Shown here piece by piece: positions 1 to 64,000 of a stretch of DNA of 64,000 bases. Each line of letters begins with the position of its first letter. Within the stretch, counting starts at the first letter, position 1. The position numbers and the translations under genes are program-made. The notes under the pieces are model-generated. The model did not search any database and was not told the DNA's origin. It saw only the letters and a list, made by a program, of their open reading frames with translations. The stretch comes from Oscillospiraceae bacterium (GTDB lineage: Bacteria > Bacillota > Clostridia > Oscillospirales > CAG-272), in contig SVTR01000008.1 in assembly GCA_015063685.1 (NCBI GenBank), positions 1,451 through 65,450 of the forward strand, written 5' to 3'.

Positions 1-1
1 T

Positions 2-3000
2 GAGTCTGAGGAGGATCATGAAAGATTGCTGGCAGCCATTGAGGCAGCTTTGGCCGCAGCCGGTCTGCCCACCGACTCCGAGGTATCTCTGTATACCGCC
101 CGTACGGTTATGACTCCTGCGGAGATCGAGGCCGTATTCGGTGATCGCTTCGACGACGTACAGGTCAACGCCATTTACAAGTATGATATCTCCTTCAAGG
201 CCGGCGATACCGTTCTGTCTGTTGAGGGTCTGGAAAACAACATTCACCGTGTAAATGTGGACTATGATCCTGATTCCGACAGCCAGTTCAAGGTCGTCAC
301 CGAGGACGAGGATGAGGTTATCGATTCTACGGTAACCGAAGGCGGAGACAAGGGTGCCGAGGTCGAATTCCCCACTACCCACTATTCCAGCTTCTATGTA
401 GTAGACTATTCCGAGATCTACTCCGTCAGCGTTGCCGACGATACCATCAGGGTTTCTCCCGCAAAGGGTGTTAAGAATACCAATGTTACTGTAAGCGTAA
501 CTCTTGCAGAGGGTTATGAGCTGGTCCGTCTCTACTATGTGAACGCCGCAGGAATTGAGACCGAGATCACCGGAAACAGCTTTACTCTTACCGAGGACGT
601 CACCGTGAAGGCGGAGATCGTCAGAAAGTATACCGTAACCTGGATCGTGGATGGCAAGACCACCACCGAATCTTACAGGCAAGGTGAGACGCCTACCTTC
701 AAGGGCTCTACCGACAAGGCGCCTACCGTACAGTTCACCTACACCTTCAAGGGTTGGGATAAGGACATTGTTCCTGTCAGTGGTGACGCAACCTACACCG
801 CCACCTACACCGAAACCACTAGAAAGTATACTGTAACCTGGATCGTGGATGGTGTGTCCACCCCCGAGACCTATGAATATGGCAAGATGCCTGCCTTCAA
901 GGGCTCTACCGACAAGGCATCTACCGTACAGTTCACCTACAGCTTCGATGGTTGGGATAAGACCATTGAGACTGTGAAGGGTGACGCAACCTACACCGCA
1001 ACCTATACCGAAGCCCTCAGAGAGTATACCGTAACCTGGATCGTGGATGGCAAGACCACCACCGAATCCTACAAGTACGGCGCTACACCTACCTTCAAGG
1101 GCTCTACCGACAAGGCGTCTACCGCTCAGTATGATTACACCTTCAAGGGTTGGGATAAGACCATTGAGACTGTGAAGGGTGACGCAACCTACACCGCAAC
1201 CTATACCGAAGCCCCCAGAGAGTATACCGTAACCTGGATCGTGGATGGCAAGACCACCACCGAATCCTACAAGTATGGCGCTACACCTACCTTCAAGGGC
1301 TCTACCGACAAGGCGTCTACCGCTCAGTATGATTACACCTTCAAGGGTTGGGATAAGACCATTGAGACTGTGAAGGGTGACGCAACCTACACCGCAACCT
1401 ACACCGAAGCCCTCAGAGAGTATACCGTAACCTGGATCGTGGATGGCAAGACCACCACCGAATCCTACAAGTATGGCGCTACACCTACCTTCAAGGGCTC
1501 TACCGACAAGGCATCTACCGTACAGTTCACCTACACCTTCGATGGTTGGGATAAGACCATTGAGACTGTGACCGGTGACGCAACCTACACCGCAACCTAC
1601 ACCGAAACCGCTCGTTATCCTGAGGATGGTGACGTGGACGTTACCATTGATCCCGAGAACGAGAATCAGATTGATATCAAGGGCGATGCCACCGCGGATG
1701 ACGAAGGCAACACCGACGTTGAGATCCCCATGGGTCCCATCTTCGAGGAAGCTGAAAAGAATCCCGAGCTGAACCTGGATATCACCGTCGACTTTGGCGA
1801 CGGCTACACCGCTGACATCGACGTCTCCGACGAGGAGCTGCAGAAGATCATGGAGCAGCTTGACGAGATCCTGAAGGATACCGACAAGACCCTGGACGAT
1901 GTGGACTTCTACGTTTCCCGTGAGGAGATCACCACCGAGGACGGTGACAAGACTTACGTCTATGACATCACCTTCCGTGTGGACGGCGAAGATGTAGATC
2001 TTGAGGCTACTCCCGGTGAAAACAAGATCACCGTGAATCTGCCCGAGGTCGAGGAAGGCCACGAGTATATCGTTGAGGTTTGGGATCCCACCGCTAATGA
2101 GGGCGAGGGCGGCTACGTTGAGCTTCCCGAGGATGCCTACACCCTGACCGTTGCCGATAACGGCAACACTACGCTGGAAGTCACGGTTCCTTACTACACC
2201 GAGCTCCGTGTGGTAGAGAAGATCCTGTCCTTCACCGTTACCTTCAAGGATTGGGATGATTCCGTATGGTACGAGGCTGTGTACGAGTACGGTACTGTCA
2301 TCACCCTGGCCGAAACACCTTATCGCCAGAGCACCCTGACGACCTCTTATGAGTTCGCAGGCTGGACACCCGAATTGGCACCCGTAACCGCAGATGCGGT
2401 CTACACCGCCACCTACACCCAGAAGCCCTCCTATCCTGAGGATGGAGACATCGACGTCGGAAAGGATCCCGAGGACGGCTCCATCGACGTGAACGTCAAT
2501 ATCAAGGATGATGAAGAGGACGGCAAGACCGAAGTGGAGATCCCCTTGGGTCCCATCATTCCCGAAATCGAGAACGGTCTTGATAAGCCCATCAACATCA
2601 GCGTCAACTTTGGCAGCACCTACTATCTGAAGGCAGACATTCTGCCCGAAGATCAGGCGGCTATCCTTGAGACCATCAAGGGTATCATCGAAGCCAAGGG
2701 TCTTACCAATGATGACGTGAAGCTTATTGTCTCCCGTGAGAGCATCACCGTGGACGGCAATTCTGCTTACGTTTACGATCTCTCCTTCAAGGTGGGTGAC
2801 GTGCTGGTGAGCGTAGCCGGTAAGGGCGCGAACACCATCACCGTTAACGTGCCTTTGACCGACGGCGGTCAGGCTGCCTTCGAGGTCTATGTCAAGAACA
2901 TGGATGGAGAGCTTGAAAAGCTGGATGCTCAGCTTTCCACCGCAGAGAAGGATGGATTCGCAATCGTGACCTTCTCCGTGCCTTGCTACACCCAGATCCG

Positions 3001-3739
3001 TGTGATCGACGTTACGACGATCGAGACCACGCCTGCCGATACGGAGAAGGAGTCTGAGCCCATCGTGGTTCCTGACACTGAGCCCGACACCACCCTCGAT
3101 ACGGAACCCGATACCGAGACCGAAACCGAGGCTGAAACCGAGGAGCCTGCAGGCTGCGACGGATCCAACGCATGGTGGATCATCCTGCTTGTGGTCGTTC
3201 TCCTTGTGATCCTGGCGCTCATTGGCTTCGTGCTCTACCAGAAGGGTATTCTGTTCAAGCAGATCCAGGCTAAGCTGGACGATGCTGAGGATGAGAGCAA
3301 CGGCTCGCCTCTGTTCATTCCTCTGGGTGAAGAATTACCTGAGGATGAGCCTGAGGAAATCCATATCGTACATGAAGTTTCTGTTGAAGAGGTTGATCAG
3401 CTCATGAGCGACAAGACCGCTGAGCATGCTTTGGAGGAATCCGACAAGCTGGGCGGCACAGGCAAACTGGGCATCATCAACATCGGCGTTCTCCACGATA
3501 CCTTCGAGGATGGCGATACCGTCAATCTTGAGGTGCTCAAGGAGAAGGATATGATCGCAGACAGTACCGGTCGACTCAAGGTGCTGGCCAGCGGTTCTCT
3601 TGATAAGGCTTTGACCGTGGAAGCAGATGCATTCTCGGTTCAGGCAATCAAGATGATTACCCTGACGGGCGGTCATGCCGTGAAGCTCCGTGTGAATACT
3701 GACAGTGCTTCCCAAAATCAGAAGAAGCGCAAGAAGTAA
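2..3739 (+). CDS. Cell-surface protein, 5'-truncated by the window edge: Listeria-Bacteroides-type (Flg_new-like) repeats, acidic TE/TD-rich stalk, one C-terminal TM helix, cytoplasmic uL15-like tail
   Basis: The frame is open from nt 2, and the track start at 26 is only the first TTG. It carries five 66-aa YTVTWIVDG...GWD...GDATYTATYTE repeats plus a sixth degenerate copy. A ~200-aa module (YPEDGD...YVYD..F.V) recurs three times. The stalk reads TEPDTTLDTEPDTETETEAETEEP. The TM helix is WWIILLVVVLLVILALIGFVLY. The tail GKLGIINIGVL..GDTVNLEVLKEKDMI...LKVLASGSLDKALTVEADAFSVQAIKMITLTGGHAVKL resembles the C-terminal half of ribosomal protein uL15. Confidence 0.85.
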   Translation, partial: ESEEDHERLLAAIEAALAAAGLPTDSEVSLYTARTVMTPAEIEAVFGDRFDDVQVNAIYKYDISFKAGDTVLSVEGLENNIHRVNVDYDPDSDSQFKVVTEDEDEVIDSTVTEGGDKGAEVEFPTTHYSSFYVVDYSEIYSVSVADDTIRVSPAKGVKNTNVTVSVTLAEGYELVRLYYVNAAGIETEITGNSFTLTEDVTVKAEIVRKYTVTWIVDGKTTTESYRQGETPTFKGSTDKAPTVQFTYTFKGWDKDIVPVSGDATYTATYTETTRKYTVTWIVDGVSTPETYEYGKMPAFKGSTDKASTVQFTYSFDGWDKTIETVKGDATYTATYTEALREYTVTWIVDGKTTTESYKYGATPTFKGSTDKASTAQYDYTFKGWDKTIETVKGDATYTATYTEAPREYTVTWIVDGKTTTESYKYGATPTFKGSTDKASTAQYDYTFKGWDKTIETVKGDATYTATYTEALREYTVTWIVDGKTTTESYKYGATPTFKGSTDKASTVQFTYTFDGWDKTIETVTGDATYTATYTETARYPEDGDVDVTIDPENENQIDIKGDATADDEGNTDVEIPMGPIFEEAEKNPELNLDITVDFGDGYTADIDVSDEELQKIMEQLDEILKDTDKTLDDVDFYVSREEITTEDGDKTYVYDITFRVDGEDVDLEATPGENKITVNLPEVEEGHEYIVEVWDPTANEGEGGYVELPEDAYTLTVADNGNTTLEVTVPYYTELRVVEKILSFTVTFKDWDDSVWYEAVYEYGTVITLAETPYRQSTLTTSYEFAGWTPELAPVTADAVYTATYTQKPSYPEDGDIDVGKDPEDGSIDVNVNIKDDEEDGKTEVEIPLGPIIPEIENGLDKPINISVNFGSTYYLKADILPEDQAAILETIKGIIEAKGLTNDDVKLIVSRESITVDGNSAYVYDLSFKVGDVLVSVAGKGANTITVNVPLTDGGQAAFEVYVKNMDGELEKLDAQLSTAEKDGFAIVTFSVPCYTQIRVIDVTTIETTPADTEKESEPIVVPDTEPDTTLDTEPDTETETEAETEEPAGCDGSNAWWIILLVVVLLVILALIGFVLYQKGILFKQIQAKLDDAEDESNGSPLFIPLGEELPEDEPEEIHIVHEVSVEEVDQLMSDKTAEHALEESDKLGGTGKLGIINIGVLHDTFEDGDTVNLEVLKEKDMIADSTGRLKVLASGSLDKALTVEADAFSVQAIKMITLTGGHAVKLRVNTDSASQNQKKRKK
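626..1615 (+). repeat. Five in-frame tandem 198-bp coding repeats (66 aa each) inside the surface-protein gene
   Basis: Units start at 626, 824, 1022, 1220 and 1418. Units 3 and 4 differ at only 3 of 198 nt. Confidence 0.9.
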
Positions 3740-3751
3740 CTAAAAATGATA

Positions 3752-3788
3752 CCCCCTCGCGGTGAAAGCCGTGAGGGGGTGTTTTTTT
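3752..3788 (+). terminator. Rho-independent terminator of the surface-protein gene
   Basis: Stem CCCCCTCGCGG / CCGTGAGGGGG with a 6-nt loop, followed by GTTTTTTT, 13 nt after the stop codon. Confidence 0.8.
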
Positions 3789-3943
3789 ATCTGTGAAACA
3801 ACCCTCAAGCCCCAAGTGGGGGATCTTTAAGGTGACAACGGTATGGCCGATAGCGTGATTTTATGGCACCCATCGACAAATTCCTACATATACTGTCATG
3901 ACCCGCCCTGCGGGTATCATGCTATCGTAAAGGAGGAACACCC

Positions 3944-4291
3944 ATGGATTATGTAAACGAAAACCCCATGACCGTCAGAGATATCTCGCCGGCACAGGCA
4001 GGACGGCAGAATATCCTTGAGGATCACGAGGAGAGCATGGGAGGATGCGGCTGCACTCCCGGTTGCCCTTGGTCAAATCAGTGTGCTGACGGCTGGGGGC
4101 TGACAGACCACCCTCTGGCTATGGTCTACTCGCCCTGTCAGGGCTTTCACGGGCTGTATGATTTGGAAACGGCCCTCAAGCGAGGCACCTTGTTTTCCGA
4201 ATTGGATCTTCCCTTGGAGGTCGTAGGAGACCGAGACACCATTTCCGCTTGCGGCAGATGCGGCAGAGCATCCCGCTCCAAAACAGTATAA
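3944..4291 (+). CDS. cotJA: Spore coat-associated protein CotJA
   Basis: Carries the CotJA-family motif PLAMVYSPCQGFHGLYDLETALKRGTLFSELDLPL. AGGAGG lies upstream of the ATG, and cotJB and cotJC follow directly. Confidence 0.8.
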   Translation: MDYVNENPMTVRDISPAQAGRQNILEDHEESMGGCGCTPGCPWSNQCADGWGLTDHPLAMVYSPCQGFHGLYDLETALKRGTLFSELDLPLEVVGDRDTISACGRCGRASRSKTV

Positions 4292-4306
4292 GGAGGTGTA
4301 TCATCC

Positions 4307-4906
4307 ATGATGAATCATAAATACGTTCGCGCGCCATACGCGCACGGCTTGAACTATGGTGGCTATACAGGCCTGCAACGCTTGGAACGGAAAGGCTATG
4401 ATCATGGCTTTGCCACTCGCCCGGATTTCGGACAGCCGTCCCAGAACGGAAACGCTTGCCCCTTGAACCGTAACCGTCGGGCAGGGCATAGTATGCCTTT
4501 CGGTGACAGTGCACGCTCCTCAGAACGATTTGGCCGAGGTAGCATTTGCGGTTGTGGCCGATCCTCCCATGGAAATCAGACCGTGCCCGCCCAGTCCGTG
4601 GATATTCCTTCCATTGAGGAAGGCTGCGGATGCGGTTGTGGGGAACAAAACGGAACCAACTGCGACAAGCTTTTGAAGCAGATCCAGACCGTGGATTTTG
4701 CCTTGTACGAGGTGATTCTTTATCTGGACGCCTATCCCGACCATTGTGAAGCCCTGGAGCTTTACCACAAGCTGGTGGCCCGCCGCAAGGGACTTTGGGC
4801 ATCTTATGAGGAGGCTTGCGGCCCCTTGACTGCCATGGGTAACGTCAGCACCACCTCCTGGGATTGGGTAAAGTCTCCCGCCCCTTGGGAATATTCCCAA
4901 AACTAA
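4307..4906 (+). CDS. cotJB: Spore coat protein CotJB with a ~110-aa N-terminal extension
   Basis: The C-terminal ~85 aa (LLKQIQTVDFALYEVILYLDAYPDHCEALELYHKLVARRKGLWASYEEACGPL) match the CotJB pattern. GGAGG lies 9 nt before the ATG at 4307. The true start could be internal. Confidence 0.7.
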   Translation: MMNHKYVRAPYAHGLNYGGYTGLQRLERKGYDHGFATRPDFGQPSQNGNACPLNRNRRAGHSMPFGDSARSSERFGRGSICGCGRSSHGNQTVPAQSVDIPSIEEGCGCGCGEQNGTNCDKLLKQIQTVDFALYEVILYLDAYPDHCEALELYHKLVARRKGLWASYEEACGPLTAMGNVSTTSWDWVKSPAPWEYSQN

Positions 4907-4939
4907 TGCCGTACGCGCAAGAAAGGAAAGGTATATTTT

Positions 4940-5551
4940 ATGTGGATCTATGAGAAGAAGCTCCAATACCCCGTGAAAATAAAAAATCCTGACCCGCAAG
5001 CGGCTCAGATCATTATTTCACAACTCGGCGGGCCGGATGGTGAGCTAGCGGCCTCTATGCGCTATCTCCACCAGCGATACAGTATGCCCGATAAAAAGGT
5101 GGTGGGATTGCTCACGGACATCGGTACCGAGGAGCTTGCCCATCTGGAGATCATCGCGGCCATCCTCTATCAGCTCACCCGCAACCTCAAGGAGGAGGAT
5201 ATCGCCGGCACGCCCTTTGCCACCTATTTTGTGGATCACACCACAGGTCTGTATCCCGTTGCTGCCTCCGGTGTGCCCTTTGACATGAAATACGTGGGGA
5301 TCAAGGGGGATGTGATCGCGGATCTGAACGAGGACCTGGCGGCAGAGCAAAAGGCCCGTGTGACCTACGACAACATCCTGCGCCTGGTGGATGATCCTGA
5401 TATTAAGGATCCTATCAAGTTCCTGCGCGAGCGGGAGCTGGTGCACTATCAGCGCTTCGCCGACGCCCTCCGCATGACCCAGGACACCTTGAACGCCAAG
5501 AATTTTTACGCCTACAATCCCGCCTTTGATACCGCGCGCCTCAAAGGCTGA
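4940..5551 (+). CDS. cotJC: Spore coat protein CotJC (manganese-catalase family)
   Basis: YPVKIKNPDPQAAQIIISQLGGPDGELAASMRYLHQRYSMP...GTEELAHLEII is the Mn-catalase/CotJC signature. Gene order is cotJA-cotJB-cotJC. Confidence 0.9.
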   Translation: MWIYEKKLQYPVKIKNPDPQAAQIIISQLGGPDGELAASMRYLHQRYSMPDKKVVGLLTDIGTEELAHLEIIAAILYQLTRNLKEEDIAGTPFATYFVDHTTGLYPVAASGVPFDMKYVGIKGDVIADLNEDLAAEQKARVTYDNILRLVDDPDIKDPIKFLRERELVHYQRFADALRMTQDTLNAKNFYAYNPAFDTARLKG

Positions 5552-5588
5552 GAGTTCCGGGGCGGGGAAGAAAGCCCACCGTAAAATC

Positions 5589-5614
5589 AAGGCCGAGTCA
5601 ATGGACTCGGCCTT
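5589..5614. terminator. Bidirectional hairpin between the convergent cotJC and sigma-factor genes
   Basis: An 11-bp stem AAGGCCGAGTC/GACTCGGCCTT with a 4-nt loop and modest T-runs on both strands. Confidence 0.5.
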
Positions 5615-5641
5615 GTGGATTTTATCAGTTCTTCGGGAATA

Positions 5642-7330
5642 TCAAGTCTTGGGAAGGGTATCCGCAAAGACCACCGTCATGATGCCGCCGCGGCGGTCAT
5701 CCTCGGGGAGGGTGAGGACACCGTTGTCCAGCATCCAGCGGTAGAAGTACATATACAGAGAATCACCGTAGCCGTTGTCACACGCACGAATGTAGGATTG
5801 AACGTGAGGCGGATAGAGGTCGCATTTGATCTCAAGAATCTTTTTGGCGTAATCGTGATATATGGCGCTGACAGCCTGCATATCCGCGCCTGCATACATA
5901 TCGAGCCCCCAACATCTGCAAACGGGAACATTGACGGAAATACCGTTATCGCGTTTCACGATCAGACCTCGATCATACAGGCGTTGATACTTGCTGACAT
6001 TGACTTGTGTTTCGGGAAGCTGACCCGTGATGTACTCGTAAAGTGCCTCGTAATCTGTGCTTTTGTTGTCTCCCCATCCGTCAGGTCGGGAATCATAGAC
6101 GGTGCTCATCTGGCAGGAAAAGAGTTTTTCATAAATTTCCGACCCACGGATCATCATGCCACAGGCCGTGTAAAGAGAGCCGTCGTAGCTGACGCTGTAT
6201 CCGTCATCGATATAGGCAAGGGCAACGTAGTCACCGCCGTCGGGACGTTTGATGCGGAGCTGTGTAGCCGGCTCTTGGGGATTGGGATTTTGGCTGTCTA
6301 TCGTTTCTCGGAAGGACATATCGCCCATCATAAACCCGCTCCAACGCCAAAGGTTTATATCTTCGTCGGGCACATAAAGATCCTGCTTGTGCTCCTCATA
6401 GAAGCGATCCAAGTTGGATGTCCAAACAGGAGCCAAAAGCTCGCACAAGCGTGCGGCAGTCTCGGTCTTCAGCGCGTGAATGGCTTCATCGATCTCCTTC
6501 GTTCCGCGGTGAATCATCATGTCAGTACGGAGCTTTCCTCCATCCACACGGGACATATAGCCGTATTCCTCCAAATGGGCGATAATATCGGCCATAAAGA
6601 CCGGAGTGATACCCAGTTCTTCTGCGATCTCCTCCTCTGTTTTGGGTGTCCAGTAGGCGGCATAGGCAATGTTCTGCGCCAGCATCGTGTTCAAATGGTT
6701 GGCGGTATCTCCTGTGCTGCCGCAGTAGCCGCTGTGTCCCATACTGCAAAAGCGAATGGGGTTGATCCCCAGTGTTCCTTTATTTCTTTCCATATTCATA
6801 CCCTCCTTGATGGTTTTTCTTGCATCAAACAGATGCCATTTCACCGTCCCCACGGGAATGTCTAAGCCTTCGGCAATCTCCTTGACAGTCTGCCCGCCGT
6901 AGTAGTGGGCTACGATGATCCGTCGTTGGGTCTCACCGAGATAGGCGATCTCCCGCCGCAGGAGCTTGAGGCTGTCCTCATGGGCGGCGCGCTCTGCCCG
7001 TTCGGTATCCTCGTTATCAATCAGCGCGAGAGGCATCCTCGCTCCCGTCTCAGCGACCTGCTCCATCACCTCGTCCACCGATATGCCGCCGCGCTCCCTC
7101 ACTCGGCTCCTTTTTTCGACCCAACGGGCAAAGACAAAGGAGGAAATGCGCCAGATATAGGAATTGACGTTGTAGATCATCCCGTCGCGGAGCAGAGACA
7201 GGTAGACCTCGTAGGTGATATCCGAGGCCAGCTCCTCGGCCTCGTAGGAATCTCGGGTCTTGGACAAGGCAAAGCCGTAGATCCTTTGGAGATATTCGGT
7301 GATGATGCGATCGGCGTTCTGCTTGTCCAT
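5642..7330 (-). CDS. Sigma-70 family (ECF-like) RNA polymerase sigma factor with a ~370-aa non-membrane C-terminal extension
   Basis: The N-terminus has region 2 (RIYGFALSKTRDSYEAEELASDITYEVYL) and region 4 (RRIIVAHYYGGQTVKEIAEGLDIPVGTVKWHLFDARKTIK). A second HTH-like stretch (EEIAEELGITPVFMADIIAHLEEYGYM) and a long unique domain follow. I trimmed the start to the ATG at 7330, which has AAAGGAG 6 nt upstream; the track start at 7486 lacks an RBS. Confidence 0.75.
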   Translation of the reverse strand: MDKQNADRIITEYLQRIYGFALSKTRDSYEAEELASDITYEVYLSLLRDGMIYNVNSYIWRISSFVFARWVEKRSRVRERGGISVDEVMEQVAETGARMPLALIDNEDTERAERAAHEDSLKLLRREIAYLGETQRRIIVAHYYGGQTVKEIAEGLDIPVGTVKWHLFDARKTIKEGMNMERNKGTLGINPIRFCSMGHSGYCGSTGDTANHLNTMLAQNIAYAAYWTPKTEEEIAEELGITPVFMADIIAHLEEYGYMSRVDGGKLRTDMMIHRGTKEIDEAIHALKTETAARLCELLAPVWTSNLDRFYEEHKQDLYVPDEDINLWRWSGFMMGDMSFRETIDSQNPNPQEPATQLRIKRPDGGDYVALAYIDDGYSVSYDGSLYTACGMMIRGSEIYEKLFSCQMSTVYDSRPDGWGDNKSTDYEALYEYITGQLPETQVNVSKYQRLYDRGLIVKRDNGISVNVPVCRCWGLDMYAGADMQAVSAIYHDYAKKILEIKCDLYPPHVQSYIRACDNGYGDSLYMYFYRWMLDNGVLTLPEDDRRGGIMTVVFADTLPKT

Positions 7331-7469
7331 GACGGCTCCTTTCGGTTGTGGGGTGGTTTCATCCATATAAGTGGAGGGAATAAGGGAAAGGTTGGTGGAA
7401 ATGAAAAAAATTTTGGGGTGGAGGAAAAATTTTAAAAAGTATTTTGGTTTTATAATGAGGAAGAATGCC

Positions 7470-7559
7470 GTAGGGGCGCATTCCATATGCGCCCGAGAAT
7501 GCTCAAAAAGCGGAGAGGCTTGCTTTTTTGCAACTGGCGGATATGGAATCCGCCCCTAC
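7470..7559. repeat. REPIN-like inverted doublet (G family, GTAGGGGCG...CGCCCCTAC)
   Basis: Left unit GTAGGGGCGCATtccatATGCGCCC and right unit GGCGGATatggaATCCGCCCCTAC are separated by a ~40-nt spacer. Each unit folds into its own hairpin. Confidence 0.8.
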
Positions 7560-7613
7560 GGTACATATGGAATCCACTCATATTTGAACAGCTTCCGTAT
7601 GGTGAATCATGAT

Positions 7614-7645
7614 TTTGAAAAACCCCGCCCAAACGGGCGGGGTTA
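7614..7645 (-). terminator. Rho-independent terminator of alaS
   Basis: On the minus strand, AACCCCGCCCgtttGGGCGGGGTT is followed by TTTTCAAAA, 13 nt after the stop codon. Confidence 0.8.
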
Positions 7646-7657
7646 TCAGGATATCAA

Positions 7658-10288
7658 TTATTTCAGCATAGAAGCCAGCGTGGCAGAAGCAGAAGCCAAA
7701 GCCTCGTTCAGCTTGGAGAATTCCTTGCCGCCTGCCATGGCAGAGTCGGGACGTCCGCCGCCCTTACCGCCGGTGACAGCCGCAACGGCACCCACCAGCT
7801 TGCCTGCGTGTGCGCCGTGAGCCACGGCATCCTTGCCTGCGCAGGACAGGAACTTGACGCTCTCGCCGTCGGAGATGGCAATGACAGCCACCACGTCAGC
7901 GTAGGTGTCCTTGATCTTGTCGGTCATGGAGCGGGCAATATCCACAGCCAGACCGGGCATATGAACGGTGACCAGCTTGAAATCACCCACGGAAACCGCA
8001 TTCTTGATGAGATCGCTGACCTGGGAAGCGGCGATCTTGCCGTTCAAAGACTCGATCTCCTTGTGGGCGGCGTTCAGCTCGGACTGAAGCTGGGTCGCCT
8101 TGTGGGCGATGTCGGCGGGATTGTTGACCTTCAACTCCTTGGCGGTGCTGTGGATCAGCGCGTCCTTCTGACCCAGCAGAGCCAGCACGCCGGTACCGGT
8201 GACGGCCTCGATACGGCGCACGCCTGCGGCCACCGAGGACTCGGAGATAATCTTGAAGAGACCGATCTTACCCGTGTTGTCCACGTGAGTACCGCCGCAA
8301 AGCTCAATGGAGCTGGAGCCCATGCGGACCACGCGGACGGTCTTGCCGTACTTCTCACCGAACAGAGCCATAGCCCCCAGAGCCTTGGCCTCGTCGATGC
8401 CCATCTCGGTCATGGAGCCCTCGCCGGCGGCCAGGATCTCGGTGTTGACGATGGCTTCCACCTTGGAAATCTCCTCGGCGGTCATAGCGGCGAAGTGGGT
8501 GAAGTCGAAGCGGCAAACCGTGTCGGAGACGTAGGAGCCTGCCTGCTCAACGTGGGTACCCAACACCTGACGCAGAGCGTTCTGCAAGAGGTGAGCGGCG
8601 GAGTGGTTACGCATGATGGACTGACGGCGCTCGGAATTGTACTGTACCTTCAGGGTGTCACCCACACGGATGATACCTGCGTTGGCATTACACAAATGCA
8701 GATAAATGCCATCGCTCTTTTTGGTGTCCAGAATGAGTGCCATGGTGTCGGGACCGAAAACCGAGCCATCGTCACCTACCTGGCCACCACCCTCGCCATA
8801 GCAAACGGTCTTGTCCAGAATCAAGGTGAATTCGCCTTCGGAAACCTCGTCCACCAAACCTTCGTCTACGATAATGGCGAGAACCTTGGCATCACAAACC
8901 TGCTCGGTGTAACCGACGAACTCGGTCTTGGGCAGATCCGCCAACATAGAGCCGGATGCGTTTGCCCAACCGCTGATGTTGGCGCGTGCGGCGCGTGCGC
9001 GCACCTTCTGCTCCTGCATCAGCTCCAGGAAACGGTCGTTATCGTAGGTCATACCTGCTTCTTCGATGATCTCACGGGTGAGGTCGATGGGGAAGCCGAA
9101 GGTATCGTACAGCTTGAAGGCATCCTCGCCCGAGACCTCGGTCTTGCCCTCGGCGCGGGCGGTGTCGATGACGCTATTCAGAATGGACAGACCCGCGTCG
9201 ATGGTGGCGTCGAATCTCTCCTCCTCCAGGGTCAGCACCTTGAGGATGTAGTCGTACTTCTCGGAAAGCTCGGGGTACGCGCCGCAGTTCTGCTCCATGG
9301 CCACCTTGCACAGGTCAGTCAGGAAGGGATGGTCAATGCCCAGGAGCTTACCGTGACGGCAAGCGCGGCGGATGATGCGGCGCAGGACGTAGCCGCGGCC
9401 CTCGTTGGAGGGAATGACGCCGTCGGCGATCATGAACATAGCCGACTTGATGTGGTCGGTGCAGACGCGGATGGAGATATCGTCGTTCTTGTCGGCACCG
9501 TACTCCTTGCCCGCAATCTGACAGACGGTGTCCAGGATCTTGCGGTTGGTGTCCACCAGGAACATATTGTCCACGTCCTGCATGACGCAGGCCAGACGCT
9601 CCAGACCCATGCCCGTGTCGATATTCTTCTGTGCCAGCTCGGTGTAGTTGCCGTTGCCGTCGTTGTTGAACTGAGAGAAGACGTTGTTCCAGATCTCCAT
9701 GAAACGGTCGCAGTCACAGCCGGGCTTACAGTCGGGAGAGCCGCAGCCGCGAGCCTCGCCGCGGTCAAAGTAGATCTCGGAGCAGGGGCCGCAGGGGCCG
9801 GAGCCGTGCTCCCAGAAGTTGTCGGCCTTGCCCAGACGGACGATGCGCTCGGCGGGAACGCCCACCACGTCAGCCCACAGGTGGTAGGCCTCCTCGTCCT
9901 TCTCGTAGATGGAGGGCCAGAGCAGGTTCTCGGGGATCTCCAGAGTCACGGTGAGGAACTCCCAGGCCCACGGAATGGCCTCGTTCTTGAAGTAATCGCC
10001 GAAGGAGAAGTTACCCAGCATCTCAAAGAAGGTGCCGTGGCGGGCGGTGTGGCCCACGCGCTCCAGGTCGGGGGTACGGATGCACTTCTGGCAGGTGCAA
10101 ACGCGGTTGCGGGGAGGGATCTCCTCACCCGTGAAGAACTTCTTCATGGGGGCCATGCCCGAGTTGATGAGGAGCAGGGAAGGATCGTTGATGGGGACCA
10201 GGGGGTAGGAGGGGAGACGAAGGTGACCCTTCGACTCGAAGAATGCGAGATATTTCTCGCGCAGATCGTTAAGAGATGTCCACTGCAT
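7658..10288 (-). CDS. alaS: Alanine--tRNA ligase
   Basis: An 876-aa ORF whose N-terminus MQWTSLNDLREKYLAFFESKGHLRLPSYPLVP and overall class II AlaRS layout are unmistakable. Confidence 0.97.
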   Translation of the reverse strand: MQWTSLNDLREKYLAFFESKGHLRLPSYPLVPINDPSLLLINSGMAPMKKFFTGEEIPPRNRVCTCQKCIRTPDLERVGHTARHGTFFEMLGNFSFGDYFKNEAIPWAWEFLTVTLEIPENLLWPSIYEKDEEAYHLWADVVGVPAERIVRLGKADNFWEHGSGPCGPCSEIYFDRGEARGCGSPDCKPGCDCDRFMEIWNNVFSQFNNDGNGNYTELAQKNIDTGMGLERLACVMQDVDNMFLVDTNRKILDTVCQIAGKEYGADKNDDISIRVCTDHIKSAMFMIADGVIPSNEGRGYVLRRIIRRACRHGKLLGIDHPFLTDLCKVAMEQNCGAYPELSEKYDYILKVLTLEEERFDATIDAGLSILNSVIDTARAEGKTEVSGEDAFKLYDTFGFPIDLTREIIEEAGMTYDNDRFLELMQEQKVRARAARANISGWANASGSMLADLPKTEFVGYTEQVCDAKVLAIIVDEGLVDEVSEGEFTLILDKTVCYGEGGGQVGDDGSVFGPDTMALILDTKKSDGIYLHLCNANAGIIRVGDTLKVQYNSERRQSIMRNHSAAHLLQNALRQVLGTHVEQAGSYVSDTVCRFDFTHFAAMTAEEISKVEAIVNTEILAAGEGSMTEMGIDEAKALGAMALFGEKYGKTVRVVRMGSSSIELCGGTHVDNTGKIGLFKIISESSVAAGVRRIEAVTGTGVLALLGQKDALIHSTAKELKVNNPADIAHKATQLQSELNAAHKEIESLNGKIAASQVSDLIKNAVSVGDFKLVTVHMPGLAVDIARSMTDKIKDTYADVVAVIAISDGESVKFLSCAGKDAVAHGAHAGKLVGAVAAVTGGKGGGRPDSAMAGGKEFSKLNEALASASATLASMLK

Positions 10289-10337
10289 GATGGTGTTGCC
10301 TTTCTTTTATATGTGTTTAATTTTTTTATTGTTACCG

Positions 10338-10448
10338 GTCATCCTGAGCAGAACGGAGCGTGTGCGAAGCATCGCGAAGTGAAGTCGAAGGATCTCCTCA
10401 GGGGGCGAGATCCTTCGACTTCGGGCTTCGCCCTTCGCTCAGGATGAC
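10338..10448. repeat. Long imperfect hairpin element (H family: GTCATCCTGAGC...CGAAGGATC / GATCCTTCG...GCTCAGGATGAC)
   Basis: It has an outer 12-bp and an inner 14-bp inverted repeat. Related copies lie at 17983-18109 and 29758-29884. Confidence 0.85.
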
Positions 10449-10465
10449 TGTTTATTGTATGGAAC

Positions 10466-11338
10466 TTATCCCTCGTACAACGCCGCCCCGATGACGGTGC
10501 CGAAGCTGGAATTCTCGGGGATGATGAACCGCACCCCGAAATGGGAGGCCAGACCCTCGAAGACCTTGCGGATGGGGGCGATGGTGGTGAGATTGCCCGT
10601 AAGAACAATGTCCGCGATGCCCTTGCTCCGCGCCGCGAAGATGGACATCATGAAGATGGTCTCGGCCACCATGTTGGCGATGCCCAGGGCGATATCGTGG
10701 CTGTCGGCCATGTCGCTGAGGTTACCGAAATTGGAGGCGGTGAGGTTGATGCTCATCTCGGGGAACTGCCCCTGCTGGGTGATGTCCTTGATGGTCAGGT
10801 CGATCTTCCCAAGATCGCCGCCCTCGCAGAGCTGCTCGATGTGGGCGATGGTGTCCACGCCCAGCATTTTTTTGGTCAGACCCAGAAGGGTACCGCCGCC
10901 CACGCCCGTACCGCCCAGATAGTCAATGGCGGTGGTGCCGTCGGGGTTCCGCTTGGCGTGTACCAGAGCCGTACCCGTGCCCATGCTGACGATGATGGCC
11001 TCGTTAAGCCCCGACAGATACAGACCGCCCAGACCCACGCCCGAGAACTCGGGGACGGATTTGCATTCCAAATTGTAAATGGGGCCTGACAGGTAGGAGG
11101 AGCCTACGCCCGTGGTCATGACCCGCTTGATGTCTGAGAGGGCTAGACCGTTCTCAGCGGTGTAGCGCCCCAGGGCGCCGTAGATGGAGGTGATGGGGTC
11201 GGTGGCTCGCACGAAGAGGGGAGGCATCAGGGTGCGGGTGCCGTCGGCGTTTTGCCGGAAGCCTACGATCTTGGTGGTGCTGCCGCCCACGTCGATGCCC
11301 AGAACCACAGAGCCGCTTGTATGTAGGTTCTCTGTCAT
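10466..11338 (-). CDS. coaW: Type II pantothenate kinase
   Basis: GIDVGGSTTKIVGF, SMGTGTALV, LGGTGVGGGTLLGL, GDLGKIDLTIKDI, LTASNFGN and ENSSFGTVIGAALYE parallel Staphylococcus CoaW. The start is trimmed to the ATG at 11338 (AAGGAG upstream). Confidence 0.8.
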   Translation of the reverse strand: MTENLHTSGSVVLGIDVGGSTTKIVGFRQNADGTRTLMPPLFVRATDPITSIYGALGRYTAENGLALSDIKRVMTTGVGSSYLSGPIYNLECKSVPEFSGVGLGGLYLSGLNEAIIVSMGTGTALVHAKRNPDGTTAIDYLGGTGVGGGTLLGLTKKMLGVDTIAHIEQLCEGGDLGKIDLTIKDITQQGQFPEMSINLTASNFGNLSDMADSHDIALGIANMVAETIFMMSIFAARSKGIADIVLTGNLTTIAPIRKVFEGLASHFGVRFIIPENSSFGTVIGAALYEG

Positions 11339-11407
11339 GACGAAAGAACTCCTTTCCACGGAGCGGCCTGCACGCGCAGACCTATCCATTATTCATACAG
11401 ATAAAAT

Positions 11408-11436
11408 ATTATACCACACTCTTGCAAAAAAATCAA
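11408..11436 (-). promoter_or_regulatory. Putative sigma-A promoter for coaW-alaS
   Basis: On the minus strand: TTGATT, 17 nt, then TGgTATAAT (extended -10). Confidence 0.45.
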
Positions 11437-11450
11437 GAATATGGTATACT
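11422..11450 (+). promoter_or_regulatory. Putative sigma-A promoter for the SGNH hydrolase gene
   Basis: TTGCAA, 17 nt, then TGgTATACT (extended -10), 77 nt upstream of the ATG at 11527. Confidence 0.45.
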
Positions 11451-11526
11451 AATATCAGCAAAATTTTTGGATTTTTTTGTGCTTTTGTGCGAAAAACACT
11501 ATCTTACTATATTAAGGAGGCGTCCC

Positions 11527-12612
11527 ATGTCCAAGTCCATCTTCGAAATTGATCAGAATTTAGCCGTTGAAACGGTGGCCAATCTCCCCGTTCAGTTTGT
11601 CAACGTCCTTGACGCGCCCTTCAACCTCTACGGTCTCTGCGACCCCCACGGCGGCGGAGCCTTCCACCGCATCCCCCAGGAGGTGGCCGACGCCACCAAC
11701 GAGGGGGTGAAGTTTCTCAACCTCCACACCTCGGGCGGCCGCGTGCGCTTTAAGACCGATTCCCCCCACCTGGCGGTGAAGGTCAAGCTCTCGGGTGTGG
11801 GCATGATGCCCCATATGACTCTCGTGGGTACGGCAGGAATTGACGTATATCTTGGCTACGACGGCGAGTATCGCTACTACGGCTCCTGCTTGACCGAGAT
11901 GGGTAACGACGCCGCCATCAAGATGACCGAGAATAAGGGGTATACCAACATGGTCTGGCTCCCCGCAGAAGGGATGCAGGACGTCCTCCTGAACCTTCCC
12001 CTCTACGGCGGGATCGACGAGCTGTGGCTGGGACTAGCCCCAGGCTCCAAGATAGAACCCGCCGCTCCCTACCGTGACCTGCTTCCCACGGTCTACTATG
12101 GCTCCTCCATCACCCAAGGGGGATGTGCCTCCCGCCCCGGCAATCATTATCCAAACATCCTTTCTCGCAAATACAACGTGGACTTTCGCAACCTGGGCTT
12201 CTCGGGGAGCGCCCGCGGTGAGCAGGCCATATCCGACTACATCGCAAGCCAACCCATGTCGGCCTTCGTCTACGCCTATGACCACAACGCCCCCACCGTG
12301 GAGCATCTGGCCGCCACCCATGAGCCTATGTACCTGAATATCCGCGCCACCCATCCCGACACCCCCGTCGTCTTCATCACTCGCCCCGGCATCCGCTACA
12401 ACGCCGAGGAAAGAGCCCGCCGCGAGGTGGTCAAGGCCACCTATGAGAACGCTAAGGCCAGAGGGGAGAACGTCTACTTCGTGGACGGCGAGACTATCTT
12501 CGCCATCTTCGGCGGCGACGGCGGCAGCGTGGACGGATGCCACCCCAACGATCTGGGCTTTGCCTGCGTGGCGGCGGCCCTCGACCCCATTTTTGCGGAG
12601 ATTTACGGATAA
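11527..12612 (+). CDS. SGNH/GDSL-type hydrolase (esterase-like)
   Basis: Carries YYGSSITQGGCASRPG (block I Ser), GFSGSARGE, and DGCHPNDLGF (block V D..H). The start is trimmed to the ATG at 11527 after AAGGAGG. Confidence 0.75.
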   Translation: MSKSIFEIDQNLAVETVANLPVQFVNVLDAPFNLYGLCDPHGGGAFHRIPQEVADATNEGVKFLNLHTSGGRVRFKTDSPHLAVKVKLSGVGMMPHMTLVGTAGIDVYLGYDGEYRYYGSCLTEMGNDAAIKMTENKGYTNMVWLPAEGMQDVLLNLPLYGGIDELWLGLAPGSKIEPAAPYRDLLPTVYYGSSITQGGCASRPGNHYPNILSRKYNVDFRNLGFSGSARGEQAISDYIASQPMSAFVYAYDHNAPTVEHLAATHEPMYLNIRATHPDTPVVFITRPGIRYNAEERARREVVKATYENAKARGENVYFVDGETIFAIFGGDGGSVDGCHPNDLGFACVAAALDPIFAEIYG

Positions 12613-12829
12613 ATTGTAGTTTATCGGTCGGTTCGTTCCCCGCTCCCCGACCTTCCCCTTTGGGGAAGGTGGCGCGCCCGTAGGGCGTGACGGATGAGGT
12701 GATAACGCTGGCACATCAAGATGTTTTGGCCCATACGTCTTACCTCATCCACCACCTTCGGTGGTCCCCCTTCCCCAAAGGGGAAGGTTCGGAAACGTTG
12801 GTTGCAACCCACCGATAAACCCAAATTTG
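12610..12829. repeat. Palindromic element, P family, bounded by junction-motif variants
   Basis: The ends are TAAATTGTAGTTTATCGGT and ACCGATAAACCCAAATTT. Inside are two CCTTCCCCTTTGGGGAAGG-type palindromes and a GGATGAGGT/ACCTCATCC pair. The first 3 nt are the upstream gene's stop codon. Confidence 0.85.
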
Positions 12830-12852
12830 AACACAAATGAAAGGATACACCC

Positions 12853-13674
12853 ATGACCCACCAGAATCCCCCCATCCAAATTCTCAAGGACAAAGAGCTG
12901 TACGTCTTCGACATGGACGGCACCATTTACCTGGGAAAGATCGTCTTCGATTTCGCTATCCGTTTCATTGAGAATCTCCGCGCCGCGGGCAAGCGGGTGC
13001 TGTTCTTCACCAACAACGCCTCCCGCTCCACCGACGTCTACCTGGAAAAGCTCACCCGCCTGGGCTTCTCCCCCACGGCGGACGAGATCATGTCCTCCGC
13101 CGACGTGACGGTGGCCTATCTCAACACCTATCATAAGGATCAGACCGTCTATCTCATCGGCACGAAGCAGCTGGAGTCCCAGTTCCGCGCGGGGGGCATC
13201 CGTCTGGCCACGGGGAAGGAGGACTCCGTGGATGTGGTGGTGTCCAGCTTTGATACCGAGCTGACCTACGAAAAGCTGGACGACGGTTGCCGTCTCATCC
13301 GAAACGGGGCTACCTACCTATGCACTCACCCCGATTTCAATTGCCCCACCGACACGGGCTTCATGCCCGACAGCGGTGCCATCGCCGCCCTCATCACCGC
13401 CTCCACCGGCGTCATCCCCCGTTACCTGGGCAAGCCTTACCCCGAGGTGGTGGAGATGATCGAGCAGGTCACGGGAATCTCCCGCGACAAGACCTGCATT
13501 TTCGGCGACCGCCTCTACACCGACATCGCCTTGGGCGCGAAGAACGGCGTCACCTCCATCCTCGTTCTGACGGGGGAGGGAACCTATGAGGAGGCTATGG
13601 AGCTGTCCGAGGGGGAGAAGCCCGCCTTCATCTTCCCGTCGCTCGCGGAAGTGGACGAGTCCATCTTCTGCTGA
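12853..13674 (+). CDS. HAD-superfamily hydrolase, subfamily IIA (NagD-like)
   Basis: Carries FDMDGTIY, FFTNNASRS, and C-terminal GDRLYTDI. Confidence 0.8.
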   Translation: MTHQNPPIQILKDKELYVFDMDGTIYLGKIVFDFAIRFIENLRAAGKRVLFFTNNASRSTDVYLEKLTRLGFSPTADEIMSSADVTVAYLNTYHKDQTVYLIGTKQLESQFRAGGIRLATGKEDSVDVVVSSFDTELTYEKLDDGCRLIRNGATYLCTHPDFNCPTDTGFMPDSGAIAALITASTGVIPRYLGKPYPEVVEMIEQVTGISRDKTCIFGDRLYTDIALGAKNGVTSILVLTGEGTYEEAMELSEGEKPAFIFPSLAEVDESIFC

Positions 13675-13709
13675 AATCGTGAGAATTATCACATCCGACC
13701 AAAAATCGA

Positions 13710-13748
13710 AACGCCGTGAAGCCTTTGTAAGCTCACGGCGTTCTTTTT
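13710..13748 (+). terminator. Rho-independent terminator
   Basis: Stem AACGCCGTGA / TCACGGCGTT followed by CTTTTT. Confidence 0.75.
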
Positions 13749-13939
13749 GACGGCAGAGTCATGATTTATATTGGTTGTCTTCCGGGCAGGATTCTGCTTG
13801 TGGACACGGCCATTTCTCGCGGATGCCACCGTATATTCATACGGAGTTCATAAACATATGATACAATCAAACCAATTATGTACAGTCCCCGAATGGGTGT
13901 TGAAATGCTCAAAAAATGGGGAAACAGGAAGGATTATTT

Positions 13940-15121
13940 ATGCCAAAGAATAAAAGTAAGAAAGCGGAGCAAGGGGCTTGCCCCATCCGCAAAACCTCCA
14001 TCGGCGGCCAGGCCTTGATGGAAGGTATCATGATGCGGGGGCCGCAGATGACCGCCATGGCTGTCCGCAACACGCAGGGAGAGGTGGTCGTTGAAAAATT
14101 CCCCACAACCACAAAAAAGCGCGCTAAGATCTTAAAGCTCCCGATCATTCGCGGCGTTTTGGGCTTCGTGGATTCCATGACGCTGGGCTATAAGTGCCTT
14201 ATGCGCTCGGCTGAGATCTCGGGTCTTGAAGAACTTGAAGAAGAGATGGCCAAGGAAAAGGCTGAGAAGAAGGCCGCCAAGGCCGCCGCTAAAGCCGCCA
14301 AAAAGGGAAAAGAATCCCCCGAACAGATCAAAATTGCCGAGACTTCTGCCGTGAACGAAAATGCTGAAGCAACGGCCGCCGACGTAACGGCCGCCGACGT
14401 AACGGCCGCCGAAGAGGGAACTGCTACCGACGCAACGACCCAAAAGACAGATTCCAAGCCCGAAAAGAAGAAGGAAAGCTCCGCTTTTATGAATTTCTTT
14501 ATGGCCATCTCTTTGGTGCTTGCCATCGGGCTGATGATCCTGCTGTTTTTCTGGCTGCCCTCCTTCCTCTACAAGGACGTGCTGGAAAAATATGTGGGCG
14601 GTATTTTCAAGGAAAACCGTTTTCTGCAATCTGTTTGCGAAACCTCTCTCCGTCTCCTGCTGCTCGTGGGCTATATGTTCCTTATGCGTCTCATGAAGGA
14701 TACCCGCCGCACCTTCCAGTACCACGGTGCCGAGCACAAGACCATTTTCTGCTATGAGCACGGACTTGAGCTGACTGTGGAGAATGTCCGCAAGGAACGC
14801 CGCTTCCATCCCAGATGCGGTACCTCCTTCCTGGTGCTCATGCTCCTGGTGGGTATCGTCATCGGCTTCTTCATTCCTACGAGCTTGAACAAATGGCTTC
14901 GCACCGCGGTCAAGCTGCTGCTTTTGCCGATCACCATGGGGCTTGGCTATGAGCTCATCAAAATTTGCGGCAAGCACGACAACTGGCTGACCCGTATCAT
15001 CGCCGCCCCCGGTCTTTGGTTCCAGCGCCTCACCGTCCTGGAGCCTGACGATGACATGATTGAGTGCGCTATTGCCTCCATCAAGGAGGTTATTCCCGAA
15101 GACGGGAGCGATCAGATCTGA
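13940..15121 (+). CDS. DUF1385-family membrane protein with a ~90-aa low-complexity insert
   Basis: IGGQALMEGIMMRGP and HGAEHKTI/RFHPRCGTSF are typical of DUF1385. The Lys/Ala/Thr-rich insert contains a 15-bp tandem duplication at 14371-14400. The start (13916 or 13940) is uncertain. Confidence 0.75.
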   Translation: MPKNKSKKAEQGACPIRKTSIGGQALMEGIMMRGPQMTAMAVRNTQGEVVVEKFPTTTKKRAKILKLPIIRGVLGFVDSMTLGYKCLMRSAEISGLEELEEEMAKEKAEKKAAKAAAKAAKKGKESPEQIKIAETSAVNENAEATAADVTAADVTAAEEGTATDATTQKTDSKPEKKKESSAFMNFFMAISLVLAIGLMILLFFWLPSFLYKDVLEKYVGGIFKENRFLQSVCETSLRLLLLVGYMFLMRLMKDTRRTFQYHGAEHKTIFCYEHGLELTVENVRKERRFHPRCGTSFLVLMLLVGIVIGFFIPTSLNKWLRTAVKLLLLPITMGLGYELIKICGKHDNWLTRIIAAPGLWFQRLTVLEPDDDMIECAIASIKEVIPEDGSDQI

Positions 15122-15251
15122 GCGGGATAAGGATAACGGGGTGAAACTTCTAAAAAGGCCCGTTGATATTTCTACTGTTTACTCACGCCGCGGCTCTGAC
15201 CGCCGTTGAAAGTCATTTGCTTTATCCAATCCAAACCGAAAGGAACTGACC

Positions 15252-15971
15252 ATGAAAACCATCATCTGCAAGAACTATGAAGAAATGTCGGCTCGTGCTG
15301 CCGAGATTGTGGCCGACGTTATGAAAGCCGACCCTGCCTGCGTGCTGGGTCTTGCTACCGGCTCCACCCCCGTGGGGATGTATAAGAAGCTCATCGATAT
15401 GAACAAGGCCGGCGAGATCGACTTTTCTAAGGTCACTACCGTCAATTTGGACGAATATTATCCCATCGCCCCCGACAATGACCAGTCCTACCGTTACTTT
15501 ATGAATGAAAATCTCTTCAACCACGTCAATATCGACAAGACGAAGACCTACGTTCCCGACGGTATGGCCGCCGATCCCGACGAGGCTTGCGCCGCCTACG
15601 AGGCTCTGGTGAAGAAGGTGGGTCCCGCGGATATCCAGGTGCTGGGTATCGGACAGAACGGTCACATCGGCTTCAACGAGCCTGCCGACGCCCTGGAGGT
15701 CGCTACCCACGTGACAGGACTCACCGAATCCACCATCAAGGCCAACGCCCGTTTCTTTGCCTCCGAGTCTGACGTGCCCACCAAGGCCTTGACCATGGGT
15801 ATCGGTACGATTCTGTCCGCCAAAAAAATCATCATTCTGGCCAACGGCGCCGCCAAGGCCGAGGCTGTGAAGAAAATGCTGGCAGGCAAGCTGGATACAT
15901 CCTGCCCCGCCTCTATGCTCAATCTCCACGCAGACGTCACCGTCATTTGTGACGAGGCGGCTGTGATCTAA
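15252..15971 (+). CDS. nagB: Glucosamine-6-phosphate deaminase
   Basis: Carries LGLATGSTPVGMYKKLI, VNLDEYY and GIGQNGHIGFNEP. Confidence 0.92.
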   Translation: MKTIICKNYEEMSARAAEIVADVMKADPACVLGLATGSTPVGMYKKLIDMNKAGEIDFSKVTTVNLDEYYPIAPDNDQSYRYFMNENLFNHVNIDKTKTYVPDGMAADPDEACAAYEALVKKVGPADIQVLGIGQNGHIGFNEPADALEVATHVTGLTESTIKANARFFASESDVPTKALTMGIGTILSAKKIIILANGAAKAEAVKKMLAGKLDTSCPASMLNLHADVTVICDEAAVI

Positions 15972-15995
15972 CAAAATCTCCCATCCTCTCCCGAT

Positions 15996-16025
15996 GCATA
16001 CACCTCTTGTGCAGTGGTAAATACT
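15996..16025 (+). promoter_or_regulatory. Putative forespore (sigma-F/sigma-G type) promoter of sigG
   Basis: GCATA, 15 nt, then GGTAAATACT. This resembles my recollection of the Bacillus sigma-F consensus GCATA-N15-GGnnAnAnTn. Confidence 0.4.
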
Positions 16026-16074
16026 TCTCTTGAAGTACGGAAGCGTCGATCGCTTCCCCATCAGGAGCTTTACC

Positions 16075-16857
16075 ATGTACAACAACCATAAAGTTGTCAT
16101 CTGTGGTGTAAATACGGCAAACCTCAAGGTACTGACCGAGAAAGAAAAACAGGACCTCATGGTGCGTGTCAGAGGAGGAGATACCCAAGCCCGTCAGGAA
16201 ATGATCTGCGGGAATCTGCGACTGGTGCTGTCTTTGGTACAGCGGTTTGCAGGACGAAAAGAAAATCTGGATGACCTCTTTCAGGTGGGTTGCATCGGCC
16301 TTGTGAAGGCGGTTGACAATTTTGACATCACGAAAGAGGTCATGTTTTCCACTTACGCCGTTCCAATGATCATCGGAGAGATGCGGCGCTATCTCAGAGA
16401 TAACGCCACCGTGCGGATCAGTCGCTCGGTTCGAGATCTGGCTTACCGTGCCCTCCAGGTGAGAGAGGAGCTTTCCGCCGAGCTGTCCCGCGACCCCACC
16501 CCCGACGAGATCGCCGAAAGACTGGGGGTGCCCCGACAGCGGGTGGTGGCGGCTATGGATGCCATCGTGGAGCCCATCTCTCTCTACGAGCCCGTGTTCA
16601 GCGAGAACGGGGATTCCCTCTATGTCATCGATCAACTCTCGGACACCTCACGCGACGCCAGCGACGAGTCCTGGCTGGAGAACATCGCCCTCCGCGAGGC
16701 GGTGGCGACCCTGTCTCCTCGAGAACAGAATATTATCAAGCTCCGCTATTTCAAGGATAAGACCCAGATGGAGATCGCCTCTGAGATCGGCATCTCGCAG
16801 GCCCAGGTGTCGAGGATTGAAAAGGCGGCGCTGCAGAAGCTTAAAAAACAGTTGTAA
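16075..16857 (+). CDS. sigG: Sporulation sigma factor SigG
   Basis: Near-colinear with B. subtilis SigG: KVVICGVNT, GNLRLVLSLVQRF, DDLFQVGCIGLVKAVDNFD, FSTYAVPMIIGEMRRYLRDN, GISQAQVSRIEKAAL. The ATG at 16075 has AGGAG upstream. Confidence 0.9.
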   Translation: MYNNHKVVICGVNTANLKVLTEKEKQDLMVRVRGGDTQARQEMICGNLRLVLSLVQRFAGRKENLDDLFQVGCIGLVKAVDNFDITKEVMFSTYAVPMIIGEMRRYLRDNATVRISRSVRDLAYRALQVREELSAELSRDPTPDEIAERLGVPRQRVVAAMDAIVEPISLYEPVFSENGDSLYVIDQLSDTSRDASDESWLENIALREAVATLSPREQNIIKLRYFKDKTQMEIASEIGISQAQVSRIEKAALQKLKKQL

Positions 16858-17054
16858 ATGGTTGTTTAGCGTGGCGACCGCCGCATTTTTGACCTTCCCC
16901 TTTGGGGAAGGGGGACCATCCGAAGGATGGTGGATGAGGTAAAAAACTATGGCCGCAATATGTTTTCGGTTTTAGCCTCACCCACCGCAAGCGGTTCCCC
17001 CTCCCCAAAGGGGAGGGTATAGGGCGCGTGTCTCCTCCGCTAAATAACAATTTA
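16855..17054. repeat. Palindromic element, P family, bounded by junction-motif variants
   Basis: The ends are TAAATGGTTGTTTAGCG and CGCTAAATAACAATTTA. The interior is related to 12610-12829. It starts on the sigG TAA stop codon. Confidence 0.85.
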
Positions 17055-17099
17055 TACCCAAACATACAGAAAGGCTCGGCTTGTGCCGTGTACATATCC

Positions 17100-17945
17100 A
17101 TGAAAACGTATCATCTTACGAAAGAATTTATCACCGCCACCACGAACGCCATGCGTGAGGCTGGACGTATCATGCTCTCCGCCCATCGGGACGGTCAGGG
17201 TGGCGAGGTTACCTCTGACGAGATCAACGACAAGGACACCGCCCATGCCCAGGTCAACTTCGTTACGGTTTACGATAAAAAGGTTCAAGCCCTGCTGATC
17301 GAAAAATTACATATAGCCCTCCCAGAGGCCAAGTTTATGGCCGAGGAGGACGGTGCCGATCAGACCGACCCCACCGAAGGACTGTGTTTTGTCATCGACC
17401 CCATCGACGGTACCGCCAATTTTATTCGCGACTTGGCTTGCTCGGCCATATCTGTGGCGCTTTTGTCTGAGGGTATGCCCGTTTTCGGCGCGGTCTACCA
17501 GCCCTATGCCGACGAGTTGTTCCTGGCTGTCCGAGGGCAGGGAACGGTCTGCTACCGCCATGGTAATCCTCCCGAGAGGGTCACCGTCAGCACCCGCCCT
17601 TTGAAGGAGGCCATTGCCCTCCTCGGCACCTCCCCTTACTATAAAGACGAGTTGGGGGAAACTACCGTATCTCTCTTCAAAAATTGTCTCTACCATGCCG
17701 CCGACGTCCGCAGAAGCGGCTCTGCCGCCTATGATTTCTGCAATATTGCCATGGGGCGCACCGACCTTTTCTGCGAAGCCCGACTGTCCCCTTGGGACTA
17801 CGCCGCAGGCTGTCTGATTGTCACCGAGGCGGGTGGACAGGTCACTTGCCTTGATGGCACCCCTCTGCGCTTTGATCAGCCCTGCTCCGTCCTCGCGGCA
17901 GGATGCGGATGCTATGACGAGGCGGTGGAGATATTTCAACGGTAA
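17100..17945 (+). CDS. Inositol monophosphatase family protein
   Basis: Carries FMAEEDG, VIDPIDGTANF and WDYAAGCLIVTEAGG. The start is trimmed to the ATG at 17100. Confidence 0.85.
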   Translation: MKTYHLTKEFITATTNAMREAGRIMLSAHRDGQGGEVTSDEINDKDTAHAQVNFVTVYDKKVQALLIEKLHIALPEAKFMAEEDGADQTDPTEGLCFVIDPIDGTANFIRDLACSAISVALLSEGMPVFGAVYQPYADELFLAVRGQGTVCYRHGNPPERVTVSTRPLKEAIALLGTSPYYKDELGETTVSLFKNCLYHAADVRRSGSAAYDFCNIAMGRTDLFCEARLSPWDYAAGCLIVTEAGGQVTCLDGTPLRFDQPCSVLAAGCGCYDEAVEIFQR

Positions 17946-18234
17946 ATTGTTGTTTAGCGTTGTTGTGCCCCGCCTTGAAACAGTCATCCTGAGCGAGGGC
18001 GATGCCCGAGTCGAAGGATCCCACAGGAAGCAAAACCTTTTTATGACAATGGTTTTTTACAGGTATAAAGAGATCCTTCGGCGCGGCCAGCGGCCTTGTT
18101 CAGGATGACCGCGTTGGTCAGTAAACGCCCATAAACAACAATTTATCAGCCTAACCATCCATCGCGTGATGTATCTAGCACAGGATGCACTACCCCGAGC
18201 CAGAGCCCCACCGCAGGTGGTAAACAACAATTTA
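17943..18234. repeat. Composite element: junction motif - H cassette - junction motif - Xa arm - junction motif
   Basis: Exact TAAATTGTTGTTTA at 17943, and exact TAAACAACAATTTA at 18132 and 18221. Nearly identical to 29722-29999 except that the inner cassette is inverted. Confidence 0.9.
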
Positions 18235-18278
18235 TATGATTATCTCTGAACTATATCCTAAAACAAAGGAACGCACAT

Positions 18279-19010
18279 ATGAAAACCATTCTCCAATGGC
18301 TCCGCCGTGAGCGCGAGGATATGAAGCTCCTCCTCCGCTCCATCCCCGCTACCGTGGTGACCCTTTTCGTGGTCTCGGTCATCTGCATGAACCTGTTGGC
18401 CAATAAGACCCTCCTCCAACTGGATTGGATCGCCCTGGACGGCGGTATCCTCATCTCCTGGCTGTCCTTCATGTGCATGGACATCATCACTAAGCACTTT
18501 GGCCCGAGGGCATCCAACCGCATCTCCCTTTTGGCCTGCGGCATCAACCTGCTCACCTGCGCCATCTTTTTTGTCGCCGCCGCCATCCCCTCAAACGCGG
18601 AGGACTACACCGCCTTCAACGGCATCTTCGGCGGCACCTGGTTCATCCTTTTGGGCAGTACCGTGGCCTTCCTTGCCTCGGCCGTCATCAATAATACCCT
18701 CAACTGGATGATTGGCAAGGGCTTTAAAAAGAACCCTGACGGCAAGCTGGCCTACGCCATGCGAACATACGTCTCCACCTTCATCGGCCAGTTTTTGGAT
18801 AATTTCATTTTCTCTGTCATTGTCTTCGTCATCTTCGCCCCCATCTTCTGGAACGGCTTCTGCTGGACGGTGCTCCAATGCGCCATGTGCGCCCTGACGG
18901 GAGCCGCGGCCGAGCTTGTCATGGAAATCCTCTTTTCCCCCATCGGCTACCGTATGGTGCAAAAGTGGAAGCAGGAGCGGGTGGGACAGGCGTATTTGGA
19001 TAACAGATAA
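18279..19010 (+). CDS. Queuosine-precursor transporter family (YhhQ/DUF165, VUT family)
   Basis: A multi-pass membrane protein with the pattern NLLANKTLLQLDWIALDGGILISWLSFMCMDIITKHFG typical of YhhQ-like proteins. Confidence 0.7.
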   Translation: MKTILQWLRREREDMKLLLRSIPATVVTLFVVSVICMNLLANKTLLQLDWIALDGGILISWLSFMCMDIITKHFGPRASNRISLLACGINLLTCAIFFVAAAIPSNAEDYTAFNGIFGGTWFILLGSTVAFLASAVINNTLNWMIGKGFKKNPDGKLAYAMRTYVSTFIGQFLDNFIFSVIVFVIFAPIFWNGFCWTVLQCAMCALTGAAAELVMEILFSPIGYRMVQKWKQERVGQAYLDNR

Positions 19011-19160
19011 ATTTTTGTTTATCGAAGAGATACAAGATACGGCCGAGCAAGCTCGGCAGATACAAGATACAAGATAGGGAACTTTTGAAAAAATATGTCG
19101 CCGTATGGGTTTAGGAATATCTTGTATCTCGTATCTCGTATCTCGTATCTCCGTATCTCT
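19008..19160. repeat. K-family element: junction-motif variant, GATACAA heptamer runs, GCCGAGCAAGCTCGGC hairpin, inverted heptamer run
   Basis: TAAATTTTTGTTTATCG lies on the stop codon at 19008. The hairpin is at 19042-19057. The inverted run TATCTTGTATCTCGTATCTCGTATCTCGTATCTCCGTATCTC lies at 19117-19160. Confidence 0.8.
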
Positions 19161-19206
19161 CCGCAACGCCGCATTTTGCTCATATCATCTTGAAAGGAGA
19201 CTCCAT

Positions 19207-19860
19207 ATGAAGATCCTCATCACGGGCACCACCCAAGGCATCGGCCGCGCCATCGCCGTGAAATTTCTCAGCGAGGGACATACCGTTATCGGCATCGACC
19301 GCCAACCCTCCAGCATTGAACATACAAGCTATACCCACCATACCTGCGACATCCGCGACTATGACCGCCTCCCCGCCGTAGAAGGGGTGGAGATCCTTAT
19401 CAACAACGCGGGCACCCAAAACGAAAAGGATATTGATACCAACCTCAAAGCCCTCATCCATATGACCGAGACCTACGGCGTCACCCCCGCCATCAAGTCT
19501 GTCCTGCATATCGGCTCGGCCAGCGCACACACGGGCGCGGAATTTCCCGAATACTGCGCCTCCAAGGGCGGCGTTCTGGCCTATACCAAGAACGTGGCCA
19601 TGCGGGTGGCCAAATACGGCGCCACCTGCAACAGCCTGGACCCCGGCGGCGTGCTGACCCCCCTCAACGAGTGCGTCATGAACGATCCCGAGCTGTGGGC
19701 TGAGATCATGAACGAGACCCCCCTCCGCCGCTGGGCGACCCCCGAAGAGATCGCCGAGTGGGCGTATTTCCTCACCGTCGTGAATACCTTCTGCACGGGA
19801 CAGAGCATCCTCGTGGACGGCGGCGAGGCCATCAATTATCACTTTGTGTGGAAGGACTAA
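19207..19860 (+). CDS. SDR-family oxidoreductase
   Basis: Carries ILITGTTQGIGRAIA (TGxxxGxG), NNAG and the YCASK catalytic motif. The ATG at 19207 follows AAGGAG. Confidence 0.85.
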   Translation: MKILITGTTQGIGRAIAVKFLSEGHTVIGIDRQPSSIEHTSYTHHTCDIRDYDRLPAVEGVEILINNAGTQNEKDIDTNLKALIHMTETYGVTPAIKSVLHIGSASAHTGAEFPEYCASKGGVLAYTKNVAMRVAKYGATCNSLDPGGVLTPLNECVMNDPELWAEIMNETPLRRWATPEEIAEWAYFLTVVNTFCTGQSILVDGGEAINYHFVWKD

Positions 19861-19878
19861 AGAAAAGTTATAGGTAAT

Positions 19879-19995
19879 AGTGAAGAGTGAATAGGTGTGG
19901 ATGGAAACCTTCGGTTTCCCACATTCAAGTAAAAAATGGACAAATCCGAAGGATTTGCACCTCCACTTTTCACTCTTCACTCTTCACTCTTCACT
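19879..19995. repeat. S-family inverted doublet flanked by TTCACTC heptamer runs
   Basis: AGTGAAGAGTGAA on the left and (CTTCACT)x4 on the right enclose the hairpins GGAAACCttcGGTTTCC and CAAATCCgaaGGATTTG. Confidence 0.75.
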
Positions 19996-20020
19996 AAAAA
20001 ACGAAAGGCAGGTACATACC

Positions 20021-21658
20021 ATGAAAAGCCACTTCAAACTCCTCCTCCCCGACTCCGGCCGCGACATCTACATGCCCCGCAAGTCCCAGTCCTGGGGCTA
20101 CCGCTACGGCCCCACCATCATGGTGGAGAACGGGGTCTGCCACGCCTGGTTTGCCTCTCCCGGTGACTGCTACGAGGCAGACTGGTTCACCTACCGTAAG
20201 TCCACCGACGGCGGCAAGACCTGGACGGATGAAAAGGTGGTCATGTACCCCGTCCCCGATTCCATGGACTGGTTCTCGGTCTGTGATCCCGCCGTCATCA
20301 AGTACGGCGAGTACTACTACATCGGCTATACCTCCACCGTCTTCGCCAACGGCGGCGGTGTCTGCAACAACGGCTTCATCGGCCGCTCCAAGTCCCCCGA
20401 GGGCCCCTTTGAGCGGTGGTGCGGCGACGGCTGGGGCGAGACCCGCGAGACGGCCGACGGCACCCTGAGCTGGATGGGCAAGCCCGCCCCCGTCATCTAC
20501 TACGACGAGGACTGGCACAACTGGGGCGCGGGTGAATTCTCCTTTGTTATCAAGGATGAAACCATCTACATCTACTACACCTGGATGTCCAAGGACAGAG
20601 ACGGCAACCCCATCCATGAGACCCGCGTAGCCACCGCCGATATCACCGACGAGAACTGGCCGGGTAAGGTGATCCGGCAGGGCGTGGCGGTCAAGCGTCC
20701 CCGCGGCGGCAACGATTCCTACGACGTGGTCTACTGCGAGGATCTGCAAAAATTCATCGCCCTCTCCACCGACCACCGCTTCTCCGAGAACAGCGTGCTG
20801 GCGGTCTACGAGTCGGATGACGGTCTCCGCTATACCCGTGTCAATAACATCAAGGTCAATACCGGCTGGATGTGCCACAACTGCGGCATTTCCGGCGACG
20901 CACAGCACCACATCAAGTCGGGGGACACCCTGCTCCTGGCCTACGCCTACGGCAACAAGTGGGGCTGCTGGGGCACCCGCATCCACGATTACTCCTTCGA
21001 GGCCATGGAGGAGGACTTCTACGATGAGAGCGAGCTTCAGAACCTCCACCACGAGATCGAGAAGATCGACGATCCCACCGAGTTCAGCCCCTCCATGCTC
21101 TATTTGAGAAAGCCCCACTTCCGCCGCCTCGCCGTGGGGGAGACCCTGGAGATTCCCATGATGACGGGCAACGTCACCTATTCCATGCGCCCCGTGGAGG
21201 GAGAGGTCACCTTCTACGATTACGATCCCGCCATCCTCTCCATCGAGAACGGCAAGGCCACGGGTATCTCCGAGGGCTACACCTACGTCCGCGCCGCGTA
21301 CAACGGTCTGTTCTGCGAATTCCTCGCCTACGTGGACAATACCCGTCCCCACGTGGATCCCGACTGGAAGCCCCACCCCGAAAAGACCGTCACCTCCTTC
21401 ACCCCCCTCATCACCGAGTACGCCGCCTCCCTCGAAAAGCGGGAGATGAAGCAGCTCCGCGGTCTGGCGGTCTACGAAGACGGCACCTGGTTCGAGGTCT
21501 GCGGCGACGACGGCGTGACCTACGAGAACCACAGCCCCGAGCTGTTCCGCATGAGAGCGGACGGACATGTGGAGCCTACGGGCAAAACGGGGAAGGGAAC
21601 CGTCACCCTCATCTGTGGCGGGCATAGCTTTGACGTGACTGTTACCGTGGTGGATTGA
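20021..21658 (+). CDS. Cytoplasmic beta-propeller glycoside-hydrolase-like protein (GH43/BNR-like) with C-terminal Ig-like domains
   Basis: Carries an Asp-box STDGGKTW and a DPAVIKYGEYYYIGYT-type blade motif. The C-terminal ATGISEGYTYVRA / GKGTVTLICGGHSFDVTV resemble Big_2 domains. No signal peptide. The function is tentative. Confidence 0.6.
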   Translation: MKSHFKLLLPDSGRDIYMPRKSQSWGYRYGPTIMVENGVCHAWFASPGDCYEADWFTYRKSTDGGKTWTDEKVVMYPVPDSMDWFSVCDPAVIKYGEYYYIGYTSTVFANGGGVCNNGFIGRSKSPEGPFERWCGDGWGETRETADGTLSWMGKPAPVIYYDEDWHNWGAGEFSFVIKDETIYIYYTWMSKDRDGNPIHETRVATADITDENWPGKVIRQGVAVKRPRGGNDSYDVVYCEDLQKFIALSTDHRFSENSVLAVYESDDGLRYTRVNNIKVNTGWMCHNCGISGDAQHHIKSGDTLLLAYAYGNKWGCWGTRIHDYSFEAMEEDFYDESELQNLHHEIEKIDDPTEFSPSMLYLRKPHFRRLAVGETLEIPMMTGNVTYSMRPVEGEVTFYDYDPAILSIENGKATGISEGYTYVRAAYNGLFCEFLAYVDNTRPHVDPDWKPHPEKTVTSFTPLITEYAASLEKREMKQLRGLAVYEDGTWFEVCGDDGVTYENHSPELFRMRADGHVEPTGKTGKGTVTLICGGHSFDVTVTVVD

Positions 21659-21760
21659 TAAAAAATTTTTCTCCGTCGCATAATGTTTACAAAAAACCTC
21701 TTATATTGAAGCGAAGATTGTAGTAAAATAAAGAGAATAAATATCATGCGAGGTGGCAGT

Positions 21761-22483
21761 ATGAATCAACAACCCAGATATAAAAGGATCTTGCTGAAAT
21801 TGTCGGGCGAAGCCCTCTCTCCCAAGTGTCGTGAGGACGGCATTTTGGACTTCGCTTTCATGGATACCATTGCCGAGGTGCTGAAGAAGTGTCGTGATGC
21901 CGGCGTAGAGATCGGCGTTGTGGTAGGCGCAGGCAACATCTGGCGCGGCGTGACCGGTTCTGTTAAGATGGAACGGGCTCGGGCAGATCACATGGGTATG
22001 CTGGGCACCTGCATCAACGCCCTGGCGCTTCAGGATGTGTTCATCCGTCACGGTATGGACACCGTGGTTATGTCTGCGGTGGAGATGGACACCTTTGCTG
22101 ACCACTACAGCGCGAGAAACGCCAATCGCGTACTGGCGGCAGGAAAGATCGCCATTTTCTCCTGCGGTACGGGCGCGCCTTACTTCTCTACTGACACGGG
22201 CGCGGCTCTTCGCGCGGCAGAGATCCACGCCGATGCCATGCTCATGGCGAAAAATATTGATTTCGTCTATGATTCCGACCCTCGCAAAAATCCCGACGCC
22301 AAGCCCCTGTATGATCTTACCTATGCTGAGATCATTGAGAAAAACCTCAGAGCCTTTGATATGTCGGCGGTCATCTTCTGCCAGGACAACAACATCGAGG
22401 CCTACGGCTTCGGTCTGGCAGATCCCGAGAATATCTACCGTGTCGTCATGGGCGAGTCCGTAGGCACGCGGATGCATAATTGA
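21761..22483 (+). CDS. pyrH: UMP kinase
   Basis: Carries YKRILLKLSGEAL and GAGNIWRG. The ATG at 21761 follows GAGGTG. Confidence 0.93.
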   Translation: MNQQPRYKRILLKLSGEALSPKCREDGILDFAFMDTIAEVLKKCRDAGVEIGVVVGAGNIWRGVTGSVKMERARADHMGMLGTCINALALQDVFIRHGMDTVVMSAVEMDTFADHYSARNANRVLAAGKIAIFSCGTGAPYFSTDTGAALRAAEIHADAMLMAKNIDFVYDSDPRKNPDAKPLYDLTYAEIIEKNLRAFDMSAVIFCQDNNIEAYGFGLADPENIYRVVMGESVGTRMHN

Positions 22484-22593
22484 GCAGACGTTGTCTCTGC
22501 ATCCGGATTGCCGCGGATGCGCGATGATTTTGCTCCTTCCGTATCAAAACTCAAACAGAAAAACAATCCAAAACATAGAAAGGAAATACCACC

Positions 22594-23148
22594 ATGAAGT
22601 ACAATACCAAAGCACTTGAAGGCAGAATGGACAAGGCCATTGTCGCCTACGAAAACAACCTGGCCGATGTGCGCGCCAGTCAGGCAAACCCCGCCGTCCT
22701 CAACCGTGTGACCTTCGATTATTACGGTTCCGCTACCCCTATCAAGGATATGGCCGCTATCTCGGTTTCCGATGCTCGCACCCTGGTGATCCAGCCCTAT
22801 GACAAGTCCACCTTGAAGGCTATGGAAAAAGCCATTCAGATGTCCGACGTTGGCATCAATCCCCAGAATGACGGTACTGTTCTCCGCCTGCTGTTCCCTC
22901 AGCTGACCGAGGAGCGCCGTAAGGCTCTGGCAAAGCAGGTCAAGGGCATGGGCGAAGAGGCAAAAGTCGCCGTTCGTAACATCCGTCGCGATGCTATGGA
23001 CGAGACTAAAAAAGCCAAGAAGGATGGCACCATGACCGAAGATGAGGTTAAGGACGCAGAGAAGGCTATCCAGGATGTCACCGACAAGTATGTGAAAAAG
23101 GTAGATACACTTACCGCCGCCAAGGAAAAGGAACTGATGGCTATCTGA
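22594..23148 (+). CDS. frr: Ribosome recycling factor
   Basis: A 184-aa ORF carrying RASQANPAVLNRVTFDYYG, LVIQPYDKS, NPQNDGTVLRLLFPQLTEERR and VRNIRRDA. Confidence 0.95.
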   Translation: MKYNTKALEGRMDKAIVAYENNLADVRASQANPAVLNRVTFDYYGSATPIKDMAAISVSDARTLVIQPYDKSTLKAMEKAIQMSDVGINPQNDGTVLRLLFPQLTEERRKALAKQVKGMGEEAKVAVRNIRRDAMDETKKAKKDGTMTEDEVKDAEKAIQDVTDKYVKKVDTLTAAKEKELMAI

Positions 23149-23453
23149 GCCGCCCTTGCTGGTTCATAGATTTTGGGCTACCTCCCAAAGCTCTCTCGCC
23201 GATGGATCGGCGGCACTTTCTTCGGCATTTTTGCACAAAATTTCTTTGCGTAGCCCCACTAACGTCCACTACGCATGCGAATTTTTACATGAATTGCCAA
23301 ACAAATTGCTCGCCCCGCTTTCAGCGACAGAGTTTTAGAGATGCCCTTTGAATCCTCGCGGGTGGACAGAGATGTCCACCCGTTCATGTATCTAAATAAA
23401 AGGTACAAGATGAGTTTATCTTGTATCTTCCATTGTAGTGTAAGGAGAATCCT

Positions 23454-24200
23454 ATGGCCCTTTTTAAGAAAAGCACCCCTCAACCCGCCGAAGCTCCCGC
23501 AGCGGAGAAAAAGCTTCGTCCCGACGAAAACTTCAAGCACATTGCCTTTATCATGGACGGCAACGGCCGCTGGGCCAAAAAACGGGGTATGCCCCGTGAG
23601 TACGGCCACAAGGTTGGTGCCGCTACCTTCAAAAAGATTTGCATTTATTGCAGCGATATCGGCTTTCAGGCGGTGACGGTCTACGCCTTTTCCACCGAGA
23701 ACTGGAAGCGCCCCAAGCATGAGGTGGACGCCCTCATGATGATCCTTGATCAGTATCTTGATGAACTGAAAAGAGATCACGAGCAGTATAAGAGCCACTT
23801 CCGCTTCATTGGAGATCTGTCCTTTTTGACTCCCGAGCTGAAGGCCAAGATCGACGAGGTGGAAAAGTTGAATATGCACCATCCCCAGGTGCTGAACGTG
23901 GCCATCAATTACGGAGGAAGAGCCGAGCTGACCCATGCTGTCAATACCCTTATGGCTGAGGGCAAGACCTCGGTCACCGAGGAGGATATTTCCGGAGCGC
24001 TTTACACGGCCGAAGCGGGAGATCCCGATATGATCGTCCGAACCGGCGGCGATTTGCGCATTTCCAATTTCCTCTTGTGGCAGGCGGCCTATGCCGAGCT
24101 GTACTTTACCGATAAGCTCTGGCCTGACCTGAACAGTGACGATATCGACGAGATCGTCCGTGCCTTTTATTCCAGAAAACGCCGTTTCGGCGGACTTTGA
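23454..24200 (+). CDS. uppS: Isoprenyl transferase (undecaprenyl-diphosphate synthase)
   Basis: Carries HIAFIMDGNGRWAK, YAFSTENWKRP and RISNFLLWQAAYAELYF. Confidence 0.93.
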   Translation: MALFKKSTPQPAEAPAAEKKLRPDENFKHIAFIMDGNGRWAKKRGMPREYGHKVGAATFKKICIYCSDIGFQAVTVYAFSTENWKRPKHEVDALMMILDQYLDELKRDHEQYKSHFRFIGDLSFLTPELKAKIDEVEKLNMHHPQVLNVAINYGGRAELTHAVNTLMAEGKTSVTEEDISGALYTAEAGDPDMIVRTGGDLRISNFLLWQAAYAELYFTDKLWPDLNSDDIDEIVRAFYSRKRRFGGL

Positions 24201-24386
24201 TCGTATCAAAGAAGGTACTTAGCGTGAAGATTTAGAGGTGACCTTCAATGATCTCAAGCCCCAAGATACTGCTTCGCGCAGGATTCTCCCTAAAATGGGA
24301 CTTACCCCCTTATGTCGCTGACGAGCGACACGGTCGAATTTCAAGGTATATTTGTGCCGCCGCATAGCGGTGGAATGGAGATAATT

Positions 24387-25238
24387 ATGTTGAAACGTGT
24401 GATCACAGGCATCGTTGCCTTTTTGGTTTTTCTGCCTTTTATCATATTTTCAGATACGGTGGCGTTGCCCATCGGTCTTGGCTTGTGTGCCGCCATTGCC
24501 ATGTGGGAGGCCTTCCATTGTGTAGGACTTCACAAAAACCTTTGGCTGTCCCTGCCCTTGTACCCTATAGCCGCAGCCGCACCCATTTGTATGAGATGTC
24601 TGGGCATTGACACCACTCTGACCATGGCGGTTGTGGCAATCTTCGTGCTGATGCTGTATACATATGCGGTGTGCGTTTTCTCCAAGGGCAAGGTGGATAT
24701 TTCCGCGGCCTGCACCGCTTTGGTAACGTGTCTGTATACTATGGGTGGCTTCGCTGCCATCATTTACCTGCACGATTTCCATGCGGGCGGCAGATTCCTT
24801 TATCTGCTCACCTTCATCGGCGCGTGGATCACCGATATTTTTGCCTATTTTTCCGGTCGTCTCTTTGGAAAGCACAAGCTGATCCCTGAGATCAGCCCCA
24901 AGAAGACGGTGGAGGGTAGTATCGGCGGCATTTTGTTCTGCGTATTGGCCTTCTTGGGCTTCACTTATATCTACAATACCTGGCTGGTGGGCTTCTTGCC
25001 CGATGCGACACTCCCTGAGGTGACTGTCACTCTTCCCTATGTACTCATGGCGGTGGTGGGATTCGTGGTGTCCATTGTCTCCCAGATAGGTGATCTTTCC
25101 ATGTCGGCAATCAAGCGGCACTATGGCGTGAAAGACTTCGGCAAGCTTTTCCCCGGTCACGGCGGTGTTTTGGATCGCTTTGACTCTGTGCTGGCGGTGG
25201 CCATCATTCTGGCCTGTGCCTTGGGGATGCTACTGTAA
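24387..25238 (+). CDS. cdsA: Phosphatidate cytidylyltransferase
   Basis: A multi-TM protein with the C-terminal signature SQIGDLSMSAIKRHYGVKDFGKLFPGHGGVLDRFDS. Confidence 0.9.
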   Translation: MLKRVITGIVAFLVFLPFIIFSDTVALPIGLGLCAAIAMWEAFHCVGLHKNLWLSLPLYPIAAAAPICMRCLGIDTTLTMAVVAIFVLMLYTYAVCVFSKGKVDISAACTALVTCLYTMGGFAAIIYLHDFHAGGRFLYLLTFIGAWITDIFAYFSGRLFGKHKLIPEISPKKTVEGSIGGILFCVLAFLGFTYIYNTWLVGFLPDATLPEVTVTLPYVLMAVVGFVVSIVSQIGDLSMSAIKRHYGVKDFGKLFPGHGGVLDRFDSVLAVAIILACALGMLL

Positions 25239-25268
25239 AAGTTGCTTGCCGGAGGTTAACACAAACCT

Positions 25269-25361
25269 GTAGGGGTGACCCTGTGTGGTCGCCCGCACGG
25301 CAGGAATCTATATTCAATAAGAATTTATTGCCAACGGACGACCACATAGGGTCGCCCCTGT
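25269..25361. repeat. REPIN-like inverted doublet (G family)
   Basis: GTAGGGGTGACCctgtgtGGTCGCCC and GGACGACCacatagGGTCGCCCCTG are separated by an AT-rich ~40-nt spacer. Confidence 0.8.
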
Positions 25362-25419
25362 CCTAATTCAATTTTCCGCTAAACAAACTCTCCACACCAA
25401 AACGAAAGGAGCCTGCGTC

Positions 25420-26661
25420 ATGGCAAAATATCCCATTGGATTCTGGAATTACCCCTCTGTCACCACCACCCCCGTATCCGAGGTGGCCCGCTGGGACAAC
25501 TGCGGCATCACCTGCAACCAAACTCCCACATTCAGCTACGCCCACCATGATCCTGCCCTCATGACCGCTTTCCTCGATGAGATGCACAAGTACGACATGA
25601 AGGCTTTCGTTTACATCAACGATCTGAATTTCCATAACTTCAAGGAGGATCCCGAATCCTTCCGTGCCGTTTACGAGCGCGCCTATGCTGACTTTGGCCA
25701 TCATCCCGCCACCCTGGGCTTCTTCATCGGTGACGAGCCCTTGCAGCCCAAGGAGTTTGCCGCCTGCATCCGAGCCTATCAGATCATGCGTGAGGTGTCC
25801 CCCGAGCTGACGCCCCTCCTCAACTTCAACCCCTACTGGTTGGGCATCGAGACCGACTTCCTGGGCGGCCAAAGATTCGAGGACTGGCTGGACAACTTCA
25901 TCGACGCCTCGGGCTGTCCCCTCATCTGCTACGATTGCTACTGGCAGATGAACCCTGAGGAGGAGGGCACCAATTCCTACTTCCTTGACCTCAATAAGTA
26001 CACCGCCGCAGGCAAGCGCAAGGGGGTCAAGGTGTGGAATACCCTTCTGTCGGTGGGTCATTTCCGCTATCGTGTCCCCTCGGAGGACGATCTGCGCTGG
26101 CAGCTCTCCACCACTGTGGCCAGCGGCTGTGACGGTATTCTGTGGTTCTACTACTACGGAAACAATAATGGCAACAACTACCGCGGCGCCCCCATCGACG
26201 AGCTGGGAGAGGAGTCCGAAACCTATACCCGTATGCGCCGTGTGCAGAAGCTCTTCCACCGCCGCTACGGCGAAATGATCACCCGACTGAACCACGGCAA
26301 GACCTGGCACTTCCAGAAGGCTTACGGCGACTATCCCACGTATATGTGCTACGATATTCCTCGTCTGCGTAAGATGGAAAGCGCCCACGGCATCCCCGGC
26401 ATCGTCAGCACCTTCTACGACGAGAACGGAGAGCAGTACCTCTGCCTCTGTAACAACTCCCCCTTTGAGTCGGGGCTGTTCTCCTTCATCTTCGATCCCG
26501 GCGTCACTTCTTGTACCCGATATTGGGACAACGGCCGTGAAATCGACTTCAAAGCCTACCACCACGACGCCGTCTATCAGGAGCACTCCTCCTTCACCAA
26601 GATCGGCGTGTACCTGGCCCCCGGACAAATGGAAATCTTCAAGGTGGGCTATGACAAGTAA
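25420..26661 (+). CDS. Hypothetical cytoplasmic protein, possibly a TIM-barrel glycoside-hydrolase-like enzyme
   Basis: Clean 413-aa ORF with the codon style of its neighbours. FIGDEPLQP resembles a clan GH-A acid/base strand. No family recognised with confidence. Confidence 0.6.
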   Translation: MAKYPIGFWNYPSVTTTPVSEVARWDNCGITCNQTPTFSYAHHDPALMTAFLDEMHKYDMKAFVYINDLNFHNFKEDPESFRAVYERAYADFGHHPATLGFFIGDEPLQPKEFAACIRAYQIMREVSPELTPLLNFNPYWLGIETDFLGGQRFEDWLDNFIDASGCPLICYDCYWQMNPEEEGTNSYFLDLNKYTAAGKRKGVKVWNTLLSVGHFRYRVPSEDDLRWQLSTTVASGCDGILWFYYYGNNNGNNYRGAPIDELGEESETYTRMRRVQKLFHRRYGEMITRLNHGKTWHFQKAYGDYPTYMCYDIPRLRKMESAHGIPGIVSTFYDENGEQYLCLCNNSPFESGLFSFIFDPGVTSCTRYWDNGREIDFKAYHHDAVYQEHSSFTKIGVYLAPGQMEIFKVGYDK

Positions 26662-26713
26662 GCCTGATCCTTCACCGTCTTGTTTTCATTTTTTGCATTG
26701 AAAGGAGCGCACC

Positions 26714-27541
26714 ATGTACAATGGGCCTTATAAACTTGGCATCAACCTCATGGGAGGCTCGGGTCTCTCAGTAGACGAACACGTCGCTCTCCTCAAGCGC
26801 ATCGGTTGGGACGGCTTCTTCACAGGCTGGAACCGAGAGAAGCTGGATGAATTTCAAGCCGCCGCCGAGAAATACGGCATGATCTGGCAGTCCATCCACG
26901 CCCCCTTTACCCAAGTCCGCTATCTGTGGAACGAGGGTGAGCTGGGGGAACAGATTACAGACGAGCTCATCGAATGTGTCCGAGATTGCGCCGCGCACAA
27001 CGTCCCTGTCATGGTCATCCACCCCTTCATAGGCTTTGAGGATCACGATCCTACCGAGGTGGGACTTGAAAATTTTGGCAAGATCATCACCGCGGCGGAT
27101 GAGCTGGGGGTGCGGCTCGGCTTTGAGAACGTGGAGGGCGAGGAGTACCTGAAGGCTATCTTTGAGCGCTACGCCAATCACCCTTCCCTGGGCTTCTGCT
27201 TCGACACGGGCCATGAGCTGTGCTACAACCGCGGCAAGGATATGCTGGCCGAGTACGGTCACGCCCTCTGCCACACCCACTTCAACGACAATATCGGTGT
27301 AACGGGCAAGGACATTTTCTGGACAGACGATCTCCATCTGGTCATGGGTGACGGTATAGCCGACTGGACAAGCATCATGGCTCGCATTCGGAAAACGGGC
27401 TACAACGGGCCTCTCATGTGCGAGTTGTCCTTCTCCAACAAGCCCGGAAAAAATACCCACGACGCCTATGCCGCTATGGGACATGAAAGCTTCTACGAAT
27501 TTGCTCTCAAGCGAATGAGGGAAATGACAAAAAATAATTAA
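26714..27541 (+). CDS. Sugar-phosphate isomerase/epimerase (xylose-isomerase-like TIM barrel)
   Basis: Carries VMVIHP, GFENVEGEEYL, FCFDTGHE and HFNDN, the pattern of the AP_endonuc_2 family. Confidence 0.75.
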   Translation: MYNGPYKLGINLMGGSGLSVDEHVALLKRIGWDGFFTGWNREKLDEFQAAAEKYGMIWQSIHAPFTQVRYLWNEGELGEQITDELIECVRDCAAHNVPVMVIHPFIGFEDHDPTEVGLENFGKIITAADELGVRLGFENVEGEEYLKAIFERYANHPSLGFCFDTGHELCYNRGKDMLAEYGHALCHTHFNDNIGVTGKDIFWTDDLHLVMGDGIADWTSIMARIRKTGYNGPLMCELSFSNKPGKNTHDAYAAMGHESFYEFALKRMREMTKNN

Positions 27542-27558
27542 AGGGAGAGATCTTTCCG

Positions 27559-29619
27559 ATGAAAAAGACGATCGCATGTTTATTGGCCGTCACGCTATTC
27601 TCTCTTTCTTTGGCTGCGTGTGCACAGGATAGCGGCGGTTCGGCAAAGGAAACCGACCCTGCTTCCACCACCGAAGCAAAGACAGATACCGAAACAGATA
27701 TGGAAACCGAATCGGAGGCCGAAGCTACAACCGAGATCAATACCGAATATACTACCGACGCAGCAACCGAGGCGGAAAGCAAGACCGAAACGGAAGCCGA
27801 GACCACCGGAGAGACCCAAGCTGAACTCTCAATGGATACCGAAGCGGTCACCAAAATTGAGTCCGAAGCAGTCACCGAAATCGAGCCCGAAACCGAAGCC
27901 CGTACCGAGGTTGACACAGAGGCCGCACCGGAAGTCGAAACCGTTGACTATGATGCTTATCTCACCCTTGAGCCCGAAGCACCTGCTGAGGGAGAGGGCA
28001 TGACCATCAGCGGCGTGGACATTTCCGAATTTTCCATCGTGCGATCGGCAGATATGCCTGAGGGGCAGATCACCGCTTTGGAGATGTTTGCGGCGCAGGT
28101 CCAAAAGGTTACCGGCGCGGCCTTACCTATCATCACGGACGATCAAACCGCCGATCATGAAATCGTCATTGGCGACACCAACCGTCAGAATACCGCCGTG
28201 ACGGCGGCCGTTTCAGAGATCGACGATGACGGCTATGCCATCGTTGTGGACAGTGGGGATCTATATATTTCTGCCACCACAGGCCGCGGCGTTGTGTACG
28301 GCATGTGCGATTTCCTTGAAAATTATATGGGCGTGCGCTTGTACGCCATCGACTTTATCTATCACCGCAACGTGGGTGCCATCACGCTGAACGAAGGCAT
28401 GAAGGTTGTCTTCAGCCCTGAATTTCACGCCCGTAGAACTTGGATCGATAAGCTCGTAGCGGATCCGCTGGATAACGTTATTTTCCTCAAAAACAATTCC
28501 GACGGGCTGAAAAAAGCCAAGGTGGGAGACCCTGTCGTTGTCCGCGCCAATTCTAATCACACCATTGATAAATTGGCCGACATGAAGGGCGCGAACCCCT
28601 GTCCCTCTGATGAGGCGGTTTATCAGACCGTGCTGGCCAACGTGATGGAAAAGCTGGAGGAGAACCTGCTTCAAAACACCATCCAGGTGGGACAGGTAGA
28701 CGGTAGTGAACCCTGCCGTTGCGCTAACTGCAAGGCGGTGAATGAGCCCTACGGCACCGAAAACGCCGCCTGGTTCCTCTTCATCAACCGCCTGGCCGAC
28801 GAGGCCAACGCAAAGTTCCCTGAGCGTGACGTGAAGATCATTACGTATTCCTATCAGTTTACCCATGGCGTCCCCGGCAACGGCTTCACCGTGTCTGATA
28901 ACGTCATTATCAACTTCTGCTTTGACGATGCTTGCTACAACCATGCCTTTGACGATCCCGGATGCGCCAAGAACGTGCCTGTGGTAGCCGAATTGAGAGA
29001 GTGGGCAAAGCTGTGCAAGGCGGATAATCTGTACGTTTACGAATACGCCTACAACTGCGGAGACGCAACCTTGCCCGACCCCAACATCCTCGTTATGTGG
29101 GATAATTTCCGGCTCTATCTGGAATGTGGGGTCAACGGTATACTGTCCGAGGGCATTCAAAGCAAGGGTGGCGACTTTGACTATCTGCGTGCCTATCTCA
29201 GAGCCAAGCTGGTCTGGAATCCTCATATGACCAGAGACGAGTATTTTACCCTGCTGAAACAGTTCATGGTGGATTACTACGGCGACGCGGCCCCCCTTAT
29301 GATCGAGTATCTGAAGATTCTCGGTGACGGTAAGCGCAACTATTGTACGGATATGTATACACCTATGTACACCTTCTACTGCGTTGAGGGCGGAACCGAG
29401 GAAAAAGATATTTCCCAAGATATTCTGCTTCAATGCCAAGCCCTCTTTGATGAGGCGTTGGCACTGGAAACGCTCACCGAAGAACAAAAAAATCACGTAG
29501 AGTATACCGCTATCCACCTGTTCCTCGTCCGTTGGAAGTACTTCCCCAAGGATGATCCCGATGGTAAGACGGCCTGCTACAAGACCATCTATCAGTTCCG
29601 TAATAAATACGGGGTTTGA
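27559..29619 (+). CDS. Lipoprotein with an acidic T/E-rich linker and a DUF4838-like (GH20/GH67-N-like) domain
   Basis: Lipobox MKKTIACLLAVTLFSLSLAAC, then a ~110-aa TE-rich linker. EIVIGDTNR...DDGYAIVVDSGDLYISATTGRGVVYGMCDFLENYMGVR is typical of DUF4838 proteins. Confidence 0.75.
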   Translation: MKKTIACLLAVTLFSLSLAACAQDSGGSAKETDPASTTEAKTDTETDMETESEAEATTEINTEYTTDAATEAESKTETEAETTGETQAELSMDTEAVTKIESEAVTEIEPETEARTEVDTEAAPEVETVDYDAYLTLEPEAPAEGEGMTISGVDISEFSIVRSADMPEGQITALEMFAAQVQKVTGAALPIITDDQTADHEIVIGDTNRQNTAVTAAVSEIDDDGYAIVVDSGDLYISATTGRGVVYGMCDFLENYMGVRLYAIDFIYHRNVGAITLNEGMKVVFSPEFHARRTWIDKLVADPLDNVIFLKNNSDGLKKAKVGDPVVVRANSNHTIDKLADMKGANPCPSDEAVYQTVLANVMEKLEENLLQNTIQVGQVDGSEPCRCANCKAVNEPYGTENAAWFLFINRLADEANAKFPERDVKIITYSYQFTHGVPGNGFTVSDNVIINFCFDDACYNHAFDDPGCAKNVPVVAELREWAKLCKADNLYVYEYAYNCGDATLPDPNILVMWDNFRLYLECGVNGILSEGIQSKGGDFDYLRAYLRAKLVWNPHMTRDEYFTLLKQFMVDYYGDAAPLMIEYLKILGDGKRNYCTDMYTPMYTFYCVEGGTEEKDISQDILLQCQALFDEALALETLTEEQKNHVEYTAIHLFLVRWKYFPKDDPDGKTACYKTIYQFRNKYGV

Positions 29620-29630
29620 GCTTACACCGA

Positions 29631-30016
29631 TAAATTGTTGTTTAGCGGGCAGTGCCCGCAGCCAACGCTCGGGAATGTTCAACCCATGTGAACTGCATCC
29701 CGCGATGGGCAGTTAGGCAGGTAAATTGTTGTTTATGGGCGTTTACTGACCAACGCGGTCATCCTGAGCAAGGCCGCTGGCCGCGCCGAAGGATCTCTTT
29801 ATACCTGTAAAAAACCATTGTCATAAAAAGGTTTTGCTTTCTGTGGGATCCTTCGACTCGGGCATCGCCCTCGCTCAGGATGACTGTTTCAAGGCGGGGC
29901 ACAACAACGCTAAACAACAATTTATCAGCCTAACCATCCATCGCGTGATGTATCTAGCATAGGATGCACTACCCCGAGCCAGAGCCCCACCGCAGGTGGC
30001 CGGCAAACACAATTTG
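29631..30016. repeat. Complete composite element: motif - Xb arm - motif - H cassette - motif - Xa arm - degenerate motif
   Basis: Exact motifs at 29631 and 29722 (forward) and 29911 (reverse), with degenerate CAAACACAATTTG at 30004. It fills the spacer between the lipoprotein gene and dxr. Confidence 0.9.
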
Positions 30017-30044
30017 CGTTCCAATTCAAATAAAAGAGGAAATT

Positions 30045-31259
30045 ATGTATCACACCAATTCCTACCCCGACCTGATCATTTTGGGTTCCACCGGTTCTGT
30101 GGGCACCCAGGCGGCGGATGTGGCACGGTGCCAGACGGCACAAGGCCGCAAAATTGCCGTCCGAGGGGTCACCGCCCACCGTGACGTGGCCACCATTGAG
30201 GCGCAGGTCAGAGAATTTCATCCCGATTTTGCGGTCATGACCGATGAGACCGCCGCCGATGATCTGAAAATCAGACTGGCGGACACCGATACCACGGTGC
30301 TTGGAGGCTTCGAGGGCATCCGTGAAATGCTGGGGACTGTCAAAACCGAAAATCCCATGGGTATCACCGTGGAAAACTCCATTTTGGGAGAGGCAGGGCT
30401 GGCGCCCACCCTCTACACCCTGGAGGCCGGCCACCGTCTTGCCCTTGCCAATAAAGAATCTCTGGTGGTGGGCGGCGAGCTGGTCATGGCTCTTTGCCGC
30501 GCTACCGGACAGGAAATTTTGCCTGTGGACAGCGAGCATTGCGCCATTTTCCAATGCATGCGGGCAGGACGCCCCGAGGAGGTCAGAAAAATCTGGCTCA
30601 CCGCGTCGGGGGGACCCTTCTTTGGCTACACCAGGGAGCAGCTCGCCACGGTTACCAAGGCACAAACCCTGGCCCATCCCACCTGGAAGATGGGTGCCAA
30701 GATCACCGTAGATTCAGCGACCCTGATGAACAAGGGCTTCGAGGTCATCGAGGCGGTGCATCTTTTCGGCGTCAAGCCCAAAGACGTGCAGGTAGTGGTG
30801 CATCGTGAGAGCATGATTCACTCCATGGTGGAATATACTGACTATAGCATCATCGCTCAGATGTCGGTGCCTGATATGCGGCATTGCGTCCAGTACGCCC
30901 TGACCCATCCCTGCCGCAGCTCCGCCGAGGGGATCATGAAGCCCCTGGATCTCTTTGAGGTGGGCAAGCTGACCTTCGCCCGCCCCGACACCGAGACCTT
31001 CCCCCTTTTGAAGCTGGCCATGGATGCCATCGCTTTGGGCGGTGCGGTGCCTGCCGTGCTGAATGCCGCCAACGAGGTGGTGGTAGCCGCCTTCCTCCAC
31101 GAGAAGATCAAATTCTGCGAGATCTCGGAGTACGTCACCCGCGTGGTGGAGGACATGAAGGGTGTCTCGGCATGGCACAGCTACGACAGCATCATGGAAG
31201 CTGACAGCCTGGCAAGACAAAGCGCTCGGGCGCTTCTCAACCATCATACGGAGGATTGA
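30045..31259 (+). CDS. dxr: 1-deoxy-D-xylulose-5-phosphate reductoisomerase
   Basis: Carries ILGSTGSVGTQAADV, LANKESLV, VDSEHCAIFQC and HPTWKMGAKITVDSATLMNKG. The start is trimmed to the ATG at 30045. Confidence 0.93.
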   Translation: MYHTNSYPDLIILGSTGSVGTQAADVARCQTAQGRKIAVRGVTAHRDVATIEAQVREFHPDFAVMTDETAADDLKIRLADTDTTVLGGFEGIREMLGTVKTENPMGITVENSILGEAGLAPTLYTLEAGHRLALANKESLVVGGELVMALCRATGQEILPVDSEHCAIFQCMRAGRPEEVRKIWLTASGGPFFGYTREQLATVTKAQTLAHPTWKMGAKITVDSATLMNKGFEVIEAVHLFGVKPKDVQVVVHRESMIHSMVEYTDYSIIAQMSVPDMRHCVQYALTHPCRSSAEGIMKPLDLFEVGKLTFARPDTETFPLLKLAMDAIALGGAVPAVLNAANEVVVAAFLHEKIKFCEISEYVTRVVEDMKGVSAWHSYDSIMEADSLARQSARALLNHHTED

Positions 31260-31267
31260 ATCCATTC

Positions 31268-32338
31268 ATGCAAATTTTTAAATTCGCACTCTATCTTTTG
31301 CTGACCTTCTTTCTTTTAGGCATTTTGATCTTTGTCCATGAGCTGGGCCACTACCTGACGGCTCGGGCCTGTAAGGTGACCATCCATGAGTTTGCCATCG
31401 GTATGGGCAAGCGCCTGGGGGGCTTTACCTCCAAGAAAACCGGCATCAAATACTCTTTCCGTCTTTTGCCCATCGGCGGCTATGTAGCCATGGCAGGCGA
31501 GGATGAGGGCGGGGAAGGATCGGAAGATCCCAATGCCTTCCACCGCAAAAACGTATTCCAAAAAATGCTGATCCTGGTTGCCGGCGCAGGCATGAACGTG
31601 CTGACGGGCTTTTTGGCTATGCTGATCCTGACTGTGGGTATGTCCGTGGCTGACTATCCCTTGCCGTCTACTGTGGTGGGTGAATTTGTCCTGGGCGCGC
31701 CCAGCGAGATCACCGGGCTTCAGGTGGGGGATGAGATCCTGCAAATCAACAACACCAAGGTTCATACGGGTTATGATCTTATTTATGAGATCACAAGCCA
31801 GGGCTACGAGCCTGTGGATCTGGTGGTCAAGCGGAATGGGAACAAGGTCCTTTTGCGGGACGTGCGTTTTCCTGTGACCAACGAAAGCGGATTGGCGGTA
31901 GGCAACCGCGATTTTAACGTGTTGGCCATGGAATCCACACCTGTAACTCTGCTGAAAACCACCTTCTACCGCTCAACCTCGGCCATCAAGATGGTCTTTG
32001 ACTCCATTGGAGGCATTATTTCGGGGCGATATAGCGTGAAGGATCTGTCAGGTCCTATCGGCGTGACCAATACTGTCTCTCAGGTAGCACAGCAGCCCAT
32101 GGCGGGATGGAACATTTTGTATTTGTTCGCCATCATCGCCATGAACCTGGGCGTCATGAATCTTTTGCCCATCCCCGCGCTGGACGGCGGACGTTTTGTG
32201 TTCCGCGTTATTGAGGCTCTGCGCTTTGGAAAACCTCTGAAACCGGAGTGGGAGGCGCGGATCCACGGCGTGGGCATGATGATCCTGCTGCTTTTGATGG
32301 TTGTCATTGCCTTTAAGGATGTATTTACTTTGTTCTGA
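31268..32338 (+). CDS. rseP: RIP zinc metalloprotease RseP/YluC family
   Basis: Carries the HELGHY motif in TM1, a PDZ-like middle region, and C-terminal NLLPIPALDGG. The start (31256 TTG or 31268 ATG) is uncertain. Confidence 0.88.
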   Translation: MQIFKFALYLLLTFFLLGILIFVHELGHYLTARACKVTIHEFAIGMGKRLGGFTSKKTGIKYSFRLLPIGGYVAMAGEDEGGEGSEDPNAFHRKNVFQKMLILVAGAGMNVLTGFLAMLILTVGMSVADYPLPSTVVGEFVLGAPSEITGLQVGDEILQINNTKVHTGYDLIYEITSQGYEPVDLVVKRNGNKVLLRDVRFPVTNESGLAVGNRDFNVLAMESTPVTLLKTTFYRSTSAIKMVFDSIGGIISGRYSVKDLSGPIGVTNTVSQVAQQPMAGWNILYLFAIIAMNLGVMNLLPIPALDGGRFVFRVIEALRFGKPLKPEWEARIHGVGMMILLLLMVVIAFKDVFTLF

Positions 32339-32340
32339 CC

Positions 32341-32367
32341 AAAAAGGGGACGGTGTGTCCCTTTTTT
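32341..32367 (+). terminator. Hairpin plus T-run after rseP
   Basis: AAAAAGGGGAC ggtgt GTCCCTTTTTT directly after the stop codon. Confidence 0.6.
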
Positions 32368-32434
32368 GGGATACAGCTTGTCGTATAATGAGGTAAATTG
32401 TTTTCTCCCGACATAAAATCAAGAGGAGGCTTCT

Positions 32435-33517
32435 ATGAATTACAACGCCATTCGCCGTGCGACGCGACCTGTCAAAGTTGGCCGCGTGGGCATTGGTGGG
32501 ACAAATCCCATCGTCATTCAATCCATGACCAATACCGACACTCACGACCTGTCGGCCACTATAGAGCAGATCAAGGCTTTGGCTTCGGCGGGGTGTGATA
32601 TTGTCCGTCTCACCGTGCCCGATCTGGAGGCCGCTGAGACCATTCGTGCCATTAAGGAGCAGGGACTCACCATCCCTCTGGTGGCAGATATCCATTTTAA
32701 CCACAAGATTGCCTTGCGTTGTGCCGAGTACGGGGTGGACAAAATCCGCATCAACCCCGGCAACATCGGGGCGGACGAGTACGTAAAGGAAGTGGCCGAC
32801 GCTTGTCGTCAGCGGAACATTCCCATCCGCATTGGTGTCAACAGCGGATCTCTTGAAAAACATATTTTGGCCAAGTACGGCGCACCTACCCCCGAAGCGC
32901 TGTGCGAAAGCGCACTCTATCACGCCGCCCTTTTGGAAAAGTTCGATTTTGAGGATACGGTGATCTCCATCAAGGCCTCCACCGTGCCGAGCATGATCAA
33001 AGCCAACCGTCTGCTGGCTGAGAGGTGCGCTTATCCTATTCACCTGGGCGTCACCGAGGCGGGAGGCGCCGAGATGGGACTGGTCAAGTCAGCCGTGGGC
33101 ATCGGTGCCATGCTTTGCGAAGGCATTGGTGACACCTTCCGCGTGTCCCTCACCGCATCTCCCGTGAAGGAGATCGACGCCGCCAGAAAGATCCTCAATG
33201 CCGTGGGCGTGGAGGGACAATGCGGCTTGCAGATCGTGTCCTGTCCCACCTGCGGACGCACTAAGATCGACCTGATTGACCTGCACACCCGCTTTGAGGC
33301 GGCGGTAAAGGCCGAGGGGCTTATGGATCTGCCTGTGAAGGTGGCTCTCATGGGGTGCATTGTCAACGGCCCAGGTGAGGCACGGGAGGCCGACATTGGT
33401 ATCGCCGGAGGCAAGGGTGAGGCTTTGCTTATCGCCCGGGGCGAGGTGCTTTGCAAGATCCGTGAGGATGAGATCATCCCCACGCTGATTGGGAAGCTTA
33501 AAGAAATGAAAGGTTAA
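32435..33517 (+). CDS. ispG: 4-hydroxy-3-methylbut-2-en-1-yl diphosphate synthase
   Basis: Carries VGGTNPIVIQSMTNT, RINPGNIG and SCPTCGRT...GCIVNGPGE. Confidence 0.93.
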   Translation: MNYNAIRRATRPVKVGRVGIGGTNPIVIQSMTNTDTHDLSATIEQIKALASAGCDIVRLTVPDLEAAETIRAIKEQGLTIPLVADIHFNHKIALRCAEYGVDKIRINPGNIGADEYVKEVADACRQRNIPIRIGVNSGSLEKHILAKYGAPTPEALCESALYHAALLEKFDFEDTVISIKASTVPSMIKANRLLAERCAYPIHLGVTEAGGAEMGLVKSAVGIGAMLCEGIGDTFRVSLTASPVKEIDAARKILNAVGVEGQCGLQIVSCPTCGRTKIDLIDLHTRFEAAVKAEGLMDLPVKVALMGCIVNGPGEAREADIGIAGGKGEALLIARGEVLCKIREDEIIPTLIGKLKEMKG

Positions 33518-34321
33518 ATTGTTGTTTACCACCTGCGGTGGGGCTTTGGCTCGGGGGAGTGCATCCCGTGTGAAACTCATACCGCAATGGGCAGTTAGGC
33601 AGATAAATTGTTGTTTATGTTCTTTTCCACTTTCTTTCCTCGGCGAAAGAAAGTGGAGTAAAGAGCGCCGCCAAAGACAGAACCTACGGTTCTCCTCTGG
33701 ACTCCAACTCCCTCGTGACGCACGCCGCTCCCCAATGGGGGAGTGGAGCGGCTATCGCGTGTTTTGTGTCAGCCAACGCCGATAGCCTGCCCCTGCGGCG
33801 GAGCGCCTTGAGGCTCATACCTCGCTGTTTAGAAAGCGTTAGTTGATTTGAAAAAATTCAATATTGAAAAATAGCATTGAATCCATAGTTCTCACGGCGA
33901 GAGGTGATTGTTTGATTGGAGAACAACAACATTTGTCCATTCGCCATCAGAACTGTAGCTTCGCCACCTGACTCTGACCATCCCTCTGTTCTACCAACAG
34001 AAACATATCAATTGGACTTTTGATGAGCCCCGAGGCGCTCCGCCGTGGGGGCGGGCCACCGCTGGTGGCTGACAAAATACACGCGATAGCAGACCACCTC
34101 TGTGGTCTGCGTGCGTCACGAGGGAGTTGGGTTCTTAGGGAGAACCGTAGGTTCTGCACTAAGCGGCGCTCTTTTGGAACTTTTCTGCCGCCGTGGGCAG
34201 AAAAGTGGAAAGAATGCTAAACAACAATTTACCTGCCCAACTACCCAGCGCGATATGTGGTGCGTACAGAATGCACTACCCCCAGCGATGGTAGCCAGCA
34301 CGGCCGGCAAATGACAATTTA
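33515..34321. repeat. 807-bp nested composite palindrome filling the ispG-polC spacer
   Basis: Forward motifs at 33515 and 33604, reverse at 34218, degenerate at 34308. The X arms are 33529-33603 and 34232-34307. The core consists of two ~200-bp inverted arms (33618-33820 and 34022-34217) around an AT-rich ~200-bp centre. Confidence 0.9.
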
Positions 34322-34382
34322 TACAACAAAAGAGAAAATCAAATAAAAGATAGATAACAGATAACAGAAAGAGAAGAACGAC

Positions 34383-37300
34383 ATGAAAACCCTACCGGAG
34401 ATACTTTACAAATACACCCCCGACAGGGACACTTACGATCTGCTCATGACGGCGGCGGACATAAAAGTCAGCGCGGAAAAGGAGCGGAGACTGCTACAGA
34501 TCAGCGCCGCCTTCCCCTATATCATTCCCAAGAGCACGCTGTACCGCATTGAGGAAGAGGTGCGCGTGGCTTACGGGCTTCAGTACGTCAAAATCCTCCC
34601 CCGATATGCGCCGGAGCTTTTTACCCGCGACTATATCCCGGAGCTTTTGCAGGAGACCGAGCGTGTGGGTGTGGTGGCTCGGGGCTTTTTCTCCCATTAC
34701 CGCGCGACCCTGGAAGAAAATCATCTGCTCATTGAGATCCCCTTCATCAAGGAAGGCGTCATGCTGCTGACCAATGCCCATACCCACGATATCATCAGTC
34801 GTATCATCTACAGTGAATTTGGCTTGACTGTGACGGTGGATATTCAGAACTCTGAAGATCTTCAGGACGTTGTCAGCGAGCGCATGCAGGAGCAACTGGC
34901 ATCCATGGACCGTGATCTTCAGGCGGCAGAGATGGCCTATGAACAGGGCTTGGCTGCCAGAAATCATACCCCCCGTGAGCCTGCGGCACCCGCCCCCAAG
35001 GAGGAGATCCTGCCCCGCGTGGCTACGCTATTTGAAAATGCGCCCGGAGTGTCCAATGAGGCCAAGCAGGAAAACGGCCTTTGCCACATTGGCTTCATGA
35101 CCTTCGATATTTCCGCTCCCGAATTTGCGTTGGGCGGGGAATTCGATATTGTGCCCACACCCCTGTCTGCCATTGACAAGCCCCAGAGAGGACTCGTGGT
35201 TTTGGGGGAGGTCTTTGGCTTTACCAAGGAGGCTAACCGGGCGGGAGATAAGTTCAATGTCACCTTCTCCCTCACCGACAACAGCGCCTCCATCGAGTGC
35301 CGTAGCTACGGCATGCTTCCTGAGGACGCGGACGAGCTTGGCGCCGTCATCAAAAACGGTGCAGTGCTTGCCATCAAGGGCTATACCAAGCGGGAGGTCA
35401 AGCGTGACCGCACCGAGGGGCCTGATCTTCTGTTCTACCACAACGCCGTGGCCAAGATCAAAAAGCTGGAGCGTAAGGACAACGCGGAGAAAAAGCGCGT
35501 AGAGCTCCATATCCATACCCAAATGTCCTCTATGGATGCCATCATTCCCCCCTCGGATCTGGTGAAGCAGGCCAACAAGTGGGGGCATCCCGCCGTGGCC
35601 ATTACCGACCACGGCAACGTCCAGGCCTATCAGGACGCCATGCTGACCGCTGAAAAGATCGGGCAGAAGGTGATCTGGGGCATGGAGGCCTACTTCGTCA
35701 ACAACACCGCGGGCGCCGTCTACGGAGATTGCCCCGGTGCCATTGATCAGGAGGCTGTGGTGTTTGATATCGAAACCACGGGTCTGTCGGTGCAGAACTG
35801 CCGCATTACCGAGATCGGTGCCGTCAAGATCAAGGATGGCGAGGTGATGGATCGCTTCAACATTTTCGTTGACCCCGAGGAGCCGATCCCCGAAGAGATC
35901 GTCAAGCTTACAGGCATCACTGACGAGATGGTGAAGGGTGCGCCCAAGGAGGCTGAGGCACTCCGTCAATTCTTTGATTTCGTAGGTAAGCGGGAGGATG
36001 GCGGCGAGATGCTGCTCATCGCCCACAATGCCGACTTCGATACGGGCTTTATCCGTGCCGCCGCTCTGCGTTCGGAGATGGCATTCAATAATCCCTATCT
36101 TGATACTCTGGCGCTGGCTCGCTTCCTCCTCCCCGACATGAAGAGCCACAAGCTGGACAAGGTGGCGGAGCGGTATGAGCTGGGGGATTTCAATCACCAC
36201 AGAGCCTGCGACGACGCCGAAATTCTGGCGCGAATCTATTTCTGTATGATCCGTGATCTGCACGACGCGGACGTGCGTACCTTTGACATGCTGACTCGTG
36301 AGATGGCGGAAAAGACCGATCCCTTGAAGCTCCCCACCTACCACCAGATCCTTTTGGTAAAGAATAAGGAGGGCTTGAAAAATCTCTATAAGTTGGTCTC
36401 CTTCAGCTATCTCAATTACTTCCGCAAGCAGCCCCGCATCCCCAAGACCGAGCTGGAAAAGCACCGTGAGGGTCTGATCGTGGGCTCGGCCTGCGAGGCG
36501 GGCGAGCTGATGCGGGCTATCATTGACAATAAGCCCGAGGCCGAGATCGAGGAGATCGCCAAGTTCTACGATTACCTGGAGATCCAGCCCATTGTGAACA
36601 ATCGCTTCCTCATTTCCGAGGGCAAGGCCAAGGACGATGAGGATCTCAAAAACCTCAACCGCCGCGTGGTGGCCCTGGGTGAGAAGCTGAATATCCCTGT
36701 GGTGGCCACCTGCGACGCTCACTTTATGAACCGCGAGGACGAGATTTACCGTCAGATCCTCATGGCCGGCCTGAAATTCAAGGATTACGACAGGGAAGTG
36801 GGGCTTTATTTCCGCACCACCGAGGAGATGCTCACGGAGTTCTCCTACTTGGGAGAAGAAAAGGCCTATGAGGTGGTGGTGGAGAACACCAACATGATCG
36901 CTGACATGATCGAAAATGACATCCGTCCCTTCCCCAAGGGCACCTTCAACCCCCACATGGACGGCGCGGACGAGGATCTGGAGCGCATCTGCTATGAAAC
37001 TGCCAAATCCCGCTACGGTGATCCTCTGCCCCACATCGTGCAGGACAGATTGGAGCGCGAGCTGCCCTCCATCATCAAAAACGGCTTTGCGGTGCTGTAT
37101 ATGATCGCCCAAAAGCTGGTGGCCTACTCTGAGTCTCAAGGCTATCTGGTGGGCTCCCGTGGTTCTGTGGGATCGTCGGTGGTCGCTAACCTGGCCGGCA
37201 TCTCTGAGGTAAACCCTCTGCCTCCTCACTACTGGTGCTCCAAGTGTAAATATTCTGATTTTGAGACCGCCAAGAAGCTGAACGTCTTCTCGGGCTTTGA

Positions 37301-38831
37301 CTTACCCGACGCCAACTGTCCCGTGTGCGGTGAAAAGCTGAACTACGACGGCCATGACATCCCCTTTGAGACCTTCCTTGGCTTCTACGGCGACAAGTCT
37401 CCCGATATCGACCTGAACTTCTCGGGCGAAGTGCAGGGACGGGTACATAAATATACCGAGGAGTTGTTCGGTGCGGAAAACGTGTTCCGCGCGGGCACCA
37501 TCGGTGCTTTGGCGGACAAGACCGCCTATGGCTTCGTCATGAAATACCTGGAGGGGAAGGGCATCAGCGTCAACCGTGCTGAGGTCAATCGCCTGACCTC
37601 CCATTGTGTAGGTGTCAAGCGCACCACGGGTCAGCATCCCGGCGGCATCGTGGTAGTGCCTAAGGAGTACGAAATTTACGATTTCTGTCCCGTCCAGCAC
37701 CCTGCCGACGATCCCAATTCGGATATTGTCACCACCCACTTTACCTTTGAATATCTCCACGATACCCTACTCAAGCTGGATGAGCTGGGACACGATATGC
37801 CCACCAAGTACAAATACTTGGAGAAGTATTCCGACACCTCGGTGTTGGACGTGCCCATGAACGACCGCTCCATTTACGACCTGTTCCTGGGTACCAAGCC
37901 CCTGGGCGCGTCTCCCGAGGAAATCGGCTGTCCCCTGGGCACCCTGGGTCTGCCTGAGCTGGGCACCAACTTCGTGGTGAAGATGCTGGAGGAATGTAAG
38001 CCCCAGACCTTCTCCGACCTGCTCCAAATCTCGGGTCTGTCCCACGGTACCGACGTGTGGACGAACAACGCCCAGGAATTGATTGCTGACGGGACCTGTA
38101 CCATTTCCGAGGTTATCGGTACCCGTGACGATATCATGCTGGCGCTGATCCGTTATGGGGTGGAAAAATCCCACGCCTTCAAGATCATGGAGATGGTGCG
38201 TAAGGGCAAGGGTCTGACCCCTGAGTTTGAAGCGGAGATGCGTGAGGCAGGTGTGCCTGACTGGTATATTGCCTCCTGTAAGAAGATCAAATACATGTTC
38301 CCCAAGGCTCACGCCGCGGCCTACGATATGTCAGCCATCCGTTTGGGATGGTACAAGGTACACATCCCCCTGGCTTTCTATTGCGCCATGTTTACGGTCA
38401 AGCCCCTGGGCTTTGACGGAGAGCTGGTCATGAAGGGCAAGGGCGCGGTGGCGGCCTATATCAAGGACATCAATGATCGCGCCAACAAGGGAGAGGCCTC
38501 CCCCAAGGAGCAGCAGAGCTTGCCCGTTTTGCAGCTTGTCAATGAGGCCTATGCCCGCGGCATCAAATTCCTTCCTGTGGATCTGGAAAAGTCCAGCGAC
38601 GTGGAGTATCTCCCCGAGGACGGCAAGATCCGTCTCCCCTTCTCGGCCTTGGCCGGTGTGGGTGAGAATGCCGCCGCCAACATCGCTGCCGCTCGTGCCG
38701 AGGAGCCCTTCTTCTCGGTGGAGGACCTCCAAAACCGCGCTAAACTCACCAAGGCCGTCGTCGAGACCCTCCGCGCAAATCACGTCCTTGACGGGGTCAA
38801 CGAGACGGATCAGATGACCATGCAGTTCTGA
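34383..38831 (+). CDS. polC: DNA polymerase III, PolC type
   Basis: A 1482-aa ORF with a PHP domain (VELHIHTQMSSMDA), a DnaQ-like exonuclease inserted (VVFDIETTGLS, HNADFDTGF, HRACDDA), and a polymerase core. Confidence 0.97.
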   Translation: MKTLPEILYKYTPDRDTYDLLMTAADIKVSAEKERRLLQISAAFPYIIPKSTLYRIEEEVRVAYGLQYVKILPRYAPELFTRDYIPELLQETERVGVVARGFFSHYRATLEENHLLIEIPFIKEGVMLLTNAHTHDIISRIIYSEFGLTVTVDIQNSEDLQDVVSERMQEQLASMDRDLQAAEMAYEQGLAARNHTPREPAAPAPKEEILPRVATLFENAPGVSNEAKQENGLCHIGFMTFDISAPEFALGGEFDIVPTPLSAIDKPQRGLVVLGEVFGFTKEANRAGDKFNVTFSLTDNSASIECRSYGMLPEDADELGAVIKNGAVLAIKGYTKREVKRDRTEGPDLLFYHNAVAKIKKLERKDNAEKKRVELHIHTQMSSMDAIIPPSDLVKQANKWGHPAVAITDHGNVQAYQDAMLTAEKIGQKVIWGMEAYFVNNTAGAVYGDCPGAIDQEAVVFDIETTGLSVQNCRITEIGAVKIKDGEVMDRFNIFVDPEEPIPEEIVKLTGITDEMVKGAPKEAEALRQFFDFVGKREDGGEMLLIAHNADFDTGFIRAAALRSEMAFNNPYLDTLALARFLLPDMKSHKLDKVAERYELGDFNHHRACDDAEILARIYFCMIRDLHDADVRTFDMLTREMAEKTDPLKLPTYHQILLVKNKEGLKNLYKLVSFSYLNYFRKQPRIPKTELEKHREGLIVGSACEAGELMRAIIDNKPEAEIEEIAKFYDYLEIQPIVNNRFLISEGKAKDDEDLKNLNRRVVALGEKLNIPVVATCDAHFMNREDEIYRQILMAGLKFKDYDREVGLYFRTTEEMLTEFSYLGEEKAYEVVVENTNMIADMIENDIRPFPKGTFNPHMDGADEDLERICYETAKSRYGDPLPHIVQDRLERELPSIIKNGFAVLYMIAQKLVAYSESQGYLVGSRGSVGSSVVANLAGISEVNPLPPHYWCSKCKYSDFETAKKLNVFSGFDLPDANCPVCGEKLNYDGHDIPFETFLGFYGDKSPDIDLNFSGEVQGRVHKYTEELFGAENVFRAGTIGALADKTAYGFVMKYLEGKGISVNRAEVNRLTSHCVGVKRTTGQHPGGIVVVPKEYEIYDFCPVQHPADDPNSDIVTTHFTFEYLHDTLLKLDELGHDMPTKYKYLEKYSDTSVLDVPMNDRSIYDLFLGTKPLGASPEEIGCPLGTLGLPELGTNFVVKMLEECKPQTFSDLLQISGLSHGTDVWTNNAQELIADGTCTISEVIGTRDDIMLALIRYGVEKSHAFKIMEMVRKGKGLTPEFEAEMREAGVPDWYIASCKKIKYMFPKAHAAAYDMSAIRLGWYKVHIPLAFYCAMFTVKPLGFDGELVMKGKGAVAAYIKDINDRANKGEASPKEQQSLPVLQLVNEAYARGIKFLPVDLEKSSDVEYLPEDGKIRLPFSALAGVGENAAANIAAARAEEPFFSVEDLQNRAKLTKAVVETLRANHVLDGVNETDQMTMQF

Positions 38832-38967
38832 TAAAGATACGGAGATACAAGATACAAAGATACAAGATACAAAGATACAAGATACAAAGATACAAAGATA
38901 CAAGATAGAACCCCTATCTCGTATCTTGTATCTGCCGAGCTTGCTCGGCGTGTATCTTGTATCTTAC
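38830..38967. repeat. K-family element: ~10 tandem GATACAA(A) units, inverted run and GCCGAGCTTGCTCGGC hairpin
   Basis: It starts on the polC stop codon. The hairpin is at 38934-38949. The element ends 18 nt before the next ATG. Confidence 0.85.
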
Positions 38968-38984
38968 CACGAAAGGAGTGCCCC

Positions 38985-39614
38985 ATGCACATTCCCACCT
39001 CCCCCACAACCTATATTGACGTTCTGCCTTTTGATGAGGCTTTGCAAGAAGGCCTTCGCCCCCATCCCGACTACGACGTGGCCAAATGGCTCTACGTCCC
39101 CAACCGCTACGACGAATACCGTTACATACTGGGCACGAGAGGGAAGCACCCTGTCATTTGTATCGGCATCAATCCCTCTACCGCCGCCCCTGACAACCTT
39201 GACCCCACCTTGAAGTCTGCCCAGCGGATCGCCCTTGCCAACGGGTACGATTCTTTCCTCATGTTCAACGTCTATGCCCAGCGTGCCACCCGCCCTGACG
39301 ATATGGAAAAGGCGCGCAACGAGTGGTTGCACAATGAAAACATGAAAGCCTTCCGCTATCTTTTATCCATCGCGGGAGAAAGGCCTGCCGTGTGGGCGGC
39401 CTGGGGCAGTATCATCGAAAAGCGGGGGTATCTCACCGATTGCGTCCGTGAGATGCTGGAGATCGGCCGTGAGGCGGATGCCGTATGGCTTCATGCGGGG
39501 CCTCTGTCGGTGAAGGGACATCCTCATCACCCGCTGTACTTGAAAAGCGACACTCCGCTGGAGATATTTGATACCGCCGCCTATCTCGATGGGCTGGCGA
39601 TTCTTCAAAAATGA
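38985..39614 (+). CDS. DUF1643 domain-containing protein
   Basis: VICIGINPSTAAPDNLDPTLKSAQRIALANGYDSFLMFNVYAQRATRP matches the DUF1643 pattern. Confidence 0.75.
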   Translation: MHIPTSPTTYIDVLPFDEALQEGLRPHPDYDVAKWLYVPNRYDEYRYILGTRGKHPVICIGINPSTAAPDNLDPTLKSAQRIALANGYDSFLMFNVYAQRATRPDDMEKARNEWLHNENMKAFRYLLSIAGERPAVWAAWGSIIEKRGYLTDCVREMLEIGREADAVWLHAGPLSVKGHPHHPLYLKSDTPLEIFDTAAYLDGLAILQK

Positions 39615-39660
39615 ATGCGGATAACTTCCAAAAATATCTCGTCTAAGAAGGTGCTTGCAT

Positions 39661-40362
39661 ATGAAACACATCACCGTTGCCACTTATAATATCCGACATG
39701 GACATGACGCGGGCTTCGACTGGAAGCAAATCGCGGAGATCGTGCATTGGTCGGGCGCGGATATCGTTGGCTTTCAGGAGGTCGATATGTATACCAACCG
39801 CATCGCGGGAAGGGATACCGTCGCAGGCCTTTCTGAAGCCTTGGGATTTTCATACAGCTTTTTTGTTCCTGCCATGGATTTCGACGGCGGACTGTACGGA
39901 ACGGCCATCTTGTCCCGTTTCCCCATGACGGCTTGTGAAAAGTACCCCTTGAACGCGGGAAAGTATGAGCCCCGCGCTTTCGGATGTGTCAATATTTCCC
40001 TCTGTGAAGGAGAAAATATTTGTTTTCTGAACACCCACCTCTCCTATGAATCCCGGGAACAGCAGACCATCCAGTTGGCAGAGTTGGCAGCTTATATGGA
40101 CAAGCAAATACCCGGGGACGTACCCGTCGTGCTGACGGGAGACTTTAACACGGAGGATTTTTCCATGTTTGAGCCTCTATGCGCCTTGGGCTACGGTCTC
40201 GTCAATAGTTATGCGCGCGTGTATAAAACCTTCCGCACAGAACCCTTAGCTATTGACAATATTCTGTACCGAAGAGCCTGTCTGATCCCAATAGCGCAGG
40301 GGATGATTGATAGCGATACGTCGGATCATAACCTCCTTTGGTGCCGCTTCGCTCTTTCCTGA
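39661..40362 (+). CDS. Endonuclease/exonuclease/phosphatase (EEP) family protein
   Basis: Carries VATYNIRHG, GFQEVD, LTGDFN and the C-terminal SDHNLL motif. Confidence 0.8.
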   Translation: MKHITVATYNIRHGHDAGFDWKQIAEIVHWSGADIVGFQEVDMYTNRIAGRDTVAGLSEALGFSYSFFVPAMDFDGGLYGTAILSRFPMTACEKYPLNAGKYEPRAFGCVNISLCEGENICFLNTHLSYESREQQTIQLAELAAYMDKQIPGDVPVVLTGDFNTEDFSMFEPLCALGYGLVNSYARVYKTFRTEPLAIDNILYRRACLIPIAQGMIDSDTSDHNLLWCRFALS

Positions 40363-40388
40363 GAAATTTCCCCGGAAAATGAATAAAC

Positions 40389-40416
40389 AAAAAGCCTTGA
40401 AATTCAAGGCTTTTTT
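40389..40416. terminator. Bidirectional terminator between the convergent EEP gene and ruvB
   Basis: AAAAAGCCTTGAAATTCAAGGCTTTTTT. Confidence 0.75.
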
Positions 40417-40432
40417 GCTTTAGGCATATTTT

Positions 40433-41530
40433 TTATTCTTCATCGAAAAACTGCAGTTGATCTCCGGGTGCTTGGGCGGGGACAGGGGGACGCATCCCCA
40501 AATGCTCGTAAGCCAGGCGGGTGACGCAACGGCCACGGGGGGTGCGCTGGATGAAGCCCAGCTGCATGAGGTAGGGCTCGTACACATCCTCGATGGTGAT
40601 GGCTTCCTCGCCGATGGTGGCCGCCAGGGTGTCCAGGCCCACGGGACCGCCGTTGTAGAACTTGATGATGGACTCCATCATGCGGCGGTCGGTGTTGTCC
40701 AGACCCAGCTCGTCGATCTCCAAGCGGTCAAGGGCGTAGCCTGCCGTGGCCGCGTCGATTTCGGTCTTGCGCTGAACCTGGGCGAAGTCACGGACACGCT
40801 TGAGAAGGCGGTTGGCGATACGGGGGGTACCGCGGGAGCGGGAGGCGATCTCGTAAGCGCCGTCATCCGAGATGGGAATGCCCAGAATGGCCGCGCTCCG
40901 CTTGACGATCAGGGCCAACTGCTCGGGGGTGTAAAGCTCCAGCTTGAGCAGTACGCCGAAACGGTCACGGAGAGGGGTGGTGAGCTGTCCCGCGCGGGTG
41001 GTGGCACCAATGAGGGTAAATTTGGGCAGATCAATGCGGATGGAGCGGGCAGAAGGACCCTTACCGATGATGATGTCCACAGCGTAGTCCTCCATGGCAG
41101 GGTAAAGGATCTCTTCCACGGTGCGGGGCATACGGTGGATCTCGTCGATAAACAGCACGTCGCCTTGGTTAAGGTTGGTGAGCAGCGCCACCAAGTCGCC
41201 GGGCTTTTCAATGGCTGGGCCCGAGGTAATGCGGATGCTCACCTCCATCTCGGCGGCGATGATGTTTGAGAGGGTGGTTTTACCCAAGCCGGGAGGGCCG
41301 TAGAGCAGGACATGATCCAAGGAATCCCCACGGAGCTTGGCGGCCTCGATATAGACCTTCAAGTTTTCCTTGGCTTTGTCCTGACCGATATAGTCCTCCA
41401 TGTGGCGAGGACGCAGGGAGACCTCAGCCTCGTCCGAGCCGGGGGTGTAGGCGGTGGAGACGATGCGGTTTTCAAAATCCATGTCGTCCCCGCCGTCAAA
41501 GCGGGAATCGTCAAAATAGGTTTCGTTCAT
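40433..41530 (-). CDS. ruvB: Holliday junction branch-migration helicase RuvB
   Basis: Carries [12 protein letters not shown], the Walker [12 protein letters not shown], and FIDEIHR. Confidence 0.96.
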
Positions 41531-41546
41531 GATGATACCTTTCTGT

Positions 41547-43529
41547 TTATTTCTTCTTCGGCACGTTCATGCGGAAATCGAATCGACGCGGCACGTCGAT
41601 GTCGGCGTCCTCCAAGGTCTCGCCCCGAGCTGCCGCTCTCGCCTTCTGGATGGAAATATAGAGGGAGGTGAGGGAGATCTCGCCCTCTCGGATATCGGTA
41701 ACCGACAAGCCGCCGTCACGGTACAGCACAGCCTCGGCCTCGTCGACCTTGCTGAGACGGAGGAGGGCAACGCCATAGGTCATGGCCACACGGCCGTCGG
41801 CCTGTACGTTTTGAGGAGCGCTTTCGTAAGCCGCCAAAATTTCGTCGTAGAGCTTTGCGCGAAGTGCCAGCGCCATGGATTGACGGGCAAGGGAAACGTC
41901 CGAAGGACACAGTCTGTGGGCTTTGAGGGCGGTCTCGGCAGCAGCGGTGTCGTCTCCCCTGAGACGATAGATCTGCGCCTTGAGGAATAGCGCCGTGGGG
42001 GTAGGCTCGGCGCGGTAAGACAGAGCGTTATTAATGGCCTCCTCAGCATCGCGGATACGGCGCTCGGCCAGACAGATAGCCGCAAGATGCAGGCAGTTTT
42101 CGTGGGTGGGAGCGGCTTTTTCCAAAAGACTTGTCCACTCCTTTTGAAGCATCCAGGAGACGGGGGCTTCGGTCTGTCCCAAGACGGGCAAACGCTCCGA
42201 CTCCAAAAGGGTTGCCCACGGCGTCTCGGCCTCGGTGAGCTCGCCAAAATCAAGGTGAGGACACATGGGGGGCTGTTCAGTCTTTTCCCGACGGAGATTT
42301 TCCAGCGTTCCCCAAGCAGAGCCATGGCAGATGCGCTTCTTTGCGGGGGAGGTGGCCATGGGCTTGGTAGCGGTGAGCATGTCCTCCAGCTCGGCCATGG
42401 GAACGAGACCTTCCAGCTTTTCTCCCACCTCGGCGCGGGCGTCTGCCCAATCACCGTGAACCTTTTGGGGATCTGTCGTGATAGCACCGTAGGTCTCCAG
42501 CCATTCCCAAGCGGTTTTTGGGGGCATGGGGATGCACTCGTACTGGGTGTGCGCGAGCCCTGCCTGGATCTCTACGTAACGGCCGTCGTGACCGTCCTGC
42601 GTGAGAAACTCCTGCCAGCGCTTGCCGCCCTCGCCCTGTCCCCACACAAAGAGCTTGCGTCCCTGGAGGCGGGCGGTGGAGGACTGGACGAAGCCATAGC
42701 CCTCCTTGTCGATATAGGCGGTATATTTGCGGGAAGATTTTGGGATCTTCCAAAAATAGTCAATGGCGATGGGGTTATTTGATGGGTAGGTGATGTCGAT
42801 GCCATGATCCATGGGGACGGGATTCTTGCCCACCATACCGCCCTTGTTGTTGTAGGTCTCGGTGGCGTCGATGACATCCCGCGCCTCGGGATTTTCACGG
42901 ACGGCCATATTGGTCCACCAGTACATGGGCACCGTCTCACGGGTGGGGTTGACGATACGCATACGGCCGTACAGCACACGGGAGCTTTCGGGGAGGAAGA
43001 AATCCATCTGATAGACCGCACCGCGGATGCGCTCGTATTCGTACATACGAAGCACGGGGGTGCCGTCCTCCAATGCGGTCTCTACGGCGTGGATGGGGGA
43101 GCAGGTGAAGGGGTGGTGGCCGATCATGCCGCAGTTGAACTCGATGCCTCCTGCCAGCCAGGCGTTGCGGACGGCCAGATTACAGGGGCGTACCATGGGG
43201 TTGTTGTAAAGCAACTCACGCCCCGCCACCTTGTCATACAGTGACCAGAGACGGCCGCCCAGCTCGGGCAGGAAAAGGGCTTTTAAGTATTGATTTTCCA
43301 GTATGACACCTATATACTCGGTGGGGGTGTCGGCGCGGTCGTATAGATCCTGCATCTTATAGGGGAAGATGGAGGGCAGACCGCCGTAGCCCACGAATAA
43401 CTCGTCGTCCTCGTCCAGGCGGCTCTCGGCCAGGTGTTGGACATTGGACATCTCATAGAGGGAGGGCAGGGTGGATTCGCCGTTGAAATTGGCGGAGGGA
43501 AGGATGACGGAGTGAACGGTGAGGGACAT
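41547..43529 (-). CDS. DUF5107 domain protein with C-terminal TPR-like repeats
   Basis: [25 protein letters not shown]...[21 protein letters not shown] matches my recollection of DUF5107. The C-terminal third is helical and repeat-like. The start is trimmed to the ATG at 43529 after AAGGAGG. Confidence 0.7.
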
Positions 43530-43555
43530 AGTGGCCTCCTTGGATGGGGTGGAAA

Positions 43556-43618
43556 GTAAGATTGAGATACAAAGATACACGCCGAGCAAGCTCGGCAGAT
43601 ACGAGATAAAAGATAAGA
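43556..43618. repeat. K-family unit (AGATAC repeats flanking the GCCGAGCAAGCTCGGC hairpin)
   Basis: The hairpin is at 43581-43596. It has the same ~55-bp unit as 19027-19079 and, inverted, 38915-38967. Confidence 0.8.
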
Positions 43619-43631
43619 ACGCAATGAAACC

Positions 43632-44270
43632 TTACGCCTTCATGAGCTTTTTGAGGGCTTCCTTGATGATATCCTCCACCGACAGCTTGGTGACGTCGAT
43701 GGTCTTGAGGGCGTTTTGCGCCTCGGCACGGGTGAAGCCCAACACCAACAGGGCATCCTGTGCCTCGGAAAGCTTACCTCTGGGGGGCGCGTCGGGGGCA
43801 TCGGCGGAGTGATCCAGCACGGCGGTGGAAAGATCCTCGTCAATGGAGGTCTCCTTCATGAGCTTGTCGCGGAGCTCCAGGATGATGCGGGCGGCGGTTT
43901 TGGGGCCGATGCCACTGGCCTTGGAGATGGACTTTTTGTCCTCGGTGCAGACGGCCAGGGCGAACTTTTCGGGGGTCAAGAGAGACAGAATGGACATGGC
44001 CGCCTTGGGGCCAACGCCGGATACCGACAGAAGCATCTTGAAGGAGGACAGCTCCCGCTCGTCCCCAAAGCCAAACAGCTCGATGCCGTCCTCACGCACC
44101 GACAGATGGGTGTAGAGGGTGACCAGGGGCGGGCGATCTGCGGTGTGACGGGGAGGGAGTCCGCGATAGGTGTTTTCGCTGACGGTCATCTTATATGCGA
44201 CGCCCGACGCTTCTACCACCGCCATGGAGGGAGTGGCGTGAACCAGGGGACCTTTGATATAGTAAAACAT
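43632..44270 (-). CDS. ruvA: Holliday junction DNA helicase RuvA
   Basis: Carries MFYYIKG, VSGVGPKAAMSILS (HhH) and GIGPKTAARIILELRDK. Confidence 0.93.
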   Translation of the reverse strand: MFYYIKGPLVHATPSMAVVEASGVAYKMTVSENTYRGLPPRHTADRPPLVTLYTHLSVREDGIELFGFGDERELSSFKMLLSVSGVGPKAAMSILSLLTPEKFALAVCTEDKKSISKASGIGPKTAARIILELRDKLMKETSIDEDLSTAVLDHSADAPDAPPRGKLSEAQDALLVLGFTRAEAQNALKTIDVTKLSVEDIIKEALKKLMKA

Positions 44271-44431
44271 AGGCTTTCCTTTCTTTGGATCGGAAAATGA
44301 GGAAGAGGAATTTCGGTATCATAAAGATCAGGGGCGGGGACTGCGTGTCACCGCCCCCGAAGGGTTCTTTTGGTCACCGCTAAAAACTCTCTTTCAGTTC
44401 GCTCGCCAATAGAGTTTTTAGAGGTTTTCTT

Positions 44432-47400
44432 TTATTTGTGTTTTTTCTTCTTAGCTTTTGGGGAGGATGCAGCTTTTTTGACTTCCGTTGTCTCCGGCTT
44501 TGTTTCACCGTTGGCACCAAGCTCCTCACGGTTCTTTTTTATTTCCGCAAGCTCCTTGGCGGAGGGGACACGAATGCCTTCCCTCACAGGGGGCGTATCG
44601 GCCTCCAGATAGCCGATGTCGCCGGGTTGAGCATCGCAAGGCTCCTTGGAAAGCAGAGGAAGATCAGGACGCTGGATGCCCATGACGTGCTTGAGGATGG
44701 GTAGCTTGTTGAGGTAGCGGTACAGGATCAGGATGAGCAGGAACAGAGCGCCGCAGAAGAAGGATACGATCAGACCCAGGGTGTACACAGAGGGCATGTA
44801 TTTCAGCTCTACGGTGTGCTTGCCCTCACCCTCCACGGTAAAGGACACCAACGCACCGGCGGATTCAAAAATCTCCACGGGCTTGCCGTCCACAGTCACG
44901 TTCCAGCCCTCGTCGTAGGGGATGGAGGTGTACATGACCTGGTTTTTCTTTGTGGTGGTCAGGGTGCCGGTCAGGTGATCGTCAGACCATTCCTCGTCAA
45001 AGATCATCTGGGTTTCAGCGAGACGCGCCATGGCATCCTCAAAGACAGCCCAGTCGATATAGTAAACGCAGGAGGTCCAGCTTTCCTTGATATACAGGTT
45101 GTTGGAGGAGTTTTCAATGCGAACTTCCAGCTTCATGTCCTCAGAGGTAACCGTGCCCAGGGACACAATGCGCTGGGTCTCGTTGCCGCCGAAGCCGTCC
45201 TTGGAGGAATTGTTGACCTTCAGCTTGACCTCACGGGGGTAATCGCTGGGGAAGTAGTAGTAAAGCTCGGTGTCCGTAGGAACCGTGTAGCTGTAGGTGA
45301 GCACGCCTGCCGTGTCGGTTTGAGTAACGGCATATTTTTTGTGCTCCGCAATGGAGGATACCTTGGCGTTTTGAAGCTCGGGGTCACCGTTTTGAGTAGT
45401 GGGAACGAAGACCTTGACTGTTTCCTCCTCACCCAGCATGGCGGTCACCATGGCGTTGAGTCGATCGAAGGGGTTGTCATACATATCGGTGTCGAAGTCT
45501 TCCCACTTGTCAGACACGCCGAAAATTACGGACAGGGCGTACTTGTTCTGATATACGCTGTAATCGCCGGAAACGTTGGCGCCTTCATCGTATTTATAAT
45601 CCTCTTTGGTGTAAATAGGCTCGCCGTAGTAGGGACTGAGATCCTTGTCGGAGATGATATACTTGATGCCCAGCAGGGAGTCGTTGACGGGAGTACCGCC
45701 CAGATACTTCGACCAGTGGGACTTGGAGGCGTAGCCTACCTCCCGAAGAAAATCAATGGTGGAGCGGTTGAGCAGGGAGGTGGAGGTGGAAAGACCGTTC
45801 ATGTTCAGGGCGTAGTTGTCGTTTGTTTTTCTGTGGTAGGTCTTTTCCATACGGTAGAAGCCGCTGTCATTTTCAATGACCAGATCCGTGATGGGACGGA
45901 AGGTATGGGTCAGAGCCGTGTAGCGGGAGTGCTTGGAATAGGTGACGTCCTTGTCAAAGGAGTTCATATCCATGAGTCCGCTGACGAACACCTCGATGCA
46001 TACGAGGAAGGCCAGCACGATGGCGAAGCTTTCTTTGCGCACGGGTCTCGCGCGACCCCAAAGGCAGATGATGATAAAGTAGGCCACCAGGCATCCCAGT
46101 GCCAGCCAGATAGAGGCGAAGGGACGAACCACCAGCTTTTCGTTGGCCTCGGTGATAAAATCGCCCAGCTCCTGGATGACAAGGATCACAAGCCCCAAAA
46201 ACGCGGTGATGCAAAGGAGAGACTTGCGGCTGATAAAGCGCAGATTCTCAAAGGCGCGGAAGGCCAGCACCAGCAGGAAGAAGCACAGCATGAAGCTGTA
46301 GCGGTAGTTGAGCCAGTTGGGCTTTTGGAAGCCGTGCCAGATGAGGTCCAGAGTGCTGGTGGCAAAGGAGCCGATGAAGAACAGAATGAGGAGCGCCGCG
46401 GCGATCTTTTCTCTGTTGGAGATTCTTCGGGAGATGAAGAAGGCTGGCACCAGTATCAGGGTCAGGACACCGCAGTACACGAAGGGGAGACCCTGGGGAC
46501 GGACGGTATCGTAAGAGGAGGGCAGGAACTTGATCAGCAGCTCAAAAAGATCAAACTTCTGGGTGATCTCCCAGCTGGGGTTGGAGAACTCGTCCTTACC
46601 GAGGGCCAGAGAGTAGCGGGCGGCCAGGATGATAAAGGCGGCAATACCCACGGCCAGGACAGCCCATCCGCCAACGCGGAGCACAGAGCGAACGAAGTGA
46701 TTCTTCTCGCCGGTGGGATTGTTTTCGTTATTCTGGTTGTGGGCGAAGTAATAGTAGAAGCAGTAGGCAACGGTGAAGATGCACACCATGTAGCCAATGT
46801 AGAAGTTGCTGAACAGGGTGATAGCCAGGGTGAAGACGAAGAGACGGAAGCGGCCGCGCTTGATCAGCTCTTCAATGCCGTACACCAAAAGGGGCAGCCA
46901 CAGAACCGCGTCGATCCACATGGAGTTGTGCTGCTGGATGATGCAGTAGGAGGTCATGGCATACAACACCGAGAAGGTGATGATGGTCAGCTTGTTGTGG
47001 GTCTCGGAATGCCTGTGGAGATAGAAGCCCATGGTGAGGGAGCAGAGACCTGCCTTCAAAAGGAAGATCATGAGCAGGGATTCCTGGATCCACTCTTTGG
47101 GGAAAAGACCGATGAGCAGGGCAAAGGGACTGGCTACGTAGTAGTCGAACATACCCATAAACTCGCCGCCCAGGTTTCGTGAGAAGCAGTAGAACAGGGA
47201 GCCCTCGCCATGGAGACAATCCCAAAGATACTCATAGAAATAGACGTACTGGCCGTTCAGATCCAGCACCAGCACGGTGCTGTCACCGAAGGGATAAATC
47301 CCACGAGCCAGGTACATGAGATACATAAGCACCACGGGGATGGTAAACGCCACCAAAAGGTAGCCGTATTCACGGTAAAGGGCGAGTAGGCGATGCTTAA

Positions 47401-47470
47401 GGGGGGCAAATGGTTTTTTCTTGGTTTCCGCAGGCCCTTGCTCCAAGGGTGGGAGTGTATGATCCATCAT
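44432..47470 (-). CDS. YfhO-family polytopic membrane protein (putative glycosyltransferase) with a Lys-rich tail
   Basis: Carries YPFGDSTVLVLDLNGQYVYFYEYL and DYYVASPF, with many TM helices, a large C-terminal extracytoplasmic domain and a final TM helix. Confidence 0.75.
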   Translation of the reverse strand: MMDHTLPPLEQGPAETKKKPFAPLKHRLLALYREYGYLLVAFTIPVVLMYLMYLARGIYPFGDSTVLVLDLNGQYVYFYEYLWDCLHGEGSLFYCFSRNLGGEFMGMFDYYVASPFALLIGLFPKEWIQESLLMIFLLKAGLCSLTMGFYLHRHSETHNKLTIITFSVLYAMTSYCIIQQHNSMWIDAVLWLPLLVYGIEELIKRGRFRLFVFTLAITLFSNFYIGYMVCIFTVAYCFYYYFAHNQNNENNPTGEKNHFVRSVLRVGGWAVLAVGIAAFIILAARYSLALGKDEFSNPSWEITQKFDLFELLIKFLPSSYDTVRPQGLPFVYCGVLTLILVPAFFISRRISNREKIAAALLILFFIGSFATSTLDLIWHGFQKPNWLNYRYSFMLCFFLLVLAFRAFENLRFISRKSLLCITAFLGLVILVIQELGDFITEANEKLVVRPFASIWLALGCLVAYFIIICLWGRARPVRKESFAIVLAFLVCIEVFVSGLMDMNSFDKDVTYSKHSRYTALTHTFRPITDLVIENDSGFYRMEKTYHRKTNDNYALNMNGLSTSTSLLNRSTIDFLREVGYASKSHWSKYLGGTPVNDSLLGIKYIISDKDLSPYYGEPIYTKEDYKYDEGANVSGDYSVYQNKYALSVIFGVSDKWEDFDTDMYDNPFDRLNAMVTAMLGEEETVKVFVPTTQNGDPELQNAKVSSIAEHKKYAVTQTDTAGVLTYSYTVPTDTELYYYFPSDYPREVKLKVNNSSKDGFGGNETQRIVSLGTVTSEDMKLEVRIENSSNNLYIKESWTSCVYYIDWAVFEDAMARLAETQMIFDEEWSDDHLTGTLTTTKKNQVMYTSIPYDEGWNVTVDGKPVEIFESAGALVSFTVEGEGKHTVELKYMPSVYTLGLIVSFFCGALFLLILILYRYLNKLPILKHVMGIQRPDLPLLSKEPCDAQPGDIGYLEADTPPVREGIRVPSAKELAEIKKNREELGANGETKPETTEVKKAASSPKAKKKKHK

Positions 47471-47509
47471 GAGATTCTGCCTTTCTTTGGGTGATGATCT
47501 TTGTATGAT

Positions 47510-47722
47510 TCAAATGTCAGGGGAAGTGTTATCGTCAGCGGGAATCACGCGTTTGATAGCCTTTTCCAGCTTGATACGCTCCAGAGTCATGTCACGGCCA
47601 CATCCTGCGCATAGGATGCGAACCTCACTCCCGGTGCGCATGACCTTGAAGCGTCGCTCACCACAGGGATGAGGCTTTTTCAGCTCTAATACGTCACCGA
47701 CGCGGATGGAAATGATGTTCAT
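47510..47722 (-). CDS. DUF951 family protein
   Basis: GDVLELKKPHPCGERRFKVMRTGSEVRILCAGCGRDMTLERIKLEKAIK is the DUF951 pattern. Confidence 0.8.
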   Translation of the reverse strand: MNIISIRVGDVLELKKPHPCGERRFKVMRTGSEVRILCAGCGRDMTLERIKLEKAIKRVIPADDNTSPDI

Positions 47723-47759
47723 GACAAGCTCTTCTTTCCTCAAAATAAGTATTCATATT

Positions 47760-47788
47760 ATTATAGCACATTTTTCCTGTCTTGTAAA
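47760..47788 (-). promoter_or_regulatory. Putative sigma-A promoter for the DUF951-yfhO-ruvA block
   Basis: On the minus strand: TTTACA, 17 nt, then TGcTATAAT (extended -10), ~35 nt upstream of the ATG at 47722. Confidence 0.5.
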
Positions 47789-47809
47789 CCCTTCCCGCTG
47801 ATTTTCTTT

Positions 47810-47840
47810 GAAAAAACGGCAACACCCGAAGGCGTTGCCG
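47810..47840 (-). terminator. Rho-independent terminator after the anti-sigma-like gene
   Basis: On the minus strand, CGGCAACGCCttcgGGTGTTGCCG is followed by TTTTTT. Confidence 0.8.
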
Positions 47841-47848
47841 CTAAAATA

Positions 47849-49222
47849 TCATTCCGGGATCCATACCTCTCCCGAATCTCCGATCCACACCTCGTGGAGA
47901 ACCGTGGCGGTTCTGACTACTGTTGGTTCGTTTGTGTAGATGCCCTTGTGAGACACCATGACCTCTCGTCCCACCGAGAGATAACCGCAGGCGAGATATT
48001 TTTTAATATTGGTGTTGCCTGCGTAGACTGTGAAGACTATGCCGTCTTCGGGATTCTCCATCATGATGGAGTCGTCGATCTTGATATAGTCCTCACCGAT
48101 CTCGGTGACCACACCCACCAGATGATAGGTCGTCTCCTTTTGAAGCTCGGTTTTATGCGCCAGGGTGTAAGCCATGATTTCAGCCGCCTCATCGGGACCC
48201 AGATAGTAATAGTAACCGTATCCCTCCACGTTGGTGACCAGCCAACCGTTCTCTCTCAGGGACCAGGACAGATTGTAAATCCCCAGCGCTTCCGAGGTCA
48301 GGGAGAAGGAGATCCGTTTTTTGCTCCACTGAGCCGCCGATTCTGCTTGTACGGCCGTATCGGCGTATTTTAAAAACATCGACCATAGCGTATCGCTGCT
48401 TTCCTTTGTGAGACCGAAGGATTCAAATTGCTGCTTGGAATAGTCGTTTACCGTGTCCAGTATACAGTTGTTTGTCAGATCCAGCTGGGAAATGAGCTCT
48501 CCCAAGGTCGCGGGGGGATTGTACGCGTCCGCGAACATTTTAAAATAGCCCTCGTGGTTACTGTATTTAATGGCGATATACCTGTCTTCGGGGATACCCT
48601 TGATGGTGTACACCTCACATTTCACCGTGCGTTTGACGGGTTCCCGGTCTGAGGCGGTCGAATATTCATAACCGTAGGCTTCACCGTCTGCCAGTTTTTC
48701 ACCGATAGTTTGGGGAGAGAGGCCGATGATATTACCGTTTACGGAAGCGCTCCCCATGCGATAGGTCACGCCCTCGTATTGAATATAAACGTATTGCTCC
48801 CAGATTTCCAGACAGTGCCAGGGCCATTCGATGGCATTTTCCCCCGTTGCTCCTTGCTTGTCGTTTCTCGGACGCTCATCCACCCACAGGGTGTGGTCAT
48901 CCTCGGGCAGAGATTCTGCGGGCAGAGATTCTGCGGGGATTGTCTCCGCAGGCGGGGTTGGGGCGGAAGCCCCGATGTCGGACGATTGATTTTCCTCAAG
49001 CGCCTCGGTGTTCTCCGTGATCGATGGGATAGGGGTATCTCCCTTCTGCATAAGGGAGAGCATGATCCCCAGGCTGCCAAGGATCAAGGCAAGACAGGCT
49101 GCGATGACGGCCCACCTGAGCAGGGTGCCTCTGTTTTTATGCGGATAAAATGGCTGACCCGCATCCTCCACCATATCAAAGTCGATGCCCTCCAGAGCAT
49201 CTGAGATGTGTTTGCTTTTCAT
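47849..49222 (-). CDS. Single-pass membrane protein, putative anti-sigma factor
   Basis: A short cytoplasmic N-terminus, the TM helix LLRWAVIAACLALILGSLGIML and a large extracytoplasmic domain. Its start overlaps the sigma-gene stop by 4 nt (ATGA). Confidence 0.6.
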   Translation of the reverse strand: MKSKHISDALEGIDFDMVEDAGQPFYPHKNRGTLLRWAVIAACLALILGSLGIMLSLMQKGDTPIPSITENTEALEENQSSDIGASAPTPPAETIPAESLPAESLPEDDHTLWVDERPRNDKQGATGENAIEWPWHCLEIWEQYVYIQYEGVTYRMGSASVNGNIIGLSPQTIGEKLADGEAYGYEYSTASDREPVKRTVKCEVYTIKGIPEDRYIAIKYSNHEGYFKMFADAYNPPATLGELISQLDLTNNCILDTVNDYSKQQFESFGLTKESSDTLWSMFLKYADTAVQAESAAQWSKKRISFSLTSEALGIYNLSWSLRENGWLVTNVEGYGYYYYLGPDEAAEIMAYTLAHKTELQKETTYHLVGVVTEIGEDYIKIDDSIMMENPEDGIVFTVYAGNTNIKKYLACGYLSVGREVMVSHKGIYTNEPTVVRTATVLHEVWIGDSGEVWIPE

Positions 49223-49779
49223 AGATCGTAACCCTCCTTTTCCAGTGTGTTTCTCAGCTTTTTCCGTGTACGGAGCAGGAGGGATTTCACCTTGCTCTCG
49301 CTCATGGAAAAATCCTTGGAGATCTCAGAAACCGAGGATGCGTACCAATACCGTCGGATAAACACCCGCCGCGCGTCCGCGGAAAGCCCTCGGAGAAAAC
49401 GGTTCAAGGTATCTGTCAGCGCCGCCATGTGGGGGATCTCCTCGCCGTTGTGATTCGAAGGGATGCACTCGGCAAGCTCCTCCAGCGTGAGGGCATACTG
49501 TCCTCCGCCCCGCTTTTGCGCCGTCAGGAGCTCCAGGCGATTGATGGACAATCTGCGGGTGATCTGCCCTAAAAAGCCCTTCAGAGGATTGGGCTTTTGC
49601 GGGGGGATGACCTGCCAGGCCTTCAGCCAGGTGTCGTTCACGATCTCCTCGGCATCCTCGTCGCAACGCAGGATGGTGTAGGCGATGTAGTGACAGTACC
49701 GTCCGTAGACTTTTTCGGTTTCTGCTATGGCCTGCTCTGAGCGCTCCAGATACAGGGCGAGGATCTTGTCGTCATTCAC
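49219..49779 (-). CDS. ECF-type sigma-70 family sigma factor
   Basis: Carries ILALYLERSEQAIAETEKVYGRYCHYIAYTIL...DAEEIVNDTWLKAW and a C-terminal region 4 (RRVFIRRYWYASSVSEISKDFSMSESKVKSLLLRTRKKL). The GTG at 49779 lies 8 nt after AAAGGAG. Confidence 0.8.
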   Translation of the reverse strand: MNDDKILALYLERSEQAIAETEKVYGRYCHYIAYTILRCDEDAEEIVNDTWLKAWQVIPPQKPNPLKGFLGQITRRLSINRLELLTAQKRGGGQYALTLEELAECIPSNHNGEEIPHMAALTDTLNRFLRGLSADARRVFIRRYWYASSVSEISKDFSMSESKVKSLLLRTRKKLRNTLEKEGYDL

Positions 49780-49896
49780 GTCAGGATCTCCTTTCTTCTT
49801 GATAAAGGCCTTCACACACATATACAGGAAAAAGGGGCGTCGGGTTGCGTCACGGCGGCAATTATATCGAAAAAACAAAAAATTTGCCGTCATAGG

Positions 49897-49931
49897 AGAA
49901 AAACGGGCCGGATCACTTGAGTGACCCGGCC
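49897..49931 (-). terminator. Rho-independent terminator after the 938-aa gene
   Basis: On the minus strand, GGCCGGGTCACTcaAGTGATCCGGCC is followed by CGTTTTT. Confidence 0.7.
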
Positions 49932-49970
49932 TGATCAAGATCAAAAAGCTTTAGAGATGCCCTTTAAATG

Positions 49971-52787
49971 TCAATCCTCGCGTCTCTTCTTCAGGGCGAT
50001 TCCCGCGACTGTCATGACAGAGAGGATCAAGACGGATACGGACAGGGCAGAAGCACAACCGCCGTCGGTCTCGCCGGTCTCTTCGGAGGTTCCAACCGAC
50101 GAATCGGGAACGGTCTCCTCCTTACCGTCGGTGACCGCGTCGGTGTCGGATGCCTTGGTTTCAGCGACGGTAGCAGCCTCGGTTTTTTCCTCTGCCTGGG
50201 TTGCAGGCTCGGTTTCTGCTACAGGCTCAGATACAGCCTCGGTTTCCTCCGCGGTCTCGGTTGCGGGCTCGGTCTCTACCGTGGGCTCTGTTTCAGGTTC
50301 GGTATCCGCTACGGGATCAGTCACAGGCTCGGTTTCGGGCTCTTCACCGGTAGCGTTAGCATTGGTGGAGATGTAGCTGTACTTGAAGCGGGCACCGGGA
50401 GCCACGTCGCCGGAAATGTAGAAGTCCATGATGTCGCCGGAAAACTGGGTGTACTGGTAATCTGCGTCACCGCGTTCACCTGCATCGGCCTCGTCGTGGA
50501 CGTTATCGGTCCAGGCGAAGTTGACGGTGAAGTCGTAGCCGCTGAGGCTCAGCATGGTCTTGGGCACCTTGACCTGCATATACTTGCCGTCCACGGTGTA
50601 CTCTACCTCGCCCACGACCTCGGTTTCGTAGCCGTTGCCGGTGAACTTCTCCAGGGTGGCCTTGTCGGCGGTGGGGGAGGTCTTGTTCAGGACGTAGTCG
50701 AAGGTCTCCCAGCCCTGATTCTCTTGGTCGGAGTCGATGTAGAGCACCATCCACAGAGGATCGGTGTAGGGGGTGATCTCCTCGTTGCACTCCACGTAGA
50801 AGTAGAGGTTGTCGGCGTCTCTGGCGACTCTCGCGCCGATGATGTCGTTACGGCCGGAATACTCGTGGTACTGAAGCTTGCCCCAGCCCTCGCCCTCACG
50901 GTCGCCGGTGTTGCCGATGTAGGCGGCGTAGTAGGGCTCCACGGCATTCCATTGAGTGTTATCTGCGGTGATGTCGATAGTGGTCTGGAGGCTGGGGGTG
51001 GGGATGGGACGTACACCCTTGTACTGCCGTACGAAGTTGACCATCTGGTAGTAGTAGTGATCCTTCAGGGCACCCTTGGTAGGCTCCAGATCTCGGGAGA
51101 ACTCGTCGTTGAACTGGTCGCAGAAGGCGTTGGGAACCTCGGACGCCCAGCCCGAGGGCCAGCCGTCGATGCGGGCCATGGCCCACTCGTTCCAGCCCGT
51201 GATAAAGATGATCTTGGGATCAACCTCAAGAGCATAGTTGAATTGCTCGGCGAAGTTGTAGCCCCACTTGGAGGCTTCTTTGCCTTCTTTATCATAGCGA
51301 TCCTGGTAATCGTGGGTGTAGGAGCGGCCCATGACGTAGTCACCGCTCATGGCTGAGAGCTGACCCAGCTTATAGTTGTGGTTCATGGCCACGCCCACAG
51401 TTATCTGCTCGGCAAGTCTGTCCTTAAAGGCGTAACGGTCAGCATAGTAAATGGCTTGAGGATAGGTGGAGAGCCAGCCCCACTCACCATAGGTGGTTCT
51501 TTCAACCACGTATGCAGACTGGCCACCGCGCCAGGTGAAGAAATCAACGATTTCCTTGCCCATATTGTCGGTGGTTTTGATGGCGTTTTGTCTGCCCATG
51601 AGGACGGGCTTGCCATCCCAGTAGAACCAGAGCTTGTGGTAGTCACCTGCGCGGTAGAAGTCCGTATACATATCCCGCACCTGGGTGTTGGTATCCGCGC
51701 CGCCCGCGAAGGGAAGCATGAAGGACACCTTGGGGGTCAGGACGCCGTCGTCCATGGCCTTGCCCCAGGACTCGAAGAGGGCGGTGTAGCCGGGCTTATG
51801 AGTGATGGTACCGTTGGTGTTATCGGTGAGGATGGCATCCACGCCCGCGGCGGCCAGCAGCTCTGCCTGGCGGCGGAGCACCCACTGGTCGTTACTCTCA
51901 TAGTGGCCGTAGATGGGCTCGTTCCAGGAGCCCTGGAAATTAGCGGGGGCCCAGACGGGGTGGTCGAAGTCGCGGACGGCCTCGGGGTATTTCTCGGCGG
52001 CGTCGTTGACGTTGATGACGGCGGGACGGCCGTTGTGCCACGTCCAGAAGAACATGGACACGGTTTTATCCTCTCGGGGATCTCCCACCTCGGCGTTGGT
52101 CAGGGACACACGACCCAGACCGTCGGTGAACACCCAGGTGTCGGGCATGACCTCATGGGTCTTGATGAGGCTGTCGTCGGGAATGACGTACTCAGCAGGG
52201 GCTTTGTTGTTGCCGTCGCTGGGCGTGATGATGGTCTCGCACTTGCCGAAGGGCTCTGCGATATCAGCGGTGAAGGTAATCTTCAGCTCGGGCAGGTCGT
52301 TTTTCTCCTGACCGTCTACATAGAGAAAGCCCAAGTTATCCGTGGCGCCCTCGTTGGTCCAGACACCTACCGAGCCGCGGGGCTCGATGACGGCAAAGAG
52401 ATATTCGCCGGCAGGCTGCGGATCGAAGGTGATCTTATTGGTGGCGTTGTCACTCATAGGGTCGAATCGTTGGGTGGCGATGGGCTCGGCCTTCATGGAA
52501 TCCTCGGGATCCCCCATCCACTTGTAGAGAGCGAGGGTGCAGGCCGCGTCCGTCTCTGTCCAGGTGGGCATGGCGAAGGAAAAAGCGGTGAATTCGCCGT
52601 TGACTATGGCTCGGTAGGCATAGCTGTTGCCGACCCGCGCGGCACCGCGGGTGCCCGTTCCGTTCAGCACGGAGACCTCGACCTCAGCCGCGCTGGCGGG
52701 CAGGATCAGGCAGGTCATGCAAGCGGAAAGCATCAGAACGCTCAGAACCAAGGAAATGATTCTTTTGAGAGTGTGTTTTTTCATCAT
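49971..52787 (-). CDS. Secreted, C-terminally anchored glycoside-hydrolase-like protein (paralog 1)
   Basis: It has a signal peptide, an N-terminal beta-sandwich-like region and a central barrel-like region carrying IYGHYESNDQWVLRRQAELLAAAGVDAILTDNTNG and IFITGWNEWAM. It ends in a TE-rich stalk, a GGCAS motif, a TM helix and KKRRED. The specific family is not recognised. Confidence 0.8.
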   Translation of the reverse strand: MMKKHTLKRIISLVLSVLMLSACMTCLILPASAAEVEVSVLNGTGTRGAARVGNSYAYRAIVNGEFTAFSFAMPTWTETDAACTLALYKWMGDPEDSMKAEPIATQRFDPMSDNATNKITFDPQPAGEYLFAVIEPRGSVGVWTNEGATDNLGFLYVDGQEKNDLPELKITFTADIAEPFGKCETIITPSDGNNKAPAEYVIPDDSLIKTHEVMPDTWVFTDGLGRVSLTNAEVGDPREDKTVSMFFWTWHNGRPAVINVNDAAEKYPEAVRDFDHPVWAPANFQGSWNEPIYGHYESNDQWVLRRQAELLAAAGVDAILTDNTNGTITHKPGYTALFESWGKAMDDGVLTPKVSFMLPFAGGADTNTQVRDMYTDFYRAGDYHKLWFYWDGKPVLMGRQNAIKTTDNMGKEIVDFFTWRGGQSAYVVERTTYGEWGWLSTYPQAIYYADRYAFKDRLAEQITVGVAMNHNYKLGQLSAMSGDYVMGRSYTHDYQDRYDKEGKEASKWGYNFAEQFNYALEVDPKIIFITGWNEWAMARIDGWPSGWASEVPNAFCDQFNDEFSRDLEPTKGALKDHYYYQMVNFVRQYKGVRPIPTPSLQTTIDITADNTQWNAVEPYYAAYIGNTGDREGEGWGKLQYHEYSGRNDIIGARVARDADNLYFYVECNEEITPYTDPLWMVLYIDSDQENQGWETFDYVLNKTSPTADKATLEKFTGNGYETEVVGEVEYTVDGKYMQVKVPKTMLSLSGYDFTVNFAWTDNVHDEADAGERGDADYQYTQFSGDIMDFYISGDVAPGARFKYSYISTNANATGEEPETEPVTDPVADTEPETEPTVETEPATETAEETEAVSEPVAETEPATQAEEKTEAATVAETKASDTDAVTDGKEETVPDSSVGTSEETGETDGGCASALSVSVLILSVMTVAGIALKKRRED

Positions 52788-52993
52788 TTCAAACCTCCGT
52801 GGGGTTATTGTTGAACATATTATAACATATCTTGGGATTTTTGTCTACAGTTTTTGAGTATTTTGCTTGAATCGGGTGTTGCTTTTTGTTAAAAGCGATG
52901 TGGGACACTTGCTCGAGAATGCGGAACCTGAAAGGGCGGAGTATAAAATCACCCCCGCGGACAACCGCGGGGGTGGAATAATAAAGAGGACGC

Positions 52994-55789
52994 TTATTCG
53001 TCTTTCTTCTTGACGTTCTTCTTGGCCAACGTCCAAGCAGCGGCGATGGTCAACAGACCCACAGAGGAAGAAATGACAGAACCGCAGCCTTGATCGGATA
53101 CAGTTTGGGTCTCTTCGCTTGTTGCGGCTTCAGTGCCGGTGGGAGCGATAGTACCATCGGTTGCACCTTCCGTAGCGGATTCGGTTACGGCTTCAACCTT
53201 GGTTTCAGCATCGGTGACAGCCTCGGTTTCCGCTTCCGTTTCTACAATATCCTCGGTGACAACCTCAGCTTCAGCATCGGTGGCAGCCTCGGTATCCTCA
53301 GAGGGCTCAGTCTCGGGCTCTGCGTCGGGGGTAGTCTCGGGCTCGGTTTCGGTATCGGTGACGTTACCGGTAGCGTTTGCCTCGGTGGAGATATAGCTGT
53401 ACTTGAAGCGTGCGCCGGGAGCTACGTCGCCGGAGATGTAGAAGTCCATGATATCGCCGGAGAACTTGGTGTTGTCACCCTCGTCGTGGACGTTGTCGGT
53501 CCAAGCGAAGTTGATGGTGTAGTCGTTGCCGGAAAGACCCAGATCGGACTTGGCCACCTTCACGGTCATGTAGCGGCCGTCCACCTTGTACTCGCAGTCA
53601 GCTACCTTTTCGGAAGCGTAACCCTCGCCGGTGAACTTCTCCAGCACAACGGTGCTCTCGGAAGCGGCGGACTTGTTGATGACATATTCAAAGGTCTCCC
53701 AGCCCTGATTGGCCTGGTCGGAGTCGATGTAGAGGGTCATCCACAGGTTGTCGGTATAGGGGGTGATGTCCTCGGCACACTCCACGTGGAAGTAGACGTA
53801 CTCGTCATCGCGGGCGATCTGCGCGCCGATGATATCATTACGACCGGAGGTTTCGGTGTAGTGGAGAGAACCGTAGCCGTCGGCGTCACGATCCTCAGTG
53901 TTGCCGATGTAGGCGGCGTAGTAGGGTTCAACGGATGCCCATTGATCCTGACCCGCGTTCAGGTCGATGGTGGCGTTCAGGCTGGGGGTAGGGATGGGAC
54001 TCACACCCTTGTACTTGCGGACGTAGTTGACGAGGAGGTAGTAGTAGTGATCCTTCAGCGCGCCCTTGGTGGGCTCGATGTCTCGGGAATACTCGTCATT
54101 GAACTGATCGGGGAAGGCGTTCTCACTGCCGCCCCATTCCTCATGGCGGCCTGCGGTCCACTCGTTCCAGCCCGTGATGAAGATCACCCGAGGATCTACA
54201 TCCAGGGCATAGTCGAACTGCTCCGAGAAGTTGTAGCCCCACTTGGAAGCATCGGCACCCTCGGTGAGGTAGCGGTTCTCAAACTTGGAGCTGTAGGAAC
54301 GTCCGATGACGAACTCGCCCTCGTTCATGGCGGCGATGTTGTGGGTTTTGTAGTTGTGGTTGACGGCTACGCCCACAGTCATTTGCTCAATGTTACCGCG
54401 CTTCAGATCTCCCTCTCGCACGGCGTAAAGAGCCTGGGGATAGGTGGACAGCCAGCCCCATTGTTTGGGACTTGTACCTTCCACCAGGTAGCCGGGCTGA
54501 CCCGGGCGCCAAGTGAAGAAGCGGTTGATCTCCTTGCCGAGGTTGGTGGTGGAGGGAATGTTGTTGGGGTAAGCCATCAGCATGGGCTTGCCGTCCCAGT
54601 AGAACCACAGGTTTTGGTACTTGTCTCTGCGGTAAATGTCCTGATAGATGGCCTCGATCTGCTCTTTGGAGCCGTCTGTGGGGCCGAAGGGCAGGAGGAA
54701 GGATACCTTGGGGACGTCCACGGCACCGTTGATCTGCGCGTCGCTCCAGGTCTCGTACAGAGGGATGTAGCTGGTGCGCCATGTGAAGTTGCCGTTGGTG
54801 TTGTCGGTGAAGATGGTGTCCACGCCTGCGTTGGCGAGTAGCTCGGCCTGCTTGCGCAGCACCCACGCATCGTTGGTTTTATAGTAGCCGTAAATGGGCT
54901 CATTCCAGAAGTAAGCTGTGCCCGAGGTAGGCCAGGCGGGATGGTCGTAGTCGTTCTTTGCGTCGGGATGCTCCTTGATAAAATCGTTGATGTTGAGGGG
55001 CTGGTTGCCGCCCAGATCGGCGTGCCAGGTCCAGTAGAACATGGCCACGGTCTTGTCGTCCTTGACTCCGCCCACGTCCTCGTAGGTGAGGGAGGTGCGG
55101 CCGAGACCGTCGGTAAATACCCAGGTGTCGGGCATGACCTTGTGGGTGTTCAGCAGGCTGCCCTCGGGGATAACGTACTCCTCGGGAGCGGTGTGATTGC
55201 CGTCAATGGCTGCAGAAACACTGGTCATCTCCAAAAAGGGTACCTTGGGGGTCTTTGTAAAGGAGACGTTGACCTCCCAGTCGAACTGGGATTCCACACC
55301 ACCCTCGTATACGTAGCCGTGGGCGGTGGCTGGGGACATCTGCCATACGCCTACCTGACCATCGACGTCCTTGATGACCAGCAGATACTCTCCTGCGGGC
55401 TGTGCGTCAAAGGTGAGGGCATTGTGGGCGTTGTCCACGAGGGGCTCGAATCGCTTGTCCGCGATGGGCTCGCCTGCGATGGTGGTCTCGTAGTCGGTGT
55501 TCCATTTGTAGAACGCCAAGGTAGCAGCGGAATCCTTCGTAGACCAGGTGGGCATACAGACAGTCACCTTGTTGAAGGGGGCGCCGTAGGACAGACGCAA
55601 ACCCATGCTGGAGCCTTCGCCCACCTGCTTGGGGGTGTGGGAGTTGATGGCGGAGGCCTCAAAGGCACCGATGGTCGCTGCCTTGTCGGAGGCGATGTTA
55701 TCCTCGCCTGCCGCGGTGAAGGGAACGGCGGTGATAAGCAGTATCAGGGCGAGGATCAGGGGGAGAATGCGAATACCAAAACGTTTCAT
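52994..55789 (-). CDS. Secreted, C-terminally anchored glycoside-hydrolase-like protein (paralog 2)
   Basis: Colinear with the 49971-52787 product (same motifs, for example IFITGWNEWTA and FPDQFNDEYSRDIEPTKGALKDHYYY). It has a signal peptide, a TE-rich stalk, QGCGS, a TM helix and a basic tail. Confidence 0.8.
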   Translation of the reverse strand: MKRFGIRILPLILALILLITAVPFTAAGEDNIASDKAATIGAFEASAINSHTPKQVGEGSSMGLRLSYGAPFNKVTVCMPTWSTKDSAATLAFYKWNTDYETTIAGEPIADKRFEPLVDNAHNALTFDAQPAGEYLLVIKDVDGQVGVWQMSPATAHGYVYEGGVESQFDWEVNVSFTKTPKVPFLEMTSVSAAIDGNHTAPEEYVIPEGSLLNTHKVMPDTWVFTDGLGRTSLTYEDVGGVKDDKTVAMFYWTWHADLGGNQPLNINDFIKEHPDAKNDYDHPAWPTSGTAYFWNEPIYGYYKTNDAWVLRKQAELLANAGVDTIFTDNTNGNFTWRTSYIPLYETWSDAQINGAVDVPKVSFLLPFGPTDGSKEQIEAIYQDIYRRDKYQNLWFYWDGKPMLMAYPNNIPSTTNLGKEINRFFTWRPGQPGYLVEGTSPKQWGWLSTYPQALYAVREGDLKRGNIEQMTVGVAVNHNYKTHNIAAMNEGEFVIGRSYSSKFENRYLTEGADASKWGYNFSEQFDYALDVDPRVIFITGWNEWTAGRHEEWGGSENAFPDQFNDEYSRDIEPTKGALKDHYYYLLVNYVRKYKGVSPIPTPSLNATIDLNAGQDQWASVEPYYAAYIGNTEDRDADGYGSLHYTETSGRNDIIGAQIARDDEYVYFHVECAEDITPYTDNLWMTLYIDSDQANQGWETFEYVINKSAASESTVVLEKFTGEGYASEKVADCEYKVDGRYMTVKVAKSDLGLSGNDYTINFAWTDNVHDEGDNTKFSGDIMDFYISGDVAPGARFKYSYISTEANATGNVTDTETEPETTPDAEPETEPSEDTEAATDAEAEVVTEDIVETEAETEAVTDAETKVEAVTESATEGATDGTIAPTGTEAATSEETQTVSDQGCGSVISSSVGLLTIAAAWTLAKKNVKKKDE

Positions 55790-55814
55790 GATGTTCTCCT
55801 TATTTTATTGAATT

Positions 55815-58694
55815 TCAGAAGGAATTCAGGATCTCCTGCAAGCTGTCCGCGATGACCTCATCGGCCACTTTCTTTTTCATAAAGATCTTGTTGCCCATGG
55901 GATTTTCGACGAAGCGGGTGGCGTCGGGCAGATCGGGGATCTCGGCGTAAAATTCCAGGTCACCGGGGACGTCGAGGTCATAGAGATCACAGATACCCAA
56001 CGCGGCGAACTGCACGGCGGTAAGGTCGTAGGAGGCGTTCTGACCCTTGACGGCACCCTCCCAGTTCCAATCCTTGGTGTAGAGATGATAGGACATGGGC
56101 AAGGGGTCGGCCATGATGGTCTCGGGATTGGTGATATGGCCGTAGCCTGTCTTGACGTTCACACCGATGTGGAAGTCGGAGAGATAAATGGCAGTAGGCC
56201 AGCTTGCAAAGACCTTCTCAGCGGACTTGTAGTCGCTGACCACGTTGCATTCTCGACCCTGGGGCAGGGTGGCGGCCATGCTCACCAAGGCGTAGACCTT
56301 GGCCTTTACCAGCTCCATGCCGGTGAGGGGGCTGATGTCGTCAGCGGGGCTATCCAGGAGGGCGGCCAGATTGTTGAACATACCGATGGAGATGACCATC
56401 ACCTCGCCGTCACGGGCGGCGGCGAGACGCTTGCGGTAGAAGGTGATCTCGTCGTCCACGGGGAGGGTGCCGTTTCTGTAGGCCTCGGAGTGGGCCTCGG
56501 CTACGGCAACGTTGTACTTACAATGCTCGGCGCTATCCATAAAGCCCTCGCCGTGCCATTGCCCCAGGGGAGGAGTCTCCATGCCGCAACGGCGGCAGAC
56601 AGCGTCGATGACACCGTTGCCCCCCTTATTGGAGGTGCAATTGCAAATACCGCCAATGGTGAAGTTGTACTTTTTGGCGTAATAGATGAGGACGGCCAAA
56701 GCGCCTACGTCATCACAATCTGGGCCGATATCGGTGTCCAGAAGGACGGTGCGAGGGACTTTGCACAGGGCTTCAAAGGCTTTGATTTTTTCCATGGCGA
56801 GAGTTTCCTTTCTTCTTTGGGATTCTTTGTTTTTAAGATTTTGCAGAGTGACAGCAGGGCAGGGAGCGACCCGCATCGTTTTCCCTGGGGACGGATGGTC
56901 GGTGTGCGGGAGAGATGCTTGCTCTCTTTGATAAGTGTGACCAATAGGCAACGCGCCCCGTGGAGGTATCCCCTCCGTTATAAACCCGAAGGGGAGAGGC
57001 TCTTCCAATAAAGCCTTGTGGGCTTCAAACAGTCCGGCGCACACGGCTGCGTGGGGGGTGTTAAGGTGGGATAAAAGCGCCAAGGTATTGCGGCCGTTCA
57101 GGCTGTGAACCGCGGTTTGTCCGTCGCGTGCTGCTGATGCCGCCACTTGGAGAAATCCGCGAATGTCTTCCCATGAGGGATTGGGCGCAAGGGTCATAAG
57201 ACTCAGCGGACGGTCGGGAGTAGCAAGGGTGTTTGCTGCGGGACAAGGTGAAACCTCAGTATACGCCGCCAGGGAAAGGATCACGGAGATGTCCTTGGAT
57301 GCCTCGGCGGTGCTCTTGAAAAGAATTTCGGGATAGGTCAGGGGAATGCCCAGCTCGGTGGCGGCGCGGTACAGACCGCAGAGAGCAGACAAAAGCAAGG
57401 GGGCGTCTGCGGTTCCGTCAACGTATAACACGGGAGACATTCTGATCCGATGATGAGGAATGCCTACGGCGGCCATCTCGCAGGCCAAAGCCAAAAGGCT
57501 TTGGGCGGTGGGGGTGAAGCCGTCAGAGGCGCGTCCCTTCAGATACAGCATAGAGGATGCGACGGTGCATCCCGTATGTTCTACGGTTTCGGGTAGTGAG
57601 ATGGGGGTGTGCTTGAGGGGGATACTGCCAAGAGGCGCGGGAACGGCCAATTCATAAGAGCGGGTGTCCGGGGGGAAATTTCGGATGACCGATAACGAAA
57701 GATGCACCGACACGCCTCCCTGCGACACCACCGTGAGATATGGTTTTTTTGTGACTGTTCCCAAAAGCACGGGGACAAAGCCGATCTGTGACAGCTCCGT
57801 CATCAGCGCGGTTTGCATAGAGGCGGGAACACAGAACAGGGCGTAAGCCGAGTGGCGAGGCGCGGGGGTTTCCCAGGCTTCTATGTACCTCGTGATTTGG
57901 CTATCCGAGGGAGCGAGGGCTCTGTCGTCGGAAAGCAACGTGTCCAACATGACGGATAGACCGCACTCGCCGCACATATCGAGGGCTGTTTGCAGCACCG
58001 AGTCATGGCTGACGGCACGGAAGGAGTGCAGATGAGATACCAGCGTATGCTCGCTCAAAAACGCGGCGAGGGCTTCATACTCGGTAGGCGGCAGGAGGAT
58101 GATCACGTCATCTGCGCGGGGTGCGGCATGGATGATCTCCTGTCTGCGGCTATCCTTGATCCAGAGCTGCCGAGAGGCACCTTGGTCAAAATGCAGGGCG
58201 GCATACGGACGATAACCTTGGGTAAGGGCTTGAGGGGCGCTGGTGTCGGTGACCAGACGGCAACGCTCAATCCCCCGCTCATACTCCCCTTGACGGATAT
58301 AGGCATCGGTCAGGGAAAGGATATTCGAAAGTGAGCAAAGCTCGGGGGTGGGGGCCTTCACGTCGTCCATGCCGGCCATGATATCAGCCCAGGTGTCCAT
58401 GAGCATTTCGCTGTCGGTATAGATCTCGCCGGGGGCGATCCGCTCCGCCAAGGGGACACGGCTATGCAAAAAGTCCAGGAGGCGCAGCTCTCCACGGGTG
58501 GGATTTCTGGCTTCTCCGCTGAAAAAATAGGCCTGCAGCATCCGATACTGCGACGGGCTCAGTTGGATGCCCAGAGATTCGTTGATCTGAATGAAGTTCA
58601 TCTCGCCGGCCAAGGCGAAGGAGGGGATCTGTAGCTGGTCCTCCGGTATCATATAGGTCGGTGGGACGAAGGGGGGGAATTGAGAATAGTTCAT
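55815..58694 (-). CDS. Fusion ORF: degenerate PurL/PurM-like domain (~630 aa) plus a nucleoside-hydrolase-like domain (~326 aa)
   Basis: N-terminal LGIQLSPSQYRMLQAYFFSGEARNPTRGELRLLDFLHS resembles the PurL N-terminus but lacks SEHC. The C-terminus carries VLLDTDIGPDCDDVGAL (an IUNH-like Asp cluster). An in-frame internal ATG at 56795 is preceded by AAAGGAA. Confidence 0.7.
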   Translation of the reverse strand: MNYSQFPPFVPPTYMIPEDQLQIPSFALAGEMNFIQINESLGIQLSPSQYRMLQAYFFSGEARNPTRGELRLLDFLHSRVPLAERIAPGEIYTDSEMLMDTWADIMAGMDDVKAPTPELCSLSNILSLTDAYIRQGEYERGIERCRLVTDTSAPQALTQGYRPYAALHFDQGASRQLWIKDSRRQEIIHAAPRADDVIILLPPTEYEALAAFLSEHTLVSHLHSFRAVSHDSVLQTALDMCGECGLSVMLDTLLSDDRALAPSDSQITRYIEAWETPAPRHSAYALFCVPASMQTALMTELSQIGFVPVLLGTVTKKPYLTVVSQGGVSVHLSLSVIRNFPPDTRSYELAVPAPLGSIPLKHTPISLPETVEHTGCTVASSMLYLKGRASDGFTPTAQSLLALACEMAAVGIPHHRIRMSPVLYVDGTADAPLLLSALCGLYRAATELGIPLTYPEILFKSTAEASKDISVILSLAAYTEVSPCPAANTLATPDRPLSLMTLAPNPSWEDIRGFLQVAASAARDGQTAVHSLNGRNTLALLSHLNTPHAAVCAGLFEAHKALLEEPLPFGFITEGIPPRGALPIGHTYQREQASLPHTDHPSPGKTMRVAPCPAVTLQNLKNKESQRRKETLAMEKIKAFEALCKVPRTVLLDTDIGPDCDDVGALAVLIYYAKKYNFTIGGICNCTSNKGGNGVIDAVCRRCGMETPPLGQWHGEGFMDSAEHCKYNVAVAEAHSEAYRNGTLPVDDEITFYRKRLAAARDGEVMVISIGMFNNLAALLDSPADDISPLTGMELVKAKVYALVSMAATLPQGRECNVVSDYKSAEKVFASWPTAIYLSDFHIGVNVKTGYGHITNPETIMADPLPMSYHLYTKDWNWEGAVKGQNASYDLTAVQFAALGICDLYDLDVPGDLEFYAEIPDLPDATRFVENPMGNKIFMKKKVADEVIADSLQEILNSF

Positions 58695-60067
58695 GAAAGC
58701 TCCTTGACCTGTGATTTCGTCGTTTCTGTGGGGTCAGTGAGAATCCGGCCAATGAGAACACCGTCGCCGATCTCCATGGGCACAACGATGACCTCTTGCC
58801 CTCGGACGTCCCACGACGCGGGGGCGGTCACCTCCATGAAATCGGGGGTGTGGCCGTGGTAAAGGGCCGTGTCGGCACGGTAGGTCTCGAACAGGACGGT
58901 CAACGGCCGCCCCATTGCGACTTCCCGGGATAGGAGGGCTTGGCAGGTGTCTCTTGAGACATCGTTCAAAAGGCGGACACGGCGGTGCTTGATCTCCTCG
59001 GGAACCTGCTCCTTCATGGTAGCGGCAGGCGTGCCCACCCGCTTGGAGTAGGGAAAGGCGTGGATATGAAGAAATCCGGCGCGACGGGCAAAGGCCAGCG
59101 TCTCGGCAAATTCTTCCTCGGTCTCCCCGGGAAATCCTGCGATGATGTCGGTGGTGAATTTGACCGACGGCAGACGGGTACGCAGTCTCTCCATGGCCCG
59201 CTCGGCCTGAGCGACATTATATTTTCGTTTCATGCGTGCCAAGGTGGCGGAGCAACCGCTTTGCATGGAGAGATGAAAATGAGGGGCAACACAGGGCAGA
59301 GCGGCTACCGTATCGGCAAAATCCTCGGTGATGACCGTGGGATCCAGAGAACCGAGACGGATGCGGCCCACGTTGGGAATATCTGCTACGGCACGGAGCA
59401 GGGCGGCCAGGGTGTATTCCTTGCCCAAATCCTTGCCCCAGGCACCTGTTTCAATACCTGTGAGCACCACCTCACGGCAACCGTCGTGGGTGAGTCTCGC
59501 AACCTCGCGAACCACGTCGCAAAGGGGCTTGGAGCGCTCACGGCCGCGGGCGGCGGGAATAGTGCAATAGGTGCATCTTGACTCGCAACCGTCCTGTATC
59601 TTGACGTAGGCACGGGTGCGGTCAAAGTGGGTGATGACCATGGGCTCAAAGGGGGCATCCTCAAGGGAGGGGACGTCGATCACGGGCTCGGCGGGCTTGC
59701 CGTTTTCCATAAAGGAAAGGGCGTATCGGACGGCTTTCAGCTTTTCCTTGTTACCAACCACGGCGTCAACGCCGCTGATGTCGGCCATGAGTTTGGCGTC
59801 GGTTTCTGCGGAGCACCCTGTGACGATCACCACGGCTTTAGGGTTCTGCTTGATCAATCGGCGCACTGCCTGCCGGGATTTCCGATCCGATTCGGCGGTG
59901 ACGGTGCAGGAATTGACGATGTAGAGGTCACAGATCTCGTGGGGAGGAAGGATAATAAAGCCCGCGTCAGCCAAAGTCTCGGCCAAAGCTTCGGATTCAT
60001 ATTGGTTGACCTTACACCCCAGGGTCAGTATGGCGGCGGTGGGGGCAGGGGAGTGGGTAGATAACAT
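58691..60067 (-). CDS. mtaB: tRNA threonylcarbamoyladenosine methylthiotransferase MtaB
   Basis: Carries LTLGCKVNQYESE, NSCTVT, the radical-SAM CESRCTYCTIP and a C-terminal TRAM-like region. The ATG at 60067 follows AAGGAG. Confidence 0.88.
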   Translation of the reverse strand: MLSTHSPAPTAAILTLGCKVNQYESEALAETLADAGFIILPPHEICDLYIVNSCTVTAESDRKSRQAVRRLIKQNPKAVVIVTGCSAETDAKLMADISGVDAVVGNKEKLKAVRYALSFMENGKPAEPVIDVPSLEDAPFEPMVITHFDRTRAYVKIQDGCESRCTYCTIPAARGRERSKPLCDVVREVARLTHDGCREVVLTGIETGAWGKDLGKEYTLAALLRAVADIPNVGRIRLGSLDPTVITEDFADTVAALPCVAPHFHLSMQSGCSATLARMKRKYNVAQAERAMERLRTRLPSVKFTTDIIAGFPGETEEEFAETLAFARRAGFLHIHAFPYSKRVGTPAATMKEQVPEEIKHRRVRLLNDVSRDTCQALLSREVAMGRPLTVLFETYRADTALYHGHTPDFMEVTAPASWDVRGQEVIVVPMEIGDGVLIGRILTDPTETTKSQVKELS

Positions 60068-60085
60068 AGGGACTCCTTGGGAATG

Positions 60086-60421
60086 TAAATTGTTGTTTAC
60101 CACCTGCGGTGGGGCTTTGGCTCGGGGTAGTACATCCTGTGCCTAATGCATCACACGATAGGGGATAGGCAGGTAAATTGTTGTTTACGGGCTTCTGACC
60201 AACGTGGTCGTAGGGGCGAACTGTGTTCGCCCGTAATAAAAAGTATATTGATAACAAGGTTTTTTGGGGAACGGCGGGCGAACGCAGTTCGCCCCTACGG
60301 GTTTTCATTAATCCTCCGCCAAACAACAATTTAACTGACCAACTACCCATCGCGGTATGCGGCCTGCATGGGTTGAACATCCCCGAGCGTTGGCTGCCGC
60401 ACGGCGGCAAACAACAATTTA
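60086..60421. repeat. Complete composite element: motif - Xa arm - motif - G-family doublet - motif - Xb arm - motif
   Basis: Exact TAAATTGTTGTTTA at 60086 and 60174, and CAAACAACAATTTA at 60320 and 60408. The core doublet GTAGGGGCGAACtgtGTTCGCCC ... GGGCGAACgcaGTTCGCCCCTAC spans 60210-60298. Confidence 0.9.
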
Positions 60422-60446
60422 CCCTCCATAAAACATATTCCCCTTC

Positions 60447-60475
60447 ATTTTACCACGATATCGTGAAAATGTAAA
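60447..60475 (-). promoter_or_regulatory. Putative sigma-A promoter reading through the composite element into mtaB
   Basis: On the minus strand: TTTACA, 17 nt, then TGgTAAAAT (extended -10). Confidence 0.5.
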
Positions 60476-60525
60476 GAAGAAATCTGAAAAATATCCTCGA
60501 TTACGGCTTTTTCTACAATTTGACC

Positions 60526-60565
60526 AAAAGAAAAAATACCGGGTGACCATAAGACCACCCGGTAT
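60526..60565 (-). terminator. Rho-independent terminator of the small lipoprotein gene
   Basis: On the minus strand, ATACCGGGTG...CACCCGGTAT is followed by TTTTTTCTTTT. Confidence 0.75.
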
Positions 60566-60583
60566 TTCTTGTTTAACAAACGA

Positions 60584-61015
60584 TCATGCGCCTGCGAAAA
60601 TTTCCTGTGCCTTCGTGGAGGTGATGGGAATGATGAAGCAATCGCCATTGATGTAGCCTTCCTCTTCAGCCTCTTCGTAAGCGGAATCATCCTTCTTGCC
60701 GTCTTTGTCCTCAACGGTGAGGAAGTCCTTCAGATCCTTAGCGGAGGAGCACTTGATGATCAATGCGGTCTCCAGACCCTTCTGAACCCAAATCAGCTCA
60801 TACTTTTCCATCTTCTCCTGCTGCTCCTCGGGCATAGCACTAATCATTGCCTTTACCAAGGTGTCGTCGGAATCAATGGTGGTAACCTCCCAGTCTTCCT
60901 TCTCGAAGGCCTTTTTGATTGCGTCGGCCTTGCTTCCACCAAAGCAAGAAGCCAGGGATACGGTCAGCATGAGAGCTGCCATTACGAGCGCTAAAATGCG
61001 TACAGACTTTTTCAT
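60584..61015 (-). CDS. Small lipoprotein of unknown function
   Basis: Has the lipobox MKKSVRILALVMAALMLTVSLASC and an acidic mature part. Confidence 0.75.
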   Translation of the reverse strand: MKKSVRILALVMAALMLTVSLASCFGGSKADAIKKAFEKEDWEVTTIDSDDTLVKAMISAMPEEQQEKMEKYELIWVQKGLETALIIKCSSAKDLKDFLTVEDKDGKKDDSAYEEAEEEGYINGDCFIIPITSTKAQEIFAGA

Positions 61016-61165
61016 TTTCGATCTCCTTGTTGATATAAATTATACGAGAACTATACGTCCCGCTTGTATAAATTGTACGCCTTCATCACAAATTTGTCAA
61101 GGGGTTTTCACAAAATTGTCAAAAATTAATAATTTTTAATATTTTTTCCCATGAAGCCATTTGGA

Positions 61166-62806
61166 TCAGATATCTTCGTCGAGGGTACGCTTTTTGCCGC
61201 GCGCCGAGAGCTTTTCAGTGACCTGCAGAAGGAGGCATCCGGCAACGGAAGCCATGCACAAATACACGAAGGTGTTGCCGATGACCGTGTATAGGGTTCT
61301 GCCGTTCAGCAGCTTGGCTTCCTGTAGGACATAGCCTGTCTTGAAGGTGCCCAGGTAATCTGTAACCTCACCCTTGTCGGTGATGACGGAGGACACACCT
61401 GTATTGGCGGCGCGCACCACGTATCTGCCGGTCTCAATGGCGCGGATCTGTGCCTGAGCGCTGTGCATCCACACGCCGCGGGAGTCCTTGAACCAGGAGT
61501 CGTTGGTGGGAATAGCCAGAAGCTCAGCGCCGTTCCGGACGCTTTCCAATGCGTTATCCTCGTAGATGGAGTCGAAGCAGATGAGCGGGCCGACTTTTCC
61601 ATTGGTGAAGGGGATGACCGAAGCTTCCTTCCCAAAGGCAAGATCGTGATCCAGGGTGTTGATATCCATGAGCATGGGGGCCACGACGGTGATCATATCC
61701 CGCAGAGGGACGAACTCTCCGAAGGGCACCAGGTTGCGCTTGTGATAAGCTGTTTCGGCGACAGTCCCGTCCGGCAAAACGGCAATCACGGAGTTATAGT
61801 CACCCTCCTCCTCGGGACAATCGGTGAAAATACCCACCAGAATGGTGATATTGCATTCGGTGGCCAATTCCGTGAGTGTGTCCCGTATATGACCGTTGCG
61901 GTCAATGCAGACGGGAATGGCGGTTTCCGGCCAAAGCACCACCCGGGCGCCCTCTGAGGCGGCTTGACGGGTAAGCTCACAGTAGGTCTCTATGGCGCGA
62001 CTTGTCGAGCCAACGGCACCCCATTCTTCGCCCGAGGCCAGATTGCCCTGGATGGCGCCTGCCTTTACCGTGGTGTCTCCCTTGGAGGGGATGGCCATAT
62101 AAACGGCACCAAAGCCCAAATTGACGGTGACCATGGACAACGCCAGCACCCCCGCCAGCCGACGCTTGTCAGCGTAAACAAAGCCATAGGCCAACAGCCC
62201 GTTGACGGCCACCAGAAGGAAGGTGATGAAATATGAGCCGAACAGGGAAGCGCTTTGCAGGGTCAGAAGCATTTCTGACTGCCCGATGGGTAACCGTCCC
62301 CACGGAACACCCGACCAACCGCTGTGAGCCTGAAACCATTCAAGGATCACCCACAAGGCGGCGAAAATGAAGGGGTGAAGCAAGGGGCGGCGTGAAAGAT
62401 ACTTTGATCGGCAGATCAGCCCGAGCAGGGGGAAGAGCAGCGCCGCGGTGACTGCTTGAAACCCACCCATGCCCACGGAGCCCAAGATGACTACGGCGGC
62501 CGAGGCGGGATTTGACAGCCCCGCGTAGTCCAAAGGGTACATCCAGAGGAACCAATGCCAGGCGATGATAAAGTACACCGCGAAAAAGCAAAAGCCCATG
62601 CCGTACATACGGCGGAAATTTACGCCGGGATCGGTCAGCCGCGTCAAAATGACCGCCATGGCGGGGATCAGGACGATCCATTGCAAGGCGCCCAGCTTGG
62701 GAAAGAGGACGACAAGGCCCATCAGGGCAGCACCTGTCAGTAGCAGGGGCCAACGAAATTTTGTGACAAAATCAATGGCCAAGGGCTCTTTTTGATCCTT
62801 GTACAT
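61166..62806 (-). CDS. lnt: Apolipoprotein N-acyltransferase
   Basis: It has a polytopic N-terminus and a C-terminal CN-hydrolase domain. The E-K-C triad context is intact: VVLWPETA, YHKRNLVPFGEFVP, LICFDSIYED. Confidence 0.8.
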   Translation of the reverse strand: MYKDQKEPLAIDFVTKFRWPLLLTGAALMGLVVLFPKLGALQWIVLIPAMAVILTRLTDPGVNFRRMYGMGFCFFAVYFIIAWHWFLWMYPLDYAGLSNPASAAVVILGSVGMGGFQAVTAALLFPLLGLICRSKYLSRRPLLHPFIFAALWVILEWFQAHSGWSGVPWGRLPIGQSEMLLTLQSASLFGSYFITFLLVAVNGLLAYGFVYADKRRLAGVLALSMVTVNLGFGAVYMAIPSKGDTTVKAGAIQGNLASGEEWGAVGSTSRAIETYCELTRQAASEGARVVLWPETAIPVCIDRNGHIRDTLTELATECNITILVGIFTDCPEEEGDYNSVIAVLPDGTVAETAYHKRNLVPFGEFVPLRDMITVVAPMLMDINTLDHDLAFGKEASVIPFTNGKVGPLICFDSIYEDNALESVRNGAELLAIPTNDSWFKDSRGVWMHSAQAQIRAIETGRYVVRAANTGVSSVITDKGEVTDYLGTFKTGYVLQEAKLLNGRTLYTVIGNTFVYLCMASVAGCLLLQVTEKLSARGKKRTLDEDI

Positions 62807-62820
62807 GAATTGAAAGCTCC

Positions 62821-63816
62821 TTATTTTTTGGATTCAAGGGAGGTGAGGTCATATCCCTCGGTAAACCAAATGCTGTCGGGGGAGATGCGGAAGGACTTGC
62901 CCTTGAGGTAAGCCAGGGCGCCTGCGTCGCAATCCAGCTTGAAAACCAGACGGTAAGCGTACAGGGCCTGGAATTTGAATCCTCGGCGGCGGTCGTCCCG
63001 ATTGATGCCGTATTTGCCGTCTCCCAGGAGAGGATAGCCGATATGGGCCAGGTGAGCGCGGATCTGGTGGGTGCGTCCCGTTACCAGCTCCACCTCAAGC
63101 AGGGACACGGGCGCTCCTGACACCACCTTGTCCGATACCACGCGGTATTTGGTGATGATCTCCTTGGCGTCCTTGAAGGGCGCGTCAGAAACGCGGACGG
63201 TGTTGGTGGCGCTGTCCTTTTTGAGATAGCCCGTGAGGGTGGCTTTCCTTGCCTTGGGTCTGCCGTGAACGAGGCAGAGATAGAACTTGGCCAGCTGATC
63301 GTCGCGGATGAATTCATTCATCAGCCGCAATGCCTCGGCGTTTTTAGCGGCAATGACGATGCCTCCCGTGTTGCGGTCGATACGGTTGCACAGGGCGGGG
63401 GCAAAGGATTGCTCGTTGGCTGGATCATACTCACCCTTTTCGTAAAGATATGCCTGAACGTGCATGATGAGGGTGTTCTCTCCTCCCTCTGCGTCCTCGT
63501 GCACCAACACGCCCGGCCGCTTGTGCAAGAGCATGATGTTATCGTCCTCGTAGACGATGTTCAGCTTGGGACGGATGGCGGAGAGTGCGCCCATATCCTT
63601 GGCGGGAGCGTCAAAAAACTCATCCTTGATGAAGAGCTGGATCTCGTCTCCCTCCCTGAGGATCTGATTCTGCTCGCACCGGGCGCGGTTGACCTTGATC
63701 TTTTTGGTTCGGATGAATTTATACATGAGAGACTGGGGCAGACCCTTGACAGCCTTGGTGAGAAACTTGTCAAGCCGCTGTCCCGCATCGTTTTTTTGAA
63801 TGGTCAGAATTCGCAT
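62821..63816 (-). CDS. RluA-family pseudouridine synthase with an N-terminal S4 domain
   Basis: Has an S4-like RLDKFLTKAV...IKVNRAR, the catalytic-loop context CNRIDRNTGGIVIAAK, and GRTHQIRAHLAHIGYPLLGDGKYG. Confidence 0.85.
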   Translation of the reverse strand: MRILTIQKNDAGQRLDKFLTKAVKGLPQSLMYKFIRTKKIKVNRARCEQNQILREGDEIQLFIKDEFFDAPAKDMGALSAIRPKLNIVYEDDNIMLLHKRPGVLVHEDAEGGENTLIMHVQAYLYEKGEYDPANEQSFAPALCNRIDRNTGGIVIAAKNAEALRLMNEFIRDDQLAKFYLCLVHGRPKARKATLTGYLKKDSATNTVRVSDAPFKDAKEIITKYRVVSDKVVSGAPVSLLEVELVTGRTHQIRAHLAHIGYPLLGDGKYGINRDDRRRGFKFQALYAYRLVFKLDCDAGALAYLKGKSFRISPDSIWFTEGYDLTSLESKK

Positions 63817-63917
63817 ATAAGGCTTCCTTTTCGGTTATTGCTTTTATTATACTCCTTTTTGCGGGATTTTTCAATAGGGTTATGAAGAATTCTTGTGGGG
63901 AGCGAACCCTTGTGTGA

Positions 63918-64000
63918 TCATTCCCCGAAGATTCTTTCGCAAAGGGCTGCATCGTGCTTTTCCTTGGCGTTGAAATCCATGGAGGAGGCGTACAGATCTT
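63918..64000 (-). CDS. 3' end (26 codons) of a gene running off the window, product unknown
   Basis: The minus-strand frame reads ...DLYASSMDFNAKEKHDAALCERIFGE-stop with GC3-rich codon use like its neighbours. It is too short for the ORF track. Confidence 0.35.
   Translation of the reverse strand, partial: DLYASSMDFNAKEKHDAALCERIFGE

Follow-up and report, generated by a model that had tools for sequence, protein, structure and literature searches.

The 64-kb window (the whole stretch of DNA that was analysed) contains intergenic repeat elements, designated loci A to I, which are built around one junction 14-mer, TAAATTGTTGTTTA. Eleven exact copies of this motif were detected, located on the forward strand at 17943, 29631, 29722, 33515, 33604, 60086, and 60174 and on the reverse strand at 18132, 18221, 29911, and 34218. 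No exact match was obtained in 100 shuffles of the window. At up to two mismatches, the window contains 17 copies against 0.13 expected; those added are located at 12610, 16855, and 19008 (forward) and at 17041, 60320, and 60408 (reverse). Copies at 12816, 30004, and 34308 are more degenerate and were seen in the sequence itself. A sequence-only reading of this DNA had listed these exact and near copies as far above chance, and exact, mismatch, and by-eye matching together with the shuffles agree with it on both points. It did not include the repeat pieces at loci E and G or the hairpin doublets without 14-mers at 7469-7560 and 10335-10453. The TAA of the 14-mer is the stop codon of the upstream gene at 12610, 16855, 17943, 19008, and 33515. 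The modules of each locus are listed in the table.

Repeat loci of the window, with their modules and the genes ended by the TAA of a 14-mer
Locus	Position	Strand	Modules	Gene ended
A	12610..12829		14-mer (1 mismatch) 12610-12623; P-type palindrome (P profile match 12649-12808); reverse 14-mer (4 mismatches) 12816-12829	GDSL-lipase gene
B	16855..17054		14-mer (1 mismatch) 16855-16868; 172-nt P-type palindrome 16869-17040; reverse 14-mer (1 mismatch) 17041-17054	sigma-factor gene
C	17943..18234		14-mer 17943-17956; H doublet 17957-18131; reverse 14-mer 18132-18145; X' 18146-18220; reverse 14-mer 18221-18234	suhB-like gene
D	19008..19021	+	solo 14-mer (1 mismatch), then a GATACAA-heptamer/hairpin element that belongs to a different repeat family	Vut
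E	25236..25393		decayed G element: decayed 14-mer TAAAAGTTGCTTGC 25236-25249; GTAG-REP doublet; decayed reverse 14-mer TAAACAAACTCTCC 25380-25393	cdsA
F	29631..30017		14-mer 29631-29644; X 29645-29721; 14-mer 29722-29735; H doublet 29736-29910; reverse 14-mer 29911-29924; X' 29925-30003; decayed reverse 14-mer 30004-30017	
G	32394..32407	+	solo decayed 14-mer TAAATTGTTTTCTC in the rseP-ispG spacer	
H	33515..34321		14-mer 33515-33528; X 33529-33603; 14-mer 33604-33617; 600-nt nested palindrome core 33618-34217; reverse 14-mer 34218-34231; X' 34232-34307; decayed reverse 14-mer 34308-34321	ispG
I	60086..60421		14-mer 60086-60099; X 60100-60173; 14-mer 60174-60187; G centre (GTAG-REP doublet) 60188-60319; reverse 14-mer (1 mismatch) 60320-60333; X' 60334-60407; reverse 14-mer (1 mismatch) 60408-60421	

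Each unit consists of the 14-mer and a hairpin-rich body and is polar, with 5'-(GG)TAAATTGTTGTTTA first and a GC-rich hairpin located 0-25 nt inward of the motif. The units are placed head-to-tail on the left of a centre and as a mirror image on its right, and the X arms of about 75 nt are repeated from zero to three times per side around the central hairpin doublet. The stacked units form nested palindromes folding into one long hairpin; for locus I as single-stranded DNA, the predicted fold is a single long hairpin with an energy of -91.7 kcal/mol (z = -10.5). The module list of the sequence-only reading was confirmed by the measured sizes: X, 74-77 nt; H, 175 nt; G, 132 nt; P, 172 nt; and core, 600 nt. 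In the core of locus H, the arms are conserved, and the central ~200 nt are neither conserved nor coding. A minimal element (L049_7952) comprises the 14-mer, 25 nt, and the reverse 14-mer. The same reading had placed all forward copies to the left of the reverse ones, and this layout was found at all loci of the window and in the other clusters (60 related loci; clustering distance, 900 nt); it recurs in 89 loci from metagenome-assembled genomes (MAGs) of related ruminant-gut Clostridia/Oscillospiraceae. The only apparent breach of the orientation rule proved to be two adjacent loci merged by clustering.

The 14-mer always has TA at both ends, its conservation extends 2 nt past the TA (GG/CC), and its self-complementarity is confined to the TAAA/TTTA ends. 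It is near-perfectly conserved across species, and the X arms diverge. At locus E, both 14-mers carry five mismatches and the REP hairpins are intact, which argues against conservation of the motif by selection at each locus; in the L032 ortholog of this element, the 14-mers are intact. Among 112 element ends, the TAA of the 14-mer ends an ORF of 80 codons or more at 15, and a gene starts 16-36 nt outside the 14-mer at 26. The elements follow a stop codon and precede the next ribosome-binding site, and they have no terminator T-run; this position suggests that they are probably transcribed through and tolerated.

The centres belong to several kinds. The commonest is the G centre, a GTAG tag followed by a GC-rich stem with compensatory stem variants; G centres are REPIN-like, GTAG-tagged REP doublets. 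The P palindrome surrounds a DUF559 nuclease gene in L156, L163, L166, and L167, and the P palindromes of the window are the gene-less form of this DUF559-carrying palindrome. The sequence-only reading had recognised neither the motif nor its modular, nested use; G and P are now assigned, and for the 14-mer and the X shell no described counterpart was found. Within the X arms, the P1 hairpin has at least six fully paired stem variants. The X arms alone fold modestly better than shuffles on both strands (z ~ -1), RNAalifold yielded no consensus structure for them, and a search of Rfam, as that reading had proposed, gave no family match to the elements. The published SRM pattern was not matched by the H modules.

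The module boundaries were analysed in 203 module pairs with at least 93% identity inward of the 14-mer. Identity was about 1.0 from motif position 0 inward and dropped to 0.61 and then 0.35 at positions -1 and -2; further out, most positions were near background (0.2-0.3), and position -8 stayed at 0.73. Judged from these alignments, homology between copies breaks exactly at the 14-mer. Two composites of the same MAG, L028:5218-5568 and L058:5201-5551, share 98% identity along 351 nt, and the sequences flanking them are unrelated from the very edge of the outer 14-mers. This indicates en bloc copying of the whole 351-nt composite into unrelated loci.

Orthologous spacers differ both in the presence of elements and by complete replacement of modules, the comparison for which the sequence-only reading had called. 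In MAG RGIG8736, the rseP-ispG spacer is occupied by a complete element, in the order 14-mer, X, 14-mer, 321-nt centre, reverse 14-mer, X', reverse 14-mer; this spacer is filled in L032 and contains only the decayed solo 14-mer in the window. The suhB-Vut spacer, with the same flanks and outer 14-mers throughout, contains H and X' in the window; its centre is of the E family in L155 and of the P family in L156. Relatives with 93-96% identity share the outer 14-mers and have different centres in orthologous spacers. The Vut stop-codon site (19008) carries four different module sets in four lineages; those of L155-L157 differ from that of the window, and L158 and L159 have none. The site of locus B is occupied by a G centre in L155 and is empty in L159. 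Gene blocks bounded by direct 14-mers vary as well: suhB lies in such a block and is absent in L156, L158, and L159, and L032 and L160 are missing the block 25420-29619. These comparisons indicate that modules are copied, swapped, and lost at the 14-mer much faster than the neighbouring genes change.

The 14-mer is non-random and clade-restricted: nearly all of the 60 loci returned by a scan of the genome collection come from four to five related MAGs of ruminant Clostridia/Oscillospiraceae. No copy was detected in viral contigs. Of 80 ispG-orthologous metagenome loci, only one, the 93%-identical locus, has a full motif-bounded element, and loci with identity of 83% or less have at most single 2-mismatch matches. 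The outgroups L073 and L160 lack the elements, and their spacers at the corresponding sites measure 12-134 nt; the elements sit in an operon that is compact in the outgroups. All sequence data are short-read metagenome assemblies, which break at repeats and can join chimerically. A possible chimeric join was noted between L152 and the window.

The only recombination proteins found in the window are RuvA and RuvB. Based on Pfam matches, no transposase, RAYT, or recombinase gene is present in the window, as the sequence-only reading had stated, and no RAYT, GIY-YIG, transposase, or multicopy ORF was found there or in ~0.5 Mb of clade sequence. No target duplication was visible in the empty/filled pairs compared, which are too distant to define one or a footprint; a TA duplication may be hidden inside the 14-mer.

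We consider it somewhat more probable than the alternatives combined that these elements represent a lineage-specific, non-autonomous, mobile or recombining mosaic family of intergenic repeats of the REP/BIME/NIME kind, and the first half of the interpretation offered by the sequence-only reading gains from en bloc copying, the breakpoint at the motif, spacer turnover, and element-free outgroups. At the level of sequence comparison, the 14-mer is shown to be the cut-and-join point of the units. Whole composites have reached new spacers with their ends exactly at the outer 14-mers, single modules have been exchanged between fixed 14-mers, and DNA between direct 14-mers, genes included, has been gained or lost. 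The reaction probably proceeds in trans and would depend on an enzyme whose gene lies outside the window. The favoured candidate is a hairpin-guided enzyme of the HUH/RAYT or small-nuclease type that would cut and rejoin single-stranded DNA, since the polarity of the units relative to the 14-mer is fixed, the GC-rich hairpin lies just inside the motif, a target duplication is not visible, and the commonest centre is the GTAG-REP doublet. The modest folding of the X arms and the missing RNAalifold consensus weigh against this explanation and offer weak single-strand support. The centre families, namely G (REP-like), P (DUF559-associated), and H and E as further families, presumably predate the 14-mer/X shell and occur outside it, and the shell, specific to a genus-level clade, would have captured existing centres.

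Enzyme-free template switching at the 14-mers could give the same junction pattern, although we regard it as unlikely. Replication stalled at GC-rich hairpins would let the nascent strand switch between the AT-rich 14-mers next to them, in cis with deletions and tandem X arrays as products and in trans with module replacement; RecA recombination between longer repeats would add rearrangements, and concerted copying would keep the 14-mer identical. Breakpoints at or within the 14-mer, the variable number of tandem X arms, the deleted or inserted gene blocks between direct 14-mers, and the missing enzyme gene in ~0.5 Mb of clade sequence agree with this mechanism, and L049_7952 resembles the central deletion of a palindrome. 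However, the sharp-ended 351-nt composite in two unrelated spacers with no common flank is hard to obtain by switching alone, 14 bases are a short homology for repeated trans switches, and strict polarity and a near-perfect 14-mer against diverging X arms suggest recognition by a protein. Mobilisation as classical MITEs by a DDE transposase encoded elsewhere is an improbable explanation. The 14-mer would then be a transposase-binding terminal inverted repeat, reiterated in long arms like Tc1/mariner-type IR/DR ends so that any inverted pair is mobilisable, and the TA at each of its ends would be a hidden TA target duplication. This accounts for small elements with perfect inverted repeats of 14-16 nt and for the copied composite, and an element inserted at the TA of a stop codon (TAA or TAG) would restore TAA, in line with the ORFs closed at 15 of the 112 ends and the stop codons at five window loci. 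Nevertheless, neither an IS with these ends nor a multicopy transposase ORF is present in the 0.5 Mb, the inner 14-mers are direct repeats separating independently assorting modules, conservation runs past the TA, and centres swapped between fixed ends are not predicted by whole-element cut-and-paste. The other half of the sequence-only interpretation, host-selected structural elements in RNA or DNA (long hairpins of operon transcripts, serving, e.g., processing by RNase III or the differential stability of mRNAs, with the 14-mer giving a stop codon at one end and, at the other, an unstructured A/C-rich leader ahead of the ribosome-binding site), would suit the tight fit between genes, the missing T-run, the very stable fold of the whole element, and the location inside an otherwise compact operon, but is very unlikely to be the main explanation, given the decay and rapid turnover of individual copies, with wholly different content at the same site in 93-96% relatives, close outgroups without elements, no Rfam match, and no conserved promoter or terminator, all of which are better explained by tolerated selfish DNA than by a function specific to the locus.

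With the mobile or recombining mosaic family as the preferred reading, a small uncultured group of ruminant-gut Clostridia has its spacers filled with nested non-coding hairpin modules joined at a 14-mer, and several known systems share parts of this organisation. Integron cassettes and attC sites are likewise fixed-orientation units at a recombination site, with block gain and loss and folded single-strand sites; here, an integrase gene is absent, most cassettes are non-coding, and they are dispersed over the chromosome rather than in one array. By eye, the 14-mer does not match the consensus of the attC core sites. MITE-like comparators include pneumococcal RUP and BOX, the latter with internal modules that vary in number (boxA-boxB(n)-boxC), the Correia elements of Neisseria, and Tc1/mariner IR/DR ends. 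They share terminal inverted repeats, small size, non-coding and variable internal modules, TA ends, and long RNA hairpins with the present elements, which differ in having no cognate IS found, no demonstrable target duplication, the end motif at every internal junction, and independently assorting modules. The BIMEs of E. coli also combine REP hairpins in alternating orientation with further conserved short motifs in a set order and lie in transcribed operon spacers, as the window elements probably do; however, they are without a single junction motif, reiterated arms, and interchangeable hairpin families.

In the Neisseria mosaics, RS modules are divided by dRS3/NTS, which are cleaved by the GIY-YIG single-strand nuclease SsnA (PMC11893778; PMC1797815). 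There, too, one short oriented repeat bounds many kinds of modules in intergenic arrays with variable gene content nearby, and the repeat is recognised by a single-copy small nuclease; no Ssn-like gene was seen in the ~0.5 Mb of clade sequence searched. In contrast to the 14-mer, with only its ends complementary, dRS3/NTS is itself a hairpin of 20-28 nt, and the Neisseria arrays are not mirror-symmetric nested palindromes; the mismatch of the H modules to the SRM pattern is a further difference. REP dimers inside conserved longer palindromes are known from Anabaena and Halothiobacillus, and REPs supplying stop codons have a precedent in the same survey, whose text does not contain the words 'Firmicutes' or 'Clostridi' (Di Nocera 2013, PMC3733652). 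The REP/REPIN elements associated with RAYT (TnpA_REP) resemble the present ones in the 5' GTAG and GC-rich hairpin, inverted doublets with a spacer, compensatory stem variants, high copy number, extragenic location, and repeat-supplied stop codons (PMC3733652; Bertels and Rainey 2011, PMC3116915). The present elements differ from them in that a RAYT gene was not found, the host belongs to Clostridia, the enclosing palindrome is made of a reiterated polar 14-mer and ~75-nt X arms, and one shell surrounds several unrelated hairpin families.

The 14-nt junction motif TAAATTGTTGTTTA was found in 11 exact copies in the window, at every position named by the sequence-only reading, and gave no match in 100 shuffles; with up to two mismatches, 17 copies were counted against 0.13 expected. 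Since the GC content of the window is 52-60%, the AT-rich 14-mer is conspicuous. Every copy is intergenic or overlaps a stop codon. The gene set is that of a spore-forming Clostridia bacterium and, as the same reading had held, includes no transposase, RAYT, or site-specific recombinase gene (Pfam). The wider search that it proposed, performed on a genome collection with one genome per species and the pattern 14-mer, N60-90, 14-mer, returned 60 loci, nearly all from related ruminant-gut MAGs labelled Clostridia or Oscillospiraceae; the MAGs were RGIG8736 (about 40 loci), RGIG3848, RGIG8715, SIG684, and one other. These loci contain 230 copies (at most one mismatch) in 449 kb, and in many cases a contig end is about 125 nt away. 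All sequence compared comes from short-read metagenome assemblies, which are prone to breaks and possible misjoins at these repeats; the window arrangement at the Vut locus recurs in contigs from at least eight samples. A locus occurs roughly every 7 kb in the window, and every 2-4 kb in some stretches of RGIG8736. No match was found in the viral contigs scanned, and a literature search with the motif string matched only unrelated primers. Among 80 metagenome loci that encode relatives of ispG, only the 93%-identical one has a full 14-mer-bounded element, and those of at most 83% identity have at most single two-mismatch matches; thus, the exact-motif system is limited to roughly one genus. 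In the distant relative L159/L160 (Vut at 84%), a G-type doublet lies within the diverged motif AAAATTGGGGTTTA ... TAAACCAAAATTTA, which hints at an older origin.

Forward 14-mers precede reverse ones in 90 clusters, the sole exception being two adjacent loci fused by the clustering threshold. Both this orientation rule and the modular layout, proposed from the sequence alone, hold locus by locus. Arms consisting of a 14-mer and an X module (72-78 nt) occur zero to three per side around a centre. A GC-rich hairpin opens every module 0-25 nt inside its 14-mer, and the unit is therefore polar, the motif being followed by a hairpin body. The X arms alone show a weak fold excess (z about -1), for which reason no specific X RNA is claimed. 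Of their 5' hairpin (P1), six or more stem variants occur that are fully paired, and RNAalifold on X arms gave no consensus structure, with P1 partly misaligned.

Features of the repeat system and of its surroundings (positions in the window unless a compared metagenome locus, L, is named)
Feature	Position	Length	Description
G centre		132-143 nt	pair of 5'-GTAG REPs, their GC-rich stems differing by compensatory changes
REP examples	60210 and 60298; 7470 and 7559; ~25270-25357		GTAGGGGCGAAC..GTTCGCCC
H centre		175 nt	doublet of GTCATCC...GGATC hairpins
P centre			CCTTCCCC/GGGGAAGG-type hairpins
E centre			further family
Core centre		600-660 nt	nested palindrome; central ~200 nt poorly conserved, non-coding
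Further centres		321 nt; 25 nt	a 321-nt centre and a minimal one of 25 nt
Example element	from 29631		14-mer, X (77 nt), 14-mer, H (175 nt), reverse 14-mer, X', decayed reverse 14-mer
Element with decayed ends	25236-25393		5 mismatches in each 14-mer
G-type (GTAG-REP) doublet	7469-7560		without flanking 14-mers
H-type doublet	10335-10453		without flanking 14-mers
suhB-like block	17082-17945		bounded by direct 14-mers; absent from L156, L158, L159
Three-gene block	25420-29619		bounded by direct 14-mers; absent from L032, L160
Element upstream of polC	33515-34383; L152:4476-5391		L152 contig from another sample; switch within the 600-nt core
Solo decayed 14-mer	32380-32410		rseP-ispG spacer; 4 nt downstream of a perfect TATAAT hexamer
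DUF559 (PF04480) gene	L156:4096-4600; L163:1150-1620		flanked by arms GGAGAGGG.. and ..CCCTCTC
DUF559 gene	L166 and L167 (950-1680)		same hairpin motifs on both sides
Second repeat family	19022-19140; 38830-38960; 43570-43615; L160:19795-19835		GATACAA/AAGATAC heptamer runs flanking hairpin GCCGAGCAAGCTCGGC, partly inverted copies
Palindrome, adh-545aa spacer	19876-19984		GTGAAGA-type heptamer runs around a hairpin
Tandem units	622-1713	~198 nt each	five, 68-84% identical, inside a 1237-aa ORF (26-3739)
Tandem paralogues	49971-58694 (minus)	~930-960 aa	three, no Pfam match
Translated protein	60584-61015	143 aa	no Pfam match
Translated protein	25420-26661	413 aa	no Pfam match

The junction profile was built from 203 module pairs that are at least 93% identical inward of the 14-mer and have unrelated distal flanks. 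Inward from motif position 0, identity by position is about 1.0; outside the motif it falls to 0.61 at -1 and 0.35 at -2, and is around background (0.2-0.3) at most positions further out, with -8 staying at 0.73. G(G/A) is preferred immediately outside the 14-mer. The element ends are perfect inverted repeats of 14-16 nt, where copy-to-copy similarity ends. One and the same centre adjoins many X variants or unique DNA, and the converse is also true. Copying, replacement, and deletion are all bounded exactly by the 14-mer.

Two loci of one MAG, L028 and L058, share at 98% identity a complete 351-nt composite that reads 14-mer, X, 14-mer, G, reverse 14-mer, X', reverse 14-mer; their flanks are unrelated up to the outer 14-mers. 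The comparison of orthologous spacers, which the sequence-only reading had put forward as a check, showed that both the presence and the content of elements differ between relatives. In the rseP-ispG spacer, RGIG8736 has a full element and the window only a decayed solo 14-mer. In the suhB-Vut spacer, the flanks and outer 14-mers are conserved across the window, L155, and L156, and the content is H+X' (window), an E centre (L155, Vut 96%), or a P centre (L156, 93%). The Vut stop-codon site carries a solo 14-mer with a GATACAA element in the window, TAAATTG with GATACAA in L155, a 14-mer with E in L156, and the series 14-mer, X, 14-mer, X, 14-mer, G, reverse 14-mer in L157; it is empty in L158 and L159. 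The outgroups have compact operon spacers at sites that elements occupy in the window: cdsA-16 nt-dxr-55-rseP-17-ispG-about 100-polC in L073, and 12-134 nt along sigma-Vut-adh-...-cdsA-dxr-rseP-ispG-polC in L160. That the suhB-like and three-gene blocks are missing from close relatives is consistent with their gain or loss through recombination at the motif. Locus L152 encodes a 1482-aa PolC identical to that of the window, but recG replaces ispG upstream; the difference reflects a rearrangement between strains or else a chimeric assembly.

The TAA of the motif ends an ORF of at least 80 codons, some possibly spurious, at 15 of the 112 element ends. An outward gene start lies within 150 nt at 47 of them, 26 of these at 16-36 nt. 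Given this spacing, the elements fit tightly between a stop codon and the ribosome-binding site that follows, and are probably transcribed through; promoter and terminator scans of the elements gave no consistent signal. The solo decayed 14-mer of the rseP-ispG spacer could mark the 5' end of the ispG transcript, because of the TATAAT hexamer upstream. At a larger scale, cumulative GC skew is lowest near 29 kb and the genes turn from plus to minus orientation near 40 kb, and the region of about 29000-40000 may lie near a replication terminus or origin.

Some P-type palindromes have a gene for a small DUF559 endonuclease at their centre. These palindromes (L156, L163, L166, and L167) are without bounding 14-mers, and gene-less P centres show the same arm order. 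The DUF559 product may be the nuclease cognate to the P palindromes; it has thousands of close metagenome homologues, many on very short contigs. The two doublets of the window without 14-mers indicate that hairpin families exist beyond the 14-mer shell. We infer a greater age and a wider spread for these families, the 14-mer/X shell being a clade-specific novelty which captured them. The second repeat family, with its heptamer runs, was also observed in an outgroup without the 14-mer, there lacking hairpin GCCGAGCAAGCTCGGC. In the orthologous adh-545aa spacer of L159/L160, the place of the heptamer palindrome is taken by a REP doublet of G type, whose junction motif is diverged. The 1237-aa ORF with tandem units probably encodes a repeat-domain surface protein. 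Two of the three tandem paralogues share about 75% DNA identity over long stretches, and this pair has short GC-rich in-frame repeats near one end. The 143-aa and 413-aa proteins were rejected as nucleases, as they look like a lipoprotein and a glycoside-hydrolase-like protein, respectively.

The elements form a genuine mosaic repeat system that is mobile or recombining, specific to one lineage, and of the REP/BIME/NIME kind; its junction motif is unusually clean. A trans-acting enzyme would cut and rejoin DNA at the 14-mer; we favour a single-strand reaction that is guided by hairpins, of HUH/RAYT or small-nuclease type, because of the fixed polarity, the adjacent hairpins, the lack of a visible duplication, and the REP centres. 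No enzyme gene was detected in the approximately 0.5 Mb examined (window and clade loci). Enzyme-free template switching at the 14-mers is one rival. Another is that of classical MITEs of the DDE type, in which the binding sites are reiterated and a TA duplication is concealed. The perfect terminal inverted repeats are MITE-like, and a TA duplication inside the motif would be hidden. No direct repeat occurs outside the motif at L028 or L058, no forward...reverse 14-mer pair encloses an ORF in the sequence examined, and the all-against-all ORF comparison of clade loci, in which a multicopy transposase was sought, returned only spurious ORFs through the 600-nt core; in the analysis of target duplications and empty sites, the available orthologue flanks are strongly diverged. 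A host-selected RNA or DNA structural role is a third rival. The composite folds as single-stranded DNA into one long hairpin (-91.7 kcal/mol, z = -10.5). The 14-mer is not kept by selection locus by locus, because it has decayed at an element whose REP hairpins are intact.

It is rather unlikely that a dedicated, dispersed site-specific recombination system in Clostridia, integron-like and without integrase or attC, has the 14-mer as its core site. Such a system would insert, exchange, and delete cassettes between 14-mers, possibly on single-stranded DNA, the cassettes being mostly non-coding hairpin modules plus the suhB and three-gene blocks. The attC cores are RYYYAAC / GTTRRRY; attC sites were rejected, as by eye the 14-mer is off this consensus and the window contains no integrase (Pfam). 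A CRISPR-like array was discarded since the units between 14-mers are homologous to one another, and a Cheo/LexA box in the REP stem since its spacing is wrong. IHF binding was likewise discarded: the 14-mer resembles the IHF consensus, but Firmicutes are not known to have this protein. No tRNA or tmRNA genes are present.

The assembly of mosaic intergenic repeats such as BIMEs and NIMEs is poorly understood. Here, the joining point is one exactly conserved, polar 14-mer at which modules are replaced and gene blocks gained or lost between related strains, so that the cut-and-join chemistry is directly testable. REP-like biology is extended to an uncultured Clostridia lineage in which the elements fill a large share of spacers, and in metagenome assemblies from the ruminant gut, broken contigs and possible chimeras are to a large extent due to these repeats.

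The possibility that the modules match described families held in part: the G modules are GTAG-REP doublets, and no Rfam family was assigned to any module. The whole window gave no match at the Rfam gathering threshold, and the only permissive match to a module was whalefall-1 on a P hairpin (21.7 bits versus a cutoff of 37). G modules alone combine the 5' GTAG tag with an imperfect, GC-rich palindrome of 20-40 nt; the tag is missing from the X, H, P, E, and 600-nt core modules. The G profile matched 91 times in the window and clade loci, always as doublets, and many MAG copies are GTAG-REPs with compensatory stems. By their sequence, the G centres are GTAG-tagged REPs in doublets, or REPINs (PMC3733652, PMC3116915). 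A cognate RAYT was sought in the window and 0.45 Mb of clade loci by HUH/Y-motif scan and tblastn with an approximate E. coli RAYT query, with no match; reports of RAYT in Clostridia were sought in the literature without success. The general idea has a precedent, because longer conserved palindromes with REP dimers inside them, and REPs providing stop codons, were described (PMC3733652). The P-DUF559-P arrangement resembles REPtrons and NTS-ssnA-NTS in its repeat-nuclease-repeat order. In Neisseria, dRS3/NTS separates differing repeat modules, and NTS is cut by the single-strand nuclease SsnA (PMC11893778). The 14-mer forms no hairpin, unlike the junction repeat fitting the SRM pattern HGTCWY..RNCYNB, which matched once in the window, inside a gene, and not in H modules; a motif scan of clade loci gave no plausible small GIY-YIG Ssn gene. 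In architecture only, with different modules each bounded by one short repeat, the Neisseria mosaic arrays (NIME / dRS3-NTS) are the closest analogue.

Follow-up and report, generated by a model that had tools for sequence, protein, structure and literature searches.

Several genes in the window (the whole stretch of 64,000 nucleotides that was analysed) terminate on a TAA that is also the beginning of a repeat, and the question raised by this locus is how gene and repeat came to share a codon. A preliminary description had listed five such genes. All five coordinates were right, and each TAA terminates a verified gene in frame; a sixth case, the cdsA stop at 25236, had been missed. A 14-nt AT-rich motif, M (TAAATTGTTGTTTA), starts with these three bases, and in this uncultured gut Clostridia lineage the TAA of M often doubles as the stop of the upstream gene.

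Architecture of the repeats

M was matched 17 times with at most two mismatches, against 0.13 matches expected by chance. Mosaic palindromic repeats in several related Oscillospiraceae-like gut MAGs have it, inverted, at their termini: inverted copies of (K)G followed by TAAATTGTTGTTTA bound each repeat, and nested hairpin modules lie inside (Table 1). The inner modules comprise an oriented unit of about 75 nt, A, which is able to form tandem arrays and whose folding stability is barely above that of shuffled sequence, and at least 8 inner hairpin families. The latter include doublets of GTAG plus a hairpin, REPIN-like in look, such as the 143-nt inner module. These doublets were found within M frames and also without them, and the motif-free doublet at the left of the window shows that members of the REP-like family can occur with no M frame around them. 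No Rfam family was matched by the elements, in which no terminator-like T-run was present; the window and the loci examined yielded no transposase, RAYT or other recombinase, and no parent insertion sequence was seen. On balance, the repeats appear to be a non-coding, chromosomal, mosaic palindromic family of an uncultured Oscillospiraceae-like gut clade. The family is new; the sharing of stops by repeats is already known in other bacteria.

Table 1. Repeat elements and related features of the window (M' and A', reverse copies).
Feature	Position	Strand	Left end	Interior	Right end
Element 1	12610..12829		motif variant TAAATTGTAGTTTA on SGNH/GDSL hydrolase stop (12610)	CCTTCCCCTTTGGGGAAGG-type hairpins	degenerate reverse motif 12816-12829, 24 nt before HAD hydrolase start
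Element 2	16855..17054		motif variant on sigG stop (16855)	hairpin of the same family as in Element 1	reverse motif 17041-17054
Element 3	17943..18234		perfect motif on stop of IMPase-family phosphatase (17943)	175-nt GTCATCCTGAGCGAGG hairpin module, reverse motif (18132), A' module	reverse motif (18221)
Element 4	19008..19191		13/14 variant TAAATTTTTGTTTA on Vut_1/YhhQ-like transporter stop (19008)	K-family (GATACAA) hairpin after motif	no reverse motif; just before SDR ribosome-binding site GAAAGGAG
Element 5	25236..25393		degenerate motif TAAAAGTTGCTTG on cdsA stop (25236-25238)	GTAG-hairpin doublet, 25269-25294 and about 25335-25359	degenerate reverse motif, about 25380-25393
Element 6	29631..30016		11 nt past TGA of DUF4838 gene	full composite, M-A-M-hairpin-M'-A'-M'(degenerate)	29 nt before dxr
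Element 7	33515..34321		composite on ispG stop (33515)	M-A-M, 600-nt nested-palindrome module (33618-34217), M'-A'-M'(degenerate)	62 nt before polC
Element 8	60086..60421		5' side of minus-strand mtaB gene, no stop there	full composite, M-A-M, GTAG REP-like doublet, M'-A'-M'	
GTAG-hairpin doublet	7470..7559			without flanking motif	
Solitary motif-like remnant	32394..32407	+		TAAATTGTTTTCTC, in rseP-ispG spacer	
K-family array and hairpin	38832..38966		begins TAAAGATAC, directly abuts polC TGA (38829-38831)	GATACAA	

Motif ends relative to genes

In a sample of about 0.65 Mb, the stop of a gene was shared by 20 of the 170 outward-facing M ends, a count that includes some orthologous duplicates and comes from loci chosen by their M-A-M arm, with one MAG dominant. 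The stop-to-motif distance was 0 at these 20 ends, 2-8 nt at 16 and 14-23 nt at 3; it was never negative, and no gene of the sample was read into an element. Most copies of the motif lie within elements or away from gene ends. Most are indeed not on stops, a result that the preliminary description would have regarded as adverse, yet among ends facing the 3' end of a gene within 25 nt, one in two sits on the stop. Only 2 of 277 good motif copies were located within called genes, in a sample that is 80% coding. Divergent promoter regions (7/22) and the 5' sides of genes also host elements commonly.

In co-directional spacers, 12 of 33 elements begin on the stop, or 15 if motifs with indels are counted, and in 21 of the 33 the next start follows the right end by 18-58 nt. 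The distances from right end to next start reported earlier (24, 46, 45, 29 and 62 nt) were all correct, but the accompanying statement that the elements precisely fill operon-internal spacers is misleading: they occupy the stop-proximal edge, and the original spacer of 18-58 nt is intact downstream. Outside the window, exact overlap was found in 7 of 26 element-bearing co-directional spacers, and in 3 of 17 when all syntenic loci were excluded. The rate in the window itself is thus a comparatively high one.

Uniform insertion, which predicts about 2% at distance 0 where 36% was observed, is rejected (p = 1.4e-12), as is insertion at TA targets (p = 0.0006). Under the null based on same-strand TAAs, 35% and 57% were predicted; the observed shares were 36% and 60%. 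The on-stop share is that of stops among usable same-strand TAAs (35%), in agreement with the earlier proposal of target selection at TAA or TAAA, but the 2-8 nt class is under-predicted by such a pre-existing-TAA model (16 against 19-20 at distance 0, for a null ratio of 17:67). The elements are in excess 2-8 nt past TGA and TAG stops.

Sequence of the junction

The shared TAA is preceded by TG or GG in 15 of 20 cases, compared with 12% at other TAA-terminated genes (p = 8e-11), which also speaks for target selection. G stands directly before it in 15 of the 20, and the base before the motif, over all copies, is G in 195, A in 71, T in 9 and C in 2. The junction is sequence-selective. Since its conservation reaches two bases (TG or GG) upstream of TAA, the repeat consensus begins inside the last sense codon. 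No target-site duplication beyond the motif was present at the elements examined. The right flank of stop-overlapping elements begins with T or C, and no displaced native stop is visible at right flanks.

Orthologous junctions and C-termini

The C-termini were compared with those of orthologues, as the preliminary description had advised: among the five proteins that it named, four keep their normal C-terminus and Vut_1 is shortened. No residues are replaced in SigG (NCBIfam NF006071, above cut-off), IMPase, IspG, SGNH hydrolase and CdsA, whose C-termini are normal; that of the SGNH hydrolase is the same as in homologues, and that of IMPase aligns with the 25 closest homologues. The element-free orthologue of Vut_1, in lineage L096, has five residues more, and the two form a filled/empty pair. 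In L096 the gene is five codons longer and ends on a TGA overlapping the ATG of the next gene; the insertion point has no TAA and reads AAA directly followed by GAA at the junction. The segment inserted relative to this empty site is Element 4, with no duplication. The shorter protein shows that the element supplies the stop there, its TAA being the new one.

This is direct support for the second proposal made earlier, that insertion supplies the stop codon, and TGA at all 11 motif-free orthologous stops is in its favour (24 of 28 neighbouring element-free stops are also TGA). However, the other five proteins keep all their residues, and a model of delivered TAA leaves unexplained that 5 of 6 proteins are at exact native length; Vut_1, for its part, does not fit selection of a TAA target. 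Each proposal is partly supported but does not suffice by itself. In the cases of unchanged protein length, the TAA may have pre-existed or have been delivered.

Occupancy of these sites is old. The sigG stop lies at the same codon position across all lineages, all in-group lineages have the motif or what is left of it at the cdsA stop, and remnants are found at the ispG stop in L003 and L094, where the outgroup L097 has TGA without motif. At the locus of Element 3, a different inner module lies in the same frame in L001, and a solo reverse motif is on the stop in L096. The motif is retained at the same stops across lineages 78-92% identical in protein, and the inner modules, GTAG REP-like doublets included, show turnover, the same junction holding, according to the lineage, other inner modules or M/A/M' sequence eroded to remnants. 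The data examined contained no recent insertion and no strain-level polymorphism. At all five junctions the outgroup has TGA, no motif and spacers of 13-69 nt.

Origin of the shared stops

With moderate confidence, we attribute stop sharing to junction-preferring spread without duplication, combined with selection against harmful copies. The repeats would spread without target-site duplication, preferring junctions like their own terminus (KG, then a TAA-like sequence), by a mechanism presumably dependent on single-stranded DNA or hairpins. Copies that interrupt coding sequence or part the next gene from its translation-start region would then be purged, and between tight co-directional genes the remaining room would be the first nucleotides past the last sense codon. 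Because its terminus begins with TAA, an element could fuse with the native stop or take its place, and the gene would then terminate on the TAA of the element. During the long vertical inheritance that follows, inner modules are exchanged, inverted, nested or deleted, and the outer motif would stay fixed because the gene has come to need it as stop codon. Counting against this reading are the lack of a mobilising enzyme in the window and the loci examined, the lack of a recent insertion in the data, the under-predicted 2-8 nt class, the native length of 5 of 6 proteins without a displaced stop at right flanks, the make-up of the locus sample and the low stability of the A unit.

Insertion with no target selectivity, each element carrying its own TAA and surviving where harmless, would make stop overlap a survivorship effect. 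It appears rather unlikely. Such a process would produce the Vut_1 case, in which the insertion hit a TAA-less site within the ORF, and is compatible with the predominance of TGA at motif-free orthologous and neighbouring stops, the excess past TGA and TAG stops and the strong exclusion from genes; but truncations should then dominate the distance-0 class, in which 5 of 6 proteins have exact native length, uniform insertion falls far short of the share observed at distance 0, and a position-blind process would not yield the frequency of TG or GG before TAA.

It is improbable that the elements are selected gene-end modules in which a hairpin at the stop regulates the upstream gene, through ribosome stalling at termination, mRNA 3' end protection or differential expression of operon genes. 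Folding of the elements gives single hairpins that begin at the stop: in Element 2 one stem starts from the U of UAA (z = -7.6; for Element 8, z = -10.7), and the first GC-rich hairpin begins 11 nt past the stop, a distance within the limit of under 16 nt that PMC12306157, citing its reference 17, gives for E. coli REPs. However, sense and antisense strands did not differ in folding energy (p = 0.30) or G.U pairs (212 vs 197), and this lack of asymmetry gives no hint that selection acts on the RNA. Within 8 nt of the stop, clustering does exceed the prediction from TAA availability, and the motif persists at the same stops between lineages, but the persistence of TAA is simply explained by its role as stop codon. 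The abundance of elements in divergent promoter regions and 5' of genes, the free swapping, inversion and erosion of inner modules, and the lack of a T-run or an Rfam family also argue against regulation.

A native gene-end signal, ancestral after stops and invaded by unrelated hairpin repeats, is very improbable. Short-spacer orthologues do retain TAAATTGTT-like sequence on the stop, GTAG doublets occur independently of frames, and REP dimers within longer palindromes have been described by Di Nocera et al. (PMC3733652). The TAAATTG sequence which, in element-free orthologues, the preliminary description held to point to such a signal was thus seen, but the short forms also hold A-module fragments and are therefore eroded remnants, and the true outgroup has no motif at any of the five junctions. 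Moreover, the 5 minimal frames of the whole metagenome collection are all off stops, and most motif copies lie elsewhere than at gene ends.

Equally hard to credit is a classical MITE moved by a DDE transposase of IS630/Tc1-mariner type, inserting at TA with TA duplication and often hitting TAA or TAG stops: the TA...TA ends with 14-nt inverted terminal repeats, the AT-rich termini usual in bacterial MITEs (PMC2229807) and the two motif copies per arm, resembling an IR/DR layout, are as expected, but the model is contradicted by the lack of duplication beyond the motif, the rejected TA null and the Vut_1 empty site, and it is disfavoured by right flanks in T or C (where a duplicated stop-codon TA would leave A or G) and by the lack of a parent insertion sequence.

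Comparison with known repeats

REP/BIME/REPIN elements are palindromic repeats with a GTAG or CGTC tag that RAYT tyrosine HUH transposases mobilise. They are the closest precedents: they too are high-copy extragenic palindromes in inverted doublets and mosaic clusters, long-lived, vertically inherited, without target-site duplication and near or overlapping gene ends, and a GTAG+hairpin doublet constitutes the 143-nt inner module of the present repeats. GTAG REP termini often give flanking ORFs their TAG stop, and REP dimers can occupy longer palindromic frames (Di Nocera et al., PMC3733652). In contrast, a linear AT-rich motif of 14 nt, instead of a tagged GC palindrome, forms the conserved boundary here, the shared stop is TAA and not TAG, one boundary frames at least 8 unrelated cargo hairpins and the oriented 75-nt A unit, and the host belongs to the Clostridia, with no RAYT in the window or loci examined.

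In E. coli, as quoted in PMC12306157, its reference 17 places 260 of 496 REPs within 15 nt of a stop and ascribes to stop-proximal REPs a translational down-regulation by ribosome stalling. On that account both systems have a large share of repeats immediately past stops and a stable hairpin within the footprint of the terminating ribosome. The present repeats differ in that they can share the stop codon itself, are known from sequence alone and lack a strand asymmetry hinting at RNA selection.

Bacterial MITEs (Correia/CREE, RUP, ERIC/RU, YPAL) are likewise short, non-coding stem-loops with 5'-3' pairing, terminal inverted repeats and TA tips, and some fuse with or terminate ORFs (PMC2229807); they differ from the present repeats, which have no target-site duplication, a mosaic nested architecture and no parent insertion sequence, and for which the TA-target model is rejected. 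IS200/IS605 elements and their PATE derivatives insert without duplication beside a fixed 4-5-nt sequence and have hairpin-rich ends, which recalls the preference for KG before TAA. Their ends are asymmetric and without terminal inverted repeats, whereas those described here are perfect inverted repeats, and the one empty site examined (Vut_1, L096) lacks the presumed target.

Other repeats of the window

Where the rseP-ispG spacer of the window holds the solitary remnant, relatives have full elements or pieces of the A module, after the rseP terminator. The K-family array directly follows the polC TGA, as first described, and its arms are common to 19042-19079.

Stop codons shared with repeat elements

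The window has a G+C content of 55% and encodes SigG, PolC and CotJ, which identifies the host as a spore-forming Firmicute. Its nearest named records are metagenome-assembled genomes (MAGs) labelled Clostridia, Eubacteriales, Oscillospiraceae or Ruminococcaceae; for those of the RGIG series the labels read deer colon, cecum or rectum. The 14-nt boundary motif M, TAAATTGTTGTTTA, was matched 17 times in the window with two mismatches at most, against 0.13 matches expected. In the preliminary description, five plus-strand genes were said to end with a TAA that also forms the first bases of M. On reading the sequence, all five coordinates were correct and each TAA was the stop codon of a genuine gene. 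The polC TGA is, as had been reported, directly adjoined by TAAAGATAC... of a GATACAA array, and the distances of 24-62 nt from element right ends to the next start codons were likewise reproduced. A sixth overlap, absent from that description, was found at cdsA. The table lists these stop codons with the other window features.

Positions in the window of stop codons, repeats and gene blocks
Feature	Position	Strand	Annotation or remark
SGNH/GDSL hydrolase stop	12610	plus	Pfam/NCBIfam
SigG stop	16855	plus	Pfam/NCBIfam
IMPase-family phosphatase stop	17943	plus	Pfam/NCBIfam
Vut_1/YhhQ-like transporter stop	19008	plus	Pfam/NCBIfam
IspG stop	33515	plus	Pfam/NCBIfam
cdsA	24375-25238		TAA stop, then degenerate motif and GTAG-hairpin doublet
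ORF	26714-27541		sugar-isomerase-like TIM-barrel gene, not cdsA
Element without stop overlap	29631		begins 11 nt past a TGA
Element without stop overlap	60086		on the 5' side of minus-strand mtaB
Weak terminator matches	16859-16884		two, overlapping
GTAG-hairpin units	7470-7559; 25269-25294		REP-like units or doublets
600-nt inner module	33618-34217		several nested long inverted repeats
Central core of this module	33830-34020		AT-rich, about 190 nt
GATACAA heptamer runs	19022-19165; 38832-38966		hairpin around GCCGAGCAAGCTCGGC
GTGAAGA/TCTTCAC hairpin repeat	19868-19999		between short-chain dehydrogenase and 545-aa gene
Lineage-restricted block past IMPase	18279-19860		Vut_1 and short-chain dehydrogenase
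Lineage-restricted block, cdsA-dxr interval	25420-29619		413-aa protein, sugar-isomerase-like TIM barrel, DUF4838

Architecture of the elements

The elements are modular palindromes of about 100-870 nt bounded by M and its reverse complement M', so that both ends carry 14-nt terminal inverted repeats (TAAATTGTTGTTTA / TAAACAACAATTTA). The typical composite has the layout M-A-M-X-M'-A'-M', in which the oriented A unit, some 75 nt long, opens with a small GC hairpin whose pairing is kept while its sequence varies, and X is an inner module drawn from at least eight hairpin families. Tandem (M-A)n arrays were found as well. Four comparison loci from related MAGs (L031, L076, L038 and L045) hold arrays of 3 or 4 motif-plus-A units at a spacing of 86-91 nt; such arrays superficially resemble repeats with spacers, every "spacer" being a version of one A unit.

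Most often X consists of two inverted GTAG-hairpin units spanning 143 nt, present in both orientations and laid out like REP sequences arranged as a REPIN. In RGIG8736 the copies of this 143-nt module are almost identical to one another, which suggests that they were active recently. Among 133 GTAG-hairpin units (e.g. GTAGGGGCGACC-CTATGTG-GGTCGCCC), 54 lie demonstrably within M...M', about 50 stand at the edge of a contig and have M on the one side that can be read, and 18 are internal yet unframed by M. The GTAG doublets are thus a separate family often nested in M frames. REP-like units or doublets of this type occur in the Clostridia lineage at two places in the window and at loci L041, L063 and L079, some without the boundary motif. 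Beside some GTAG doublets (L017, L023, L050 and L075) stands a second junction motif, TAAATTATTTTTAGCGG / CCGCTAAAAATA..., which may be a sister boundary motif. The 600-nt inner module of the window recurs in other MAGs, at L057 and L069 (674-nt spacing). The 14-mer M had no occurrence in the searchable literature, and the viral sequence collection held no copies of the repeat.

Position of the elements relative to stop codons

The M-A-M arm was scanned for in one genome per species, giving at least 80 loci, to which syntenic loci of relatives were added (total about 0.65 Mb). The sample was chosen on the M-A-M arm, RGIG8736 predominates in it and some stop-overlap cases are orthologous duplicates. 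Among the matches listed, the arm was present in five related MAGs and in one 1.5-kb contig binned as Parabacteroides; this contig (L019, JAGBDR010000094.1, 1516 bp) bears a perfect M-A-M arm and is most likely a binning error, not an inter-phylum transfer. Gene ends were called by a simple home-made codon-usage classifier, with a median score of +30 at true ends versus -25 in other long open runs. The sampled loci contained 292 motif copies in 0.64 Mb, and only 2 of 277 good copies lay within called genes, though 80% of the sample is coding.

Distance was measured from the first base of the stop codon to the outward-facing motif end (n = 170 ends). Twenty ends stood at distance 0, sharing the stop (one is a likely false call; 15 by stricter rules), 16 at 2-8 nt, mostly past TGA or TAG, and three at 14-23 nt; none had a negative distance, that is, a gene reading into the element. 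In elements with an A unit, profile homology begins precisely at the TAA. The motif was present in 33/328 co-directional, 3/41 convergent and 7/22 divergent intergenic regions.

In the 33 co-directional spacers, the element begins on the stop in 12 (15 when three indel-bearing motifs are counted), 5-8 nt from it in 6, and right after the T-run of an intrinsic terminator in about 7. The window lies at the high end: without it, 7/26 co-directional elements begin on the stop, and 3/17 when all syntenic loci are excluded. The far end of the element was found 18-58 nt before the next start codon in 21/33, co-directional spacers without an element have a median length of 75 nt, and the corresponding junctions of the outgroup measure 13-69 nt. 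These values indicate that the original spacer is kept downstream. The elements had previously been described as filling operon-internal spacers; instead, they are placed at the stop-proximal edge with that spacer intact.

Comparison with orthologous loci

Alignment of C-termini with orthologues placed the stop at the native position in five of the six cases, so that no residues were replaced there, and revealed an alteration in Vut_1. The stop codon position of sigG, IMPase, cdsA and ispG is identical in all lineages, the IMPase C-terminus occupying an alignment column common to the 25 closest homologues, and the SGNH hydrolase C-terminus coincides with the ends of its homologues. Motif-free orthologous stops are TGA in 11/11, and TGA also ends 24/28 element-free neighbouring genes of the region. 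At none of the five junctions does the outgroup L097 (64-66% protein identity) carry the motif, and its stop is TGA at each of them, whereas the in-group lineages (78-92% identity, nearly star-shaped tree) carry full elements or remnants. The latter comprise TAAATTGTTTT... at cdsA in L003 and L094, GTTTGCCGCACTACGCGGC, corresponding to the end of M and the first A hairpin, at ispG in L094, a mini-hairpin at sigG in L004, and, in L096, an M' standing alone on the stop of the IMPase gene, which is possible because M and M' both start with TAAA.

Vut_1 provided the sole clean pair of filled and empty sites. In L096, which lacks the element there, the protein is five codons longer, its TGA overlaps the start of the short-chain dehydrogenase (SDR) gene (ATGA), and its tail contains the SDR ribosome-binding site GAAAGGAG. 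Both the window and L001 have the repeat exactly between AGA/AGG and GAAAGGAG, and the new Vut_1 stop is therefore the TAA of the element. No TAA is present at the junction of the empty site, and the pair shows no duplicated bases.

Different lineages may carry different inner modules at one junction. Comparison of strains of the window's species at the IspG, HAD and Vut_1 loci detected no presence/absence polymorphism: the architecture was identical throughout and GATACAA copy number alone differed. Shared occupancy, swapped modules and the lack of strain polymorphism show that occupancy is old and that interiors turn over while the outer motif persists. Joining the flanks across 86 loci in search of empty sites returned only already known sites, all with remnants.

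Target sequence and origin of the stop codon

Uniform insertion was rejected (p = 1.4e-12). Selection of a TAA target had been one of the two proposals made for the overlaps. Under a null in which any same-strand TAA from the stop to 15 nt before the next start is usable, the stop represents 35% of all sites and 57% of the sites within 25 nt, against 36% and 60% observed; the prediction for the stop spans 23-49% under varied parameters. The share of elements on the stop is thus consistent with this null, which nevertheless under-predicts the 2-8 nt class and misfits Vut_1. A TAAA null was borderline. Sequence preference at the junction extends beyond TAA: TG or GG precedes 15/20 shared TAAs but only 12% of the stops in the remaining genes that end in TAA (p = 8e-11), and the base preceding internal motif copies (G 195, A 71, T 9, C 2) matches the stop-overlap junctions. 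This strong preference, written KG|TAA, indicates that the junction is sequence-selective and that the final sense codon is partly covered by the repeat consensus. The L096 empty site, however, reads AAA|GAA.

The other proposal, that the element supplies the stop codon, agrees with Vut_1 and with the TGA of the orthologues, but protein lengths are otherwise unchanged and no displaced stop is seen at the right flank. In the length-unchanged cases, the TAA may have pre-existed or may have been delivered by the element. Insertion of a TA-duplicating MITE was rejected, since a TA-target null failed (p = 0.0006), the Vut_1 pair shows no duplication, and flank identity reached 2 nt in 1/39 and 3 nt or more in 0/39; past stop-overlapping elements the right flank opens with T or C, where duplication of a stop-codon TA would have produced A or G. 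A native landing-pad signal was also discarded, the metagenome collection yielding 5 minimal frames, none on a stop.

We propose that the repeats are selfish DNA-level palindromes inserting without duplication at KG|TAA-like junctions. Copies would be kept only at the first harmless position past the coding sequence, and the leading TAA of a retained element would then act as the stop of the gene. No transposase was detected among about 38 window ORFs (Pfam) or in the ORF listings of three short contigs, no RAYT (Y1 HUH) gene in the window or the few ORFs checked on short contigs, and, as for a parent insertion sequence, no transposase in the 86 loci that was bracketed by two motifs at a distance of 0.7-3 kb. 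We regard it as rather improbable, though conceivable, that a candidate recombinase, possibly HUH/RAYT-like and acting on single-stranded hairpin DNA, recognises the KG|TAA-like junction, preferentially installs palindromes at the coding/non-coding boundary and converts TGA to TAA, the motif-framed sites then being recurrent recombination points that exchange hairpin cargos and perhaps gene blocks. The KG|TAA preference, together with the absence of duplication, offers a concrete handle for finding the mobilising enzyme.

Folding and regulatory signals

Whole elements are predicted to fold as a single hairpin in which pairing begins with the U-A-A of the stop (z = -7.6 to -10.7). The strands did not differ in mean folding energy (sense minus antisense, +1.9 kcal/mol, p = 0.30) or in G.U pairs (212 sense versus 197 antisense), and this lack of asymmetry gives no sign of RNA-level selection. 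The window contains no Rfam match that reaches the gathering thresholds, and a search of 29600-34400 at E <= 1 was equally negative. When 115 A units were aligned with MAFFT, RNAalifold recovered no structure, probably through misaligned indels, and single-sequence folds of A units showed only a small gain over shuffles. The signal for a promoter or terminator role did not exceed shuffle level, and the search for a hairpin followed by a T-run inside elements returned only the two weak matches listed in the table. At a gene with a true terminator, the element begins past the T-run of the latter.

Relation to known repeats

GTAG REP termini often supply the TAG stop of flanking ORFs, and some genomes carry REP dimers embedded in longer palindromes that do not occur there without them (Di Nocera et al., PMC3733652); this GTAG-repeat survey makes no mention of Firmicutes or Clostridia. 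According to the part of PMC12306157 that cites its ref. 17, 260/496 E. coli REPs lie within 15 nt of a stop and stall ribosomes there. The present elements resemble REPs, BIMEs and REPINs in their inverted GTAG doublets, mosaic composites, high copy number, extragenic location and insertion without target-site duplication, and resemble the stop-proximal E. coli REPs in the predicted stem beginning at the stop, with the first GC-rich hairpin 11 nt after it. REPs are imperfect palindromes of 20-40 nt tagged by GTAG or CGTC; here the GTAG-tagged palindrome is found in the inner units, whereas the boundary motif is linear, AT-rich, TAA-initial and without GTAG, frames many unrelated cargos and occurs in a Clostridia host. 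In bacterial MITEs, TA at the termini and duplication of the target are usual (PMC2229807); terminal inverted repeats are common to both, but the duplication is absent here. The ends of IS200/IS605-derived PATEs are asymmetric, with subterminal hairpins and without inverted repeats, whereas those described here are perfect inverted repeats. PATE insertion takes place invariably 3' of a single fixed tetra- or pentanucleotide; the counterpart here is the strong KG|TAA preference, set against the AAA|GAA of the L096 empty site. The M family is a new family with a behaviour already known from REPs. Selfish palindromes at stops, able to donate the stop, had until now been described mostly as GTAG REPs of Proteobacteria; the present family adds a Clostridia host and a terminus that is AT-rich and starts with TAA. 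The stop-embedded hairpin could serve as a natural system for examining the generality of the repeat-induced ribosome stalling of E. coli.

About 10% of the TAA-terminated genes in the element-enriched sample use a repeat-owned stop codon. Masking repeats ahead of gene calling, or treating them as purely intergenic, would consequently put the ends of genes in the wrong place. Short-read assemblies, moreover, break off in each copy after about 120 nt: about 70 contigs (L007-L086) stop at 120-127 nt within an inner module of multiple copies, and all contig-end tails are assembler breaks within such modules, which makes the repeats a major cause of short-read MAG fragmentation in this clade.

Neighbouring repeats and gene blocks

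The GATACAA heptamer runs form a second repeat family, also present in L104-L112, which likewise adjoins stops (polC TGA, Vut_1 TAA). Strains of one species differ in the number of copies, with a Vut_1-SDR spacer of 189, 196 or 247 nt. A further hairpin repeat, made of GTGAAGA/TCTTCAC units, lies beyond the SDR gene. Two lineage-restricted gene blocks of the window, the Vut_1-SDR pair and the three genes of the cdsA-dxr interval, are both flanked by elements, and the repeats may be markers, or agents, of the insertion of such blocks.

Follow-up and report, generated by a model that had tools for sequence, protein, structure and literature searches.

A cassette in opposite orientations at two loci belongs to a mosaic palindromic repeat family of uncultured ruminant-gut Clostridia

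Two loci carry one cassette in opposite orientations

The 64-kb window (the whole stretch of DNA analysed) contains two intergenic regions in which structured modules are joined by a short motif, M. The first lies between an inositol-monophosphatase gene and the Vut_1 transporter gene (locus 1) and the second between a DUF4838 gene and dxr (locus 2); plus and minus give the orientation of M, and a prime on M marks copies with 1 mismatch.

17943–17956, plus strand: junction motif M+ (TAAATTGTTGTTTA), its TAA being the stop of the inositol-monophosphatase gene (17028–17945)
17957–18131, plus strand: cassette A copy 1, orientation Q'->P, inverse of copy 2
18132–18145, minus strand: junction motif M-, common to cassette A and the Xa arm
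18146–18220, minus strand: Xa arm, a structured 75-nt module with hairpin 1 CCACC-TGCG-GGTGG
18221–18234, minus strand: outer junction motif M-, preceding the Vut_1 transporter gene (18279–19010) by 44 nt
29631–29644, plus strand: outer junction motif M+, 12 nt past the stop of the DUF4838 gene (29619)
29645–29721, plus strand: Xb arm, 77 nt, with hairpin 1 GCGGGC-AGT-GCCCGC
29722–29735, plus strand: inner junction motif M+
29736–29910, minus strand: cassette A copy 2, inverted with respect to copy 1 (173/175 identity after reverse complementation)
29911–29924, minus strand: inner junction motif M-
29925–29999, minus strand: Xa arm copy 2, on the same strand as 18146–18220
30000–30016, minus strand: degenerate outer M- (CCGGCAAACACAATTTG), 28 nt ahead of dxr (30045–31259)

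When reverse-complemented, 29736–29910 equals 17957–18131 with 2 mismatches in 175 nt (18027 G/A and 18099 T/C, copy 1 versus reverse-complemented copy 2; BLAST E-value 2e-105), the same two differences quoted in an earlier, sequence-only reading of this DNA. Same-strand identity between the copies is only 31%, which excludes a palindrome effect and establishes a true flip. By contrast with the cassette, Xa is direct at both loci with 1 mismatch (18181 C/T; 74/75 identical), again as that reading had it, so that Xa adjoins the P end of cassette A at locus 1 and the Q' end at locus 2. The claim that 14-bp inverted repeats bound the cassette also stood: M is exact at 17943(+)/18132(-) and 29722(+)/29911(-), as well as at 18221(-) and 29631(+).

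Copy 1 has an A/T-rich centre between two inverted 38-nt hairpin arms (17983–18020 and 18072–18109), and the hairpin arms of copy 2 lie at 29758–29795 and 29847–29884. The Xb arm at locus 2 is ~75% complementary to the Xa arm across the cassette, and the whole locus-2 element has a predicted fold of -97.5 kcal/mol (z = -9.6). In RGIG8736, an intact M occupies the place orthologous to the degenerate outer M- of this locus.

The flip-defining junctions recur in other assemblies

A short-read assembler could in principle have misplaced or misoriented the repeated 203-bp M-A-M unit, in which case the flip would not be in the genome. The unit exceeds assembler k-mers, and the genome of the window organism holds at least three cassette A copies, with M-A-M flanked by different arms (no arm/Xa; Xb/Xa; ?/X3). 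In four other assemblies, from other samples, the left side of locus 2 continues into an X3 arm and an ABC-transporter gene to the right of the cassette, diverging exactly after 29924, and one contig ends at 29924. This makes it uncertain which left side belongs to which right side of the cassette, although the pairing in the window matches the conserved gene order of relatives. What defines the flip itself is a pair of junctions in which only the 14 bp of M separate cassette-specific sequence from Xa and unique gene sequence. Seven other contigs repeat the Xa-M-(P end) junction that precedes the Vut_1 gene, and 6 repeat the Xa-M-(other end) junction in front of dxr; they come from many independent JGI and ENA assemblies whose samples are possibly related cultures. 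The far-side cassette junctions likewise recur in other assemblies. Because both Xa-M-cassette junctions recur, the flip is not an assembly artefact, and we regard misassembly as extremely improbable.

All 13 other contigs that reach the cassettes agree on one orientation per locus, these being consensus assemblies that are blind to minority orientations. One of the 7 locus-1 contigs carries another base at SNP 18099, which shows that not every strain is the same.

Cassette A is part of a mosaic repeat family

Cassette A is one module of a clade-restricted mosaic palindromic repeat family of uncultured ruminant-gut Clostridia/Oscillospiraceae. With up to 2 mismatches allowed, the window has 17 occurrences of M where 0.13 would be expected, clustered in intergenic spots that include further family members (no strand assigned).

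12610–12829: M+' (1 mismatch), CCCCTTTGGGGAAGG-hairpin-type cassette, degenerate M-; the TAA of M terminates the upstream GDSL-lipase gene
16855–17054: armless member with M+' (1 mismatch), 172-nt cassette and M-' (1 mismatch); the TAA of M terminates a sigma-factor gene
19008–19160: M+' (1 mismatch), then a different hairpin module (GATACAAGATAC type); the TAA of M terminates the Vut_1 gene
25236–25393: decayed member after cdsA, with degenerate M+, GTAGGGG-type hairpin pair and degenerate M-
33515–34321: full member, M+ Xa-like M+, 600-nt long-palindrome cassette, M-, Xb-like arm, degenerate M-; the TAA of M terminates ispG
60086–60421: full canonical member, M+ Xa M+, 132-nt GTAGGGG-type cassette, M-', Xb, M-'; both M-' carry 1 mismatch

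Two kinds of module make up the family, namely ~75-nt X arms with two hairpins and cassettes with two inverted hairpins around an A/T-rich centre. The canonical form, M+ X M+ cassette M- X M-, has 0–3 X arms per side and can fold as a single long hairpin. Exactly one M sits at each module junction, head-to-head M-M joints are absent, and all 81 X arms align in a single polarity relative to M, which is invariant across the family while the modules diverge. Hairpin 1 of the X arms has compensatory pairs (CG:34/GC:28 and GC:56/CG:13/AU:9) and a covariation score of 0.283, versus 0.115 in shuffles and at most 0.13 with the pairing slid. Many family cassettes begin with CGTAGGGG plus a palindrome, which constitutes a GTAG tag.

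The pattern M-N65-90-M was found only in 5–6 related ruminant-gut Clostridia/Oscillospiraceae MAGs, one of which has more than 45 copies. Among relatives of the window organism, the M-bearing MAGs are the closest (69–75% CdsA identity), and M is missing from more distant ones. Several species retain elements at orthologous positions between genes of the pyrH-frr-uppS-cdsA-dxr-rseP-ispG-polC cluster. Between cdsA and dxr, what the M copies enclose is different in each of 6 relatives, and in one relative the element is reduced to a footprint (TAAATTGTT followed by TTCCA). Element sites are ancient and their content turns over fast.

Such persistence would also suit modules that serve the host. 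Transcribed within operons, the hairpins and A/U-rich M might act in mRNA processing, stabilisation or termination, or in DNA binding, along the lines proposed for REP/BIME elements, and, the cassette being almost a palindrome, its orientation would make no functional difference. The invariance of M and the strong folding potential would agree with a host function, as would the fact that at 19 of 125 boundaries the upstream gene ends on the TAA of M. However, content at a given site is completely different between species, the elements match no Rfam family, and GCA_054271655, a close relative, has lost or degraded elements at the same sites without replacement. We consider a host-serving role improbable, although it is not exclusive of the explanation that we favour below.

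Cassettes are uncoupled from their arms

Across the family, cassette orientation is uncoupled from the arms. In RGIG8736, loci L018 and L024 share the same arm pair (153/154) with flipped cassettes and different flanks, and their cassettes are less alike (~93% identical) than their arms (99%), which points to replacement and not to a simple flip. Both arm classes occur at either cassette end, with 8 T1 and 3 T2 arms beside the Q end and 5 of each class beside the P end. Two species-level MAGs carry copies of cassette A', a homologue of cassette A, that match at 174/174 positions, whereas the adjacent arms are 56% identical.

We propose that the two loci carry copies of a non-coding, non-autonomous repeat from this clade-specific mosaic family, in which an M-bounded cassette may be copied or recombined independently of its arms and land in either orientation, the X arms holding a fixed polarity to their M's while varying from 0 to 3 per side. 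Since the cassette appears to move independently of the arms and in either orientation, the flip is probably the fixed outcome of past reshuffling of modules at M, involving at least three recent cassette copies in this genome, and not a switch operating at either locus.

A possible but rather unlikely alternative is inversion in place, whereby M-A-M-Xa was copied once and the cassette then inverted by a crossover between inverted M's, a rare event that is now fixed. The agent might be a site-specific recombinase whose gene lies elsewhere; alternatively, replication could have switched templates at the A/T-rich M, which lies between hairpins that stall the fork. Parsimony favours this course, since Xa and cassette A are both ~99% identical between the loci and one copy event plus one inversion would suffice. 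Colinearity breaks exactly at M, the M pairs are perfect 14-bp inverted repeats, the element as a whole forms one long palindrome that readily takes up secondary structure, and L018 and L024 keep intact, identical arms around a flipped centre. Yet the cassettes of that pair have diverged more than the arms, the same cassette also lies beside unrelated arms, and the alternative orientation is absent from every assembly reaching the loci. At 14 bp, M is shorter than RecA recombination usually requires, and no recombinase was found in the window.

For reassortment, we infer that M is the site at which a transposase, nuclease or recombinase would act, as a terminal inverted repeat or a crossover site. 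Neither the window nor ~0.5 Mb of related loci, the latter screened with an IS200 TnpA query, yielded a transposase, RAYT or recombinase; no target-site duplication was seen beyond a possible TA inside M, and no empty/filled site pair of recent age was found. Nested insertion of a terminal-inverted-repeat element would create head-to-head M-M joints; their absence, with one M per junction, counts against that simple route.

An active switch at the two loci is not supported

The flip had been read as the possible trace of an invertible-segment-like switch. As an active phase-variable inverton, an invertase would flip a promoter- or signal-bearing cassette between M repeats and thereby switch the Vut_1 transporter or dxr. 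The perfect inverted repeats lie upstream of genes, both orientations are present in one genome, and a weak ATGACA-15 nt-TATAAA (~18044–18069) points toward Vut_1 in copy 1, while in copy 2 it faces away from dxr. However, the scan passed no sigma-70-like promoter or terminator in cassette A, and this sole promoter-like stretch, whose spacer is 15 nt, is not kept in related genomes, the candidate -10 being lost in the homologous cassette A' although the hairpin arms are conserved and the loop is not. No recombinase or transposase domain was present in any window gene examined, leaving the 64 kb without an invertase. The neighbouring genes (inositol monophosphatase, the Vut_1 transporter and dxr) are housekeeping genes, and dozens of element copies per genome lie between such genes in conserved operons. 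Together with the one orientation per locus in the 13 contigs, these observations leave an active switch at the two loci unsupported, and we judge an inverton very improbable. Of the two options in the sequence-only reading, the switch is thus not supported; the better fit is orientation-free placement of a motif-bounded cassette, which suits a family where either orientation occurs beside the same arms and identical cassettes beside unrelated ones. That reading had missed that the cassette is a module of a large mosaic family, with at least three copies in this genome.

Relation to known systems

Invertons, invertible promoters and shufflons resemble the present loci in having a short segment between inverted repeats in two orientations, and invertons typically control surface or stress genes (PMC11602134, PMC11892184). 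Here, in contrast, the two orientations sit at different loci, with no promoter, nearby invertase or mixed population at consensus level.

REP/BIME/REPIN elements of Proteobacteria are mobilised by RAYT (TnpA-REP) Y1 transposases (PMC3116915, PMC3333891, PMC2817692, PMC3733652), and some REP dimers lie within longer 'frame' palindromes (PMC3733652). They share with the present family high-copy intergenic palindromes, mosaic and clustered at conserved intergenic sites with content that varies between relatives; the cassettes, two inverted hairpins with a 40–60-nt spacer, recall REPINs or head-to-head REP dimers, and many are GTAG-tagged. Unlike REPs, cassette A itself begins GTCATCCTGAGCG... 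and has no GTAG tag, the 75-nt structured X arms in direct M-X-M repeats are additional, and the invariant 14-bp A/T-rich M at every junction has no BIME counterpart. The host, moreover, is a Clostridia lineage in whose loci RAYT was not found, as described above.

Neisseria intergenic mosaic elements (NIMEs), in which RS blocks lie between 20-bp dRS3 inverted repeats (PMC1797815, PMC3898611), are the nearest analogue for having a single short motif wherever modules meet. Both are intergenic mosaics and rearrangement hot spots, in which variable 50–150-bp blocks meet at one short conserved repeat that occurs in either orientation. The two are unrelated in sequence and taxon, dRS3 forms a small palindrome by itself but M does not, and the regular palindromic layout M+ X M+ C M- X M- is found only in the present family. 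Repeats of the dRS3 type have reportedly been the subject of a study on the ssDNA nuclease Ssn.

MITEs with IR/DR-type ends carry multiple transposase-binding repeats per end, Correia elements of Neisseria being a bacterial MITE example (PMC3184786). The present elements are likewise small (200–800 bp), non-coding and bounded by inverted M copies; each ~100-bp end has two direct M copies (outer and inner), sub-forms use inner-inner or outer-inner pairs, and insertion at gene ends supplies a stop codon. They differ in that no autonomous partner or clear target-site duplication was seen, the arms form tandem arrays of up to 3, and the centre is exchangeable and orientation-free.

The family is previously undescribed and consists of "junk-like", hairpin-forming repeats between the housekeeping genes of an uncultured gut bacterium. 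These elements would appear to be selfish or REP-like rather than regulatory.

A cassette flipped between two loci

The sequence-only reading held that one cassette is flipped between two loci of the window, and direct comparison bears this out. Cassette A, a 175-nt module at 17957-18131 (locus 1), differs from the reverse complement of 29736-29910 (locus 2) by 2 mismatches in 175 nt (18027 and 18099); compared on the same strand, the copies share only 31% identity. The adjoining Xa, one of the ~75-nt structured modules that we call X arms, was said to keep its orientation, and 18146-18220 indeed matches 29925-29999 directly, with 1 mismatch (18181). The bounding repeats are likewise as claimed: exact inverted pairs of the 14-bp junction motif TAAATTGTTGTTTA (M, with M+ and M- for its two strand orientations) stand at 17943/18132 and 29722/29911. 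With ≤2 mismatches allowed, the window contains 17 copies of M where chance predicts 0.13.

Layout of the M-bounded elements in the window
Locus 1, between the IMPase and Vut_1 genes: M+, cassette A, M-, Xa, M-
Locus 2, between the DUF4838 gene and dxr: M+, Xb, M+, flipped cassette A, M-, Xa, degenerate M-
Other elements with like grammar: at 12610, 16855, 19008, 25236 (decayed), 33515 and 60086

At locus 1, the inositol-monophosphatase gene takes its stop codon from the TAA of the first M, and the last M ends 44 nt ahead of the Vut_1 transporter gene. Cassette A itself is built of 38-nt arms (17983-18020 and 18072-18109) that are 84% complementary and flank a 51-nt A/T-rich centre. Its unlike ends are named P and Q'; Xa adjoins P at locus 1 and Q' at locus 2. 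Folded as a single strand, each element forms one long hairpin (locus 2, -97.5 kcal/mol, z = -9.6; locus 1, z = -7.4). Further cassette types occur among the other window elements, among them one with a GTAGGGG palindrome, one of the CCCCTTTGGGGAAGG type and a long palindrome of 600 nt.

Each locus shows one orientation at consensus level

Contigs of other samples that encode identical flanking proteins were looked up, all of them consensus assemblies; the window itself is JGI contig Ga0318466_10009448, and the counts cover other contigs. At locus 1, all 7 contigs that reach cassette A from the Vut_1 side show the window orientation (0-2 mismatches), and at locus 2 all 6 that run from dxr into the cassette match the window exactly. 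The junctions on the far side, IMPase/M+/Q' and DUF4838/Xb/M+/P, were likewise recovered in other contigs. The mixed orientations for which the sequence-only reading had proposed a check did not appear in these independent assemblies, which give one orientation per locus at consensus level (7 + 6 contigs). As far as consensus assemblies show, each locus is fixed in orientation.

One other sample (locus L067) carries C at 18099, in locus-1 orientation, so the strains sampled are not all identical. Copy 2 and the homologues in other species have C as well; T at this position is therefore either a recent strain-specific change or a sign that copies exchange sequence.

A scan of both cassette copies returned no sigma-70-like promoter and no intrinsic terminator. 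The sole promoter-like stretch of cassette A has a 15-nt spacer and is not kept in A', the homologue in related genomes, where the hairpin arms are conserved and the loop is not. No recombinase or transposase domain was found in any window gene examined, nor any site-specific invertase among the window genes. The surroundings are a conserved housekeeping cluster (sigma factor-IMPase-...-pyrH-frr-uppS-cdsA-dxr-rseP-ispG-polC-...-ruvAB). An active inverton, for which the flanking inverted repeats speak and the single orientation at each locus and the lack of an internal promoter or polar signal do not, is thus highly improbable, and the claim that cassette A is a genetic switch is not supported.

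A third cassette copy and assembly ambiguity

Four contigs of other samples match the window without a difference from DUF4838 via Xb, M+, cassette A and M-, and diverge exactly after 29924; beyond it, in place of Xa-dxr, come X3 (a different arm), a further M- and a gene for an ABC transporter in convergent orientation. One further contig terminates exactly at 29924 (loci concerned: L249, L251, L253, L256 and L254). This alternative continuation implies that M-A-M, a unit of 203 bp, is present three or more times in this genome, and short reads cannot resolve the pairing of left and right sides across it. The divergence at 29924/29925 is more likely an arbitrary path choice by the assembler at the third cassette copy; it could also be a real structural polymorphism or rearrangement at M. 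The flip is unaffected by this ambiguity because the junctions that define it span only M, and we regard an assembly artefact as scarcely credible.

A mosaic repeat family in related ruminant-gut Clostridia

Searching one genome per species for the exact pattern M-N65-90-M returned 60 loci in only five or six MAGs, all from ruminant-gut Clostridia/Oscillospiraceae, with a single MAG, RGIG8736, supplying more than 45 of the 60. The majority of these loci lie ~125 nt from a contig end, which indicates that the repeats break assemblies. By CdsA, the element-bearing MAGs are the closest relatives of the window organism (69-75% identity); M was absent in relatives with CdsA identity of ≤58%.

The canonical element reads M+ X(75) M+ cassette(143) M- X(77) M-; the number of arms in tandem ranges from 0 to 3 on each side. 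Arm polarity relative to both M's is one and the same in 81 of 81 distinct aligned arms. Many compensatory changes support hairpin 1 of the arm and some support hairpin 2 (for example, UA:52 versus GC:19), giving a covariation score of 0.283 compared with 0.115 when shuffled and ≤0.13 for slid pairings. RNAalifold on the 81 arms yielded hairpin 1 only; hairpin 2 was set by hand and is partly supported.

No Rfam family reached gathering score in the whole window, and at E≤1 the region 17700-18400 gave two chance low scores, to a plant miRNA-precursor model (cassette hairpin) and an archaeal snoRNA model. A tRNA/tmRNA scan returned nothing, and a literature search for the motif strings found no relevant paper. 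Cassette A is part of a so far undescribed variant of mosaic palindromic repeats.

Comparison with known systems

Cassette A resembles REP/REPIN sequences in its inverted hairpin arms and 51-nt spacer, and the 143-nt cassettes are laid out alike. The GTAG head of REPs (CGTAGGGG plus palindrome) is present in many cassettes of the family, such as those at 60209 and 25269 and the 143-nt cassettes of RGIG8736, but absent from cassette A, whose arms start GTCATCCTGAGCG. Earlier work describes REP dimers set within longer palindromes (PMC3733652). As in MITEs, M+ ... M- bound every element, the elements span 200 to ~800 bp and they have no coding capacity. They differ from NIMEs in that the junction motif here is TAAATTGTTGTTTA and the host belongs to the Clostridia, whereas NIMEs carry dRS3, a ATTCCCNNNNNNNNGGGAAT-type repeat, in Neisseria. 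The likeness to NIMEs lies in the mode of organisation only, one motif per junction in a mosaic, as with dRS3 (PMC1797815). The doubled M of each element end recalls transposon ends of the IR/DR type. Membership in the REP/REPIN, NIME or IR/DR-type families is not established, because the GTAG tag is missing from cassette A, the searches found no RAYT, and motif and host differ.

Other candidates were set aside. Shufflons are invertible segments within a coding gene whose C-termini are exchanged by an Rci-type recombinase; the elements here are intergenic and non-coding, and no recombinase was found. Integron attC sites were rejected because X lies between direct rather than inverted M's. Resemblances to Xer/dif, Chi, DNA-uptake sequences, IHF sites and the hammerhead ribozyme were considered and dropped.

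Cassettes and arms assort independently while sites persist

A metagenome scan with Dxr for close strains reached 74% identity at best and gained no orthologous loci, which were obtained instead by homologous-protein search and look-up of the encoding contigs. In every element-bearing relative the cdsA/dxr spacer holds an M-bounded element, with different content in each.

Content of the cdsA/dxr spacer in relatives
RGIG8736: M X M C141 M
SIG684: M C153 M
RGIG3848: X M 7-bp M
One 90% Dxr relative: two tandem arms
A second 90% Dxr relative: another cassette type
GCA_054271655: footprint TAAATTGTT/TTCCA only

In three species, cdsA takes its stop codon from the TAA of M. Together with the differing content, this indicates that the sites are old and their content turns over quickly. 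Within the window, the TAA of the outer M is the stop of the upstream gene at five sites (12610, 16855, 17943, 19008 and 33515), and overall it supplies a stop codon at 19 of 125 element boundaries.

In an 86% Dxr relative (GCA_054271655.1, JAZLYG010000036.1; L241, 9959-13660), the orthologous sites hold decayed remnants only: TAAATTGTT/TTCCA after cdsA, an arm-arm fusion between rseP and ispG, and a degenerate M pair after ispG. The repeat family appears extinct in this lineage, which makes it useful for tracing the responsible enzyme by gene-content comparison.

Two RGIG8736 loci, L018 and L024, share an arm pair (153/154), with opposite cassettes and unlike flanks. Each of the two cassette ends is found beside each of the two arm classes, and copies of whole elements exist too (L021 and L049). 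Two species-level MAGs, RGIG8736 (L017:2249-2422) and JAZSFA01 (L325:3280-3453), carry A' copies that are identical over 174 of 174 nt amid arms of 56% identity and unrelated flanks, which suggests either that the cassette has spread horizontally or that it is very strongly constrained. Taken together, the flips, the mixed pairings and the shared A' make the flip in the window one case of a general independent assortment, in which cassettes of either orientation combine with arms and M stands at each joint. Of the interpretation offered by the sequence-only reading, orientation-free placement accords with this family-wide assortment; the switch is not supported, with one orientation per locus at consensus level and no promoters. 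The main rival holds that [M A M Xa] was copied once and then underwent rare in-place inversion across the inverted M's. It is favoured by the near-identity of both Xa and cassette A between the loci, and we judge it possible, if unlikely.

A block at 25236-29644 (a 413-aa unknown protein, an AP_endonuc_2/xylose-isomerase-like protein and DUF4838) separates cdsA from dxr in the window; in all relatives these two genes are direct neighbours. The decayed element at 25236-25393 borders the block on one side and locus 2 on the other, suggesting that the three genes were inserted into or between repeat elements.

Possible mode of spread

We think it probable that the elements are non-autonomous, REPIN/MITE-like selfish repeats whose M-bounded cassette is copied in either orientation via a putative M-recognising enzyme. 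Such an enzyme would recognise M; the unit of copying would be the M-bounded cassette, landing in either orientation; and the arms would be polar M-X units, gained or lost as direct M's slip against each other. That the elements serve the host, in mRNA processing or DNA binding, would be compatible with this explanation and is very unlikely.

No autonomous element with like ends emerged, as no M+...M- interval exceeded 660 nt in ~340 loci, weak evidence given that MAG contigs break at repeats. Viral contigs gave no match to the exact M-N65-90-M pattern, and plasmids and phages gave no blastn match to the locus-2 element. No Y1 HUH/RAYT-type domain was found in the window genes examined. A tblastn search of ~0.52 Mb of element-bearing loci with IS200 TnpA found no match, a weak result given its low sensitivity for RAYTs and the incomplete genomes. 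The flanks of 34 complete elements carry no direct repeat that would mark a target-site duplication; they show a symmetric GG/M ... M/CC preference, and a TA duplication could be hidden within the first and last two bases of M. No recent empty site was found. Junctions carry exactly one M each, and head-to-head M-M joints do not occur. That no transposase, target-site duplication or recent empty site was found, and that M-M joints do not occur, counts against all transposition models.

On a bolder reading, M would be where crossovers are made by a recombination system so far unrecognised and still at work, which would insert, exchange and invert structured non-coding cassettes genome-wide and would exchange them between species too. 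Its traces of ongoing recombination would be the alternative junction exactly after M at 29924/29925 (four assemblies), the cassette that two species with unrelated arms share at 174/174 identity, and the flips between identical arm pairs; the same traces can be read as old events plus assembly ambiguity. We consider this reading, by analogy a "shufflon/integron for intergenic hairpin modules", quite unlikely.

Other repeats and genes

The hairpin arm of cassette A, GTCATCCTGAGCGAGGGCGAAnGCCCGAGTCGAAGGAYC (17983-18020, also 10338-10450; loci L258-L336), is not clade-specific. An exact 20-mer of it matched at least 106 loci, those listed including Acidobacteriota (Terriglobales), Omnitrophota, Gemmatimonadota, Fibrobacterales, Armatimonadota and Verrucomicrobiota, and frequently formed inverted pairs separated by 150-180 nt. 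A few Streptomyces and Pseudomonas matches were rejected as coding coincidences. No Rfam family and no paper was found to carry the arm string, and Rfam on four loci of other phyla gave chance low scores only, mostly to miRNA-precursor models.

A further dispersed hairpin module (GATACAAGATAC...GCCGAGCAAGCTCGGC...) lies at 19027-19079, 38912-38964 and 43564-43615, one copy directly after an M. After polC, 38830-38907 is a run of short GATACAA/AGATACA-like tandem repeats. The long open frame at 26-3739 contains ~198-bp tandem repeats (621-1744, units 87-90% identical) and, solely towards the C-terminus, a ribosomal L15 domain; the probable readings are a repeat protein and a spurious frame that continues into rplO. 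Two adjacent minus-strand genes (49971-52787 and 52994-55789; ~930 aa each) have no Pfam match and are paralogous (71% over 1.7 kb). A third gene (959 aa) adjoins the pair, and the group adjoins an ECF sigma factor gene.

Significance

The elements break short-read assemblies and can produce chimeric joins across housekeeping operons, and they would be false positives for inverton predictors that use inverted repeats alone. If the description holds, an uncultured clade of gut Clostridia harbours a mosaic repeat family that is high in copy number and so far undescribed; the density in the window, about one M in every 4 kb, would extrapolate to hundreds per genome. The family grammar is unusually regular, with an invariant 14-bp motif at each junction, polar arms and orientation-free centres, which makes it a tractable case for how REP/REPIN/NIME-like mosaics assemble and homogenise, and it may lead to a new enzyme acting on M. 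Its value lies in this grammar and in the question of what acts on M, rather than in a regulatory switch.
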